Below, piece after piece: positions 1 through 64,000 of a stretch of 64,000 nt of DNA (its first letter is position 1; each line of letters begins with the position of its first letter). The DNA comes from Ginglymostoma cirratum (taxonomy: Eukaryota), in NCBI GenBank assembly GCA_024137785.1, contig JAHRHZ010000012.1, positions 56,852,066 to 56,916,065 of the forward strand, read 5' to 3'. The translations under genes were made by a program, and so were the position numbers. Below the pieces are notes generated by a model that was given only the letters and a program-made list of their open reading frames with translations, was not told the origin of the DNA and searched no databases.

Positions 1-140
1 CCCCCTCTCTCCCTATTTATTTCAGAACCCTCTTCCCCTCCCCCATTTCTGATGAAGGGTTTAGGCCCGAAACATCAAGCTTTCCTGCTCCTATGATGCT
101 GCTTGACTTGCTGTGTTCATCCAGCCCCATGCTTGTTAAC
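1..140 (+). mobile_element. Penelope-like terminal repeat (subfamily A) with minimal hammerhead motif
   Basis: ctgatga-a-ggg-tttagg-ccc-gaaac at 49-73, followed by the tttcctgctcctatgatgctgc...ctgtgttcatccagc tail shared with many copies in the window; runs off the window start. Confidence 0.75.
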
Positions 141-266
141 CAGTGATGGTGATGGTGTTGTTTAGGACCTTATCTGTGAGGTGCACTTCCATGAGTATAA
201 TTATGTCAGGCTTTAAAATAAATCTTTTTTTTAATGATATCTGTATGAAGGATGCTTCAACTAGTA

Positions 267-486
267 GGGAAGCATGAGCTTAGTGGCATAGTCATTGGAC
301 TAGTAATCCAGAGACCCAGATAATGTTCTGGGGATCTAGGTTCCACTGTGGCAGATGGAATTAAAATTCTAAAGTCCTTCTAAAGTCAATGAAACCATTG
401 TCAATTGTTGGAAAAACCCAAGTGGTTCATTAATGCTGTTTAAGGAAGGAAATCTAATCTCCTTACTTGACTTAAATGTGACTCGT
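267..486 (+). mobile_element. tRNA-derived SINE, family S2 (working name)
   Basis: tagtggcatagtcattggactagtaatccagagaccc head and ggttcattaatg...aggaaggaaatct body; similar copies near 10.2, 22.7, 27.5-28.7, 36.5, 49.6-50.5 and 53.1 kb. Confidence 0.65.
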
Positions 487-3400
487 GATGACATTGACAA
501 AGGTTTCTTGTAGGGTGGTCTCCTCCTGTGCCACTCTCCAGAAAGAGGCCCTAATTCCTCCCTCTCATGTCTTCCACCAATACAAGCCTTAATTTCTCCT
601 GTGACATCTCAGTTCCTTCTGGTGCTGTGAAAGACTTTGACACCATCAGTGGGTTTCCCCCATAAAACAACCAGCAGCCTCAGGGAGCCCTAAACAGTCA
701 TACACTTCAACTGACCCATTCATCTCTGCCTCCAACACGTATGACTATCTCAAATTGGACAGAAAACTCACTTTCATGTCAACTAAGGGCTTGTTCTTGT
801 GGAAATCTGAACGTTAAATTAGTTTCTCCTCAGAAGCAGGTTTATGACCTGAAAACTAACATATCCTGTTTCCTGCTTTCATGGTGAAAATTGAAGTTCC
901 TGTTGATATCACAACATAGCTGAATCCATGCAGAGCATGGTTTATGTAAATAATAGCTTCACAAATCTGACAATCAGTAATCAGCAGCAAACTACAGTGA
1001 GCAAAGCAAAGCTAAAAGAACATAATAATAGAATATATGGAAACGTTTCCCATTCCTAACACATATTGTTCTTTAATGTCTTAAATAAGTAGCAATCAGT
1101 GAACAAATCAGTCTATTTTTGCAATTGACAAGATTTGCTGTAATTTCAAGGGCTGTTTAGTAATTGAATGAAAACAGGCTGTCTGTGCTTTGTTAACATT
1201 TGTTTGAAAGTCTGGCATTAATGCAGAATTTTGGTCCCACTCATTGATTGCCATAACTTGAATTTGCCTGGGGCTGCTAAAACAAACACTTGGGGCAAGA
1301 AATTGAGATTATGTCCAGCTGCTTTTTTCTCCATGTGTAACATTAATCTGATTCCAGCTGCGCTGTATTCAAGATTATACCCCCAGCTAACACTATTTCT
1401 TCCTCTCTCACAGTTGAACACTCATTCGCAAGCAGGGGGGTGCATCACCAGTACTATATTTAGGACCATCAATTGTTCTACAAGTGCTTGGTGCAATCTA
1501 TTGTTGTTTCAAGTTGCAAAAGTCTACAGAGTGTGCTGAAGAGATTTTCGTGACTTCAGGGTCTCGAAAAAAGCCAGTTCATCGATATAAATGCACTGGT
1601 AGACATTCCCTTTGAAGTGCACTATGATTTAGAGAATAAACAGAGAGGTCACATCAAGTAGGATAGCTGCTGGAAGTAGGTTGAACGTGAGTGAGGAAGA
1701 TCTCTCAGCAGATGTTCATATCTGCCTATGCTATTGAGGAGCAGGGCTGACGTGTCAGATACAGACATTTCAGTAAAGATGCCCTGACCAAAATCTATTG
1801 CTGTAGCCACAATTATATCCTCCAGTCGGGCTGAGGACTGTATTGTCAGTGACTGTGAAACTTGGGAGAGTGATTAATGGCTATGTACTTCTACCTGGCT
1901 GGAGTTGGAGATATTTGCACCTCCTATCACTTTGCCGTCAACTGTTGCGTAACAGACATCACTGTAGCTCTCCAAATGACAGCTAATTCATTTTAATCTC
2001 TCTTAGCAGTGAGAAGGTGCTTTTGCAAAGAATGCAGTCTTCCCAATTATCCCGGGTTCGTCGTGTAAGAATGCTGTGTGCATGAAATGTTCACAAACTG
2101 AAAGCTATTGTTACCAGGTAAAAACTCATACAGCAGACCATTCACATGCTGAAACATTGTGTCTACCTCCTGCATTCTAGAGAAACCTTCGCACAGTGGG
2201 TGTCAAGAATTATTGAGGTCTGCCGAATTCTGCCTCTGACTTGCCATAAGCTAAACGGTGAGCAGTTTGAGGAGGAGGAGGCAACCAGCCCAGGCTCTTT
2301 CTGCTTGGGATGTCATGGAGAACTCATCTGAGTCAGCAGTAACTGCAAGCCCGATTTGCCCATTCAGCAGCAGTCACTACCTGCCTTCCCTCTATCAGTG
2401 AATTCCCGTTTGTCTACAATTTAGAAATAAAAACAATAATGAATTAAATGTTCCAGACTAACGTTATGAATGAATTCATGTTATATTGCATACAAAAATC
2501 AGACTTAATTCTCACCAGCTGCACACAATTAAACAGTTAAGACATAATTACCCCTAATCACCAGTGTGCATTTCCTAAATGTCTCTTTTGTGTGTCTGTA
2601 GTTAAACTAGTGACTCTACATAGCTCTTCTCTAGTCGCGATAACAGGGCTTGCGAAAGGCTGCTTTTGCAGGATTACCTCAAACAACTCTGGTCCTAAAA
2701 GGCTTGACTGTATACTGTATCCTCTCAGCATGGATGGCACCCATCTCTCTGACAAGCAACAGCTAGGGACAGCTGGAGTGACAGGATAAATGTTGTCTTC
2801 CTGAGAGGGAACATCAGGGTTGTGCCGGATAGAACCACTGATACACTTTTGGTACGGTGTCTTAACAATTCTTGTAATCTGCTGGAGAACAGATCACTAG
2901 ACTGCTAAACCCTCCAAGTCCCATTGCAAAGTGCGATTCTCAGCCATGAGGGCAGTAGGCTGGGCTCGTATGGCAGCACACAGATATTGGTAGCTGCTAC
3001 TTCAATAGAAGCTGAGATTTTGACAATTAGATCACGGTTGGGTTCACATGCATGCAAATTGCATTGGCCACCTCTTTCATGCTGGGATTGAAGTGCAGAG
3101 TAAAACCCTGTGTCAATTTGCTCAAGGATTCTTTTTATGTTCCTGGGCAATGCACACAGTTCCTCTGGCAGCCCTGCCAATGCACCGAGCATTTAGTCAT
3201 CCGTGACTATTAGTTTTCTTCTGTACGCTGCCCTATTGAAGTGCTTATCTGAAGCTCCTGCAGCAGAATTCATGCACAGTCTCAAATCTCTCCAAGCTGG
3301 CATCTTACTCCCTTTTTGACTGAAGTCTACTCATTCCGTGTTTATCATGATGTGCAGATTCCACTTTGCTATAATCCGCTACACTATATGGTCTAACTGC

Positions 3401-3594
3401 CTGAGCTGTTAGTTCCCGGCATGAAATCAAGTGATGGCATTTCTCCGTCTTGTTGCTTTTCCACCACTGACTAGCTAGGCTGAGGTTGTTGAGTATCTGA
3501 AAGGACAAAGGCACAAGGCTAAACTGATGCGATGGAGGTGGAGTGGGGAGAATTGAGCAACTCACATAGTTCACTATCAACAGCCTCTAAATCA

Positions 3595-3890
3595 GAAGCA
3601 GAGTTCACAGTCCAAGGATACAAGATAGGCCACAAAGATGAGGAGAAATTTCTTCATGCAGAGAGTGATGATTTTGTTGAATTATTTGTCACAGAAAACA
3701 GTTGAGGCAAAAACATTGAATATTTTCAAGAAGGAGATAGATATAGATCTTAAGGCAAAAAGGATCAAAGATTATGAGCAAAAACAGGGACAGGGTATGA
3801 GTTGGATCATTAATGTGGTCAAATTGAATAGCAAAGCAGGCTCAAAGGACCCGATGGCCTAATGCTATTCCTATTTTCTATGTTGCCATG
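3595..3890 (+). mobile_element. CR1-clade LINE 3' end
   Basis: ORF 3638-3862 RRNFFMQRV...VEAKTLNIFKKEID resembles the CR1 ORF2 C-terminus; CR1-type tail gatggcct...ttctatg. Confidence 0.8.
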
Positions 3891-4233
3891 ACAGGAAGGT
3901 GGGATGTGAGAAAGAGAATCGGGTATGAGATTACTCTTATCTTCAATGGTTTTCACCTCATTGTTGACCATGGCTTCAGGAATAATTGTCCCATCTATGA
4001 CCTACTCTATTCTGTCCATGGGGTTGGATGGGAACAAGGTTAGGATGCTCAGATGGACTCAACCCTCTCTAGTTAACTGCTGACATTTCTGAGTGTGTGG
4101 AAATTTATCTTGCAAGAAAGAAGATGGTGCATGAGTGAATATTTTGTAATTTGTTCCTCATACTCAGATCGCTGGTAATCTGTGCAAGCTGTAAATAGTT
4201 GGTCTGAGACTCGCAGCAATGCTAAATATATAA

Positions 4234-4506
4234 GTGTGGTGTCTCAGTGGTTAGCACTACTGCCTTACAGCACCAGGGGCCCAGGTTCAATTCCACCCTC
4301 GGGTGACTGTCTGTATGGAGTTTGCACATTCTCCCTGTGTCTGTGTGGGTTTCCTCCCACAGTCTGAAGATGTGCAGGCTAGGTGGATTGGCCATGCTAA
4401 ATTGCCTGTAGTGTTTGGGGGGGATTGGTTTGGGTGGGATGATCCAAGGGTCAGTGTGGACTTGTTGGGCCAAAGGGCCTGTTTCCACACTGTGGGGATT
4501 CTATGA
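4234..4506 (+). mobile_element. HE1-like shark SINE
   Basis: A/B-box head (ctcagtggttagcact...ggttcaattcc), central tggagtttgcacattctccc...gattggccatgctaaattgcc, LINE-derived tail ttgggccaaagggcctgtttccacactg...gattctatga. Confidence 0.88.
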
Positions 4507-6143
4507 AATGTTAGACATGAGTCTTTTATGACAGGTTGTGGTGGTATATTTGAACCAGGTCTGGGGCTGATGACATAGTGGGTAGGGGAAGGCATATGAA
4601 GATGCATTCACTGACTCTGAGCCCTTGCATGAAATCATTGAACTTCTTGAAGCACTACATTCAAATCTTCAGGACTTGAGTCCTAACATTGACCAGTACA
4701 ATTATTATTTTCTGAGTCTTCTATCTTTACAGGGATTAGAACATTCCGGACTTATAAAATTCACTGGACCCAACCTCTGATTATATCAGCAGCATACCCT
4801 CCAGCACAATCCTACAGAAGGTGGCCAATTAACAATGTGACAGGAAAGGCAGGAGAGTAAGGTGACAATGTGATTAAGGGCACTGTATTTAAAGGGACAT
4901 TACCAAGCTGTACAATAGAAATCCCATGTTGAGTAAAGGTCAAGTCCCTCAAAAATCATCATCAATTGCTTATATTCACTCTCTTACTGTCAATAATAAA
5001 GTAACCTTTTCATTGAGTATAATTTGCTTTGAGCAATTTTTGTCTGTCTCAGGTTTCCAGCTGATTTATGCTGAAGTTAGTTCTACTGGCATATCATTAC
5101 TGAGGGAGAACATAGTACTGATTATTTTCTCCTAGTCTTCTCTGGGAAGAGAATCTATCCAACAGACTATCCCAGACTAATTCTCATGATCTTCTCTGTT
5201 TCTCTTCACTTGCCTCTATCTACAGTTATAGATCCTTCTTTGACTACATGTTTGACCTCTTATACTTCAATACATTCTGTATTCATTTCGATAAGGTCCT
5301 TCAGCTTTGTCTCTGCAGGATTTATATTAGTCTTCCATATTCTTTGGTTCTGATTAATTTGTTAATTCCTTTAGATATTTTCTGCGTCTTCCTCTTTTGT
5401 TCCTTTGTTGATTTGAATGTCTGTCAGTCACAAACAAGTTTGATTCCTCTCTGTGGTATTTCCTTCTTGGAGCTGATCTCCTGACACTTTGTGAGACCTA
5501 TGTAATCTTCAGAAAATGTGGCTGCTTTGTGGAATAGGTGATAATTGTACATTTGATTACCTGAATTGATCTCTTAGTTAGCAATTGCTGCTGAGAGTAC
5601 AATACCAGTATGAGTGCACAAAAAAGTGAGCATTTAGAGGACCGAAACCCTGTGCTTCTCTTTCAGAATTTCTATGGCCCCAAAGCCACTAACATTGGGC
5701 TGGGAAGATTTTAGCCAGGATATTTCTCCCTCCTCTCTCCCTGCAAGGCCTCCAGTCAGAAAAGTTTCGGGTTCATTGACATGTAGTATGGTTTAGCGTT
5801 TCAGTGGTCAGATTCACTTCCGAAACTACAGCGACCATCTCCTTCAGCCAGTGTGCAGTTTCCATTTAATCTGTGGAGGCTAGCTGTAAGTGGTGCTAGC
5901 TATTCATGGTATTGTACTGTTGCCGACATGTAATTATTCAGCAACACAGTTAGTACTGGCTGAATATTGAGTCAAGCAGACTGAACAGTCTGGGTCCTAT
6001 TGAATTTAACCTCTGCATCTAATCCATATTTGAATAAAAGAATTTTTGTGAAGCAGCACATGCGTGTTTCTCCTACCACTGCCGCTGAAGACATGGACCA
6101 TCCTGACCGACACATAGCAACTTGTTGTTGCTTAGGGATCAAG

Positions 6144-6272
6144 ATAGAAGATGCACAGGTTAACACACTTGAGGAAAGCCTGGCAGAGGAAGTCCAGAGG
6201 ACGCAGGATATCCTGTAGCTGGACTCCCACTGCCAGGTTTCCATCTTGTTTCTTAACCTGTGCATCTTCTAT
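6144..6272. repeat. 129-bp fold-back palindrome
   Basis: atagaagatgcacaggttaa (6144-6163) is the exact reverse complement of 6253-6272; inner arms pair imperfectly; centre caggatatcctg (6204-6215). Confidence 0.9.
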
Positions 6273-8510
6273 AGGTGATGGACTCCAGATCACCCTTCAG
6301 TTTCTCTCCTTCTTCTACAGCAACCAGCATTGCTCTGTGTCTCACCTTATGTCTTCCTTCCATTTCTCATTCAGATTAAAGCGGACCTCTAGCACAATGC
6401 CCATGGGCATGTATTTTCTTTCTCACAGTGACTTCGCCAAGGCACCCAATAATGTGAAGTGGCATGACACCTAACATGTTGCTCAAGTGTTGATGAAGCC
6501 TTCATTGTCCCAGGAAAATTCTCAAAGCATTTCAGATGTGCTATTCATAGCTTCAGCAGTAAGTGAACACAAAATGATGACAACGGTTTTTCAGTAGAAC
6601 TGGAAAACCTCATCACACTTATTTGTTACAAAATAAGTGGCAGTTGTTGGAAAGAACATTAATCATCTTCTTAATAATCACAAACAGGCATTTTAGCTGT
6701 AATCAATTCTTAACAAATCTATGTATTCATTCCTAGCACGCACTTCAATTTCTTTCCTATAATAGTGTCTTGCACTAAATACAGGCAAAACTAGGATTGC
6801 AGTACAAGTCCTATCTTAGCCATCTCAGAAGATCTTTAGTATCTGATCAAACTGCTGAAAATTGCTTTCTTGAAGCTTTATTCATCAAATCCCAGTCCTG
6901 TACTTTGCACAATATTGCTATTTTTTCCATGCAACAAACACATTTCCCATCCCTATCTCAGCAATCTCTGTGAAGTAATTCAATTTTTTTGCAAAAACCA
7001 TACTTTACTAGATGTCACTGATGACCTAACTGGGAGTACATTACAAACAAGCAACCAAATGACAGCTCAGTCTCTGAGGGGATTACATTTTTCATAGGCA
7101 AAGAGATCTGGGTTATTTTACGTTATTTTGTTGAAATTAAAGCAAGTCTTGACTTCTGCCATACGCTCACAATTCATAAGCAACTAATATTACCTAGAGA
7201 GTTGAAAAATATAAATTTAAAAATGAGAACGCTGAAGCTGCTTCAGTGCCTACTTTGGTTCCAGTTTTGTTTTAATATTTGCCATCTCAAGGGTGAGCTA
7301 ACTTCTCTTTATTGCTCTGACATTTTCCAACCAACCAAATAATTTTTCTCTCATGGCTGTTTTGGTTCAGGAAGATAATGCTTTTAACTTCCAGAAGGGC
7401 TGTTAAAGCGCTATGGGGTAAAGGGTATTTCTGTGTCACCACTTCACTAACATGTACGGTGCCCAGTTGTTTCTAGCCCAAGCTACATGGCACGTGCTGT
7501 TGGGAATGCCATCCATGTCAGTGTCACCTGCATGCACTGGAAGAATGGGAGATTTCTCATAATTTGACAACACATAGTCATATTGTATCCACACTTTCCT
7601 TGCCTATGCAAAATATGTCACCAATTAACAGAACAAGGGACTGCCAGTCTGGCCCTGGCAAGAGTCTGGATTTACCTGGGACTGGGGATATCCCATGGTT
7701 CCTCTTCTGCCTGGGAACCATTTCCCTCGGTAGTACAGAACTTGAGTATTACTGAGAAAAGTACGTATATGATGCCAGATACATGGGTCATACATCCCAG
7801 CAACTGATGAATTGGATCAATCAGCGTGTCATTTTGGCTGTTTAATTTATTAAAAATTGATCATAATTGAATGAAAAATGAACTAAACTGTTGCATAAGA
7901 TATAAAAAGCTAACATTTACATGTTTCATTAAGTTAACTTATTTTTACCTTTTTTTGACTTAATTAAATAGCTTACTTTACAGGTTGATAAAAATAAATT
8001 AAACTTACTCCTGCAAAGTTCCTTGTACTGCAATATCACTGTCATTTTCTATTCTTCCCACTTGGATCACAGACTCACGGAAAGAAACATCCAATTCTCA
8101 CCATTTCAATCTCCACCTTGATCTCTCACCACACTAATTTGAAAGACATAACCCCCACTATGCTATGAAAGTCTTAGATCTAAAACCCCAAAATCCACAG
8201 ACATGACTGTGAATTCTACAATATGAATAGCATAACTTCAACACAACACAGAGGTAAGCTATCCACATATTGATTGTAACTTTGCAGACACATGAGCCAG
8301 CTGAACATTTGGTTCCTTTAAAAGACTGGAAGTGACTCTCTCAAACAATGGCACAAGGTTACTGCCAGCACATAATGTAATTAAGAAACTTGAAAAGATA
8401 TTCTGATAAAAAATGGTACAGAAGAAGCATACATCAATCCTGCAGACAAATATTGCACACCGTGGGCTAAAAATTATAATGTTTTCTTATGGAAACAATA
8501 CCACTTCTGT

Positions 8511-8613
8511 CCAAAACAAAAACAGGAATTGCGGAGAAACTCTGCAGGCCTGGCAGCACCTGTGGACAGAAAGCAGAGTTAACGTTTCAGGTCCAATGAC
8601 CCTTCTTCAGAAC
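8511..8613 (-). mobile_element. Penelope-like terminal repeat (subfamily B) with intact hammerhead core
   Basis: minus strand reads gtt-ctgaaga-a-gggtc-attg-gacct-gaaacgtt-aac. Confidence 0.75.
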
Positions 8614-10169
8614 TTTCTGGTATTATTTGTTTGATTTTCATGTCTGTCCAGGTAGACCAGGGAGTGGAATAAACAAAAGAGATGTTAAACACCAGACAAT
8701 TCAGCAAGATGGCAACATGAGATGTATTTGTGACATTGTGATATGAATCATCATTGTAAAAGGAGGATGCCACTAAAGTGTGGTTATTGTCTACAAGAGA
8801 AGAAATATGGAGAGCAGTGATATCTGGATCAGACCAGTAGTCAACAATGCAATGATTTTCAATCAAATTGTAGAGGAGTTTGTACTAGGGGTGTTTTCAC
8901 TTTGTAGTCAAGTTGAATGATTAAAGCTGTGGTAAATCATTAAGCTCCAGTCAAGCTTGTGTTTTGTTGGTGGTATGTGTTAATTCAGACAAACTGCAGG
9001 AGAACTGCCACTGTGATAGGGTTAGGATTAGAGTTGGAAAAATGCTGAAAGAGTTTTGTGAGTGCATTAAAAAATAAATCTAAGGTTCAGCCAAGCTCTG
9101 TCTTGTACATTTTGTTCTTACAATTCCTGAATTCCTAGAATGGTCATAAGAGGAAAATGGGATTGGAACTTACTCACAAATCCTGGTCTCACCCTCACTG
9201 AGTGCTGCGTTCCAGCACTACAACCTTGACCATGCGCTGCTTGACCACTCCACTCTTTGCCTGATATAGTGCCCCATATGGAACGGATGTCATTGAGGGG
9301 GATGAGCTTCTTCCTGCCTGAAGTATGAGCATGATGACTTTCTGGGCACCATGCCCGTTCCTGACTACTCCTCTCATTAGCCTGCATATTGAGAGCAGCT
9401 TGAATATTGACCTTAACTAACCATTAACTGCCTCCTAAAGAGCGTCATTTAGCTCAATTTGAGTAAGATTAGTGCGTTGGCCTAGGTCATATAAAATTAC
9501 ATGTGGGCAGGTGGGTGGAGGGAAGTACTTTGAGGAATGTTATGGACCTAGCCCAACTCTAAACCCTCTCACGGGGGATTGTAGCCATGAGTGGACTTCC
9601 AGACCCAGTGGCATTGCAGTATCTGATGGGCCATCTCTCAGCTCCCATGACAGCACAAGCAGCAGCAATGAAATATCAGAAAGCTGCAGTGTAAACTTGG
9701 ACGGAGGCCATGGAATTTTGGTTTGTTTCTTGCCATGTTAGGCAAAAGGGCTCCAGCTGTTGCCATTATGACTATGGATCCTAGGATTTAAGGGAGATTT
9801 CAGGATTTTTACAGCACTCCAGTGATCTGTCCTCCAGCAAATTACTAGGATTATTGAGATACCACAGGGGAACTGCTGGTTGTTCCATGTTTCCTAAGCT
9901 TGTTATCCCAGACAGTACTCATGTTGCTTCTAAACAACAGTGATGTTGCTGTTCACAGAAGGCAAGGAATCCAAAGAACCCAAATCCAAAAATCCAAGTT
10001 GTACTGTATCCAATATTCCATGAAGTCAGAATGGTTGCTTCATGCTTTAGGATTGCAGCCCAGAGGGTGTTCTGATGAATTGTAAAAGAGGAATGGAAAG
10101 GCGGAACAATGGGGATCCGCAGTTATCTTTTGGAAAATCTGAGTATGTTGATGCACTCAGTGAACTGAG

Positions 10170-10441
10170 CACCATAGGCCGTTTTATAGTCAACATGTCT
10201 TCAAGGATCTGGAATCATCTGTGGGCCAGAACAGGCAAAGATGGGAGATCTCTGCCCCTGAAAGCCATTAATGATTTTTACAGCAATCCAGTATTTTCAC
10301 AGTCATAATTGCTGAGATTAGCTTTTTAACCCAGATTTATTTATTAATTGAATTTCAGCCCCTAGCATTCTGTTTTGAGATTTGAACATGGTTCAGGTTT
10401 TTGGATTACTAGCCTAATAGTATCAGCACTAACCATCATCC
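10170..10441 (-). mobile_element. tRNA-derived SINE, family S2
   Basis: reverse-complement similarity to 267-486 (tggattactag; ggccagaacaggcaaagatgggagat). Confidence 0.6.
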
Positions 10442-12820
10442 TTCTTAGTGATGAAAAATCCATCATGGAAATGGCTTTGTGATGGCCAGCTTGTGGAGGA
10501 TGTTCACTCTGGCAACTACTGGAAGCCTCTGCCAAGTGGTCCAGGCAGTGGCCCATTCATTGACATTCTTGTGGTAGCATGGTTTTCTCTCTGTCAGGTC
10601 ATACACTGTGAAGCTATAAAAAGGAATCATCAGCCAGGCATAGAGTAGATCAACTCCATCGCTGAGCAGTACCCTCTGGTTCAATGCAGTAGCTGGAAGA
10701 TTGCTCAAATAGCAAACTGGCGCAAGATGGGCAGCTGCCAAGATTCCTGCCAAGATTGCGGGCAATTCACCAATAAGATAAACTAACCTTAGCCATGCAT
10801 TTACTGAGCTGTAACACTTACAGTTTCAGTACCTCTTACTATTGAGATGTGGCACTCAATGCCGTGTGTGTACAGCCAATGGAACTCTCCATTATGGGTA
10901 TCCTACTATCTCAGTAAAATCATATGTGCAATCCTCCAGCTTTTCTTTGCTTAAAGAAAATATAATGAAGGCTCTTGTCCTTGTGTACAAAAGCTCCTGC
11001 AGCCTCTCAGATGCAGCAATGGATGAAAAGCTGCAATACATTTGCTCTGCTTCCTGCTTCAGCCTGGAAGGATCCACTGGCATTAATTCAAATCAATAGT
11101 CCCTGATAAGCTGACCTCAGTTATTGCGTTGAGGCTGCGAGTCTGGTTTCATTCCTTTGAGTACCTCCTCACTGAAGCACAACAATCAAACACACTGTGT
11201 CTGAGTTAGATCCAAGCCAGAGAAGTACTCACTGAAATCCTTTGGTGGATGAGGCTTCCTGCTTCTCACCTCCATCTGTCCACTTTGGGCTGAACAATAC
11301 AAGAAATTGGCTAAGTATCAATTACGGCGCATTTCAGAGAGGGGCTTTCTCTATTATGTCAAATGGCATTTCTCAATGTATGTTCTGAAATTTACCTCAT
11401 TAGCTATGCATGCACCTAACTGGCACCTCTCATTGTATCTCCTCTCTCTTCAGAAGCAGAAGGACTCATCACTAATGGGAATGCCCCAGATTCCCAATGC
11501 TGGTGCCATATTCAAAGTGCAATTGTGCACAGATCCCCAAACTCACATTGAACCAAGCACCTGATTCACCTTGGCCAACCCACTGAACTGGAATTGGGCT
11601 AGGCCCTTGTCTAACTGTAGTGGCATCCACAATTGATTGACTAGAGTCCCCCCTCCCTCAACTAAACACCTAGCACAAGCATAAAAAGCCTAGCTGTTCT
11701 CCAGCTACAATGCTTCAGGAACAATATGGTCATTGATCACGGAGGGACCTTGTGCAGAGGAAGCAGGTCCATGTATGGAAAAGCTAGATGGTCATCTCAA
11801 TCATTCCACAAACTTCAACGGGCACTGATAAGACAAGTCAACAAGTATTTGCTCTGCTTCATCTGTTGGGTTTTCATTATATTGAGTTTTTCAATCATGG
11901 TTGCAGGGACGTTCAGACATACAATTCATTAGGCAGCTTAGGGTATTAATGAGATGTAAATCAATGGAAATAAGCTCATCACCACACCAAAGTGACGTTG
12001 TGAACTTGTTACCTGAGCCTTGTGTCATAACCTTGTGAGAGATTTCCTTGATGTTGAGAATTTGACCTTTTTTCCTCTTGCCCTATTAAACCATCTCACA
12101 TTCCAGCAGTCTTGGCACTACCAGGAGGGGAAAATTGCACCCACAGGTGCTATGTCCATGATTCAGCACCAGACACTCTCTCCACGTTATTCAGCATCAC
12201 TATCAGATAAAAAGAATGTGAGAATTAACTCCCATTCGAAATGGGCTTTAACCTACTTCCTAAGGCAAAGCCACATGGCAAGAAGGTGTTCCTAATCTGG
12301 GAAGCTCATTATTTAGAAGGGTGATAAAGATGGATGGTACAAAATAATTGAAAAATTACACGGGATGCTCTTCTGAGGAACCAGCTACATTCATGTTGTC
12401 AGACATAACTGGGGCAGACTTACATTGTATCTTCCCCAGTGTGATTTTAACACAGTGATTGTGGTAGAAAGTAGCACTGAGAATACCATTGGTTTGTATC
12501 ATATTCCCCAATAAATGCATTAGAATTAGTAAAAAATTAATAGAAAGTATCTTTAATAAGAACTCTTAAGTTTTTACTAAAAGGTAATCGAAAGGAGCTC
12601 ATGCATAATAGAGGAACATAAATCACAAAAGGCAGCTGAATTCCAGTTCAGATCTGGAGATGTTTACTTCCAACAGGAATGGTTTTAGAATAACAATGCA
12701 GGACTGACGGTTTTCAATATTACAGAAAAGTTTACTTCTGCACAACATATTTGGTGTGACTACTGCAATCTGTTTATTCAGCAGAAGAGGGTAGCCTAGG
12801 AATATTTAGAGCATATATTA

Positions 12821-13135
12821 GGTGTGGCACAGTGGTTAGCAGTGCTGCCACACAGCACCAGGGACCTGGGTTCAATTCTACCCTTAGGCAACTGTCTGTG
12901 TGGAGTTTGCACATTCTTCCTGTCTCTGTGCGGGTTTCCTGCGGGTGCTCCAGTTTCCTCTCACAGTCCAAAAGATGCACAGGCTGGGTGGATTGGCCAT
13001 GTTAAATTGCCCACAGTGTTTGGGGATGTGTAGATTAGGTGGGTTATGAGGGATGGGTCTTGGTGGGATGCTCTGAGGGGTGGTGTGGACTTGTTGGGCC
13101 GAAGGGCCTGTTTCCACACTGTAGGGATTCTATGA
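12821..13135 (+). mobile_element. HE1-like shark SINE
   Basis: same head, body and tail as 4234-4506. Confidence 0.9.
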
Positions 13136-13508
13136 TCTATATACAACACATGGCACATGAGATGATACACCAGATACTAACAGATGTAGTTCATATGAGC
13201 GAATTGAATTGTCACATCAGAAATAACACATGAGTAGTTTTGGGATCCCTGGAGAATCTATGACAGTTGATGCCATGTGATCAGGAGCACAGTTAGATAT
13301 TAATGTTGCACTATCTCTGGCCAGCAATGGTCCACACCTGGGAGGGAAATACAATTGATTGAAGTAAGTGGAAATGAAAATCATGAAGGATGTATAATAG
13401 CAGCTGATCAAGTTGCATTAGCCATATGCTTACACCAAAGGTGAAAGCTCAGCCTACAGCCCTCAGCTTCAGGTATTCACTGACTCGCCATATATTCGCA
13501 GGTTTCAG

Positions 13509-14110
13509 TCATAGAGATCTACATCACAGGAAAAGGCCATTCAGTCCATTGAGTCTGCGCCAGTCAAAACAACCACCTTAACTAAGTACTTTTCCAGCAC
13601 TCAACCCATAGTCTTAAATGCCTTGACATTATACTTCCTAAATATTATGAGAGTTTCTTCCTCTACCACTCTTATAGGCAGTAAGTTCCAGATTCCCACC
13701 ACCCTTTTATTTCTTTTTTCCTCATAGTCCCTTTAAACCTCTTGCTCTTTACCTCAAATCTATGCCTCATGATCATTGACCCCTCCACCACAGCAATTAT
13801 GCCTCTCATAATTTTGTACATCTCAAACAGGACCCCCTCAGTCTCCTCCGCTTAAAGGGAAACACACCAGTTTATCCAATCTTTCTTCGTAACAAAACTG
13901 TCCAGCCTATGCAATATCCTGGTAAATCTCCCCTGTACCATCTCCAATGCAATCATTTCCCTCCTGCAATGTGGATTCCAAAACTACACACAAAACTCTA
14001 GCTGTGGCTGAGGTAACTTTCCTTACGGTTCCAGAATAACGTCCTTGATCTTAAACTCTGCACCTTGGCTAATAAAGGCAAGTATCCCATATGACTTCTT
14101 AGCCACTCTG
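13509..14110 (-). mobile_element. CR1-clade LINE 3' fragment
   Basis: reverse CR1 tail (aaaggccattcagtccattgagtctg) then degenerate ORF2 3' sequence (gttccagattcccaccaccct; ccaaaactacacacaaaactctagctgtgg). Confidence 0.75.
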
Positions 14111-14151
14111 GTGGGAATTATCAAGTTATTCACCACTGAATTAGGAGTTAG

Positions 14152-14260
14152 GGCTCTTATGGCACAGTGGTAATATGCCTACCTCTCATTTAGAACACAC
14201 GGGTTCAAGTCCCACTGTTCTGGAGATCTGACATAGCATCCCTGAATAGGCTGTTTAAAA
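14152..14260 (+). mobile_element. short tRNA-derived SINE, family S3 (working name)
   Basis: tggcacagtggtaatatgcctacctct...gggttcaagtcccac; related copies at 20133 and 35730. Confidence 0.65.
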
Positions 14261-15639
14261 AATAAAATCAGTTAACTGGGGAGTTGTTCCGAAGAATACA
14301 ATATTGGGCTGGATTTTCCTGTTGGCCTTGGAACCTTGATGAGGCAGCCACATGAGTGTCTAACACACCTGCCAAAACAATGTTTGGACAGGCGGCCTGC
14401 AAGCTGACCACCTCCGTTCTCACCATCTGAAAAGGGAGAGTGTGCCCCCAGGGCGGCAAGTCCTACCAGAAGTCTTGTAATGATGTTAGACTGGCAGCCC
14501 AGTCTCCAGATTTGAGCGCTGTCAAGGCAGGCAGATAAGCATGAGGGCAGCACAACATGGAGGCGAGATCAGTTGTCTGTATGGAAGCTATAAAATAGAG
14601 GCCAAAACCTGATGGACCATTCACAAATCAAGTTGTATCTTTGGGATATGAAGTGTCCATTTCTGATGGCCCAATGGTTGGCCATTGAAATGATGTCTTT
14701 TTAGATTTATTTTGTAATCACTAGAAAACTGAGATTAACTGGGTATTAATTCAAGGTATTATGGATTTCTATTTGCTGTAGTAATGATGCATTTCAGAAA
14801 GTGAGAAATGAGGAATGATCAATAATGAATGGGGCAATTAAATAACATTGCTTGTAAAAGTAAATTACTTTGTATCTTTGAATCTGTGCTATGTAATACT
14901 GAAATGATTACTTAATAATTAATGTGATTTTGAACTTTAAAAAAGCAGAATTGCAAACTCTAGGCTAGTAAGTGTGACATCTATAATGCTAAGTTATTGG
15001 GTTGTTTCAAAGAAATGATTAAAAATCAATTTTCAAATGCAATAACTATCAGCTGACACGGATTTTCAAATTTCGAACAGGCTAATAAGCTCAGAAAATC
15101 TCTTCCTTTTTGTTAGTACTTTTCCCAAACATTTTTTACTTCCTCCCACCTATAATCTTCTATAGTCAATGCAATAGCCTATAAGAAGACACTGAATAAT
15201 AAAAAAACTTTGAAGTGGGAAAACATTAAGATACTAAAGAATGAAATCTTGACCAAAATGTAGACTGTTACCTAGTGACTATGCTGAGTCAGAGTGTTTG
15301 GATAGAATCATGGCTAAAATACTTAAAAATGTTCTAAGCTACCATTTTAGTTTCAATAGGCTGTTTACTTAATGTCGATCCTATTCTGAATGAAGAGGAC
15401 ATAGTCTAAAATGTGAAACCTAATTACGCCCAATGGAAATAGTGATTACAACAGAAGAGTGAGACTGTTTTTATTTTTTTTACCTCAGCAATACACGTCC
15501 CTTCTTTCCTGAAACTGTCGATTATTTTTTGCATGCATTTCCTCAAGTGTTGGTAACATTGTCTAAATGGCCACTATTTATCTACGTGTCTGGACTTTGA
15601 TTAAATTTCAGAGGTTGTTAGTTTGTGGGGTAACACTAC

Positions 15640-15830
15640 AGCTGAGTCTAATCCTGAATGTCCAGATGCACGATTCCAGTAGGTAGTAATTAGGGGAATG
15701 AAACCTCGGCCGTTTATTTTTCTTAAACTCGGGTCAATTACAGCTTCCCTGCTGCTGCCCTGATTGGAAACAATTAACTCAGGACAGGCTGGGATTGCAC
15801 CTGTGACCTCCTGATCTTTTTGCCTACTCA
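15640..15830 (-). mobile_element. old SINE-like repeat
   Basis: minus strand ggaggtcacaggtgcaatcccagcctgtcctgagtta... has a degenerate B-box-like segment; recalled resemblance to a shark SINE-like repeat. Confidence 0.4.
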
Positions 15831-17409
15831 CTAAGTAAACCAGAAAAATCATCAGAGAAAAGCTATGATTGCATCTAATAGCTTCCTAGCCACTTACTTA
15901 AATGGGAAGTGATTATTTATGAGACAAGAATGGCAAGTTCTCTGACTTTAGACAGAACGCCCAAAAATATCTGTTCTGAGAGATTGACTTCTCTAAGGGG
16001 AAATTTAAGATTATACAGCCAGTATCCACTGAGGCAAAAAATAAAATTGAGACCAAGTATTTTCCTACAACAACTAACACCTGTTGCTGCAAATTGTTGC
16101 TACAATGAGAAAGACAATTGATCATCCAGTCTTAGAGTGCTTCACACACAGAGTTGTGAGTGAAGCACTGTAACCTTCAGAAAAGGTGATGATTTGGCAT
16201 ATAACTATGTACCACACTGTAATTTGTTCTTCAGATCAATGAATTGTTTTTTCTCCACCCCATTTGTCTCTCTTTCCATTATTTAGAGGCTATTTGCTAC
16301 GGTCCTGATATCCCACAATAATTATTAGACTATAGTAAGTTGCTGACAAAGTTTCACAATTTTATATTGATGTTTCAGAAATGATGGATTCCGAACAATA
16401 ACAAATCATTGAAACTAGTTACTTGCCTTAGTTATGATACACTTGTTAGATTTCTGGTGAGATTACGGTAGACTACCAACAAGATGTAAATTGAGGTCAA
16501 ATTTTCAGAGTGTGGCCATGAGATTCTAAACTTTCACTCCCATCCCAGGCCTGATATTTTATTCAGTTAGGAATCAGGGTGCAGGAAGCATACTTACAAC
16601 CCACTGTGGCTCATTTCATTGTAGGGATAATCACTTATCATTGCCATTCTGCCATTATTTTAATGGCATTGGACCAGCTTCTTAATGGCACTTGATTCAC
16701 AGCCATTCACACAACTTGTGAACCAAAGTCTGGAGTCAGCGTGTCCTCCCACACCATATATCTATGTTCTTACATTCCATCCATGCACCCATACCCTTTC
16801 TATGGACGTCCATGTTGTTTATGCCCATTATCCAATTTGCACCATAGGACCAATAAGCCATATAAGAACAAAGGCAAATCATGAAATGAGTTGAAAGGAA
16901 ATCCATTCATCATCATCTTTTAAGAAAAATCCAGTGCTTTCACTTAGAGGTGGTAATCAGGCAGAGCCATTATAAGTAATAGTAAATTTATCTCACCTCT
17001 ACCTTAGTCCAGATAAACATATAGAAATTGAAGCAAACAGTTACAAGAAAGAAAAGCTTATTATAACTGCAAAGGTATCCATCAACAAAACCACAAACTC
17101 TATTTCCACCTGTGAAAACTGACTCCCTGCTCAGCTAAACCATTAGTGTTTCTTGGAGGTTAACCAAGCATTCGTAATGGGATTATCTGAAGAAATAGAA
17201 TCTGTCGATGTAGTTCGCCAGTGATGTGTACTAAGAAATAAGTCTAAAATGATAATGAAAATATGCATTGACAGAGTGAGCAATCAGAACAGTATCAAAG
17301 TAGACATGTTTAAACAATGATATCTCACTGTCATTTTACATAATGTAGTGCTCTGATGTAGAGGAAGGATGGTGCACAGATTTCTTCTGACTGAACAGTT
17401 CTTCAATTG

Positions 17410-17795
17410 TAATATTCTCATCTTTATTTACAAATCCCTCCACTAGCTTGAACCTCAACATTTCTATCATTTCCACCAGCTTTAGAACTCTGCACCCCAC
17501 CAATTCTGACTTCTATACATCTCCGATGTTAATTATTTAACAAATTGTGGCTGTGTATTATTCTGTCATGGCTGTAAGTTCCAAAATTCCCTTTATAAAT
17601 CTGTATATCTCTCGAATTCTCTTTCCTTTTAAGAAGCTCCTTAAAAATGATCTCTGACCACTCTTCGGTCATCTGTCCTAATATTTCCTTATGTGCTTTT
17701 GTATCTAAGTTGTTTGACAATTGATAATCCTGTGATGTACCCTGAAATATCTTACTGTGTTAAAGATGGAATACATTTTCAAACAATTGTTGTCA
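17410..17795 (+). mobile_element. L2-clade LINE 3' end
   Basis: ctcatctttatttacaaatccctccac (LIFIYKSLH) followed by degenerate L2-like C-terminal sequence and a tgttaaag...ttgttg tail. Confidence 0.6.
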
Positions 17796-18139
17796 TTGAA
17801 TAATAGCTAGAAACAAATTGATATAATACTGTTTAAAAGTTTACCCTTTGTACATTGAAGTTAGCAATCAATATTGATTCATTACAGAGCATTTGAAGCA
17901 TTTTAGAAAGTGAGAAGGAGTAGATAGAAAATGCTGACAAGAGGTATGGGTAAGCATCACCAGACTACAAGTTTAGAAAGGATAAAGAGGAATAAAGCAA
18001 TTGTGTGAAGAAATACAACATAATACAGCATAGGAACAGGATAATGGAGTCTAATTTAGAATCTAGTCTCAAAAGGGCCAGATACATATATTTCCAATAA
18101 TCAAGAAATAATGTCATTCGGATTTTCTAACAAAGAGTC

Positions 18140-18580
18140 GCAGAGACAAAGAGAACGGAAACAGGCCCTTTGGTCCAATCAAATCCATGCTGAACATAAT
18201 CCCAAACTAAATTAGTCCCACCAGCCTGCTCCTGGCCCATTTCCCTCCAAAACTTTCTTATTCAGGTACTTATCCAAATGTCTTTTAAATGTTGTAATTG
18301 TACTGCATCCACTACTTCAATCTAGAAGTTCATTCAACATGTGAACCAACTTCTGTTTAAAAAAATTGCATCTTATGTTTTCTTTAAATCCTTCTCCTCT
18401 TACCTTAGAAATGTGTCCCCTAGTCTTGATGTCACCCATCCTAGGAAAAAGACAACTATCATTAACTCTGTCTATACTCCCCATTAGGTGACAAACTTCT
18501 ATAAGATCACCACTCAACCTCCTACACTCCAGTGAAAAAAGTTCCAGCCTATCCAGCCTTTCCTTATAACTCAAACCTTC
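18140..18580 (-). mobile_element. CR1/HER1-like LINE 3' end
   Basis: EGLSYKERLDRLELFSLECRRLSGDLIEV...KTRGH (ORF 18317-18691) plus acaggccctttggtcc tail. Confidence 0.9.
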
Positions 18581-19419
18581 GATAATATGATAAAAGAAAT
18601 ATACCACGAACAAAAATTTAATACAGTTATCACTTGTAGGTTCCTTAAAGATTGCTATCTGTGCAAAGAAGTCAAATAGGTTAACAATCACCTTAGTTGT
18701 AATGATTGATGTGTCAGAATTCTCACTAAAATCATAAAATTTGGTTTATCAGAACTTGTTTATGATCTTAGTAGAAATTATTGCAGCATATTTACAATTT
18801 CATTGTAATATGTAAAATCTGTAGAGTTTCTCTCATGTAAAGCTGTGAAGAATATTTGCAAATGTTGACATTATTCTGGTGGAACTCTGTCTTTTTAAAT
18901 TTTCTAATTTTGATGCCAACTGAAATCTCATGATATTGGAGTATGCAATTAAATTGTTTTAATGTTTACTGATAAAATACATCTATATACTACTCATGCA
19001 GATGTTGAATAAGGTAAGCTACATCTGGATCTACTTAATTGCATATTAATACATATTAAATGTTATTAAATGCCCTGTTCAGGTATTTAGAGGAAAAAAA
19101 AACTAGTTCAAACCATCTCTAAACTGATATTAGCAGGTAAAATGTTAGCAAGCTCCAGGCAGGTTGCCTAAATTGAAAGTAAAACTAATCAGCCAATGTC
19201 ATTTCCTCCAAAACTGTATGTGACATTGTTTAAGAAATAATTCCATTTGGAGTAATTTCCCCAATTTTCCTGATCTTTGTTTGAAGTCTTACATATGTGA
19301 GATGACACCAGTTTTTTGGCAAGTTAAATAAATTCTGAATAGTTCTTTCAAGTAGAAGAAATAATTGAACTGAAACAAAATCAACTTTAAAATCAATATT
19401 TTTTCTTGCATCGGATGTC

Positions 19420-19585
19420 ATTTATTGTACTTGAGAAGGTGATGATGAGCTGTCTTCTTAAACAATGGCAGTTGATGTAGTGGAGTTTCACCCACAGTGC
19501 TGTTTGAGAGGAAATTCCAGGGTTTTGACCAAGTGACATTGAAAGAACAATGATATAGTTCCAAGACAGTATAGTGTGGGAGTTG
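19420..19585 (-). mobile_element. 3' tail of the LINE family also at 44305 and 32575
   Basis: cttgagaaggtgatgatgagctgtcttcttaaac...ggaaattccagggttttgacc. Confidence 0.55.
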
Positions 19586-19587
19586 AA

Positions 19588-19990
19588 CCATAGAATTGCT
19601 GTGAGCAGAAGGAGGCTATTCCGTCCATTGGGTCCCCAGCAGCTTTCTGAATGAGTTTAATGGCTAAGTGCCAATCGTTTACTTTATCCCCATAATTCTG
19701 AAAGTTCTTATATTTTAAATAGACATCTAATGCCCTCTTGAATGCTCCAGTTGAACCTGTCTCCACTCACTTCCAGACAGTTTGTTCTGGACCCTAACTG
19801 CTATGTGGAAAATGCTTTTTCGCATATCACATTTGTCACTTTTGCAAACTACCTTGCATCTGTACTCTTTTGTCCTCAATCCACTTATGAGGGAGGACAG
19901 ATTATCCCTACCTATTCTGTGCAGTCCACCCATGAATTTGAAATATCTATCAAATCTCCTCTCTGAGGAAAACAGCTTCACCTTCTCCAG
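19588..19990 (-). mobile_element. CR1-clade LINE 3' end
   Basis: KLFSSERR...METGSTGAFKRALDVYL in minus frames; tail agaaggaggctattccgtccat. Confidence 0.8.
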
Positions 19991-20132
19991 ATGGATGTTT
20001 CTCTGTTATGAAGATAGTTACCATTTAATTTGGTCTGTGAGATTCCCTAACAGAACGGTTGATGGGTATATAGGTTAATTGGGAGTTAATTGTTTGTATA
20101 AATAAGGGGAGCTAATAATCAGTGGAATGAAA

Positions 20133-20233
20133 GGACTTTTGTGGTGCAGTGGTAATGTCCCTGCCTCTGGACTAAGAGGCTTGGGTTTCAAGTCCTTTCT
20201 GCTCCAGAGGTGTGTAATAACATCTCTGAACAG
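20133..20233 (+). mobile_element. short tRNA-derived SINE, family S3
   Basis: gtggtgcagtggtaatgtccctgcctctggac...gggtttcaagtcc. Confidence 0.65.
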
Positions 20234-20784
20234 ACATATATATCTTTTTAAGCAGTGGGGTGGGTTTTACAGAGTGCCGTTAACTGAAGCAAGTGTTGAT
20301 TTAAACTCTTCAAATAACGTTATTCTCTAGTGTACAGCATTAGTGGCAGAGGATGGTTCAGTCTAAATGTAAAGTTTCGGAGTACGATGCTGCCTCCTGT
20401 ATTCTGAAAATGAGCCTTATGTGCAGTGGGTAAATTGAATTACAATTTGGCCTGGGTTACCCCTTTATCAAAGGGGTAACAAGGTATGGCCTTAGCATTT
20501 TGTTACCATACAGATGCAAGACAAGAAATAAGTCTGTTTTCAGAATTGGAACTTCATGATTAAAACTAAGATAAATGTTTGGACAACTTGCTAATTTTCA
20601 TGGATAACATTTATCAAAAGAATGATCTATTTATCACGTATAAGACGTGATCAGATTTTGACAAATTTTGAAGCACTATAGATGAGTACATAGTGAATTC
20701 AGTAGATTGCATGCAAAACTGAAAAAATTCCCCAAACTGTGCTGCCATTTAAGTTATTGAATGTATCAAAGTGTTAAGTGTGGA

Positions 20785-21021
20785 CAAAAACAAAAGTTGC
20801 TGGAAAAGCTCAGCAGGTCTGGCAGCATCTATGAAGGAAAATCAGAGTTAACGTTTCGGATCCAGTGACCCTTCCTCAGAACAGTTCTGGGGAAGGGTCA
20901 CTGGACCCAAAACGTTAACTCTGATTTTTCTTCACAGAAGCTGCCAGTCCTGCCGAGCTTTCCCAGCAACTTCTGTCTTCGTTCCTGACTTACAGCATTC
21001 ACAGTTCTTTCGGTTTTTATC
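20785..21021. mobile_element. fold-back pair of subfamily B Penelope-like repeats with 9-bp TSD
   Basis: inverted arms meet at about 20882; minus copy ctgagga-a-gggtc-actg-gatcc-gaaacgtt intact; flanking direct repeat aagtgtgga at 20776-20784 and 21022-21030. Confidence 0.85.
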
Positions 21022-22689
21022 AAGTGTGGATGGTTTTCTAGTTTTGATGGGGATTAAATTTGCAATAGATGTACTGGAGCTGGAAACACCGACAAAATTG
21101 CCAGGAAAGCATTCCTTTACAATGGCATTTAGAGCATGAAGTGGTTATTTGGTGACATAACTGAAAATGGAGGATACCGATTGGCTTCATGCCTTGATAC
21201 GGGTTGCAGGCAACGGTAGAGAAGTAGAACTGCAAATAAAGAAAAAAGGGCAGAAATGCAGCTGATAACTTTGAGAAATGAAGAGAATTTGGTATTTACA
21301 ATAAGCGATTGAATCCCAGAAATGTTTGTGTAGTCAATCAATGCTTCAGATGCAACTCAAAGTACCACTATTCCCTGAACTTCCCAAATGATATAATAAA
21401 GTGTTCTAAGGAAAACGTAAAATGGAAGATGAGGGTGGAGATACAGGTCAAAGAGGGGGCATTGTATTGGTCACAAGATTCAGACAGGTAATGAATATAT
21501 TATTGGCAGCATCACACTATGGGTGTGTGTCTGCAATAGGTAGAACAGACAGACCAAAATCCTACCTAGACTCTGAATCAAAATGATTGGGATGAAGTTA
21601 AGGAATTCTATGGTTCCACTGGTTTCAGATTGGGGTGATAACACTAAATTTTTTGAAAAGTGTAATAATTCCTCATAAAATTGCCCGAATCAATAATTTT
21701 AGTAACATGCATGTAGTGTCCAGTGAAATACCCTTGCTGTCAATTAGGTCATTGAAGAAGAAAACACAGATGAAAATGGATATGGAAAACAGCGAAGGCT
21801 GGAGATAGAAACTGCAAGAGGATAATAGTAGAAAGCTGGATTTGGAGGGGATGGTGAGGTTGCAAAGCAGGAGAAACAGTTATAAATTTATAGACAAAAG
21901 ATTGATGAGCTTTTTGGGAGCCAAGAAAATTTCATATTACTGAGATAATGAATTCAGTGAAAATTAATGTGGAACCTCTACTTTAAGACTGCATAAATTC
22001 AAAATTTCAGTTAAGGCAGAAATATAGTGGATGCTATTATAATGAACGCTGTCTCAATTGCTGAAATTAATCTCAGATGAGATTTAAGATACAATAAATG
22101 GGTGGTAACTGTCTGGTTAAAATATTCTACCTTTGTGCATTTGTACTAGAAATGTGTTACCTGTCTATGGAAAGCATGTTTAGGATCATTTGTTTTCAAT
22201 TATATTTACAGTGTGTTATTTTGGGAAAAAAGTTGATAACTTATGCTTGTTGGCTTGTGACAACTTGAGTGCTGTGGTATCTAAAATTTAAATGGTTTCT
22301 GTGTGTTGTGGCTTCAAGGTTAATACAGGCATAATAATACAGGATATTGATGAATTCTATTTCTGTGTGAGTCCAAATGTCCAATATGAGAACTCAAATG
22401 CAGATGTATTGTTTAAACAAGACTGCAGCACGTAATGAGTAAGTTAGTGAGAATGAAAAAGGAGTCTCTGAAATTCAGAAAGTAGTCCAACAATCAAAAT
22501 ATAGCCCTCCAGAACATATAATAAAGAGTTCTTTAACAAAAAAAGAAACTGGTAGTGCAAATGCAATTTCTGATCAACAGTAATTGTCTGTCGCTTATGC
22601 GGTATGAATGTTAGTTGTCACTTACCAGAAAAACCCTGAATATTGTCCAGGTATTGCTGCATGAACTGCTTCAGTTTTTTTTTTGTTGT

Positions 22690-22880
22690 TTCATTTATGA
22701 GATGTGGATGTTGCTGGCTGGATCAGCATTTATTGTCCATCCCCTATTGCCATTGAACTGAATAGCTTGCACTGAATAGCTTGCAAGGGCATTTCAGAGG
22801 GCAGTCAAGAGTTGAACACATTGCTGTGTGTCTGGAGTCATATTGGAAGCCAGACCAGGTAAGAATTGCAGGTTTCCCTG
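22690..22880 (-). mobile_element. SINE family S2 3' half
   Basis: gcatttattgtccatccc...atttcagagggcagtcaagagtt...ccagaccaggtaag; contains a 14-bp tandem duplication at 22757-22784. Confidence 0.65.
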
Positions 22881-23589
22881 ACCGTGGATGCACACATCAT
22901 AGGCAGTGAGCCCAGATCATTCCTACTCTGCATGAAAAAAAATGTACTTCTTAACATTCCTCCTGCACCTCTTTTAAATCCAAGTTTTAAATCCATGTCT
23001 ACCATTCCTTACAATTAGCTAATGGGAAGCATTTTTCCTTGTCTACCCTGTCTAAGTATGTCATAACTTTGTATACCTTTATTAAATTTCCCCTCTGTAT
23101 GCTGTTTATTTTTATCAATATTACTGAATCATTGGTACATTCAAATTCCTATTAAATCCCATCTTGTCTACCCATTCTGCTCACCTCTTTAATTCTTGTT
23201 TGGAGGCAATTCCTATCATCCTCACTGTTTGCCATTCCTCCCAAGTTTGAAATTATGGGCAATTTCAAGCTGTACTTTTTGTGGTTATGCATCAAAGCTG
23301 AGTATCTAACTACACCATTCGGTTCTCATGATGAACTGAATAGAACAAGCATTGAGGTTTACTAAGTGAAAGCAGAAAATATGAAACTGAATGAGAAAAT
23401 ATTTACTTCTTTGGGTTTTTTTAGTATAAATACAATATGTATTTACCAATATTTTAATTATCATTGTTATTTGTCTTGTCATTATTAAGGTGTTGCTACA
23501 TCTTGGACCTCTTACTGATAGCTATCAACTCAATGAGTGAGGTGTAGGACCAACACAGCATCTCCAAGGAGAGATCTAGGTACCCTCAA

Positions 23590-26260
23590 GGCCTGAAAGC
23601 CTAGATGCAAGATCTGAAAAAAGGGTGTAATCAAGAAAGTGACGGCTCCTATAATCTGGGCTATCAGCAAACAAACAACGAAACAATCGAGAAAACTGAG
23701 ATTATTACTTCCAAAGGATCTCAATAAAGCTTTGTAGAAATCTTACAAACACACACCAAGCATTGGAGACATTTTGTCACAACTTGCCAAAGCAAAGATT
23801 TAACTCCCATCAAATGCAGAGGGTAATTACTAGGAGGCAGGATGAAAGCGGTAGTTCTCTGACTACATTCCGAATGTCATTTGGGAGACACTGATGGTTA
23901 CGTATGTTGTTTAGCAGTTCCACTGCTCCAGAAGAGTACAAACGCAAACGGCATGAGATAATTAATGATCTTCCTTTAATGGACACTACCGTTGGTGATC
24001 TATTATTGTTGTAGCTATGAGGATTCAATGGAAGAAGCTATTACAGACCAGCCTCAGAACCTGCTGCAAGTGATAGCGCTCACCAGCTGAATCTGAGGCT
24101 GTACAAAAAAGAAGATGCAATTGAAGTTGTTTAAACTCCAGTATATAGGTAAATACATTATCCGGAGACTAACAAAATAGGTGCTTTAGAGGAGGTGCAA
24201 CAATCAATGGATGTGAAAACATTATAATGGTTTGTTGGACACATGAACTATTTTGTAAAGTTTGTGTCAAATTTGGCACTAGAGTATTAACCTCCACAGA
24301 ACAAAATGCAGATCTAATCAGAATCAAACAATTAGTAGTGATTATGCCAATGCTGAGGTACTTTAGCGTCAATAGTGAAATCACCTCTTGAGACAGGACT
24401 TAGAGAAATTCTAATGTGGCAAGGTCAACCAGTTGAATTTACATCCATGGCATTAATATAAGGTGAATGACACCCTGCTCGGATTGAGAAAAAGTGATTG
24501 GTTATTACCAATGCTTGTGAGCATTTTAATCAATACCTGTTTGGGAGACACAAAGTAGGAGTGGAATCTGTCCAAAAGACACTTCAAACCTTCCTCAAAC
24601 TATCAGCAAAGAATGTTACTTAATTTGCAAGGATATCATCTGGACATGATATCAAAGCAAGGAAAACCAGTGTACATTATTTACGTTGTTGACAACATCA
24701 CATCCTATGCAAAAAGGTGAAGTCGTTACAACAGTGTGAAATTTTCCAGAATCAACAAAAAGCAACATTTTGACATGACCTAGAAGTCAACAACACAGGA
24801 GAGACATTGAATCTGAAAGACAAGCATCTTGCACAAAGCAAACAATTTATGGAACAGGACTCAACTCTCCAAGCGCCACAGTAAATAGTGATTAAAGGAT
24901 GACCTGAAAGTATCAAAAACACACTTTGTTTCCATAAGAGTGTTGGAAATTGAGATGAGGTGATAACTCAAGATGACCTCTCATGCAAAGAAAAGAGTGT
25001 CATATGTCGAAGGAGATAAGTAAAGAAGTGTTGAAGTACATCCTGCAAGACATTGAAGATTTGAGTTGAGTCTGAGGAAAGTAAGAGACATGCTATTGGC
25101 CAACTATGAGCAATGAGATTGAGGAGCACATCAGCCATGGCAATATTTGTAAAGAATGCCAAGGTGAGCAAGCTTAAAAAGCTGCTTATGATATATCACA
25201 TCTCAGACATGCAATAATTAAAGCTTGGAGTAGTCCTCTTCACTATCATAGGAACTGATTATCTTGTCATGATTGACTGTTCTGACTGCAAGACTGGCTA
25301 ATGTCAATGATCAAGTGAGATTATAGCATGTTTGAAAGAGTGTACAAGTCATACAGTTATACAACATGGAAACAGATCCTTCGGCCTAGCTTGTCCTTGC
25401 TGTTCATGCATCCCAATCTGACTTAGTTCCATCTGCCAGCATTTGGCCTTTATGCCTCTAAACCCTTCCTATTCATGAACCCATCCAGATGCCTTTTAAA
25501 TTTTGTAATTATACGCACCTCTACCACTTCATCTGACAGCTCATTCTATGCATGCTCTATCCTCTGCATGAAAATATGATCCCTCAAGTCCTTTTTAAAT
25601 CTTTCCCCTCTCACCTTAAACCTATGGCCTCTAGTTTTGCACTCCCCTACCCTGGGTAAATGACCTTGGTTATTCACCCTATCCATGCCCCTCATGGTTT
25701 TTTCAAACCTCTATAAGGTCACTCCTCAGCCTCCTAACAGCATTCCAGATATTGTGTCGATTGTCAAATGTACAACAATCATGTGTGAGGTATTCAGCCA
25801 CTTTGTAAAGTATCAGAAATTCAACACCATACATCTCCAAAGTAGCTTCAATCAAATGGAATAGCTAAAGTAGCAGTGAAATTTGCCACAGGGATCATAA
25901 ATAAATAAATTTCTCAAATCCAGCACAGACATGTGAAAAATTCTTAAGTGGCAATACGCACCTATTGATAGCATGGAAATAATTCAATCCAAAGACTAAT
26001 GTCAAATCATAACCAAATTGTTCTTCCAAAAGTGAAAAATTACTGAAGGCGCAAATAGTGACTGGCCTTTGTGATAAAATCAAGGTGAAATTACAGAGTC
26101 AAATTTCACTTTGGCTCCAGCAATGATTTGGCAGTTTTAAGTTCAAATGTTTAATACCCTTAACAAAAGTCAGCCCATATGGCTGAGACCTGTGCAGAGC
26201 TGTTTTCACTTCAATCATATGTAATGAATGTGCACAACCAGGTATGACGTCCCAAACACA
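23590..26260 (+). mobile_element. decayed Gypsy LTR-retrotransposon pol (RT, RNase H, integrase)
   Basis: interrupted translation gives RT (LTTF..FGR...LRM.F..STAPEEY, about 23860-23940), RNase H (QGQPVEFTS.AL...IEK....ACEHFNQYLFG, 24420-24545) and integrase (KLGV.LFT..GTDYLV; SP...QSNGIA..AVK, about 25220-25885); Gypsy domain order. Confidence 0.85.
25348..25734 (-). mobile_element. CR1/HER1-like LINE 3' end nested in the Gypsy integrase
   Basis: reverse-complement similarity to 34341-34928 (ctttcccctctcaccttaaa; ctctataaggtcac). Confidence 0.88.
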
Positions 26261-26689
26261 GAAATCTATGTACAACTACAGAACCAATCTTTTCCAGCAG
26301 GCAGTGAATCAGTACGAAGTGATCTCAACCCCCACACAGAGTACCAACTGACCATCAGTACCAAAGGTCCACCAACCTCCAATGATGGAAATGGATCAGC
26401 AACAAACGTTACCACAACAACAGCTGTTGCCACAACAATGGCATTCCGTGGAGAAGGACATCAAAGTAATTGTTACAACTGTTAGTGTTTCTGATGGTAT
26501 GGAGATTTCCCAATTGAGTGTGTAGGCTGAGCAGAGGCAAGCAGGGTTCATAGGACTGAGAGGGGAAGGTGAGAGCGCGTGATGGAAGATGTAATAGGTC
26601 ATAGTGTGAGTGATAGAACATGATTCTGAGGGCGCTGGTGCAGATATAGACTGAGTGTGAGGTATTAGAGAGAGAATGGTGTAATATAC

Positions 26690-26910
26690 ATGACAGAATG
26701 GAGCAGGTTACTGACCTTCTTCCTATAATGCTGTACATTCCTCTAGGTTATGGAGATTGTTTTAACCTGGGTGGCAACATCAGACCAAGCTGGCTTGGGC
26801 TAGTGTCTCGGCCTTCAGTACTTGTACTGGGGAAAGTGAAAGTTCTGCCTCTGCACCAGCCAATCCAGCAAGATCTCCAGGTCTCTGAGGCAAAGTGTGG
26901 TGTTGATATT
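26690..26910 (-). pseudogene. PIF/Harbinger Myb/SANT-like ORF remnant
   Basis: RDLEILLDWLVQRQNFHFP...AWSDVATQV...RNVQHYRKKVSNLL with internal stops; trihelix Myb/SANT-like pattern. Confidence 0.7.
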
Positions 26911-27208
26911 CCCCGCTGACAAAGTCCAGGCAAATGTCAGGAACTGTGCAGGGCAGCCCCAGGCTGGTAGTTCTTGTCTGGGGCACACCAAGCTTTTAAA
27001 GATGGTGTGAGCATAAGGGAAGCTGGTTAATTCCAGGATATTCCAGTAATGAGAAGCTGTGGTAAGATAGGGCTGGAATTGGACATGAGGGAACAATAGG
27101 GGCAGGGTAGACAGTAATGAGCTGTGTTTGGTGAGATGCAATGAGAACTCACTGGGCCACGTAGTGCCAAAACACTCTAAAAAATTCAAAGCAACTGGAA
27201 TTTGCATT

Positions 27209-27290
27209 TAAAAACTGGAAGAACTGTGGATGCTGTAAATCAGGAACAAAAACAGAAGTTGCTGGAAAAGCTCAGCAGGTCTGGCGACAT
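27209..27290 (-). mobile_element. truncated subfamily B Penelope-like repeat (no ribozyme core)
   Basis: gaactgtggatgctgtaaatcaggaacaaaaacagaagttgctggaaaagctcagcaggtctggc. Confidence 0.75.
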
Positions 27291-27385
27291 ATTAACAATA
27301 ATTATTTAATAATCAGCCATTCATCAGGGATTAACTCTATGGGTTGATTTATATAAAACAAGAAGTCTTATTTATGAAAGAACAA

Positions 27386-27481
27386 GAGATAACACAGTGT
27401 GGAGCTGGATGAACACAGCAGGCCAGGCAGCATCAGAGGAGCAGGAAAGCTGACGTTTTGGGTTGGGACCCTTCTTCAAAA
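27386..27481 (-). mobile_element. subfamily A Penelope-like repeat, mutated core
   Basis: gagataac...gctggatgaacacagcaggcc...gacgttttgggttgggacccttcttca. Confidence 0.8.
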
Positions 27482-27483
27482 AT

Positions 27484-28745
27484 CATTCATAAGTTGTAAG
27501 TGTCACTAGCAATGCCATCACTTGTCGGCCTTCCAAAAATTGGCCTTGACCTGAATCATTTATTAAGTCTTTCAGAGGACAGTTAAAGAGTTGTAAAGAC
27601 ATTTTTAGTTTTCTATATTTTTGTTGCAGACTGAAATGGAAAAGGACTGCTTTAAGCCAAGGCTTGTAGAAAGATTGCTGCACATTTTAAAAATACCTGA
27701 CACTCATTGTAAGTGTCATTTACATGGCTGTTGGTTCAAGTAGTGAGGAAAACTGAGTTTCAGATGAGCTGTGTGCTAAGGCAGGCTTGGCTGGAAACAA
27801 GTATCTGATTGATCTATGAAACCATGTCCAGTTATTTCTGACAAAAACCTTCTACTTGCCAACAACTATGTGATTGGCTGCCAGGCAGCTGAACAGCGTG
27901 GGCTGTGAATACTGGGGCAGGAGGCATCAGATCTCTGGAAGGGAAGATGTTTATCTCGAGCCTGAAGGTAGTCAGTTTCTTCCCTGTCATCAATCACTGT
28001 AAGTCTGACTTTTGATAACAAATCAGAGATCTTCAGAAGTGTAAACCAGCCATCCTGTGCCCTCCTGTAAAAAATTGAAGGCTTCTCAGCAAGAAAGATC
28101 ATGAAGTAATGCTGTTATCAGAAAAAGGATTATCTCCAGAAAACTCTATGGACAGACACCACCAAACCACCCCCACAGTATTTCTCTCTGCCCAGGGATC
28201 TTTTGTGCACGTAGAGTGGGGGATTTTTATTAGGGGTTAAAGTTTTTATTAGTAGAGTTGTTTATTGAAAGTTCAGAATTGTTTATTTTTGGTTAGATTT
28301 TATTTCTTTGTAATAAATAGTCATTCTCGTTAGGTATAGAATTCTGGTCCATGCTTTCTGTCAACCTGGGTCTAAATGACAGGTAAATTTGTTTCTGCAT
28401 GCTTTTTAACATCTTTAACTTTTGTAATGACTGTAAAAATAGAAGTGCTTGATTTCCAGCTTGCTATTACAATGAGGTATAACAGAGTTAACCATATGCT
28501 GTGGGCCTGAAGTTTCCTAATTCAGACCAGGTAAGAATGGTAGATTTCCTTCCCTAAAAGAAATTATTAAACTCAATTTTTATAGAAACCTGTCAGTGTT
28601 AGTTTATTGGTTGTCACCATTACTGAGACTAGCTTTCAATTCCAGATTTGAGCCCTTGTCCCCATCATAGCTTATTATTATTAGCATCATCGTAGTTACT
28701 TGGACCTCTGTGTTACTAATCCAGTGGAATTACCACTATAGCAAC
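27484..28745 (-). mobile_element. SINE family S2 split by a solo LTR
   Basis: ttcagaggacagttaaagagt before 27592 resumes as gagttaaccatatgctgtgggcctg...cagaccaggtaag after 28484. Confidence 0.65.
27592..28484 (+). mobile_element. solo LTR (893 bp) with 4-bp TSD
   Basis: termini tgtaa...taaca, gagt duplicated at 27588-27591 and 28485-28488, aataaa at about 28312; interrupts a known host repeat. Confidence 0.75.
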
Positions 28746-29230
28746 TGATTTGTGTGCATTTGTAGCTTGCATGTAGATAAATACACAAATGGATATTGAG
28801 GGTGTCTTGCACTACAAGGTTTATAGTGGGGCATGTGAATTTTACTTGAGGGGCGTACTTCAAATGATATAGCCTTTAAGCCAACACCAACTTGGTCCAT
28901 TCTTAGCTCTCTGGTCGTACCAGTACATATTCAACAATGGATTAATTTCCTTGATTGATATATCTGAAAATCCCCCTAGAGTCCATCCACGCACCCCTCA
29001 TCTTTCTTATTGACATGCATTCCTTGGTAACATCACCAGTGGACATGGGGTCAATTTTCACATTGATTTGATCTCAGCTGTTGTTATTACTGTGCAAGAT
29101 GTACTGTGTCAGATCCCGGACTGAAATATAGCTTGATAGATCATGTTTTGTTTCAATGAGGTAGTCTCTCACTGAAACATAAGCACATAATGTTGCAGAT
29201 TTTGTTTTAATAATAAAACAGAAAAGTATA

Positions 29231-29462
29231 TGTAATATTTGGGACCAAGGCCAGGTGGATCCATTGACTATGTGATCCTTGATTGGTGCTGTTAACCTGG
29301 GCCAATCAGGGAGCCCTAGCTGATAGATGTAAACAGGAGATTCAGCAAGTCTCTTCATTCTAGAGACTGTCTCTGAGCTGGCTGGTCAGAGCTTATATAC
29401 GGTGCACATCTAAGTAAAAGGTGACTTGGTGACAGGATACCTGCCTCCTTAGAGTTATTTCA
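29231..29462 (+). mobile_element. short solo LTR (about 230 bp)
   Basis: TG...CA termini, gccaatcagggagccct, colinear with 50738-50962. Confidence 0.7.
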
Positions 29463-30665
29463 ATGTTTTAAGAAAAATAAATTGTTAAAACAGAATAATT
29501 CAGGCTACTTGCTTAGGGCACAAACTTAAAGATTTTGAAGCACAATCCCATTAATCACAAAACACTCCTTTATAAATCCTTAAAATATCCCTGTAATGTC
29601 CCCAAAGGCACACCTCATACAGTACTCACACCAGAAATCCCCTTCTATGACACCGTGACAGGTTTAATTTGACTTCAACTCCCGGTCTAGAAAACCGACA
29701 TCTTCATCCTGGATCAATCACATACCTGTGATTAAAATTTTTCAGCATCATGTAACCTCTTCAGGGTTTTATCCAAACATTTTCAGTCACTAACCCCTTA
29801 CTGTAAGGTAACCTAGTGTTAACAAATCTAATTATCTTTTCCCTTTCTCAGAAGTAACTTCACAAAGAAAAAATTTCTGCAGAACTGCCCAAAACTAAAA
29901 ATAAAATTAAAAACAGCTCTGTCTCTGAGCTGTGGGCATTTCTCCTAAGCTTAAAAATCAAGTCAAGAAACTTCTAACTGAAACCTTGTAGTATAGCTGT
30001 TTACTTTGCCAGGTTGTAAAAAAAGTTCCTAAGGTAAATTTTTAAAAAACCATCAGAATTTGAAATCTAGCCTTTCCAAACATTTTATTTCAAAATCACC
30101 ATGGCTATAGAAAAATTCAATTTATTTATTGACTCTTTCAGAAACAAAGGAGATACCTATATGTCACTAATTCAAAATCCAAACCTGACACAAACAGTGT
30201 TAAGGAGATATAAATCAGAGATATAAATCATCACAACATGCATGCTAATATCAAGATGCAAATCTCACTATCCCTCTTACATTCTATGCTCTAAATGCTA
30301 TCAGCCCATTTGTCCAATATTTCTCTTACTAACGTATGAATAGAAATATGCTTTTAGGACCTTCAAACTGGTTTTGCCTTTCAATAAGAACATAGCCAAA
30401 GTGTATTTAAACTTACTTAACTTCCTTCATTAAATTGGAATGTTTTCAACATTCAAAAACCAAAAGCCATTTTATTCACCCCTGTCAAAAGCACCTTATT
30501 GTTATTCCTGATTCAATCCAGATTGTGAACTATCACACCTGCTTTCCATGGAACAGTCACGGATTATTTCCACAATCTTACTCAAGAGAATGTTTGGAAA
30601 GAATCAAGAAGGCTTGAAGTCAGATGATATCAAGGTGATGTTCTGAAAATATATTCTCCAGGTGA

Positions 30666-30779
30666 GATAACAAGCATGGGGCTGGATGAACACAGCAGGT
30701 CAAGCAGCATCATAGGAGCAGGAAAACTTGACGTTTCGGGCCTAGACCCTTTATCAGAAATGGGCTTATCTCTGATACA
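30666..30779 (-). mobile_element. subfamily A Penelope-like repeat with 15-bp TSD
   Basis: atattctccaggtga duplicated at 30651-30665 and 30780-30794; core reads ctgataa (G8 mutated). Confidence 0.85.
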
Positions 30780-31299
30780 ATATTCTCCAGGTGACATCCT
30801 TTATAAAATATTCATGGCTGATGGATGAGCAATGCAATATACTGTGGTTAACATAAATTTGTCATAATTTTCTTCCGTCAACAGATAGTGGTTTACTCAG
30901 CTTGAAAAAAATAGCCTGATTTATTTGTAACCTTTTTGTGAAAAGGTTTGTCTATTAACAAGTTTTCAATGTATGATGATAGAATAAAATAATCTCCACA
31001 GAATAGACAAAGGGGTCTTTATATAGAAATTCTTGTAAATTTGACCCTTACAATCAAAATGCTTTAGTAATTAGAAACTTATGTGTTTTAGATATGATAA
31101 AGATAGTGAGGAATAATTATACACAAGTGACAGATCATTATGAGGGTTTGAGTGCAGGCTTTGGAGCCATAATCAAATTTGTGAAATACGATGGAGTTAA
31201 TGGAAAATAGTGGCATAATGTCCACATCACTGATTTAGTAATCCAGAAATCCATGCTAATCTTTTGGGGACACATTTCCTAATCACATCTCGATGGAAG

Positions 31300-32025
31300 A
31301 TGTCTTGCCATTTAGTAGTATGCTTTTTTATTCTTCCTGTCAAAATGGACACATTCACATTTTTCCACAATATGCTCCATTTGCCAGATCTTTGTCCATT
31401 CACAACTTAAATATACATTTGCAGCCTCCTTATGTCCTCTTCACAACTTACATTCCTGTCTATCTTTGTGACATCAACAAATTTTGTAACCATACCATCC
31501 ATTTCATTTGTGTCATATGTAAAATATGTGGTATGCCACTTATTATATCTTGCCAACCAGAAAATGGCCGATTTATGCCTACTTTCAGTTTCCTGTTAAC
31601 TAGTCAATCTTTTATCTATGCCCAAATGTTACTCCTTACTTATGAATCTTTATTTTCTATAATAACCTTTTCTTAATAACCACACATAATGCTTCTTAAT
31701 AAGATAGCCCTTGGTGGTAGGGGAGCATGGACAGAGGATTGGTTAACTAATTGAAGGCAGACAGTTTGGATAAGTATTTACCTATTTTCAGAATGGAAAC
31801 CTATAAATAGTGAAATGCTACAGGTATAAGTGCTGGGTTCACAAGTACTTAAAATATCCATTAATGACTTTGAAAGAAGTAAATACAATGTCACTTGTGG
31901 ACGACTCAAGAATAGGTGGAAAGGCAAGTCGTGATGCTGATGCAAAGAATCTACAGAAAGACATAGAAAGACAAGATATAGAAAAAGAGAAGAATAAGTG
32001 AATGGACAAAAACCTGGTAGAGTTT
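31300..32025. mobile_element. two oppositely oriented CR1 RT fragments
   Basis: 31300-31680 minus (tttgtgacatcaacaaattt, KF.DDTK-like) and 31700-32025 plus (attaatgactt...gtggacgactcaagaataggtgga; LQKDI). Confidence 0.65.
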
Positions 32026-32330
32026 GAGTTGGCTTCAGCATATAGTAAAGGCAATTATCATATTAGGCCTGTAGTAGCTACAGAGAAAATCAACAAAAAA
32101 CAAAAACCTACTTAATCTTATCCTTACAAATCTACGTTGCAGATAGATCTACTCATGACAGTATTGTCATATGTGCCCACTGCACAGCCCTTGTGGGAGC
32201 AAAGTCTTACCAGGCTAGATGAGATTGATTCGGAATGGATCCAGCAGCTGAAAACTGGGCATCTATCGATAGCAATCCAAAAACACTCAATAATCTCAAC
32301 AACTTCAAGGACAAAGCAGCTAGCTTAATA

Positions 32331-32562
32331 AAAATTGAGAGAACTGCTGATGCTGTAAATCAAAAAAAAAACAGAAATTGATGGAAAAGCTCAGCAGGTC
32401 TGGCAGCATCTGCAGAAAGAAATCAAAGTCAAAGTTTCGGGATGAGTGACCCTTCCTCAGAGGAAGGGTCTGAGGAAGTGTCGCTTGACCTAAAGTGTTA
32501 ATTCTCATTTCTCTACAGATACTACCAGACCTGCTGAGCTTTTCCACCAATTTCTGTTTTTG
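32331..32562. mobile_element. fold-back pair of subfamily B Penelope-like repeats
   Basis: arms acagaaattgatggaaaagctcagcaggtctgg / ccagacctgctgagcttttccaccaatttctgt; centre gacccttcctcagaggaagggtc. Confidence 0.85.
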
Positions 32563-32574
32563 GTAAAGAGCCAG

Positions 32575-32975
32575 CTTGATTGGTATCCCAACCATCACCA
32601 CCTTTATTCACTTCCTGTACCGACTGATATACAGTGGCAGGACTATGTACCGTCTCCCACCTTTTCAAACAATTTTTAAAAAGATACACTGCAGAAGCTT
32701 GCCAAGATTCTTTCAATAGCAACTTCAAAACTTATTCATCTAGGTAGAAGAAATTACAAGAACAGGCACATGAAGCATGAGCACTTGTAAGATCTTCTCT
32801 AGACAATATCCTGGAACTCCCTTCTTAACAGCATTGTGCATATATTTGCAGGAGAAGGACTACAACAGTTCAAGAAAGCTGGTCACCATAATGTCTCCAA
32901 GGGCAGTTAGGGCTGGGCATTACATGGTGACTGCTACTGACGTCCCCACATCTCATAAATTAATGAAAAAAAAGT
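32575..32975 (+). mobile_element. CR1/L2-group LINE 3' end (family of 44305-44850)
   Basis: attcacttcctgtaccgactgatatacagtggcag...gatacactgcag...cagttcaagaa...agggcagttaggg. Confidence 0.65.
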
Positions 32976-34340
32976 ATTGACAAATAAGACAGAATAAAAC
33001 TTTACTTGACAGAAAAACTTAGGGATGCAGAACTAGATTTGTTGCTATAACATCAGGAAATGAAATTACTATTAAATATGAATGAATAAAAGCTGAAAAT
33101 CCTGAAATTGTGAAATATATTGTTATGCCCACTACTATTAATATGCAATTGCAGAGAATGTAAACACTGCTCCATTGAATAAACATACTCCTAATTTTAC
33201 TTTCTGTGAATAATTTCTATTTAGACTTGACTTTGCTTTTTCATAAAATAATCTCACTGTTTTTCAAATAAAACAGATAAAAGAAAATTTCCTTGGAAAT
33301 AAATTCAGCGTTATTTAGCAATTACCTATTCAACTGTTATAGCACCAAAGCATTTTTCTGAAGGTTGCACAGTGCTCATCATGTCAGTTTTATACTATTG
33401 TAGGAGAAGGATCCAAGGATATAAAGTTTCCACTAATTAAACTAAGTACAAAAATGATGAAATCATTCATAACCAGTCATTACCAGAGAATATAGGTTAA
33501 ATTGACATCTGGAGGGGTGATGTCCCTGAGTTTTCTATAATGCAACAGTGACAAGGTGAGAAAAGTTGTTCACCAGTGTTCTGTATGCACTCAAAAGCTC
33601 CGGCATACTTTCTGAATGAATGATATAGTTACAATGCTGAAAACTTACAGAGCTAAATATATGCTATTCAAAGTCATTTTCAATGCACTTACGATTTGCA
33701 ATCATTAGCTGAAGCTTTCAACATTTTGACTTAATAGTGATTTTGTGGAGGCATATCATAGAAAGAATTCTGTGGATTGCAATTGGTAAATATTGACTGT
33801 AAGCCTACTGGTGATTGAAAAAGATAAATGCCCAGCTAACCTTCCTCATGCATCACTAGCATTATTATCATACAATTGTAATACCTGTGTTCATAAATTT
33901 AGTGATTAGTACAGAATTGATAAGAATTATGGTTTCTGTAAACTGAGTTCATTAAATAGATTAAATAGTCTTTTGGATGTTGATATTATCAATAGTGCCT
34001 TTCGTCTTATGCTGAATTGATTTTAAATGAAAGGCATGATCATAGAAGAACCACTACTTGATTGATGCATGTCTCTGATAAAATTTTGTAGCTTTTTCCT
34101 AGATACTTCAGTGTGTTTTGCTCTATATGTCAATATTTGATGAGAAAGGAGATATATAGATTGGTGGAGCAGGTTCAAAAGGCTGAATGGTTTGCTTTTA
34201 TTTTGTATGCTTCTATGTTTCTACGAAACTAATATCCATACGGCCAATCCAACTTTCCTTGCTAATTTTTTCTTCTCGCTAAACTGTTTCAAGGCTGCTA
34301 TTAATTTTTTCCAAATGATTAAGTTAAAACCCTTCATTTA

Positions 34341-34928
34341 TAGGAGTTGTAATGACTTGATGAGGTTGTACAGGACATTGGTGAGGTCATTTTTAGAGTA
34401 CTGCGTACAATTCTGGTTGCCCTGCCGTAGTAAGGATATTATTGGAGAGGGTTCAGAAAATATTAACTGGGATACTGTCGGGACTGGAGGGTTTGAGTTA
34501 TAAGGATAGGCTGGGACTTTTTACACCGGAGGGTAGGAGATTGAGGGGTGACCTTATAGAGGTTTATTAAATCAGGAGGGGCATAGATAAGGCAAATAAC
34601 AAAGGTCTTTTCCCTGGGATGGGTGAGTTCAAAACTAGGGATCGTATTTTTAAGGTGAGAGGAGAAAGGTTTAAAAAGGATCTGGGGGGGCAACTTTGTC
34701 TCACAAAGGATGGTGAATGTGTGGAATAAACTGCCAGAAGAAGAGATAAATGCAAGTACAGTTACAACACTAAAAAAAAACATTTGGACAGGAACATGAA
34801 TGGGAAACATTTAGAGGGATATGGGCCTAATGCAGGCAAATGGGATTAGTTCAGTTTGGGTAACTTGGTCGACATGGACTAGTTAGTCCAAACGGCCCGT
34901 TTGCATGCTGTATGACTGTATGACTCTA
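34341..34928 (+). mobile_element. CR1/HER1-like LINE 3' end
   Basis: LMRLYRTLVRSFLEYCVQFWLP, gggtttgagttataaggatagg, ggggtgaccttatagaggt, tail tatgactgtatgactcta. Confidence 0.92.
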
Positions 34929-35729
34929 CTTGGAGAGTCTAGAAATAAACGGATTGTGAAGTTAAAAATGCCAAGAGTTATAAAGGTAGCTGCAATACAT
35001 CCATTATAAATGAAATAGAATAAACATTTTTTTAAAAAGCATGATAATCCTATATAACTTTATTTTCAATATATATCCTGCTTCCCTTTTTGTAAGAGTT
35101 GGATATATTTCTGCTTGCTGTTTATTCAGTTCAGTGCACTATTACATATAGGTTTGAGTGAGGAAGGGTGTCAACAAGATCATGAAATGAAAATACTGTT
35201 AGTGAAGTTAACTGAAAAGGATTGGCATCCATCGCCAGGTCAGGTCAGGTAAGGAGGTTTGATATCAAAAGGCTCAATTTAATGTTAGTGATAAGGATCT
35301 TACCCATTGGTTGGAGAACCAGCGGGGGACTAGCTTTGTCTTCGTTGGAGAAGGCCTATTGGAATTAAGTGCCCTTACTGAGTCAGTATCTGGGCTGGCA
35401 TCTATCTATAATTGGCAGTGCTACAGGGAGCAGTAATGAAACCATAAGAGGTCTGGAATTGATGAGAGAAAGCCAGGCCATAAATGAGAGAGGGTGGGAA
35501 AATGGTGGCTCTGAGAGGTTTTCCCCCTTTATCAATACTGGCATTATATTTTGATTCTGCGTTTGAATTAAAAAGGAATAGACATGTGACCTACTCTGAA
35601 TCCTGCTTGGCAGCAAGCCTGAATGATGTGCTTGACATGGGGAACAAGCCCAGATTATTTTACTGGGAAGAAAGCGCAAGATTTTCACAGTAGTCAATTG
35701 CAAGAGTATCTATGCTGACTTTGGTTAAA

Positions 35730-35825
35730 AGATCTTGTGTGGTGCAGTGGTAGTGTTCCTACCTCTGAACTAGAAGACCTGGGTCCAAGTCCCACTTGCT
35801 CCAGGGGTGAGTGATAGCAAACTCT
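35730..35825 (+). mobile_element. short tRNA-derived SINE, family S3
   Basis: gtggtgcagtggtagtgttcctacctctgaactagaagacctgggtccaagtcccac. Confidence 0.7.
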
Positions 35826-36061
35826 GGTTTGAGTAATAGTGCCAGATTTCACAGTGAGCGATGTTAGCAATGTCAGGTATAATATTTCAGATTCCCTGCA
35901 ACTGCAGTATTTTGCTTTAGTGTTCGGAAGATTATATTTTGAAAATGGCTATACTTTAAACTGTCTAGCTAATTTCAAGATAGAATGGAATTGGGGACCG
36001 GAATCTAAAAGGTAGCAGATAACCATTTCTATCTGACTCAAACCCAGAGGCTGAGAATAAC

Positions 36062-36124
36062 TGAGATAACAAGGCGTGGGGCTGGATGAACACAGCAGGC
36101 CAAGCAGCATCATAGGAGCAGGAT
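36062..36124 (-). mobile_element. truncated subfamily A Penelope-like repeat
   Basis: gagataacaaggcgtggggctggatgaacacagcaggccaagcagcatcataggagcagga. Confidence 0.8.
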
Positions 36125-36489
36125 AACTGGATGGATTCCTACAGAATGAAGTCTTGTACTGAAGGAAAATAATAAATTACAATTATGGATGGAGATTTTT
36201 GGTCATTTTGATTTTTTTAAAAAAATCTTTTCTCTAGTTTAGAAGACATATGAGCTACTGAATAATATTTCAACTATTTTGCTTTTAGTCTTTTTTTATC
36301 TTAATAAAAGTCATAAAACTCAAGTTCTCGTTGTGTGATTTTTCCAGTCACTGAAAATTCAGAAGTCATTTGACTATTTATCACAGAGATCACAAAAATA
36401 CTTAAACCTGCAGCAAATGAATGCCTCCCAGTGGGTTTCAATGTCACTGTTGCCTTGAAACTCTTCACTTGTCACTCTTTCTTAAGATT

Positions 36490-37035
36490 CTTTATTCTTT
36501 CACAGGATGTGGCATCGCTAGTAAGGCAAACATTTGTTGCCCATCTCTAATTGTCCTTACTGGTTGGCTGAGAGTTATAGAGGAGTACAGTGCAGATAAA
36601 AGGCCCTCGGCCCATTGAGTCTGCTCCGGTCAAAAACACCTATCTACTCTAATCCCATTTCCCAGCCTTGTTTGCCTTGGCATCACAAGCGCTAAATACT
36701 TCTTAAATATTATGAGGATTTCTGCCTCTAACACCCTTACCGTCAATGAGTTCCAGATTCACACCAAAGTTTGTACATTTCAGAGGATAGTCCTGATGAA
36801 GGGTTTTGGCCCAAAACATTGACTTATCTGCTCCTTGGATGCTGTCTGACCTGCTGTGTTTTTCCAGCCTCACACCTATAGACTCAGAGGGTAGTAAACT
36901 TCATTACTGGAGTCACATCTAGGCCAGATCAGACAAAGATAGTAGATTTCCTTCACTAAAGGCCATTAAGGAACCAATTGTGTGCTTACAATAACTAATG
37001 ATAGTCACAATGGTCACCATAACTGAGACCAGCTT
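36490..37035 (-). mobile_element. SINE family S2 with nested CR1 tail (about 36570-36770) and Penelope-like repeat
   Basis: S2 segments (catttgttgcccatctctaattg; tggagtcacatctaggccaga) interrupted by aggccctcggcccattgagtctg CR1 tail and a hammerhead repeat. Confidence 0.65.
36792..36883 (+). mobile_element. Penelope-like repeat (A-related) with 12-bp imperfect TSD
   Basis: ctgatga-a-ggg-ttttgg-ccc-aaaac; tcagaggatagt (36780-36791) / tcagagggtagt (36884-36895). Confidence 0.75.
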
Positions 37036-37206
37036 CACATACATAAAACTTTAAGATTAAATTTCTTGAAAGGAAGAAGGAGTGGCCACAAAAACATTCA
37101 TAGGTGTATATGTAAGGCAAAATATAAATAAGAATTTTCAAAACTACATCCAAAAAATAAAACATTAGCCAGCAGAGGCTGTTGAATAATTATAAATTTG
37201 ACGTAC

Positions 37207-37224
37207 GTTCCTTGCCGATGAGAC
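37207..37224 (-). CDS. candidate 18-nt microexon of an unidentified gene
   Basis: minus strand: ctgac branch point, tatttatatttctccaaatAG | GTCTCATCGGCAAGGAAC | GTacgt; open in all three frames. Confidence 0.4.
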
Positions 37225-37949
37225 CTATTTGGAGAAATATAAATATCCGTCAGTGTACCAGCTGGCTTATCATAGCCATGTGAGCTCCACCTCTGCTGTA
37301 ATTGTTTTTGTGTGTAGTCTGTGGCACATATTTAACACAGATCACCTGAAACTGCAGCTGAAAAAGCTCTGGATTTCAGAGCATTAAGAGAATTAGCTGT
37401 TGTGAAAACAACAGGAACAAATGTCCAGCTGAAACTTTGGATTTTCAGACCTGAGAGCAAGCATGAAAAGAGAAGTAAAGGAAAACAGCAGCCTGCAAAC
37501 TTCAAATTGCTGGATCAGTTAAAATGTCGATGCATTTTCCACTCATTGCTACAGTGGAAGTGAAAGAAGATATGAGACAGAACTGGATTTTTTTCGATCT
37601 CAGTTCTGATGATGCACGGTTTTAAGAGGTTATTTTGTTCTTTTTTTAAAGGCAGGTTGTAAGACAGAGTTGGTGAGTAGTTTACCAAAACAGTTCAAGT
37701 AAATAGCTTGTGAGGCCTTGGGATTGTTTTTAAAGTAGGAACAATGAAGCAGCCCGGATGGGTGTGGCCAGCTCTCACACAGATCAGGATTTCTACTTCT
37801 TTTTAGTTTTTACTTAAACTTTAGGCTATTGCTGACAAGCCAGACAAGAGAGATTTTACCGTCTTTGAAGGACACACTTTAGACCCAACAAGAATGTTAC
37901 TTATGAATGTTTTTTGTTCCGCACCAGAACTCAAGGAGACTGTGTCAGT

Positions 37950-40400
37950 ATGTGACCACATTGAAAAATCCAGCTAAATCCTCTCAATTTGGACAACAGA
38001 AGGATGATCTCATCACAGAGAGGCATAAGAATTACCATCAAAGGAGTAAATGTGCTCAGAGAGAAGAAACTTATTCTCAGGCGAGTTTTCAACATAGGCA
38101 GAAGCACTGTCAATCATATTTCTGGGAGATCAGACAATACTTTGCATTATGGTTTCAGAGATAGTAGGAACTGCAGGTGCTGGAGGATCTGAGATAACAA
38201 GGTGTAGAGCTGGATGAACGCAGCAGGCCAAGCAGCATCAGAGGAGCAGGAAAGCTGACACTTCAGACCTAGACCCTTCTTCAGAAATCTAGGCCCGAAA
38301 CATCAGCTTTCCTGCTCCTCTGATGCTGCTTGGCCTGCTGTGTTCATCCAGCTCTACACCTTGTTATCTCTAATACTTTGCATTCTGTTGAGACAAATTC
38401 CAGATCAAAGAGCAACAACATATTTAGAAAAAAAAATAAACATTTGCAGAAAATCCAAGGGAAGCACCAAAACTCAAGAACACAATGTAAAACTGTGGCG
38501 AACATCACACGAAGAGAGGAAAGCATGTCCAATGTGGGCAAGCAATGCTGTAACTGTAAGATGCTTGCACACAATTATTTAGCTAGAAAGAAGCAAAACA
38601 ATCCTATAAAAAATGGCTGCTGGGGGAGAAGTCAGAAAGTGATTCAAATTAATCACTCTACCCGACACAACAGGTTGACGTCAGGAGGACTAAATTTGAT
38701 AACTGATTGTGACTGTTAGGCTGCGAAAGCATAGGATCAACTGAATGTGAAGTGTCAGGTTGATACCAATGCTTTGTGTAACACCACAAGCTTTGCAGAT
38801 CTATACAAAGCCACTTAAGCTGCTAGATCTCATAAGTAAGATTGAAGCCATATGATGGAATGATACTCATCACAAGATGACAAATGAAGCTGACAGTCCA
38901 ATGCAATGGAAAGAAAGAAGACCTGAAGTTTCAGGTAGTAGGCATTAAGGAAAAGAGTTAGAACAATCTAAAGCTTGGACTAGTAACCCTGATTATGCCA
39001 GAAGAAATTTGCAGCATTTCATAGACCACTAAGCCATTGACTGACAATTGAATCCCAGATAATTACAAAGGTGTTTTCACTGGTCTTGGAACGCTTACTG
39101 GTGAATTTCATCTCAAGATAGATGAAAGTGTCAGACCAATGCAGCATCAACCAAGAATAGTTCTCACTATTCCAGCCTGAAAGACAAGATGGAAGAGATA
39201 GGAAAGGAGGGCAAACTTGAGGAAGTGATAAATTCTGTAGACTGTGTTAGCAGCATGAAAGCAGTGAAAAAAACTGGAAAATCGAGAGCATACATAGATC
39301 CAGAGGATCTCACTGAAGCTTTGAAGTGAGCTCACTATACCATGCTGACTATTGAAGAACTTTCATCACAACTTTTCAAAGGGAAAAGTTACTTACTACC
39401 CTTGATGTGAAGGGTGGTTACCAGTAAGTGAAGCAGAATGAAACCTGTAGTTTTCTAATTACATTCTGGATGCTATTCTGGAGATACAGGTGATTGCTCA
39501 GGCCTTTTGGCATTCCTACTGCTCAGAAGAGCATCAATGCAGGCAGCAGAGATAGTTAGTGATTGCCCCAGAGTAGAAGCTAGTGTGGATGATTTATTAC
39601 TCTACAAATGTGGAGACATCACAAACCAAAATCAGAAACTAATGTGACTGCTAGAGAAGGCTTGCTAGATGAATCAGAAGCTGAACATGAAAATTATGCA
39701 ACTGAATATTCTTGAACAACAATACAAAAATTATCTATTGACAGCAAAAGGAATTTGCCCAAATCCTGACAGGGTGAGAACTGCAGCAGAAATGCAATGA
39801 TGAATTGACGTGAAAGCAGAAATGAGGTCACCTTGTTGCATGATGCCAGGAAACAGGACTTGGAGCAACTCTTATGTAACAAGGACAAGCAGCACTGCTC
39901 TGACTATCTGGTCTTTAGAATATCTGAGCCATCATCATCATACTAACCATAGAAAGGCTGATGTGGCAGTGAAAATTACCAGAGTACAAAGAAATCCAGT
40001 AAATCCAACACAGGAATCTATAAGGCATTCCTTGAGTGGAGAAATGCCTTGACTGAAGATATGAAAAATAATCCTGTTCAAAAACTGATACCACACTGCA
40101 TCGAATCTATTCTTTCCATAGTGAAAAAAAAGACTGCTGAAGTCAAAATCAAGTGACAAGATCAGGGTGAAATGACAAAGTCAAATTTGATTTTGCTAAA
40201 ATTGCCATGTCATTGACAAAACTGAGCAGTGGCAAATCAGTCAGAGTGCAAACATTCAACGCTTTCAACGAGAGTTAGCTTACATGGAAACTTGTGATCT
40301 ATGTAATGCAGTTGTCACCTCAAATGTAGATAGTGAATGTGAATGACCAGGAAAATCATCACAACAGCAGGCATCTACATACAATTACACAAGCTGTACC
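37950..40400 (+). mobile_element. decayed Gypsy (Mag-like) element: gag, protease, RT, integrase end
   Basis: gag LREKKLILRR and knuckle-like GKQCCNCK..H (about 38535), protease VKCQVDTNALCN (38747-38782), VFTGLGTL.GEFHLKIDESVRP (39070), IDPEDL.EAL..AHYTM.TIEE (about 39295); jumps to integrase C-terminal region at about 39920. Confidence 0.8.
38157..38370. mobile_element. fold-back pair of subfamily A Penelope-like repeats with 13-bp flanking duplication
   Basis: near-perfect inverted arms meeting at about 38287; aatactttgcatt at 38136-38148 and 38372-38384; nested in Gypsy gag. Confidence 0.88.
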
Positions 40401-40705
40401 TTCACTGCAGGCAGTGGATAAGGAAGAAGTAACTTCACCACCTAGATAGAAAACAGATCGATCATCAAGTCCCAGATCTCCTCTGCTTCCCAGCAACTGA
40501 AATAGATCAGCAACAAACAATTACCATGCGAACAGCACTCAAAACAGAAACAAAACTTTCCAAAAAAGGAACATCATCATAGGAATGAGCTGAACCAGGG
40601 AAACATACTATGGTAATGTATACAGCTTCCATTAGGAGACCTGCTCGATTTAGAGACAATGTCTGCAATACATGTGCAGCAAATGATGATAGTAGGACTG
40701 ACTAT

Positions 40706-40797
40706 AGATAACAAGGTGTAGAGCTGGATGAACACAGCAGGCCAAGCAGCATCAGAGGAGCAGGAAAGCTGACACTTCGGGTCTAGACCCTTCTTCT
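40706..40797 (-). mobile_element. subfamily A Penelope-like repeat
   Basis: agataacaaggtgtagagctggatgaacacagc...cttcgggtctagacccttcttc. Confidence 0.85.
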
Positions 40798-41411
40798 GAT
40801 GTTGACAAAATTTCTCTTGATGAATAATCATTTTCTTTGGGACCATGTATATTGGGTAACTTGAATAATTTGTATTTGTAAATGACAGTTCATCCCATTT
40901 AGTTTTTTTTTCAAAGAAATGGTGCTGGAAAAATAGAATTATACCTTAGTGTACAGGTTGGCTTGCTGGGGTCATGTAACCTCTATCTCTTCTGTAAAGT
41001 GCCTTAGCATGCAGTCTGTGGCTGCCATTAAACTCATTTCTCTTGAAGTGAGGCCAGACAAAAAATGTTGTGGAGGTTCTTACTTGGAACTCATATTTAC
41101 AAAGAAACAGCTATACTGCTGTGCCAGAAATGACTCTAAATACTGCATTGTGATTGTGTGATTCAGCTTGATGTTTTTCAGAAAGCTTCTTTTCAAAATT
41201 ATACAAGTTCAAATTTCTCATCAGCGTCAAAAATGATTTTTATCGGGCCCCTTCTCGAAATGCCATGATGTCACCATGTTCCGAGCAATTCTATTGGGAT
41301 ATTCTTAAAGTCAATGCATCAAATTTCAATTTGCTTCATCACATAAAACAGTCTTTGATCTTCTGATGGGCACCAGTCCAATTCTCAAATTAATTTGATC
41401 CTGTAACTACC

Positions 41412-41477
41412 GTATATGTATATTTGTGTATGTGTATATGTGTGTACTATATATTTATATTTTATATATAGAGAGAG
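41412..41477. repeat. imperfect (TA/TG)n(GA)n microsatellite
   Basis: gtatatgtatatttgtgtatgtgtatatgtgtg...tatatatagagagag. Confidence 0.8.
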
Positions 41478-41739
41478 CATCTTGTCAAGATATCTTGTCA
41501 ATAAACCACACTAAGGTGAGTCAGGTCATCATTTAATGTGTGGACAATAATTGATTTTTAATGCTGTATCTTTACTGCAAATTTTGCACACCGTTTATAA
41601 ATCTTAATTGACTTTTATTTCTACTTAGCCTTAAAAACAACATAGCACTAGTTTTCACGTGTGTAGTTTCTTCTTTTAAAAATAAATTTTTTAGTTCTTT
41701 ATTATTTTAAATATTAAGTTCTTACCTTAGGACCTTATT

Positions 41740-42100
41740 GGTGTCTCACAAAAGGCATCACACCACTGCATCTTGCTGGTCACTGACGTTTTCTTTGCAA
41801 CAGCTGAACAACTTGTTTGGTTAACATCGGAAACACCTTGGAAGGACAGCCGACAATAGGTTTCCCCTTCATCATGAGATTCAATTGCATCCAAGTGGCC
41901 ACCAAGACACGCAGCAAGTGCCTAGTCAGATGCATCAATAGGAAGACTTTGACTCCTTCAATGTCTGACTGGTCTCCATACTTCATCATGTGTACAGTCT
42001 ATTTCTTGGATGCTACTCCTTCATCCTCCAACAACAGACTGCCTCAGGTTTTCACTCCAATACCCAAAGTATGTGTTGGATGTTAGGTGGCAAAAGATAT
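41740..42100 (+). pseudogene. PIF/Harbinger transposase remnant
   Basis: IGFPFIMRFNCIQVATK...CINRK aligns by eye with the Harbinger/HARBI1 motif GFP.V.GAIDCTHVAI...FINRKG. Confidence 0.6.
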
Positions 42101-42399
42101 CACTTGACGAAATAGTTATTGATCCCTCCAAATGTGAGCACAGAGGTGATACAACTATCACTATTGTTCACCAGGACAATACTTAAGCAAGGCATTGTGC
42201 TTCTGAAGGTGCAATTCTGCTGCCTGGACTAGTTGTCTGGTTTCCTCCAATATCTTACTGCAGGAGCTTTGGTCATTGTGCTGGTCTGTTGTGGTCATCA
42301 TTACATGGGCCTCCAGAGGAGTATTGATGTGGTATTCATTGAAACCAAGGAGGAAACATCCACCTTGGGGATTAACAAAAGCAGGAGCTAAAGGAGGGG

Positions 42400-42620
42400 C
42401 AGAGTGAAATGATGCTGATCAGAGAGTACTCTGCTGCACAATGAGCTGGCCACTTCCTCCACCCCTGCGAAAAAGATATCCCTTCTGTCATACTCAGACT
42501 CTAGAGTAGGATCCTGGTCATCATCTATAATCCAACGTTCTGCCCTGCTGAAGGTACCAGCCTCTTTTTCTGGTGAAGGGGAAGGCTTTGGTGCAACCCA
42601 CATATCGTTCGCTCATGGCA
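42400..42620 (-). pseudogene. PIF/Harbinger Myb/SANT-like ORF remnant
   Basis: RRDIFF...EEVA in ORF 42388-42603; convergent with the transposase remnant. Confidence 0.4.
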
Positions 42621-44304
42621 GGCAGCAGCTTCAGTGAAGACTGTCATGGAATGCAAATGAGTCTCACACGTTTATCTGAACCACTTTCACTCTTGCTCCT
42701 ACTGGTCCTCAGTGGATAGGAAACTTGTCTGCATATCAATTAAGGGCTCCTTTGGGAAAATCAGAATTGTGCGTCTGACCCAAAAACAGATTAGGCCCCT
42801 GTTTGCATGGCAATAATTCAGTCCATGTGCTCAAATTCAACAAGGAGGTCAAATGGATGATTTGCAGTATTATGGATGGGAAATTTCCACTAAGGTCTGC
42901 GTAATTGGTGAGTTATATTTGCTATTCCTATACCATTCCCATTTCCCTCAATGGAAAGAAACTAGCCACTAACCACCCTTCTGAATGACAAGCATGAAGA
43001 ATTTAAATCAATGACTAATAAAAACATAATAACATAAACAACACAAAAAAATCTGCTTTTAAGAAAGAAGCTATGCACAAATTAAAATTTGTACTGTATC
43101 GTTATTATGGATAAGTAAATTTGAAAGTTAATCAAGATTTATAAACTATGTGTGGAAAAGCAGTAAAATAAAATTATCAAAATAGTGAGTATTGATTTCA
43201 AGTTAAATAATGTTTTGACTCAATTTATTTACTGAAAAGACATCTTCACAAGATGCAACATATATATTATATTTGATAGTTATAGAACCAGCTCAATTTG
43301 AGAATTGGTTTGGTGCCAATCTGTAGAACAAGGAGTATTTTAGATCATAAAGCAGATTGAAATTCGATATATTGCCTGTACAAATATCCCAATGGGGTTG
43401 CCAGGAAGATGGTGACATCATAGTATTTCAAGAAAGGGCCTGATAAATACATTTTGTTCACTGACGAGAAAGTTTGATCTCGCATACACTTGAAACGCAA
43501 CTTTCTGTACTTAATCAAGCTGAATCACAATGCAGTATTCAGAACCATTCGCTGGCACAGTATTTTTTATTTAAATCTGGATCTCAAATTAGAATCTCAA
43601 CAACATTTTTGTTAAGGTCTCATCAGTAAGTCAGAGGCATCTGATTTATAATTATCTAGCAGTCCCTGCTGGTTAGATGGTGTTTTATTGTTTGAACATA
43701 TTATTGAATCTTCTTGTTTATATCTTGTCTTACAAATATTCTTATTAATCATGCAAAGTGTTGATGCAATCAAAACATTCTATTATATTTTGAATTATCA
43801 AATTATCAAATTCAAAATCATTTAATATAGTGGCAATGACCTTGTATTAATATTAACTGTAATGAAGAACACAGAGTGCTATTAGGATATTTTAATTTAT
43901 TGTTTTTAAATTATCAGGACTGCAATCAAATCTGGTCACAAAATTCAAAGTTAAGAATGTTATGTCTTAAACTAAAATACATTCATGTATCATTATTATT
44001 CTTGATCAATAGCTATTTAAACATTTATAATTAAGTGCAATTATTTTTCTTCCATAGATCTGCACACCATGACGCCAGTCGCAACATTTTGACAATGAAA
44101 AAAACTCTAAGAACATGTAAACTAACATATAAACATGATATCAAGATTTCTCATGGATGCTGCTGGAACTTAAGGCAAATTGTAGAAAAGCAATCTTTTG
44201 ATTATGTTTCTTCTCATTACCATTCTCTCAACAGAGTGACAAAAATGTTGTGTTATGTGTTTATTCAACTTTTAATGAAAATATGTTTCCTTTGTACTTT
44301 CACA

Positions 44305-44850
44305 GAAATTGGGCTTCATCAGCTGGGCCAGCATTTATTGCTCGTCCCTAATTGATCTCGAAAAAGTGGTGTTGCGCTGCCTTCGTATACCATGTGGCTT
44401 GGGTGCACCATTGTTAGGAAGGGAGCTCCTTAGCAACTGTGAACGACCAACAATAAAGTTCCATGACATGATGGTACAGTTTAGAGGGAAACGTGCAGAT
44501 GCTATATCTGCAGCCTTTGTCCTTCTGGGTACTAAATGTTTTGGGTTTGAAAAGTGCTGTTGTAGGAGCCTCATTGAGTAACTGCAGTGCATCTTCTAGA
44601 TGGTACATACTGCTGCCTGTACACATTGGTCACGAAAGGAGTGAATATTGAAGTTAGTGGATAGAGTGCCAATCAAGCAGGCTTCTTTGTCCTGAATGGT
44701 GTTAAGCTTCTTGACTGTTGTTGGAGCTGCACTTATCCAGGTGACTGGAGAGGATTCCATTACATTCCTGATGAGTGCCTTTGGTTGATGAACAGGCCTT
44801 GAGGAGCCAGCAAATTGGTTATTCACTGCATTATTCCCAGCCTCTGATTG
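44305..44850 (-). mobile_element. CR1/L2-group LINE 3' end
   Basis: RNVMESSPVTWISAAPTTVKKLNTIQDKEACLIG...AAVCTI then MHCS...LLQQH; its tail (gggccagcatttattgctcgtccctaattg) is shared with S2 SINEs. Confidence 0.8.
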
Positions 44851-46309
44851 TATAAAGTAGCATCTTCATTAATAGCCTTATAATGATTAATATTTCTGGA
44901 AGATGAGATAATTTTGCAATTTTGCTCATTTAGAGAGTGCATATCAGGATAAAGAAATCTATGGGCAAAATAATTGACTAAAACTACCTGATATTTTATA
45001 TGCAACAATTTACCACTTTGAAGTTCCTATCTTCAAAATACAATAATTTGTTTCTTTTAATATGCATTGACTTGATTGAAATATTGGACAAAATGTGCTA
45101 GGGTAAGGATAAGGGGAAACCTATTGTGATTCCAGGGAAGAGATGAGAACGGAAATATGTGAATTGAATCTGACATAGTGTGTGCAAAAGTGTAATTGAT
45201 TGGGATTCATAATTACATGATACCCGGCGAATTCACTCTTTGTGGGTAGGAAACACAGAGACGAATGTAGTGGGTATGGCTATGACGCTAATACCCTGCT
45301 GTTACCCCACAGAGTTAAGTCTGGGTGAGCAAGGGGGAAGAAAATGCCTGCAACAAAACCTGGAGTGGGTGGGGTAAGCGTTTTGACCTGTGAGGGAGGA
45401 GACTGCAAAACCCACTAATGAGGGGCCCTACAGAGGGCAAGAACAATACACACAGAACAATGCACTGATCAAGCCACTGAGCTGTGGGGTCCCTAATCAT
45501 TGGTGATCTAAAGACATTAGCTTCCTGTCTGCTGTACACCTTCCTGAATCAGACATTGCTGACCACTTCATTCACACCATCACTTTCAAGCATAGAAGCC
45601 CTGTTCATTAGGCATCATGCTGGGACAGTTGCATTTGGGGAAACACAGGTGCAGTACATAAACAATTACACTTATGTAAACATGGTACATTACGTACTGC
45701 CACCTTAAGGATACTGGACCTGGGTGTCCATGTCAACTACCAATCTGTCCCTGGAGGTAGACACTAATCTGTCCATTGAGGCAGCTAGAAGATCACATGC
45801 TTGGGACATTAGGGTCTCGATAGTGGATCCTCTGGGCTATGAGGAATGTTGTGTCTCACATCCCAGCCTACTGTTCCCATTCATCCCTGTGCATGTTCGT
45901 GATGTCCCTAATTGCTGACACCACAGGGTCCTGCTTGGAGCACTCCACCAGTCTGAGTGCCAGCAGCCCAGGGTAATGCTTTCTGAGCCATCTGTGGAGC
46001 TGTTACAGTAGGTGCCCATCAACTTGTGTTCCTAAGCTTTCGAAGGTTAATGTTCCCACCAAGTTGTCAGCATCAGAGCTGTTGGAGGGTGTGGGAGTCA
46101 GCCTTACTGATCCTTCCTCGGCGACCTCAGTAATTTTCTCCACAGGGCTCAGGGTGGTGGCTGCTGTCGGATCAGTTTGTTTCTCCACCAGGGTTGTGGA
46201 CATCCCACTGGTACCTCCATGACACGAGGGAGAGGAGGAACAGCAGCCAATGGTTACACGTGATGTGCAATGAATGACAGTGACAACTGAAATGAGGAGT
46301 GGCACTTAC

Positions 46310-46945
46310 TTGGTTGATGGACCATGGATGTCTCAGCATTCCCACAAGAGCAACCCCATTCTTCTTCTACAAGGGACAGAATTATCTCCTCATAGGGATT
46401 GGGAATCCTGATATCAAACACCCCTTCAGCTTTCTGTCCTGTTGAGGGCTGCCTTCTCCTGGAAGGGAAAGGGAGGGATTGCGGGAGATGAAAGTCAGTG
46501 GTATTCCCAGTATGCTGGTGTAGGTGGGCAAAATGTTGTGGCATGTTCTAGCCAAGTGAGTAGGTAATGCAGAGTTCATGCAAGGTTAGTGACATAGGAG
46601 GTTGTGGAGGGAATGAGAACAAATGAGGGAAGATGTTGCAGGCAATGGAGAGTAACAAAGCATAAGCCTTGGTGGGATATGGGTGCAGTAGCAGAAATAG
46701 AGTGAGTATGAGGGTGCAGACAGAAGATTGTGGCATTTACTTTGTCAGAGCAGAGAAGGTCATTGACATCTTGCAGAATTGCTGGCTATTCCTCCATACC
46801 ATGAAGGTCACATGGACCAGGTTTAGGGACCTCAGACCAGGATCCCCAAGGTCTGCTGATGTGGGCTCCTCTGCTGGTCCTTCTGGAAAGGGACACCGTG
46901 TCCACCAGGCTCCTAATGGAGGATTGTGGTGCCATTTTCCCCCAG
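46310..46945 (-). pseudogene. PIF/Harbinger Myb/SANT-like ORF remnant with intron
   Basis: GKMAP...WSEV...RNSQQFCK.VNDLLCSDK|gtaaatg, pyrimidine-rich intron, then DIRIPNPYEEIILSL. Confidence 0.65.
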
Positions 46946-49822
46946 TATCTTTGATTTCTCACACGGTAGTCAGTCACCAAAGTGCCAATGTGTTTGGACA
47001 TGGAGACTATCAGTCACAAGCTGGTCCCACAGCTCAGAAGGAAACCTGTGTGCCAAGCAAGATTCTGTCAATTGTTGAGATTGATGATTTTGATATTTTC
47101 ACATGACTTGATAAATTGATTGTCACCTGTTATGATAATGGGCCAATAAAAAGGTTTTTGTTTTTCTGTGCTGTACAACCTATGTGTGTTTGGTCTAGCA
47201 TGGTTTAACATAGAGTTTGCAAAACAAACACTTTAAAATTTACATTGCTGGAGAACCCTAATTCCTCTGTAAACGACCAGAATGAATGTTCTTGCTGAGG
47301 GACCTGTTGGAAGTTTTGAGGACAACCAATGATGATCTTTTGTTGCAATCGGTCAACATCTGATATGGCTTTGTGAGTCTGCTCTGCTAGGCTGTGACCG
47401 AAATGAATGGATGAGGTTTGGAACTGACAGGTTTTTTACCTTGTGGATTGTAATAATATGTAGAACAATGCTAACCACTGGACCAATAAAACAAGGCCCT
47501 GTTGATGTAAAATGTTCATGGATGTCCATCTCAATTAGGTTTATTGAGATTGAAAACTGTAATATCAGTGAAAAGGACCATTGTAAGCAGTTTATCAGGA
47601 ACAGACTGCACTGCATTGTGCCAGTTTCCTGAGTACGCTATGTGTAAAATGGGTAAAGGGATGATATTTGCACTTGGACAGTGCATGTTGTCCATTTATT
47701 TTGGAATATAATGCTTGAAAGGAGGTGAAAGTTTTAACTTTTCTGGCAACATTCAAGTACTGTATCAAATTGACGGTATGTACTATCTAACTGGAGACTG
47801 TAAGCTGTGAAGTTGCAGGTACTGCTTGGGTTTCATTGACGTGCTTGTGTGACTATTTTTCACATTCTTCTGCAAAGCGTTGTGTTTCTCTGGGTAAATG
47901 GATTTATTGCACATTTTAGCGCAATGTCATCTTGTAAAACACAGCTTTTACATATATCACAAATTATTGGACATTATTTTGATGAGTGGGACAAGCAACA
48001 TCTCATACAAGGTTTGGATGTTGTTTGCAGAACCAGTTGAGTCTAGTACCTGAAGACATTTATGGTCAACAATTGCTTCAACCTTATAGTGCTCTGTTAT
48101 AAATTTTCTTGCTTTCAGACTCTCACTGATCAGTGCAATGGATTCAGTTAGTGTGTTCAGTCAGTCCATTTTATATGTTATGTAACATTAACAGTAAGCA
48201 GAGAACCCAGACAATCATAAGTCCAAGATATGATAAAAGTGTAAACAGTTAGTGTTTTTGTGGGATGTGTCAGGTGAGCAAAGATCTTGTCATACTAGCA
48301 TTGGGTTTTTACCCATATCAAATAGAAGCCAGTTGTGTCAACTGGTTAATGGCAGCTAGTTGTTAATAAAAGATGAGAGCAACAGTGGCTATTGTGAAGC
48401 ACTTAACATCAGGCACAACTTGGCCTGTACTCAGCCCACCATGTTCAACACCATCCTGAAAAATAAGTTCTGAGATCACTTCTTGTAAATGCAGCCACGT
48501 TCATGGACAGTGGAACTGTGATTCTTGAAATAGAAGCCATGGCCTCTTCATTCTCCCTCAATTACAACTGAGCTCCACACAATCATCCTTGGCCCTCATT
48601 TCAAGACCCTTGCCTAGCTCTCAGATTAGTGCCACTGTCCCCCTTATCAGCCATTTTCAGTGTCAGAGATTCTAGAGAGTTCAGTCACTAAGGTGACAGA
48701 TTCCAAACTCCAGCCCTACACCCTCCCTCAACCTCTGGAACTCCATCTATCAAACTTGCCTTCCTGCATATACTTGCAAGTATCGGGTCTTTGGAAATCA
48801 TCTTCCCTGTTATGGTCCTTGCTCTCACCAGCATGGACTCCACCCACTGAAAATAACTCCCCTCACATTTCAATGGACCTCACTGTTGGAGTTGCTGCTT
48901 CCGAATGCCAGCTGCAAGAAATGAAATGTGTCACCTTTCAAAACTCGTTCAACCACGTTGCACCCTCCCCCTTGTCACCTACCAACTTCCCCATCTCTTT
49001 GTTGTGCTTTTAGATTTCTTCAAACCAAAAGTAGTCCAGCACAGATGAGAATGGCCACTTTTCTGGTCAAACTAGACTAGTTGGCTTTAATGAGTAAGAT
49101 TGCATTTATTGCATCACTGCAACAATTTACTGATTATATGACTAAAATCCACATTACTAATAAAACTGTTAGGAGCACATTAGCTTCAGATCTGTCTTCT
49201 ATTAGCTTTTGCTTCACTTTCTGGCCAAGTTCCCATAAGTGGGTGGTGCTTACTGTAATACATCAACTGTTAATCCATTCAGACCCATGTACAACATCCT
49301 TCACCTACCAATAGAGGGATAATAATTCCTCTCCCCTCTGTTACTATTCAGCACCCCACATTAACCCTGTAATGCAATTTAAATCAACCACTTTGAGTCT
49401 TGGTTTCAGCAAGAAAAGTTTCATTCAAAAATATGTTAGGGACAGGTTTCTTCGAGATAGCCAAGTAATAGAAAAAATACAAAAGTTTCAGCACTGTTTG
49501 TAATTCTCAATTTAATGCACCTCACACACCCTTCTATCTGAATCTTGGATTTGTTGGTTCCTAGAGCAACTGAACCTTTAGTTCTCTCTCACTTCCATGG
49601 TCTGTGTAGAAATGGATAATTGTTATAACTGAGAGCATCGCTGGCTAGGCCCGCATTCATTGCCCAACCCAGAGGGCAGTTAAGAGTCAGCCACATTACC
49701 AGACATGTAAGGACGGCATTAGTGAACCAGATGGGTTTTTCCACCAATCGACGACAGATTGATGGTCGGCATTAGGCTCTTAATTCCAGATTTTTATGGA
49801 ATTCAAATTCCACCTCTTCCAT

Positions 49823-50420
49823 TGAGATAACAAGGTGTAGAGCTGGATGAACATAGCAGGCCAAGCAGCATCAGAGGAGCAGGAAAGCTGACGTTTCGGG
49901 CCTAGACCCTTCTTCAGAAAAAGAANNNNNNNNNNNNNNNNNNNNNNNNNNNNNNNNNNNNNNNNNNNNNNNNNNNNNNNNNNNNNNNNNNNNNNNNNNN
50001 NNNNNNNNNNNNNNNNNNNNNNNNNNNNNNNNNNNNNNNNNNNNNNNNNNNNNNNNNNNNNNNNNNNNNNNNNNNNNNNNNNNNNNNNNNNNNNNNNNNN
50101 NNNNNNNNNNNNNNNNNNNNNNNNNNNNNNNNNNNNNNNNNNNNNNNNNNNNNNNNNNNNNNNNNNNNNNNNNNNNNNNNNNNNNNNNNNNNNNNNNNNN
50201 NNNNNNNNNNNNNNNNNNNNNNNNNNNNNNNNNNNNNNNNNNNNNNNNNNNNNNNNNNNNNNNNNNNNNNNNNNNNNNNNNNNNNNNNNNNNNNNNNNNN
50301 NNNNNNNNNNNNNNNNNNNNNNNNNTTCCTGCTCCTCTGATGCTGCTTGGCCTGCTGTGTTCATCCAGCTCTAAACCTTGTTATCTCAGATTCTCCAGCA
50401 TCTGCAGTTCCTACTGTCTC
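49823..50420. mobile_element. fold-back subfamily A Penelope-like insertion spanning the gap, 14-bp TSD
   Basis: tccacctcttccat at 49809-49822 and 50421-50434; intact minus-strand core ctgaaga-a-ggg-tctagg-ccc-gaaacgtc at 49890-49917. Confidence 0.88.
49926..50325. other. assembly gap (400 N)
   Basis: run of N. Confidence 1.
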
Positions 50421-50737
50421 TCCACCTCTTCCATGACAGGATTCAAACCCAGGTCCCCAGAACATTACCAGGATCTCTGGATTAACAGTCCACTGATTAT
50501 ACCACTAGGTCACTGCCTCCCTATATTCCCAAGACCCTAACATTGACAGCGCTACCCATCTTTATAGACCATTTTTGTGATACCTTCCCAGAATCCTCCC
50601 CAACTCAACAACAAAGGGCCTGCCCCTCTCTCTCTCTACTATCATCTGATGTCAATTATTATCTGTTGTTGAACGATGCTCTGCGTGAGGGAAGAGCAAC
50701 TGCTATTCTACCCAACTATAAAAAGTACATTACCTTC

Positions 50738-50962
50738 TGCAGTGATTGGAACCAGGTGGATCTCATTGACTATGAAATACTTGATTGGGGTCATTAACCT
50801 GAGCCAATCAGGGAGCCCTGTCTGACGAACATGAACAGGAGATTCAGAATCTCCTGAGTTCAGGAACTGAATCTGAGCTGGCAGGCCATCGTCAGTGTAC
50901 TATGCACATAAAAATAAAGGGTGACATGATAACTGGATACCAGCATTGGTGTAATTATTTCA
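50738..50962 (+). mobile_element. short solo LTR (225 bp)
   Basis: TG...CA, ccaat box, aataaa; flanks ccttc/ccttg (imperfect 5-bp TSD); related to 29231-29462. Confidence 0.72.
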
Positions 50963-51086
50963 CCTTGTCTACTGCATGCCACTTGTATGCAGTTGTGAAT
51001 CTGAAGGCATGTATTTCTTGTTGGTGGAAATTTAGTTGGAAAGGTGCACTTAATTCTGGTGAGATTGCATTTGCATGATCATGCAA

Positions 51087-51434
51087 GTGGTTCAGTGGTT
51101 ATCACTGCTGCATTTCAGCACCAGGGACCTGGGTTTGAATCCACCCTTAGGTGACCATCTGCGTGGAGTTTGCACATTCTCCCTGTGTCTATATGGGCTT
51201 CTGTTGGGTGCTCCAGTTTCCTCCCACAGTCCCAGGATGTGCAGGATAAATTTGGCCATGCTAAATTGTCCAAAGTGTCCTGTAATGTGTAGGCTACATG
51301 GGATAGCCATGGGAAATGAGAGATTATAGGGATAGGGTGAGGGGATGAGTTGGGGTGGGATGTTCTTTAGAGGATTGGTGCAAATTTGATGGGCTGAATG
51401 GCCTCTATCTATACTGTTGGGATTCTATTCTATG
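51087..51434 (+). mobile_element. HE1-like shark SINE
   Basis: same architecture as 4234 and 12821 copies, more diverged. Confidence 0.85.
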
Positions 51435-52415
51435 CATAACATCCGGATGCATACAAAAGGACGATGGAAATCTCAACACACATTCAAACTGTTGAGATTC
51501 AATACCTTGGTTGTATCCCACTGTCTGAAAGTTAATTTCTGGTCTCCCAAAATTCATTTTTCTCACCTGTCAAGGTACCTGCTTCCCAGAGTGAAACATA
51601 ATTCTGCCCATTAACTCTTCTCCTCTCCAGATTGATCTAGTGAGCAGTCCCTTCATTTTCTTTTCTTATTTCATACTTCACAGAAATGTGCTCTTGAAAT
51701 ATCATACATTAGAATTTTATTTGTTTCAGCAAAGACTGTGTTTGTTAAGATGGACACAATCATTTTTTTCACTGTGACAGTAATAAATACACTTACGTCA
51801 AGCATAGCACAATCAGAGTTAACTCCTTTTAATTTGCCTTAATTATGTGCCTTTCCCACTGCCTTTAACTGCATTGAAGCATTATTCATGAAATTAATTT
51901 TGTACTGAGTGCAAGTTTTTATTTATTTCCTTTATATATTTGCATTTGGTGCTAAATATGTATTAATAATTCATTAATAACATCAACTAAAAGAAAATAT
52001 GTCCTATCATTGCATTGCCATCAATTTATTAATTAATCATTAATCATTTTTAAGCTTGCCATGTGCCTTAAGACTTTTAATTATTAATTAGCCCTTTTAA
52101 AAGTATTTTAGTGTTTGTTACGTGGTAGCTATCAAACCTCCCGCCAATAAATTGCATGAGCCATCCTAAGTAATATTATGAAGTGGATAAGAGGGGCTGA
52201 AGGAGGAGGTTTAGCATGTGTATTGCTGGCCTGTAGACAGGGAGGGAGAATTACTGTCTTAAATAATTTCTTATGTTGTTTACATATATTAGGTTGACTA
52301 CCAAAGATTAACTTAAAAGCTGAAGGCAAAAAAAAATTGAAAAGTCCGAAGAAATATTGAAAATGATTAATCAAACTACAAGTAATTCAGAAACAGCAAC
52401 TGTCTACCAACCTAA

Positions 52416-52538
52416 GAGCAAATTACTGTAGATGCTGGAATCTGTACTGAAAACAAAAAGTGCAGGAGATCAAAGCGGGTCAGGCAGTATCTGTGGAGAG
52501 AGAGTAAGCTAACGTTTCAACAATTCTTCATCAGAACG
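52416..52538 (-). mobile_element. Penelope-like repeat (subfamily C) with hammerhead core
   Basis: minus strand gtt-ctgatga-agaattgtt-gaaacgtt-agc; acctaa at 52410-52415 and 52539-52544. Confidence 0.7.
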
Positions 52539-53039
52539 ACCTAATTAGGTATCTTTACAGGAAATATTAACTAACAAAAAATATATGTGGTTGACTATGT
52601 AGCCATGTTGGCCTTCCTTCAAATCAGCACATTCAGAAGATCAAGCCTTGACATATATAAAAACAGTTACTAATCCAGTACAAGAACATGTGATAATATC
52701 AATGCTAGCTACTAGGCACCATTAGCCATCACTTGTTGCCAGTGATCTACTGCTGCTGCTGTCTATGCTTCTACGTCTTGTAGATCAGTGCCCATTTTTC
52801 AACTGAGAGTTGAGAATTGAAAGGTTCAATATGGCACGCAATATGCACACCATCATTTCATCATGTGAAATTTAAACATGAAATTATAGCTTTTAAAACA
52901 ATGTATGATCTCTCTTCATGCCTCATGGACACGATATTTTCCTTAATAGTGGACTATTTTGAGTTGCCAAAGCATTCTACACCTCATGGGACAACAAAGA
53001 CTTAGAAATACAGAGTGATTGAATTAATCTACAGAATGA

Positions 53040-53395
53040 GACTTCAAACTTTTCATGGCAGTTTGAGAGTTTGAATTCAGTTTTAAATTTTTAGAAATAT
53101 TATCTGATATCATTAATACTGACCACAAAATTGTTGGATTGTCATAAAGACCCAACTGTCTCACTTACATTCTTGACATCAAACTTGCCATCTTTACCTG
53201 ACCTAGAACATTTGAAATTCCAGTGATACACCAGTGTGAGTTACTCCAAAATGCCTCCTGAACTGGCTGAGATAGCCATTCAGTTCTCTCAGGCCACTCC
53301 CAGTGTCCCACTACTACTTTTTCATGGGCAAATAGGAATGGGGAATAAATGTCAACCTTGCCCTCTCCAGCCACATCTGCAAATGAATAAATAAA
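53040..53395 (+). mobile_element. SINE family S2 (diverged)
   Basis: tttgaattcag...ggattgtcataaagacccaactg...cttgccatctttacctgacct...gggcaaataggaatggggaataaatg. Confidence 0.6.
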
Positions 53396-55696
53396 AATAT
53401 CCTGGATAATTGCTGTTGTGAAAATTTAAAATAAGAATAATCACCATTTTCTAAAATTAATGTCAAGCACAGTAAATGTGCCACGTAAATGTTTGATAAT
53501 GATGCACTAAGATACTGATGTGTATCATGAATTTAAAACTTAAAGGTTAAGCTTTATTAATCTGTTAGTTACTTGGAACAATTCAGGCAGAAATTAATCA
53601 TCAACTGTGATATAATTTCAAATAAGGTCGTTAGCTCTCAAGAGTTTTCCGGTAGACCATCTATAATAAAGCAATTTTTTTTAATACACTTCAATGGCTC
53701 TGCTTTATGTTGCAGAGGAGAAAATATGTGACAGGTAATTTCACAGTTTAAAAACATTGGTTCCTCATTAAACAACAATATTTTTATGGGACTACATTTT
53801 AAAATATACAAAAGATTCAGGATACCAGAGGGAATGTTTGTTTTACATTTGATTAATGATTAACATTATGACAATGCTAGAGCTGAATTTGTTCAAACTT
53901 GCTGTTATCTGCATTGCCGTTATACAGTTTCTTATTTGTCACATGTTGAAGTAAGTGTTAAATGTTTAGTAAAAACCTGGAAAATATAAGGACACAATTG
54001 TTGTGGCGCTTAGTGAAGACTTTCAGGTATAGTTTCTCTGCTTGCTTTCAGTATATTTAAACCAGTGGTATGCTTCATTAGCGGTTATGTTTTATGAGCT
54101 AGTCTGCCTTTCCTCACTTGTACGATTAGTAAACGTAATCATGCAGTAATTATTATAAGTCAAATTCAATACTTTACTGAACCATAGGTAATATTGAAAC
54201 CTACTCACAGATAAATTGAAAATTTAATTTTCTTTGGCACTGACCTCCTGGATCCTTAATTAGTGAATAAAGCAAGAAAGAATTGTTAATTAGTTAATCT
54301 GAACAGTTAGTTAATTGATTCTTTGGTAAGAATTTAAAGAACATTTTCCAAGGTAGTTAGAATTCTAAAATGATTCTAAATCATAGATGTAAATTACACA
54401 TGAGTGCGTGCTGTGTAGAGATGTGTTTTGAATTTGCATTTGTAGAGCTGGAATTTCCTCAGAGCTACTTCAACCCTACCACAATAATGTTTCTGGGAGT
54501 TTGGCAGGAACTCAATTGACATGCATATACAGAGTTTCCCAGTACTTCCAGTGAACTTACACAGGCAGAATAGTCGCAACTTCCGAGAAATTCTGGAAAT
54601 GTCATGGGAAAGTGCAATGTCCTTCGTGTAGGACCACAAACATTGGCAAAAAAAAGTCTGGAATGAGGCAAACCAGAAACTAGTGCTTAGTTTATACTAT
54701 GTAAGTTTTTAAAACCTAGACACTATAGGAGTTGAGAAATTGCTGGCTGGAAATTTGAATCTGAGAGTACCAGAAGGACTGATCTTGTGTCACTATAACT
54801 TCACACAGGATGATCAGTTAATGTGACACTCACTTTGCAGTTTTAGTTCATCTGGTCTATGCAATAAACTTTGAAAAGATCAAGCATCAGATAGAAAATA
54901 GGTATCATTAGAGTTATTTGAAGGGTCAGGCATCCAACCAGCAGGTTAAAGCATTTTGGAAGCTCTCCTACAGTAAAAAAAAATCTTAAAGAAACACTTC
55001 ATGGTACTAGAGGCCTTGTGCTGAGTCCCTGGGAAGGCAGAGGAGTTGGTTACCTATCCTTACAAAAACTTCAACGTAATATGATGAGGAATCCTCAAGC
55101 AAGTTAGAGCCATACTCTGCCATGCTCCTTTACAGTGACAGGCTGACAAATACTTTCAGCATCTGAGTGAGTGTGCCTATCAGCACCTTCCTGCAAGCTT
55201 CTCCATCAAGCTCCTCATCTGAGTTCCGTGCAGAACCTGCCTGCAAGTGTATCTTGCTGTGAACATTACACCTGATGTCCCTGCAACCCACATGCCTACT
55301 TACTGCTCTAGCGTTCGTGCAGTGGCATTGCCTGAGCTGGTAGTTACAAGTCAGATCAAGTCATGAGACATTACATCAGTACTCTTCCTGGGCCTTCTGA
55401 AAGCAGAAAATTGGGAAGGGAATGTGAGGTTGAGGGAACTGAGGTTGAAGTGAGAGTAAAAAGTTCAAGATCATACCATCTGCTGGTTGGGCTTCATACC
55501 AGATAACAAGATGAAGGTGTTCTAGGAGGTGAGAAGGGTCATAATCAGGTACTGAGTACTACAGAATCTGTTACAGCCAGACCATGATGCTAGGAACTAG
55601 GCTCTTCGACAAAGTCAGGAGACGCAGGTGCCCTTGTCCTGCTCTGTTCCCTTCTATAATATACCACCTTGTCTTGTCAGAGAGAGCAAGGGGGGT

Positions 55697-55793
55697 CCGA
55701 AGAAGAGTCACTAGACTTGAAATGTTAACTCTGCTTTTTTCTCCACAGATGCTCCCAGACTGGTTGAATTTCTCAGCAATTTCTGTGTTTGTG
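55697..55793 (+). mobile_element. subfamily B Penelope-like repeat, mutated core
   Basis: ccgaaga-a-gagtc-acta-gactt-gaaatgttaactctgc...ctccacagatgct. Confidence 0.7.
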
Positions 55794-55804
55794 TAAGAGA
55801 GAGA

Positions 55805-56378
55805 GAGCGGACCTGATGAATATGTATAAGATTATGAGGGGGCTAGACAGGATGGATAAAAAACAACTGTTCCCCTTAGTTGAGAGATAAAAGGTACTGC
55901 AGATGCTGGAGAATCAGAGATAACAAGGTGTGGGGCTGGATGAAAACAGCAGGCCAAGCAGCATCATAGGAGCAGGAAAGCTTGACGTTTCGGGCCTAGA
56001 CCCTTCAAGTTCCGCTTTCAAGCACTTACTCCTTAACCTTGAATATTATGACGCTTCAAATGCTCATCCACGTCCATTCTTTCAAAGGCCATAAGTGGGC
56101 ACACTTTTAGGGTGAAGGGTAGGAGATTTAAAGGGAGTCTGAGAAAAAAGACTTTGCATTCAGATAGTGATGGGAATCTGGAATATACTGCCTGAGAGGA
56201 TAGTTGAGGCAGGAAACCTCATGGCCTTTGAAAGAATGGACGTGGATGAGCCTTTGAAGCGTCAAAATATTCAAGGTTAAGGATTAAGTGCTTGAAAGTG
56301 GAATAAATGTTGCTGTTGAGTAGTTCTTTCAATGCAAACTTGATGGGCTGAAAGTCCACTTCTGCATTGTATGATTCT
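55805..56378 (+). mobile_element. CR1 3' end interrupted by a Penelope-like repeat and an inverted duplication
   Basis: tataagattatgagggggctagacagg...ctgttccccttagt resumes at about 56096 (gggcacacttttagggtgaagggtaggagatt) and ends gattctag. Confidence 0.75.
55882..56006 (-). mobile_element. subfamily A Penelope-like repeat, truncated inside the core
   Basis: ctgcagatgctggagaatcagagataacaagg...gacgtttcgggcctagacccttc. Confidence 0.85.
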
Positions 56379-56990
56379 AGGATTTGACAAGGTAATATGT
56401 CAAAGGTTATTGTGAAAAATAAAGGCTCATGGTGTAGGGGGTAATGTATTGGCACGGATAGAAGATTTGCTGGCTATCAGGAAGCAGAGAGTCGAACGAA
56501 ATGGGTTTTTGATTGGCTGGCAAGATGACCCAGGTGGTGCGTCATAGGGCTCAGTGCTGGGGCCTCACATCTTTACAATTTATCCAAATGATTTTGATGA
56601 AAGGATCAAAGATAGATAAATTTGCAGATGATATAAGGATAGATAGTAAAGTGAGATATGAAGAGGACATTGAGAGCTTTCAAAGGTATGTTGATAGGTA
56701 AAGTGATTGAGCAAATATGTGGGGAATTGATACAAAGTGGCAAAGTGTTGAATTGTCCATTTTGGCAGAAAAAATAATAAAGGGGAATACTATCTAAATA
56801 TTGAGAGGATGCAGAGTGGTCTTAGTTTCCTACTACAATAATTGCAAAAGGTTAGTGAGCAAGTACAGCAAGTAATCAGGAAAGTTAATAGAATGTTATG
56901 GTTTATTGTGAAGGGAATTGAATGAAAGGGTACGGAGGTTATATTTCAATTATACAAAGCATTGGTGAAACTGCATCAGGAGTGCTGATC
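56379..56990 (+). mobile_element. CR1 reverse-transcriptase fragment
   Basis: FDKV...KIKAHGVGGNVLARIED, gggctcagtgctggggcc (GSVLG), KFADD. Confidence 0.85.
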
Positions 56991-58189
56991 ACTGCACAAG
57001 CATCCTTCAAAATTCCCTTGAAGAATAATTATTGCCCAAAAGGAAAATAACTAAATTAAAAGTGCTGTTGTTTCTTGTGTATAGTCACCCTTAGAACATG
57101 TTTGGCAAGGTCACCATTTATTACCCAACTTGTATTGCCCTCCTGAAGTTGTAGAAAACCTACTTATCTTTATTGCAAGTATAAGAATTGAAGCAGACCA
57201 TTGTAACAGGAGTAGGTGACAAGGTGGCTGATGTTTGGGATTGTGTCGTCGGAGGCTATTATCAAAGCCTCCACAATTTGAAATGATAGAGAAGTCACCA
57301 AAAGTAAAATAACCTATATTTAACAGTGTAATTACCCAGAGAGATCATAAGATTTTATAAATAAGATTGGGCAGAAATATGCACTGCTGCCACAATTTCT
57401 GTTGAGAAATCGATTTGAGTTTTTTGGCCAATTGGACAGTGTTAATAGAGTTCCTTAGCTTTCATCTAGAAAACTGACTGTGCCACAATATGGAGGCTTT
57501 ATTGATATCTTATATAATTTGTTCTGCATGCTAATAAAATGGAAATTATAGCAACTTATAGATAATATTTTTAAAATGACATTGCATTTGTAATTTATAA
57601 TTTACTTTTGTAGAATGATAGAGTTATACAGCACAGAAACAGAGCAACTCATCCTTTGTTGTAACATACTTGTATTGATATGTGCAATTGGGCAGAGAGA
57701 GGAAATTGCCTATCTTCATTAACCTTCTTCTTCTGTAATTTTTGTTTCTTACTCTCTTTTCAACATGTTGGTCTCCCTTCCAAAGCTAATAGGCACTCCA
57801 TACCACATGTGTGAGGCCCAGCCAAGGGTGCTTCGTGAGTAGTCAGGGTTGAGGGGATGATGAAGGATGTTCGGTTGGTCATTGTTTTCTATTATCTAAA
57901 AGGTTCTCAGTGCGCATCAAACTTGCTGCACCATGTGATCCCTTTGAAACTGACATGAACAATAATTTTAAAAGCAACTTTGCTTATGTGTAGCTTGTTT
58001 ATTTCCTGCACGGCGCATTCCTGATTGCAGAATAACTACCTGTTCCTACAAAATTAGCAAGAATATTAAGAATGTGTCCTTGGATTTGGAAGCCCTTCTG
58101 GTGATAGCTTTGCACAAAGTATTCCTTGCCTCCCTCTAGCTTTAGAATTAAACCCAGAGATCTGAGACATGTGACCATATTATGAACTT

Positions 58190-58262
58190 ACAAAGGATAT
58201 TTGAGCTTAACCCCTTCAGCATGTGACTCAGAGACAAGAATGCTACCACCAAGCCAAGGCAA
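58190..58262 (-). mobile_element. tRNA-derived SINE head
   Basis: minus strand gccttggcttggtggtagcattcttgtctctgagtca, A-box-like. Confidence 0.45.
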
Positions 58263-59989
58263 TGTGTTCTGATTATAACATCAGACGTTTACATTAGAAT
58301 TCCCATGCCTGAGTTTAGATGAGTTAAAATGTGAGGTGTGGTCATCACCCACAATGCTGGGCCCAAATGGGATTGTGAAGATAGGAGATTTCATGGAGGC
58401 CCCGATGGCTGTCTGCATTAAAGCTATATCTTGAAAAAAAATGAAAACCAGTAGGTCCATAGGGGAAATCCCATTCACTGGAATATATACAGTTGGAGCT
58501 GGGGCTTTACATACTCACATCCATAACATTGAGGCATGGAGCCTCCAGCTCTGATATTTTCCTGTCCTGCCACCAGGGGACCACCTTCATTAAGCTGCCA
58601 GCCTCCACATAGAGTAGAACATGATCAGCGAGAGGGCTTGGCAAAATATTGGCAGCAGCACAAACTGGCCACTAAGTGGGATTTAATTGCATGAATTGAT
58701 TGCCCGCTTACTTAGAGAGGTCAGCTAACTTATTCCCTGTCTGCATCATGGGAGCAAAACTGCATCAAGAAACCATCCTGAAGTAACTTCCCCTTTTTTC
58801 TTCCTTGATACACTGCCCCCTCACCTCCTCCCTGAAGACGTACCATCCCCAACCCCAAATGAGAAGTTTAGCACTGACACTTTCTGCTCAGCATCTCCTT
58901 AGATCAATGTAAATGCATTTGTAAGTTGAACAGAGTAGGAGATCAAAACATTCTTATTGTGATAAGCAGGCCTTCCAAATCATATGTTGCCATGACATCT
59001 CAGATTTGCTGCATAGTATTATTTATTTTCAGTTTCTTATGAAGGAACCATTGTGAGTGCTTCAGAAGAACATTTTCAGGCTGTTTACATCATTGTTTTG
59101 CAGACATTCAGTTCAATTCTACATTGTCATTCCCATCTTGATCCCATATCATTACTAAAGATTTTTGAGTAGTTTCTAGACTGTTGCCTGCTTTCTGAAA
59201 GCATAAAAAATCAAATAAAATATTACTTGTAAGGACAATTGCCTGCTCATGGCTTGCATTATCAAATCTCTCATGAACGTAGCAGAAACTGATTTAATAA
59301 CTTATTTATGGCATGTCTTCTGCATTGAGGCAGCTGGGAAACAATTTTTGTTTTTAAATATCAATATGTTATTATTTCCAATCCTTTTAAAAATTTAAAA
59401 TACTTTATTACATGCGATATAATAAACATATTGCAATGGACTGCAGCAGTGGTTAGCAATGGTGGTGAAAGGCACTGAGCAAGGAAACTGAATGGTTCTC
59501 TGGGATCTCTACCAGCAGATGGTGACAATGAGGAAGGATAGTTGAACCAGTTGAATGGCCTCTCACTGGGGTAAAAAAGAGTATCTTTTGTAGAGAGAGT
59601 GTTAATGGGAAGGGGAAATGGATGGACAAAAAAGTTCTTCAGCCCGAAGTAACCAGCATGGTCATTTCATGTACACAGTACAAATAATTCCTTTGCATAT
59701 CCTAATTTCTCTTCCCACTGTGCCAGTGGATTAAAGAATCCCTGCTTCATGATCTTTAATCCATCTGTGTATTCAAATTTCATGTTATATTTCAAACCAT
59801 ATTATACAATTGTCCCAAGATATGCATCACCAAAGTGCCTGACCTCCTTAACTACTCAATGTGTGCATATCTACTCCTACCTTCACAGAGTTGCAAATTA
59901 TGTCCATAACTTTCAAAAATCTAATAGGCATAGCTTTTGTTTCACAAGACTGCTTATAGTCTTTTTCCACTTTTCGACTGATAAATCAG

Positions 59990-60300
59990 GGATCAACAGA
60001 TACGGCGAAGCTGTTCCTGCTTTTAAACAAAATAAGAAGTCACAGATTTAAACTGATGTGCAAACAAAGCAGAGGTAATGTGAGAAAATACTTTTCCTTT
60101 GTCAGAATATGGAATGTTTAGGCAAGAAATGTGGTGAAGGCAGGTTCAAGTAAACCATTAAAGATGATATTGGATTTTAGTTTGGATACAAGTTGTATCC
60201 AGAGATATGGAAACAGCAGAAGATTGGCATTAGATAATAAAGCTGAACCAAATAATACAATTTGGCCTCCTTCTGCACAATAACATACTGTGCACCAGTC
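59990..60300 (+). mobile_element. CR1 3' end (diverged)
   Basis: gaagctgttcc...gtcacagatttaaa...gtggtgaaggcaggttcaa...tggcctccttctgcac. Confidence 0.6.
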
Positions 60301-60834
60301 TTGAGCATTTGCCTTGTTCACCAAAGAATGATTCCATTAAAATCAGTTTTGCTACACAAACAGAACTACCTATGATATTATGACTGTAAGACCAGTGCTG
60401 AAGGAAAAGATCCACATTCTTAGGTTAATGGGACAATTTCTGGAACATGGTATATCAATGTCAAAGGATGACATTCATCTGAATAAAATAGCAGATGTAT
60501 CCATGCAACAGTGGGAAGAGCTTAAAGTAACATGATAAACAGACGCATTAAATTTAATTGAGGTCAGAAAGCGAAAATAGGATTAATAACTGTTGAAACA
60601 GTGATAGAAAGCTGCACAAAAAAATCGTGGTGAGAAAATATTGTTGAAGATAAATGGAACAATATAACAAAGTGAGAGGTGAAAATAGGAAGGGCAAGGA
60701 TTGTTTAAGTAATGAAAAGGGTTCTGACAAATTGGAACAACAATTCCCATGTGAATGTACAAAATGTTCAAAGTAGTTAAGGGGTATAAGTAGTAATGTA
60801 AAACCATGACTTAAGTGCTGACAGGGTTAAGAAA

Positions 60835-60928
60835 TGAAGCACTGCAGATGCTGGAAAGCTGAAAGGAAGAAAACAGGAAATACAAGAAATGCTCAGCAGG
60901 TCAGACAGCTCCAATGTGGAGAGAAACA
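60835..60928 (-). mobile_element. degenerate Penelope-like repeat tail
   Basis: actgcagatgctggaaa...ctcagcaggtcagacagc...tgtggagagaaaca. Confidence 0.55.
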
Positions 60929-61282
60929 TGAAGCTCAAGCTACAGATGAAATTTTAAAAGTAAAATTTGTAAAGCTTTAAAATCAAAACTTCCAGATGAA
61001 AAGTTGCATTTATTAAAAAAATTTAAAACTGTCCAATCAAATGACGAGTTTGTAAGTCAATGCTTTAGCATCATACTGAATTATGCAACTGTTCTTTTGT
61101 CCTTATTTTTAAATGAATGAATGTAAACTGGTTGTGGGAGAGTTCTGTGCGCTATATTTCTCTCATGGTGCTGGAATGGAACAAGAAAGATACCCTAACT
61201 GAAGAACTGTATCCAGGATTTGAGAATGTGATGACAACATCAGAAGCTCGGTCAAGTCAAAACCAATTGGCTGGACATCGAG

Positions 61283-61422
61283 TCCATACTGATCCTCCAA
61301 AAAGCATCTCACCCAGACCCAACCCCCTACCCTGTCCCTATAAGCCCACATGTCCCATGGTTAGTCCAACTGACCTCCACATCCCTGGACACTATAGGCA
61401 ATTTACCATGGCCAACCCATCC
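61283..61422 (-). mobile_element. HE1-like SINE fragment
   Basis: catctcacccagaccc...catccctggacactataggcaatttaccatggccaacccatc. Confidence 0.75.
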
Positions 61423-63239
61423 ATATTTTTGAATCTTCCCTACAGAAATAAATCATAGTACTTGGCTTGCTTCTTTTATGAGCTAACTAGTCTTATAATT
61501 TCTTTTAATGAATTTGTCACAGGGGCGATAAAAACTAATGGCACACTCTTTATGCTTCATTCGGAACATGGATTATGTCTTGCCCTTCCCTTCACACCAA
61601 AGGCAGTAATGTTCCGGGTTGCAGATCCACAGTGTAGGCAGGTCTCTGGTATCTTCGTGTCCAGTAACTTCATGCATAAACCAGAATGGTGAGTGTTACT
61701 TGTATTAGATTATGTGGGTGGAAAAGGGTGGATGAGAAGCTGAACTTTAATGCACTTTCATCATTCCCTGGTGGACTGGATGAGAATACAGCCTTGCAAT
61801 AATCCTACAGTTTGCATTAAAATAAAGCAATTCCACTTTAGAGCTATATAAATGCTATATGATACATTTAATGTTACAGCATTGCTTAGTGAAAAATTTC
61901 TATGATATATGAATTAAGCATTGATCCTCCAAAAGTCTTCTGCACTGAATATGTTTGAGTTAGAAACAATCCTTAAATGCATGACCTGGCCAATTAAATA
62001 TATGAAAACATGATTTATTACATTGGTCATAGCACACACATTAAGAATGAATTGTATTTGATTAAAACCATTAAACCACATAATTAGCTTTAGAATGTAA
62101 ATTTGAATTAAATCTGAAATGTTTGGGTACATCTCGTATTCCTATTGGTATGATTTTCAGAAGTGTAAGTTTCTCGTTGTTGACTGTATGTTGTACAGCA
62201 AAATGGATACTTTGACTGGAACGGTTATAATTCATTAATATCTGTGAAACTTTTCATCATCTCTGCCAAATGATTCTGCTGTTTGCAAAACTTCTTGAAT
62301 TACAGTTGATAATCTAAACCGAAGCATTTGCACTTCTGTGCAGAATGGTGTCTGAACAACGAGTGCTATGGTGAGATTTGTGGCAGAATTGAATGAGAAA
62401 TCCGATGAGGCCCATCTTGATGTTGGGAGCATCTTGCTCCATCCTTTATGCTTCTGATAAGTGGCTTGGTGTGTTTCTCTGTAGGCAGTGGCGAGTTGCC
62501 AATTTGAGGGGAATTATTGCTTGCTAAACACCTTGTTAATGGCTCCATTAACATTCAGCTTCCTATCTTACCAATCATGGAAAACAAGCTTGATGTCGAG
62601 AAAACACGACATGGACTCAGAGCTTGGTGAATTCAGCCTGCTGCTTGATCTGAAAGACCTCCATTTTGGAAACCAGGCATCGCATCTCAGGGCACACTCC
62701 AGGTCCTGACACACCCCAAGTCCACAGTCATTGGGAGCCAATGTGTGTCAGTCTCAGAATTCTCAACGCAAATCTCTGAAGCAGTTACAGGATGCTTCTG
62801 CATCTTGGGCTGCCCCGCAACTATCAAGGGCACTTTGTGCTCAGAGACACATACTCAGTTCATGGATGACACCAGGATGCATCCCCTGCCTGGTCATTTG
62901 CTCTCTCAGCACTCACTTGCCCGAAGCCTAATGGAATGCTCAGAGTTTGCACTTTTTGGACTTTGGACAATCAGCCAGCAATACTATTGCTTATATCTTG
63001 CCTGCCATTTAGCACAGAAACAAATGGCTGGATCTTCAGTTTGTTTGGATGTCCAAGTTGTGTTGAGTTTTTTTGGAGGGTTTCCTGCCACAAGGCCTAG
63101 CAGGTTTTCTCCCTATATCTTAGCAAAAGCACCACAATAACTATTAATCCCACCCAATGGCATCTCTCACATCTGATCCCAGCCCCATCTTACCATGCTT
63201 TTCCCAGGACAGCTCACCACTGAGCTCATATCTGCTAAA

Positions 63240-63770
63240 AGACTGGCAGCCCTTGCACTCTCACTATATTTAAAAAGCTGCTGTGCATGAGGATAAGTCC
63301 TTCAGGTCCATGCTGCCTCCACAGTCAAAGGAAAGGCCAATAGTGCTGCAATAAGGTCAATTATATTCTGTGCTGTGCCATTGCAAATGCCACACACCTT
63401 TCTCTACCACCACACATTCTCACTATCTCTGCTATTGCACCTACCATGCACCAAGTTTCATGCTCAATAGTTTCAGTATTACTTTCAACATCTTTACTCA
63501 CTCGGTCTAACCCACCAGTACCTCCCACACCACTAACACACCATGGCATCTGTACTTGCCCCCAATTATCTTGTAATCCTTCCACTTTTCGCCGACTTAC
63601 ACTGGCACTAACAGCAATGCCACCCATTTTCATATCTCTCAATCCCTCCCTTTCTCTCATTGCAGGAGACACCATCTCGTAACAGGGCAGGGGGATCCCA
63701 GACTTCTCACCCAAATTAAGCAGAAAATCCTGGCTGTTACAGGAGAAGATCGGGACTACTCTTGTGGGGG
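63240..63770 (+). pseudogene. PIF/Harbinger Myb/SANT-like ORF remnant with intron
   Basis: tgcaataaggtcaattatattctg (CNKVNYIL), C/A-rich intron, tttctctcattgcAG acceptor at about 63665, then QKILAVTGEDRD. Confidence 0.5.
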
Positions 63771-64000
63771 TGCAGAAACATTGATGTTGTATCAATCAAG
63801 TACATACCATTTTCCATTGCACCAACTCTCACAGTTCACTTGCACACCACATCTAACCACAGACTGCAATGTGGCCCGAAGGTACTGCCAGCATCTCACT
63901 ACCTTGGCAGTAAAATGGTCAACCGCCCCCAGAAGCCACCTTCTCAACCTCTGAGGATGAGAGTATCAAGGGAAGTCTGCCTCCAGCTGCCATCCAGGAC

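Follow-up and report, generated by a model that had tools for sequence, protein, structure and literature searches.

Repeat family in the window

The window analyzed here is a 64,000-nt stretch of the Ginglymostoma cirratum genome (GCA_024137785.1, JAHRHZ010000012.1, positions 56,852,066-56,916,065, forward strand). A copy-derived profile identified 20 repeat copies in the window at E<1e-14, with the next match at E 0.42, and these copies group into 16 insertions, one per 3975 bp, which bears out the original prediction of about 15 loci at roughly one per 4 kb; the five loci cited there were found where it placed them. The copies divide into four to five subfamilies (A1, A2, B, C and a divergent A-like group, E). 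Wherever the 5' end of a copy survives, it carries a minimal type I hammerhead motif, and 14 copies span the complete hammerhead core, which lies about 95-130 bp from the 3' end. The copies and associated features are as follows.

1..138 (+): A2 copy (copy 49), core 49-76, G16.2>A, no tail; pyrimidine-rich 1-48 leaves the window and is common genome-wide
8512..8622 (-): B copy (copy 8610), complete core 8581-8610, G10.1-U11.1 wobble, GUU triplet, no tail
8506 and 8643: 8-bp flanking repeat of B copy 8512..8622
20784..20883 (-): B copy (copy 20879), short arm of inverted pair, complete core 20850-20879
20884..21021 (+): B copy, tailed arm of the pair with 20784..20883, A6>G, G12>A
20776 and 21022: 9-bp duplication around pair 20784..21021
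27209..27285 (-): B copy, tailed, truncated downstream of the hammerhead
27385..27483 (-): A1 copy, no tail, C3>U, G12>A
30663..30764 (-): A2 copy, no tail, G8>A
30651 and 30780: 15-bp duplication of A2 copy 30663..30764
30765-30779: 15-bp spacer beside A2 copy 30663..30764, similar to an inverted tail end
32327..32461 (-): B copy, tailed arm of inverted pair, G16.2>U
32462..32563 (+): B copy, short arm of the pair with 32327..32461, three core changes
32318 and 32569: degenerate duplication around pair 32327..32563, 9 bp with 1 mismatch
36061..36133 (-): A2 copy, no tail, truncated close to where cleavage is predicted
36791..36885 (+): divergent A-like copy (E), G12>A, G16.2>A, compensatory change in stem I; 12-bp flanking repeat with 1 mismatch
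38157..38287 (-): A1 copy, tailed arm of inverted pair, A15.1>G, C15.2>U
38288..38371 (+): A1 copy, short arm of the pair with 38157..38287, begins within stem II
38136 and 38372: 13-bp duplication around pair 38157..38371
40705..40799 (-): A1 copy, partial tail remnant, U4>A, A15.1>G, C15.2>U
49822..49925 (-): A1 copy (copy 49917), short arm of inverted pair, complete core 49890-49917, GUC triplet, 2-bp stem I
49926..50325: 400-N assembly gap, center of inverted pair 49822..50422
50326..50422 (+): A1 copy, tailed arm of the pair with 49822..49925, hammerhead end lost in the gap
49809 and 50421: 14-bp duplication around pair 49822..50422
52421..52538 (-): C copy (copy 52534), tailed, both core boxes intact, stem II 2 bp
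55695..55793 (+): B copy, no tail, U4>C, C15.2>U
55679 and 55800: 9-bp flanking repeat of B copy 55695..55793
55884..56008 (-): A2 copy, tailed, begins within the CUGANGA box
60828..60928 (-): C-like copy, tailed, truncated downstream of the hammerhead

The complete CUGANGA..GAAACGUH pattern occurs four times in the window, compared with a mean of 0.013 and a maximum of 1 in 150 second-order Markov simulations. An Rfam scan of the window returned no hammerhead match at E<=10. Rfam microRNA matches at 20833-20939 and 38225-38336 coincide with inverted pairs, score far below gathering and were rejected. Two further hammerhead-like motifs, at 41224(-) and 43461(+), have other flanks, no NUH triplet and no Penelope-like element (PLE) protein signal, and were excluded from the family.

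Hammerhead core, stems and predicted folding

At the family level, the repeats have the core boxes, the extra base after A9, G10.1-C11.1 and the palindromic 15.2-16.2, supporting the assignment to minimal type I hammerheads with a palindromic stem III. Core and stem II are intact together in only three of the 14 full-core copies (8610, 20879 and 49917). Thus, among the five motifs originally given as examples, those at 8581-8610, 20850-20879 and 49890-49917 are complete, whereas copy 49, in which G16.2>A turns the palindrome ACGU into ACAU, and copy 52534, with a stem II of only 2 bp, are not. In contig data, N7 is variable (36% in sequencing run X1), and the listed alternative letter accounts for <0.5% at C3, G5 and G8.

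Covariation was assessed in an alignment of 21 rows, comprising 14 window copies and seven outside loci. Stem I, which lay outside the search pattern, shows two-sided changes in all four pairs and is paired in 75%. Stem II, on which the outside rows were chosen, is paired in 96% with mostly one-sided changes: in three of its four pairs the changes are confined to one side (G-C to G-U), whereas 2 two-sided changes occur in one pair. Compensatory change is therefore present, although the shuffle control is inflated by related rows. Stem II had been described as subfamily-specific but consistently paired; the differences are mostly decay of one stem, and the true covariation resides in stem I.

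The consensus fold of the 3' region in eight tailed copies is weak (-3.2 kcal/mol, two-sided change in 1 of 11 pairs) and single folds do not surpass shuffles, so that a conserved 3' structure was rejected.

Insertion anatomy

Four of the 16 insertions are head-to-head inverted pairs, the copies adjoining at their 5' ends. Across the family there are two shared 3' end points, and eight of the 20 copies carry a tail of 33-38 bp, with one more partly tailed; in all four pairs, the tail is present on exactly one arm. With unit boundaries fixed by eye before the test, exact flanking repeats of at least 9 bp (9-15 bp) bound five of 15 testable units, compared with 0.65% of 2000 random window pairs; they measure 13-15 bp in three units, and 10 units have no exact duplication of this length. 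Three of the four inverted pairs are bounded by an exact duplication of 9-14 bp. The inverted pairs, tails and target-site duplications did not figure in the original prediction. A MITE (DNA transposon) was rejected, given that only one arm is present in 12 of the 16 insertions and that the tail distinguishes the arms of a pair. For a tRNA-derived SINE head, there was no tRNA gene call and no Rfam tRNA match in the window, both of which are weak indicators for decayed heads.

Relative to C3, the 5' ends spread between about +57 and positions beyond -48. Of the 18 resolvable ones, 14 lie at the hammerhead edge (about -10 to +11), and the junctions of all three resolved pairs are among them. Opposite-strand joints at 45-51 in a bisulfite run were disregarded when placing junctions, since reads are clipped there as a result of base conversion. 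The clustering is tighter than random truncation suggests, and it also exceeds that of the invertebrate family, whose copies mostly reach 50-100 bp further upstream. Such ends would be expected if the units were full-length, short, non-autonomous micro-elements mobilized by PLEs, with an RNA starting just 5' of stem I, and nine compared copies indeed have no common upstream sequence beyond 7-8 bp in register. However, in copy 49 at least 48 bp of upstream sequence lead to the window edge, beyond which contigs and reads continue, so that the 100-130 bp unit initially proposed is not closed. Furthermore, in run X1, summed contig depth, which we did not treat as copy number, reaches 4.4 million upstream against 5.0 million in the body, and about 16,000 reads of run X24 connect the core with the upstream tract. 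The unit also lacks a promoter-like head, and a reverse transcriptase (RT) stopping at a folded hammerhead would yield the same pattern. We therefore regard such micro-elements as improbable.

The retrozyme-like character initially suggested fares worse. Non-LTR retrozymes are likewise short non-coding repeats that carry a type I hammerhead and are related to PLEs, and the available part of a 2026 preprint describes retrozymes in one cartilaginous fish, with solo monomers, as derived from PLE ends (PMC7229834; 10.64898/2026.07.22.740005). In these sources, as far as available, non-LTR retrozymes consist of head-to-tail tandem units, whereas the window copies stand alone or in inverted pairs and show a PLE tail and target duplication. 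No head-to-tail arrays occur in the window; the pairs are inverted, on opposite strands, and there is no canonical stem III. The lack of tandem arrays argues against the window repeats being retrozymes. In addition, a monomer freed by hammerhead cleavage and spread as circular RNA would begin after the cut, but the copies retain the core upstream of it and at most two of 18 begin near the cut site. A retrozyme origin is thus very improbable.

Decay of the core

Core CpG positions are changed in 14 of 56 alignment cells (25%), compared with 96 of 1319 (7%) elsewhere (p=6e-5), and the CUGA-GA box is changed in 5 of 66, compared with a background of 87 of 1183 (p=0.81). With the core CpGs decaying above background and the box unprotected, there is no selection at the level of copies: core decay is neutral and CpG-driven. 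In the bisulfite run of a relative, 11,254 loose read ends yield a consensus in which both core CpGs remain and every other G reads A, which indicates that these CpGs are methylated; another 4,927 loose read ends lack both.

These patterns bear on the earlier suggestion that intact copies could cleave or terminate intronic transcripts, and on the related possibility that some have been co-opted by the host for this purpose. Three copies do have a complete core and stem II, and in solo copy 8610 stem II is predicted to form with a probability of 0.8-0.9; nine of 12 solo copies are in minus orientation, but this bias is not significant (p=0.15). However, besides the core decaying at the background rate or faster, the predicted probability of stem I is at most 0.23 in all eight folded contexts, and that of stem II in copy 20879 falls to 0.00 when the inverted arm is included. 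The intact copy 20879 is thus predicted to be locked inside the hairpin of its inverted pair, and copy 49917 probably has the same layout across the assembly gap. Minimal hammerheads were inactive as monomers and weak as dimers in the accessible portions of the published work (PMC4209133). Pfam searches of the 150 longest among the 277 ORFs of at least 60 aa in the window gave no matches and identified no host gene. With three of 14 cores complete, the predicted folds make cleavage of host RNA by window copies unlikely, and co-option appears extremely doubtful.

Probable origin in Penelope-like elements

In the window, no RT or GIY-YIG remnant was found with five and then 28 PLE-type proteins (tblastn best E 0.007), and a profile search was empty. 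With no parent ORF in the window, we infer PLE membership from the anatomy of the insertions and from loci elsewhere. The same core yielded 44 matches in 43 metagenome loci, of which 18 lie 66-164 bp downstream of the end of a PLE-type ORF, representing two families and several redundant assemblies. Three of six such upstream ORFs exceed the Pfam GIY-YIG cut-off, and an RT domain is present in 18 of 28 longer homologs. These ORFs resemble what we take to be the Neptune type. Between the outside loci and the window, nucleotide similarity does not go beyond the core. Scanning viral and prokaryotic genome contigs for the pattern gave no matches.

According to the available text of Craig 2021, PLE features include truncation at the 5' end, an inverted copy alongside and a tail of 30-40 bp on one side (PMC8557442). 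Inverted pairs, one-sided tails, duplications and the core behind GIY-YIG ORFs elsewhere thus support the Penelope origin originally put forward. Partial head-to-tail tandems, which are frequent in PLEs and form pLTRs around a full copy, do not occur in the window, which also lacks the longer copies at which they would be expected. The 20 repeats are likely 5'-truncated 3' ends (pseudo-LTR pieces) of several PLE families, headed by a hammerhead, mostly mutated and predicted to be inert.

This class of elements was already described in 2014, when Cervera and De la Pena reported minimal hammerheads in the pLTRs of metazoan Penelope-like elements (PMC4209133). As far as its available parts go, that report matches the window in the CUGANGA and GAAA boxes, the extra base between A9 and 10.1, G10.1-C11.1, the palindromic 15.2-16.2 and the short stem I. 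It also describes mostly solo, dispersed copies left by truncated PLEs, more than one family in each genome, and neighbors on opposite strands. Stem II is 5 bp here, compared with 7-8 bp in the schistosome families, and, if the window is representative, a density of one insertion per 4 kb would exceed the 4,000-9,000 motifs of coelacanth and frog. The text parts and two supplement files of that report that we covered name no shark. Our literature search, with Repbase/Dfam and most subscription papers outside its scope, found no shark-specific description, which does not establish absence from print.

A mechanistic parallel comes from Poseidon, a PLE of the green anole, for which the available sections of Frangieh 2024 tie the tail to two RT start sites and report uncleaved RNA as the main substrate and a protein-assisted ribozyme (PMC11167929). 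Both Poseidon and the window copies have two 3' end points about 30-40 nt apart, an optional tail and a distance of about 100-130 nt downstream of the hammerhead; in Poseidon, the parent is known and the ORF begins inside the hammerhead, whereas the window copies have no ORF.

Proposed mechanism and implications

A parent RT plus GIY-YIG protein would nick the target, and reverse transcription would begin about 95 or 130 nt downstream of the hammerhead, at either of two sites separated by 33-38 nt, which would produce the short and the tailed 3' ends. As the core is retained in the copies, the template would be mostly uncleaved RNA, as in Poseidon. The RT would then halt early, often at the hammerhead, a second inverted copy would be added in some events, and repair would leave a 9-15 bp duplication. 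The parent's own motif would function either as a dimer or assisted by protein. After integration, the two core CpGs would be methylated and deaminated, leading to the loss of G12 and stem III. More speculatively, and with a rather low probability, the uncleaved hammerhead might, in this lineage, serve as a stop and template-switch signal for the PLE RT, or mark the 5' end of a short non-autonomous RNA.

The repeats, then, are ordinary transposon debris of a known class. The inverted pairs are a predicted source of long double-stranded RNA and likely a cause of assembly gaps. Thousands of such copies would record the start and stop points of PLE reverse transcription, and if their 5' ends pile up at the hammerhead genome-wide, this would bear on the role of the poorly cleaving minimal hammerhead in PLEs. 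If the stop/template-switch or short-RNA reading is true, the motif would shape insertion geometry apart from cleavage, with mass production of 95-130 bp micro-copies and hairpins starting at the ribozyme edge, and these genomes would be very rich in hammerhead motifs.

Repeat census

Repeat finding and BLAST within the window, which is repeat-rich, has a GC content of 39% and contains a single 400-N gap, located the family on both strands. A profile made from the copies recovered 20 of them at E < 1e-14, with nothing further below E 0.4. Four adjacent pairs bring these to 16 insertions, which cover 3.3% of the window at an average of one per 3975 bp; this bears out the original prediction of a dispersed hammerhead repeat family. 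The pattern CUGANGA..GAAACGUH occurs four times, versus 0.013 expected from 150 simulations. Identity within subfamilies is 84–94% (A1), 94% (A2) and 71–90% (B), E and C being single copies, and A and B are 56–69% identical. A Pfam scan of the 150 longest of the 277 window ORFs of at least 60 aa returned no domains, and no host gene was identified.

Further dispersed repeats lie at 4239–4506, 12824–13135 and 51087–51232; at 18383–18554, 25347–25700 and 34504–34925; and at 265–342 and 50446–50523. These families are putative SINE-like elements and CR1-type LINE 3′ ends, and the repeat content of the window would fit a cartilaginous fish. A MITE-like hairpin with long near-perfect arms (6145–6271) has a weak Rfam microRNA match, far below the gathering score.

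Conservation and decay of the core

Fourteen copies span the whole core, a 15th that starts within the first box being excluded from the count. Every core base is kept in four (8610, 20879, 49917 and 52534, named by position near the hammerhead); stem II of 52534 has only 2 bp, which leaves the motif complete in three of 14. Of the five examples originally proposed, these three stand, 52534 falls short in stem II and copy 49 has lost the palindrome.

In an alignment of the 14 copies with seven metagenome loci, chosen by a core pattern that fixes stem II and leaves stem I free, stem II is 96% paired and its changes are nearly all one-sided, the pattern that C-to-T decay would leave. Stem I is 75% paired with two-sided changes in all four pairs (shuffle control 0/500, a result inflated by the relatedness of the rows). 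At N7, 36% by depth of the contigs from sequencing run X1 show variation, versus <0.5% for the other letters listed for C3, G5 and G8, which fits selection acting on source elements.

The copies themselves show no selection. Scored against the majority base of each subfamily, the CUGA-GA box changes at 7.6% versus a background of 7.4% (p = 0.81). Both CpGs of the motif lie inside the core (C11.1–G12 and C15.2–G16.2), and substitutions affect 14 of their 56 cells versus 96 of 1319 elsewhere (p = 6e-5). In X24, a bisulfite run from a related organism read to about 1 in 100, a consensus built from 11,254 loose read ends retains G at both core CpGs while all other G read as A, which indicates methylation; another 4,927 loose ends have neither CpG G and are unmethylated or previously deaminated. 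A15.1>G accompanies C15.2>T in three of four such copies [38284(−), 40798(−) and 32470(+)] from two subfamilies, and could be a source variant (two A1 copies) or a mutation beside the deaminated CpG.

Insertion anatomy

The copies end at two 3′ points, a short end ~95 bp from C3 (the core base used as reference) and a tailed end 33–38 bp beyond; eight are tailed, one partially so and 11 short, and exactly one arm is tailed in all four head-to-head pairs. An exact flanking repeat of at least 9 bp brackets five of 15 units (copy 49, whose flank lies outside the window, excluded; unit boundaries set by eye beforehand), versus 0.65% of 2000 random pairs, and is absent from the other ten. In three units it reaches 13–15 bp, one of them bracketing the gap-spanning pair. 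Craig 2021 (PMC8557442) lists 5′ truncation, a neighbouring inverted copy and a 30–40 bp tail on one side as features of Penelope-like elements (PLEs). In vitro, Frangieh 2024 (PMC11167929) showed the tail to be the stretch separating two RT start sites, uncleaved RNA to be the main substrate and hammerhead cleavage to require protein.

The tail motif CAGCA...CAGT is invariant in the eight tailed copies (e.g. 38157–38190) across A1, A2, B and C, otherwise 56–69% alike. It is a candidate signal for protein binding or for the start of RT, though covariation lends it no support. A stretch of 15 bp similar to the end of an inverted tail (30765–30779) separates an element's 5′ end from its duplication, and a 22-bp spacer occupies the equivalent position beside 8610. 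The gap at 49926–50325 occupies the centre of an inverted pair that has a 14-bp duplication on its flanks, and probably results from the palindrome. Within 55695–56303, copies 55697(+) and 56007(−) converge on one common 90-bp fragment, and an unrelated 86-bp inverted repeat (56010–56095 and 56218–56303; 94%) begins exactly where 56007 is truncated on its 5′ side.

Among 18 placeable copies, 14 have 5′ ends at about −10 to +11 of C3, one further upstream and three downstream; upstream sharing was compared in nine copies, and positions for A1, B, C and E are approximate because an upstream reference is absent. This clustering might reflect a fixed 5′ start, but upstream-extended copies are abundant: 11,871 X1 contigs matched window 1–200, with depth high up to position 1 and dropping ~ten-thousand-fold past 140 (depth sums not being copy numbers), and in ~16,000 X24 reads the upstream tract continues into the core. 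The family thus extends upstream of the core in this lineage. In an invertebrate family, most copies extend 50–100 bp further upstream than those of the window. As the source of the clustered ends we favour a putative halt of the RT at the hammerhead while this is folded and uncleaved. Window positions 1–25, a pyrimidine tract that finishes with CAG and lies 24 bp upstream of C3, look like a splice acceptor; according to Cervera 2014 (PMC4209133), a fly PLE intron ends at helix I.

Potential for cleavage of host RNA

Cleavage of host RNA by these copies is unlikely. In Cervera 2014 (PMC4209133), a single minimal hammerhead shows no cleavage and dimers low cleavage. Because the two copies of a pair occupy opposite strands, a single transcript would carry both a sense and an antisense arm; 20879 and its partner are predicted to form a −174 kcal/mol hairpin with a stem II probability of 0.00, and 49917 likely has the same inverted layout across the gap. 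The solo copy 8610 forms stem II in the predicted fold, but this stem closes with a G-U pair, the triplet is GUU, stem I has a probability of about 0.2, and the closest complete same-strand copy is 12 kb away.

Search for a parent element

Within the window, tblastn with five and then 28 PLE-type proteins yielded no parent (best E 0.007), and a profile search for a PLE-type protein was empty. The core pattern had no matches in viral and prokaryotic collections and 44 in 43 metagenome loci, 18 of them 66–164 bp downstream of where a PLE-type ORF ends (two families, redundant assemblies included). Three of six ORFs tested passed the GIY-YIG cut-off, and 18 of 28 longer homologs contain an RT domain. 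Since these loci resemble the window in the core only, they identify the kind of element that carries the motif, not the parent itself.

Head-to-head inverted pairs also occur in the invertebrate PLE family (loci L013, L033 and L043), with the junction at the hammerhead's edge in L033 and L043, as in the window pairs. Inverted arms of ~460 bp, 75% identical, lie at 41049–41538 and 43161–43622 around 1.6 kb without a Pfam match. Each has a hammerhead-like CUGAYGA..GAAA motif without the NUH triplet and no PLE protein signal; they may be an old DNA transposon or an older PLE pair.

Class assignment

The original prediction allowed a Penelope-derived or retrozyme-like origin. Tandem arrays, the defining trait of non-LTR retrozymes, are absent from the window. 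The copies show every testable sequence-level feature of PLEs with minimal hammerheads, an RT/GIY-YIG ORF not being found in the window. The 2014 description (PMC4209133) covers the class, solo-motif dispersal, the presence of several families in one genome and neighbours on opposite strands; a shark-specific description was not found in the searchable literature (most subscription papers and Repbase/Dfam being outside its scope). These repeats work like, and very likely are, 3′ remnants of PLEs that bear an endonuclease and minimal hammerheads.
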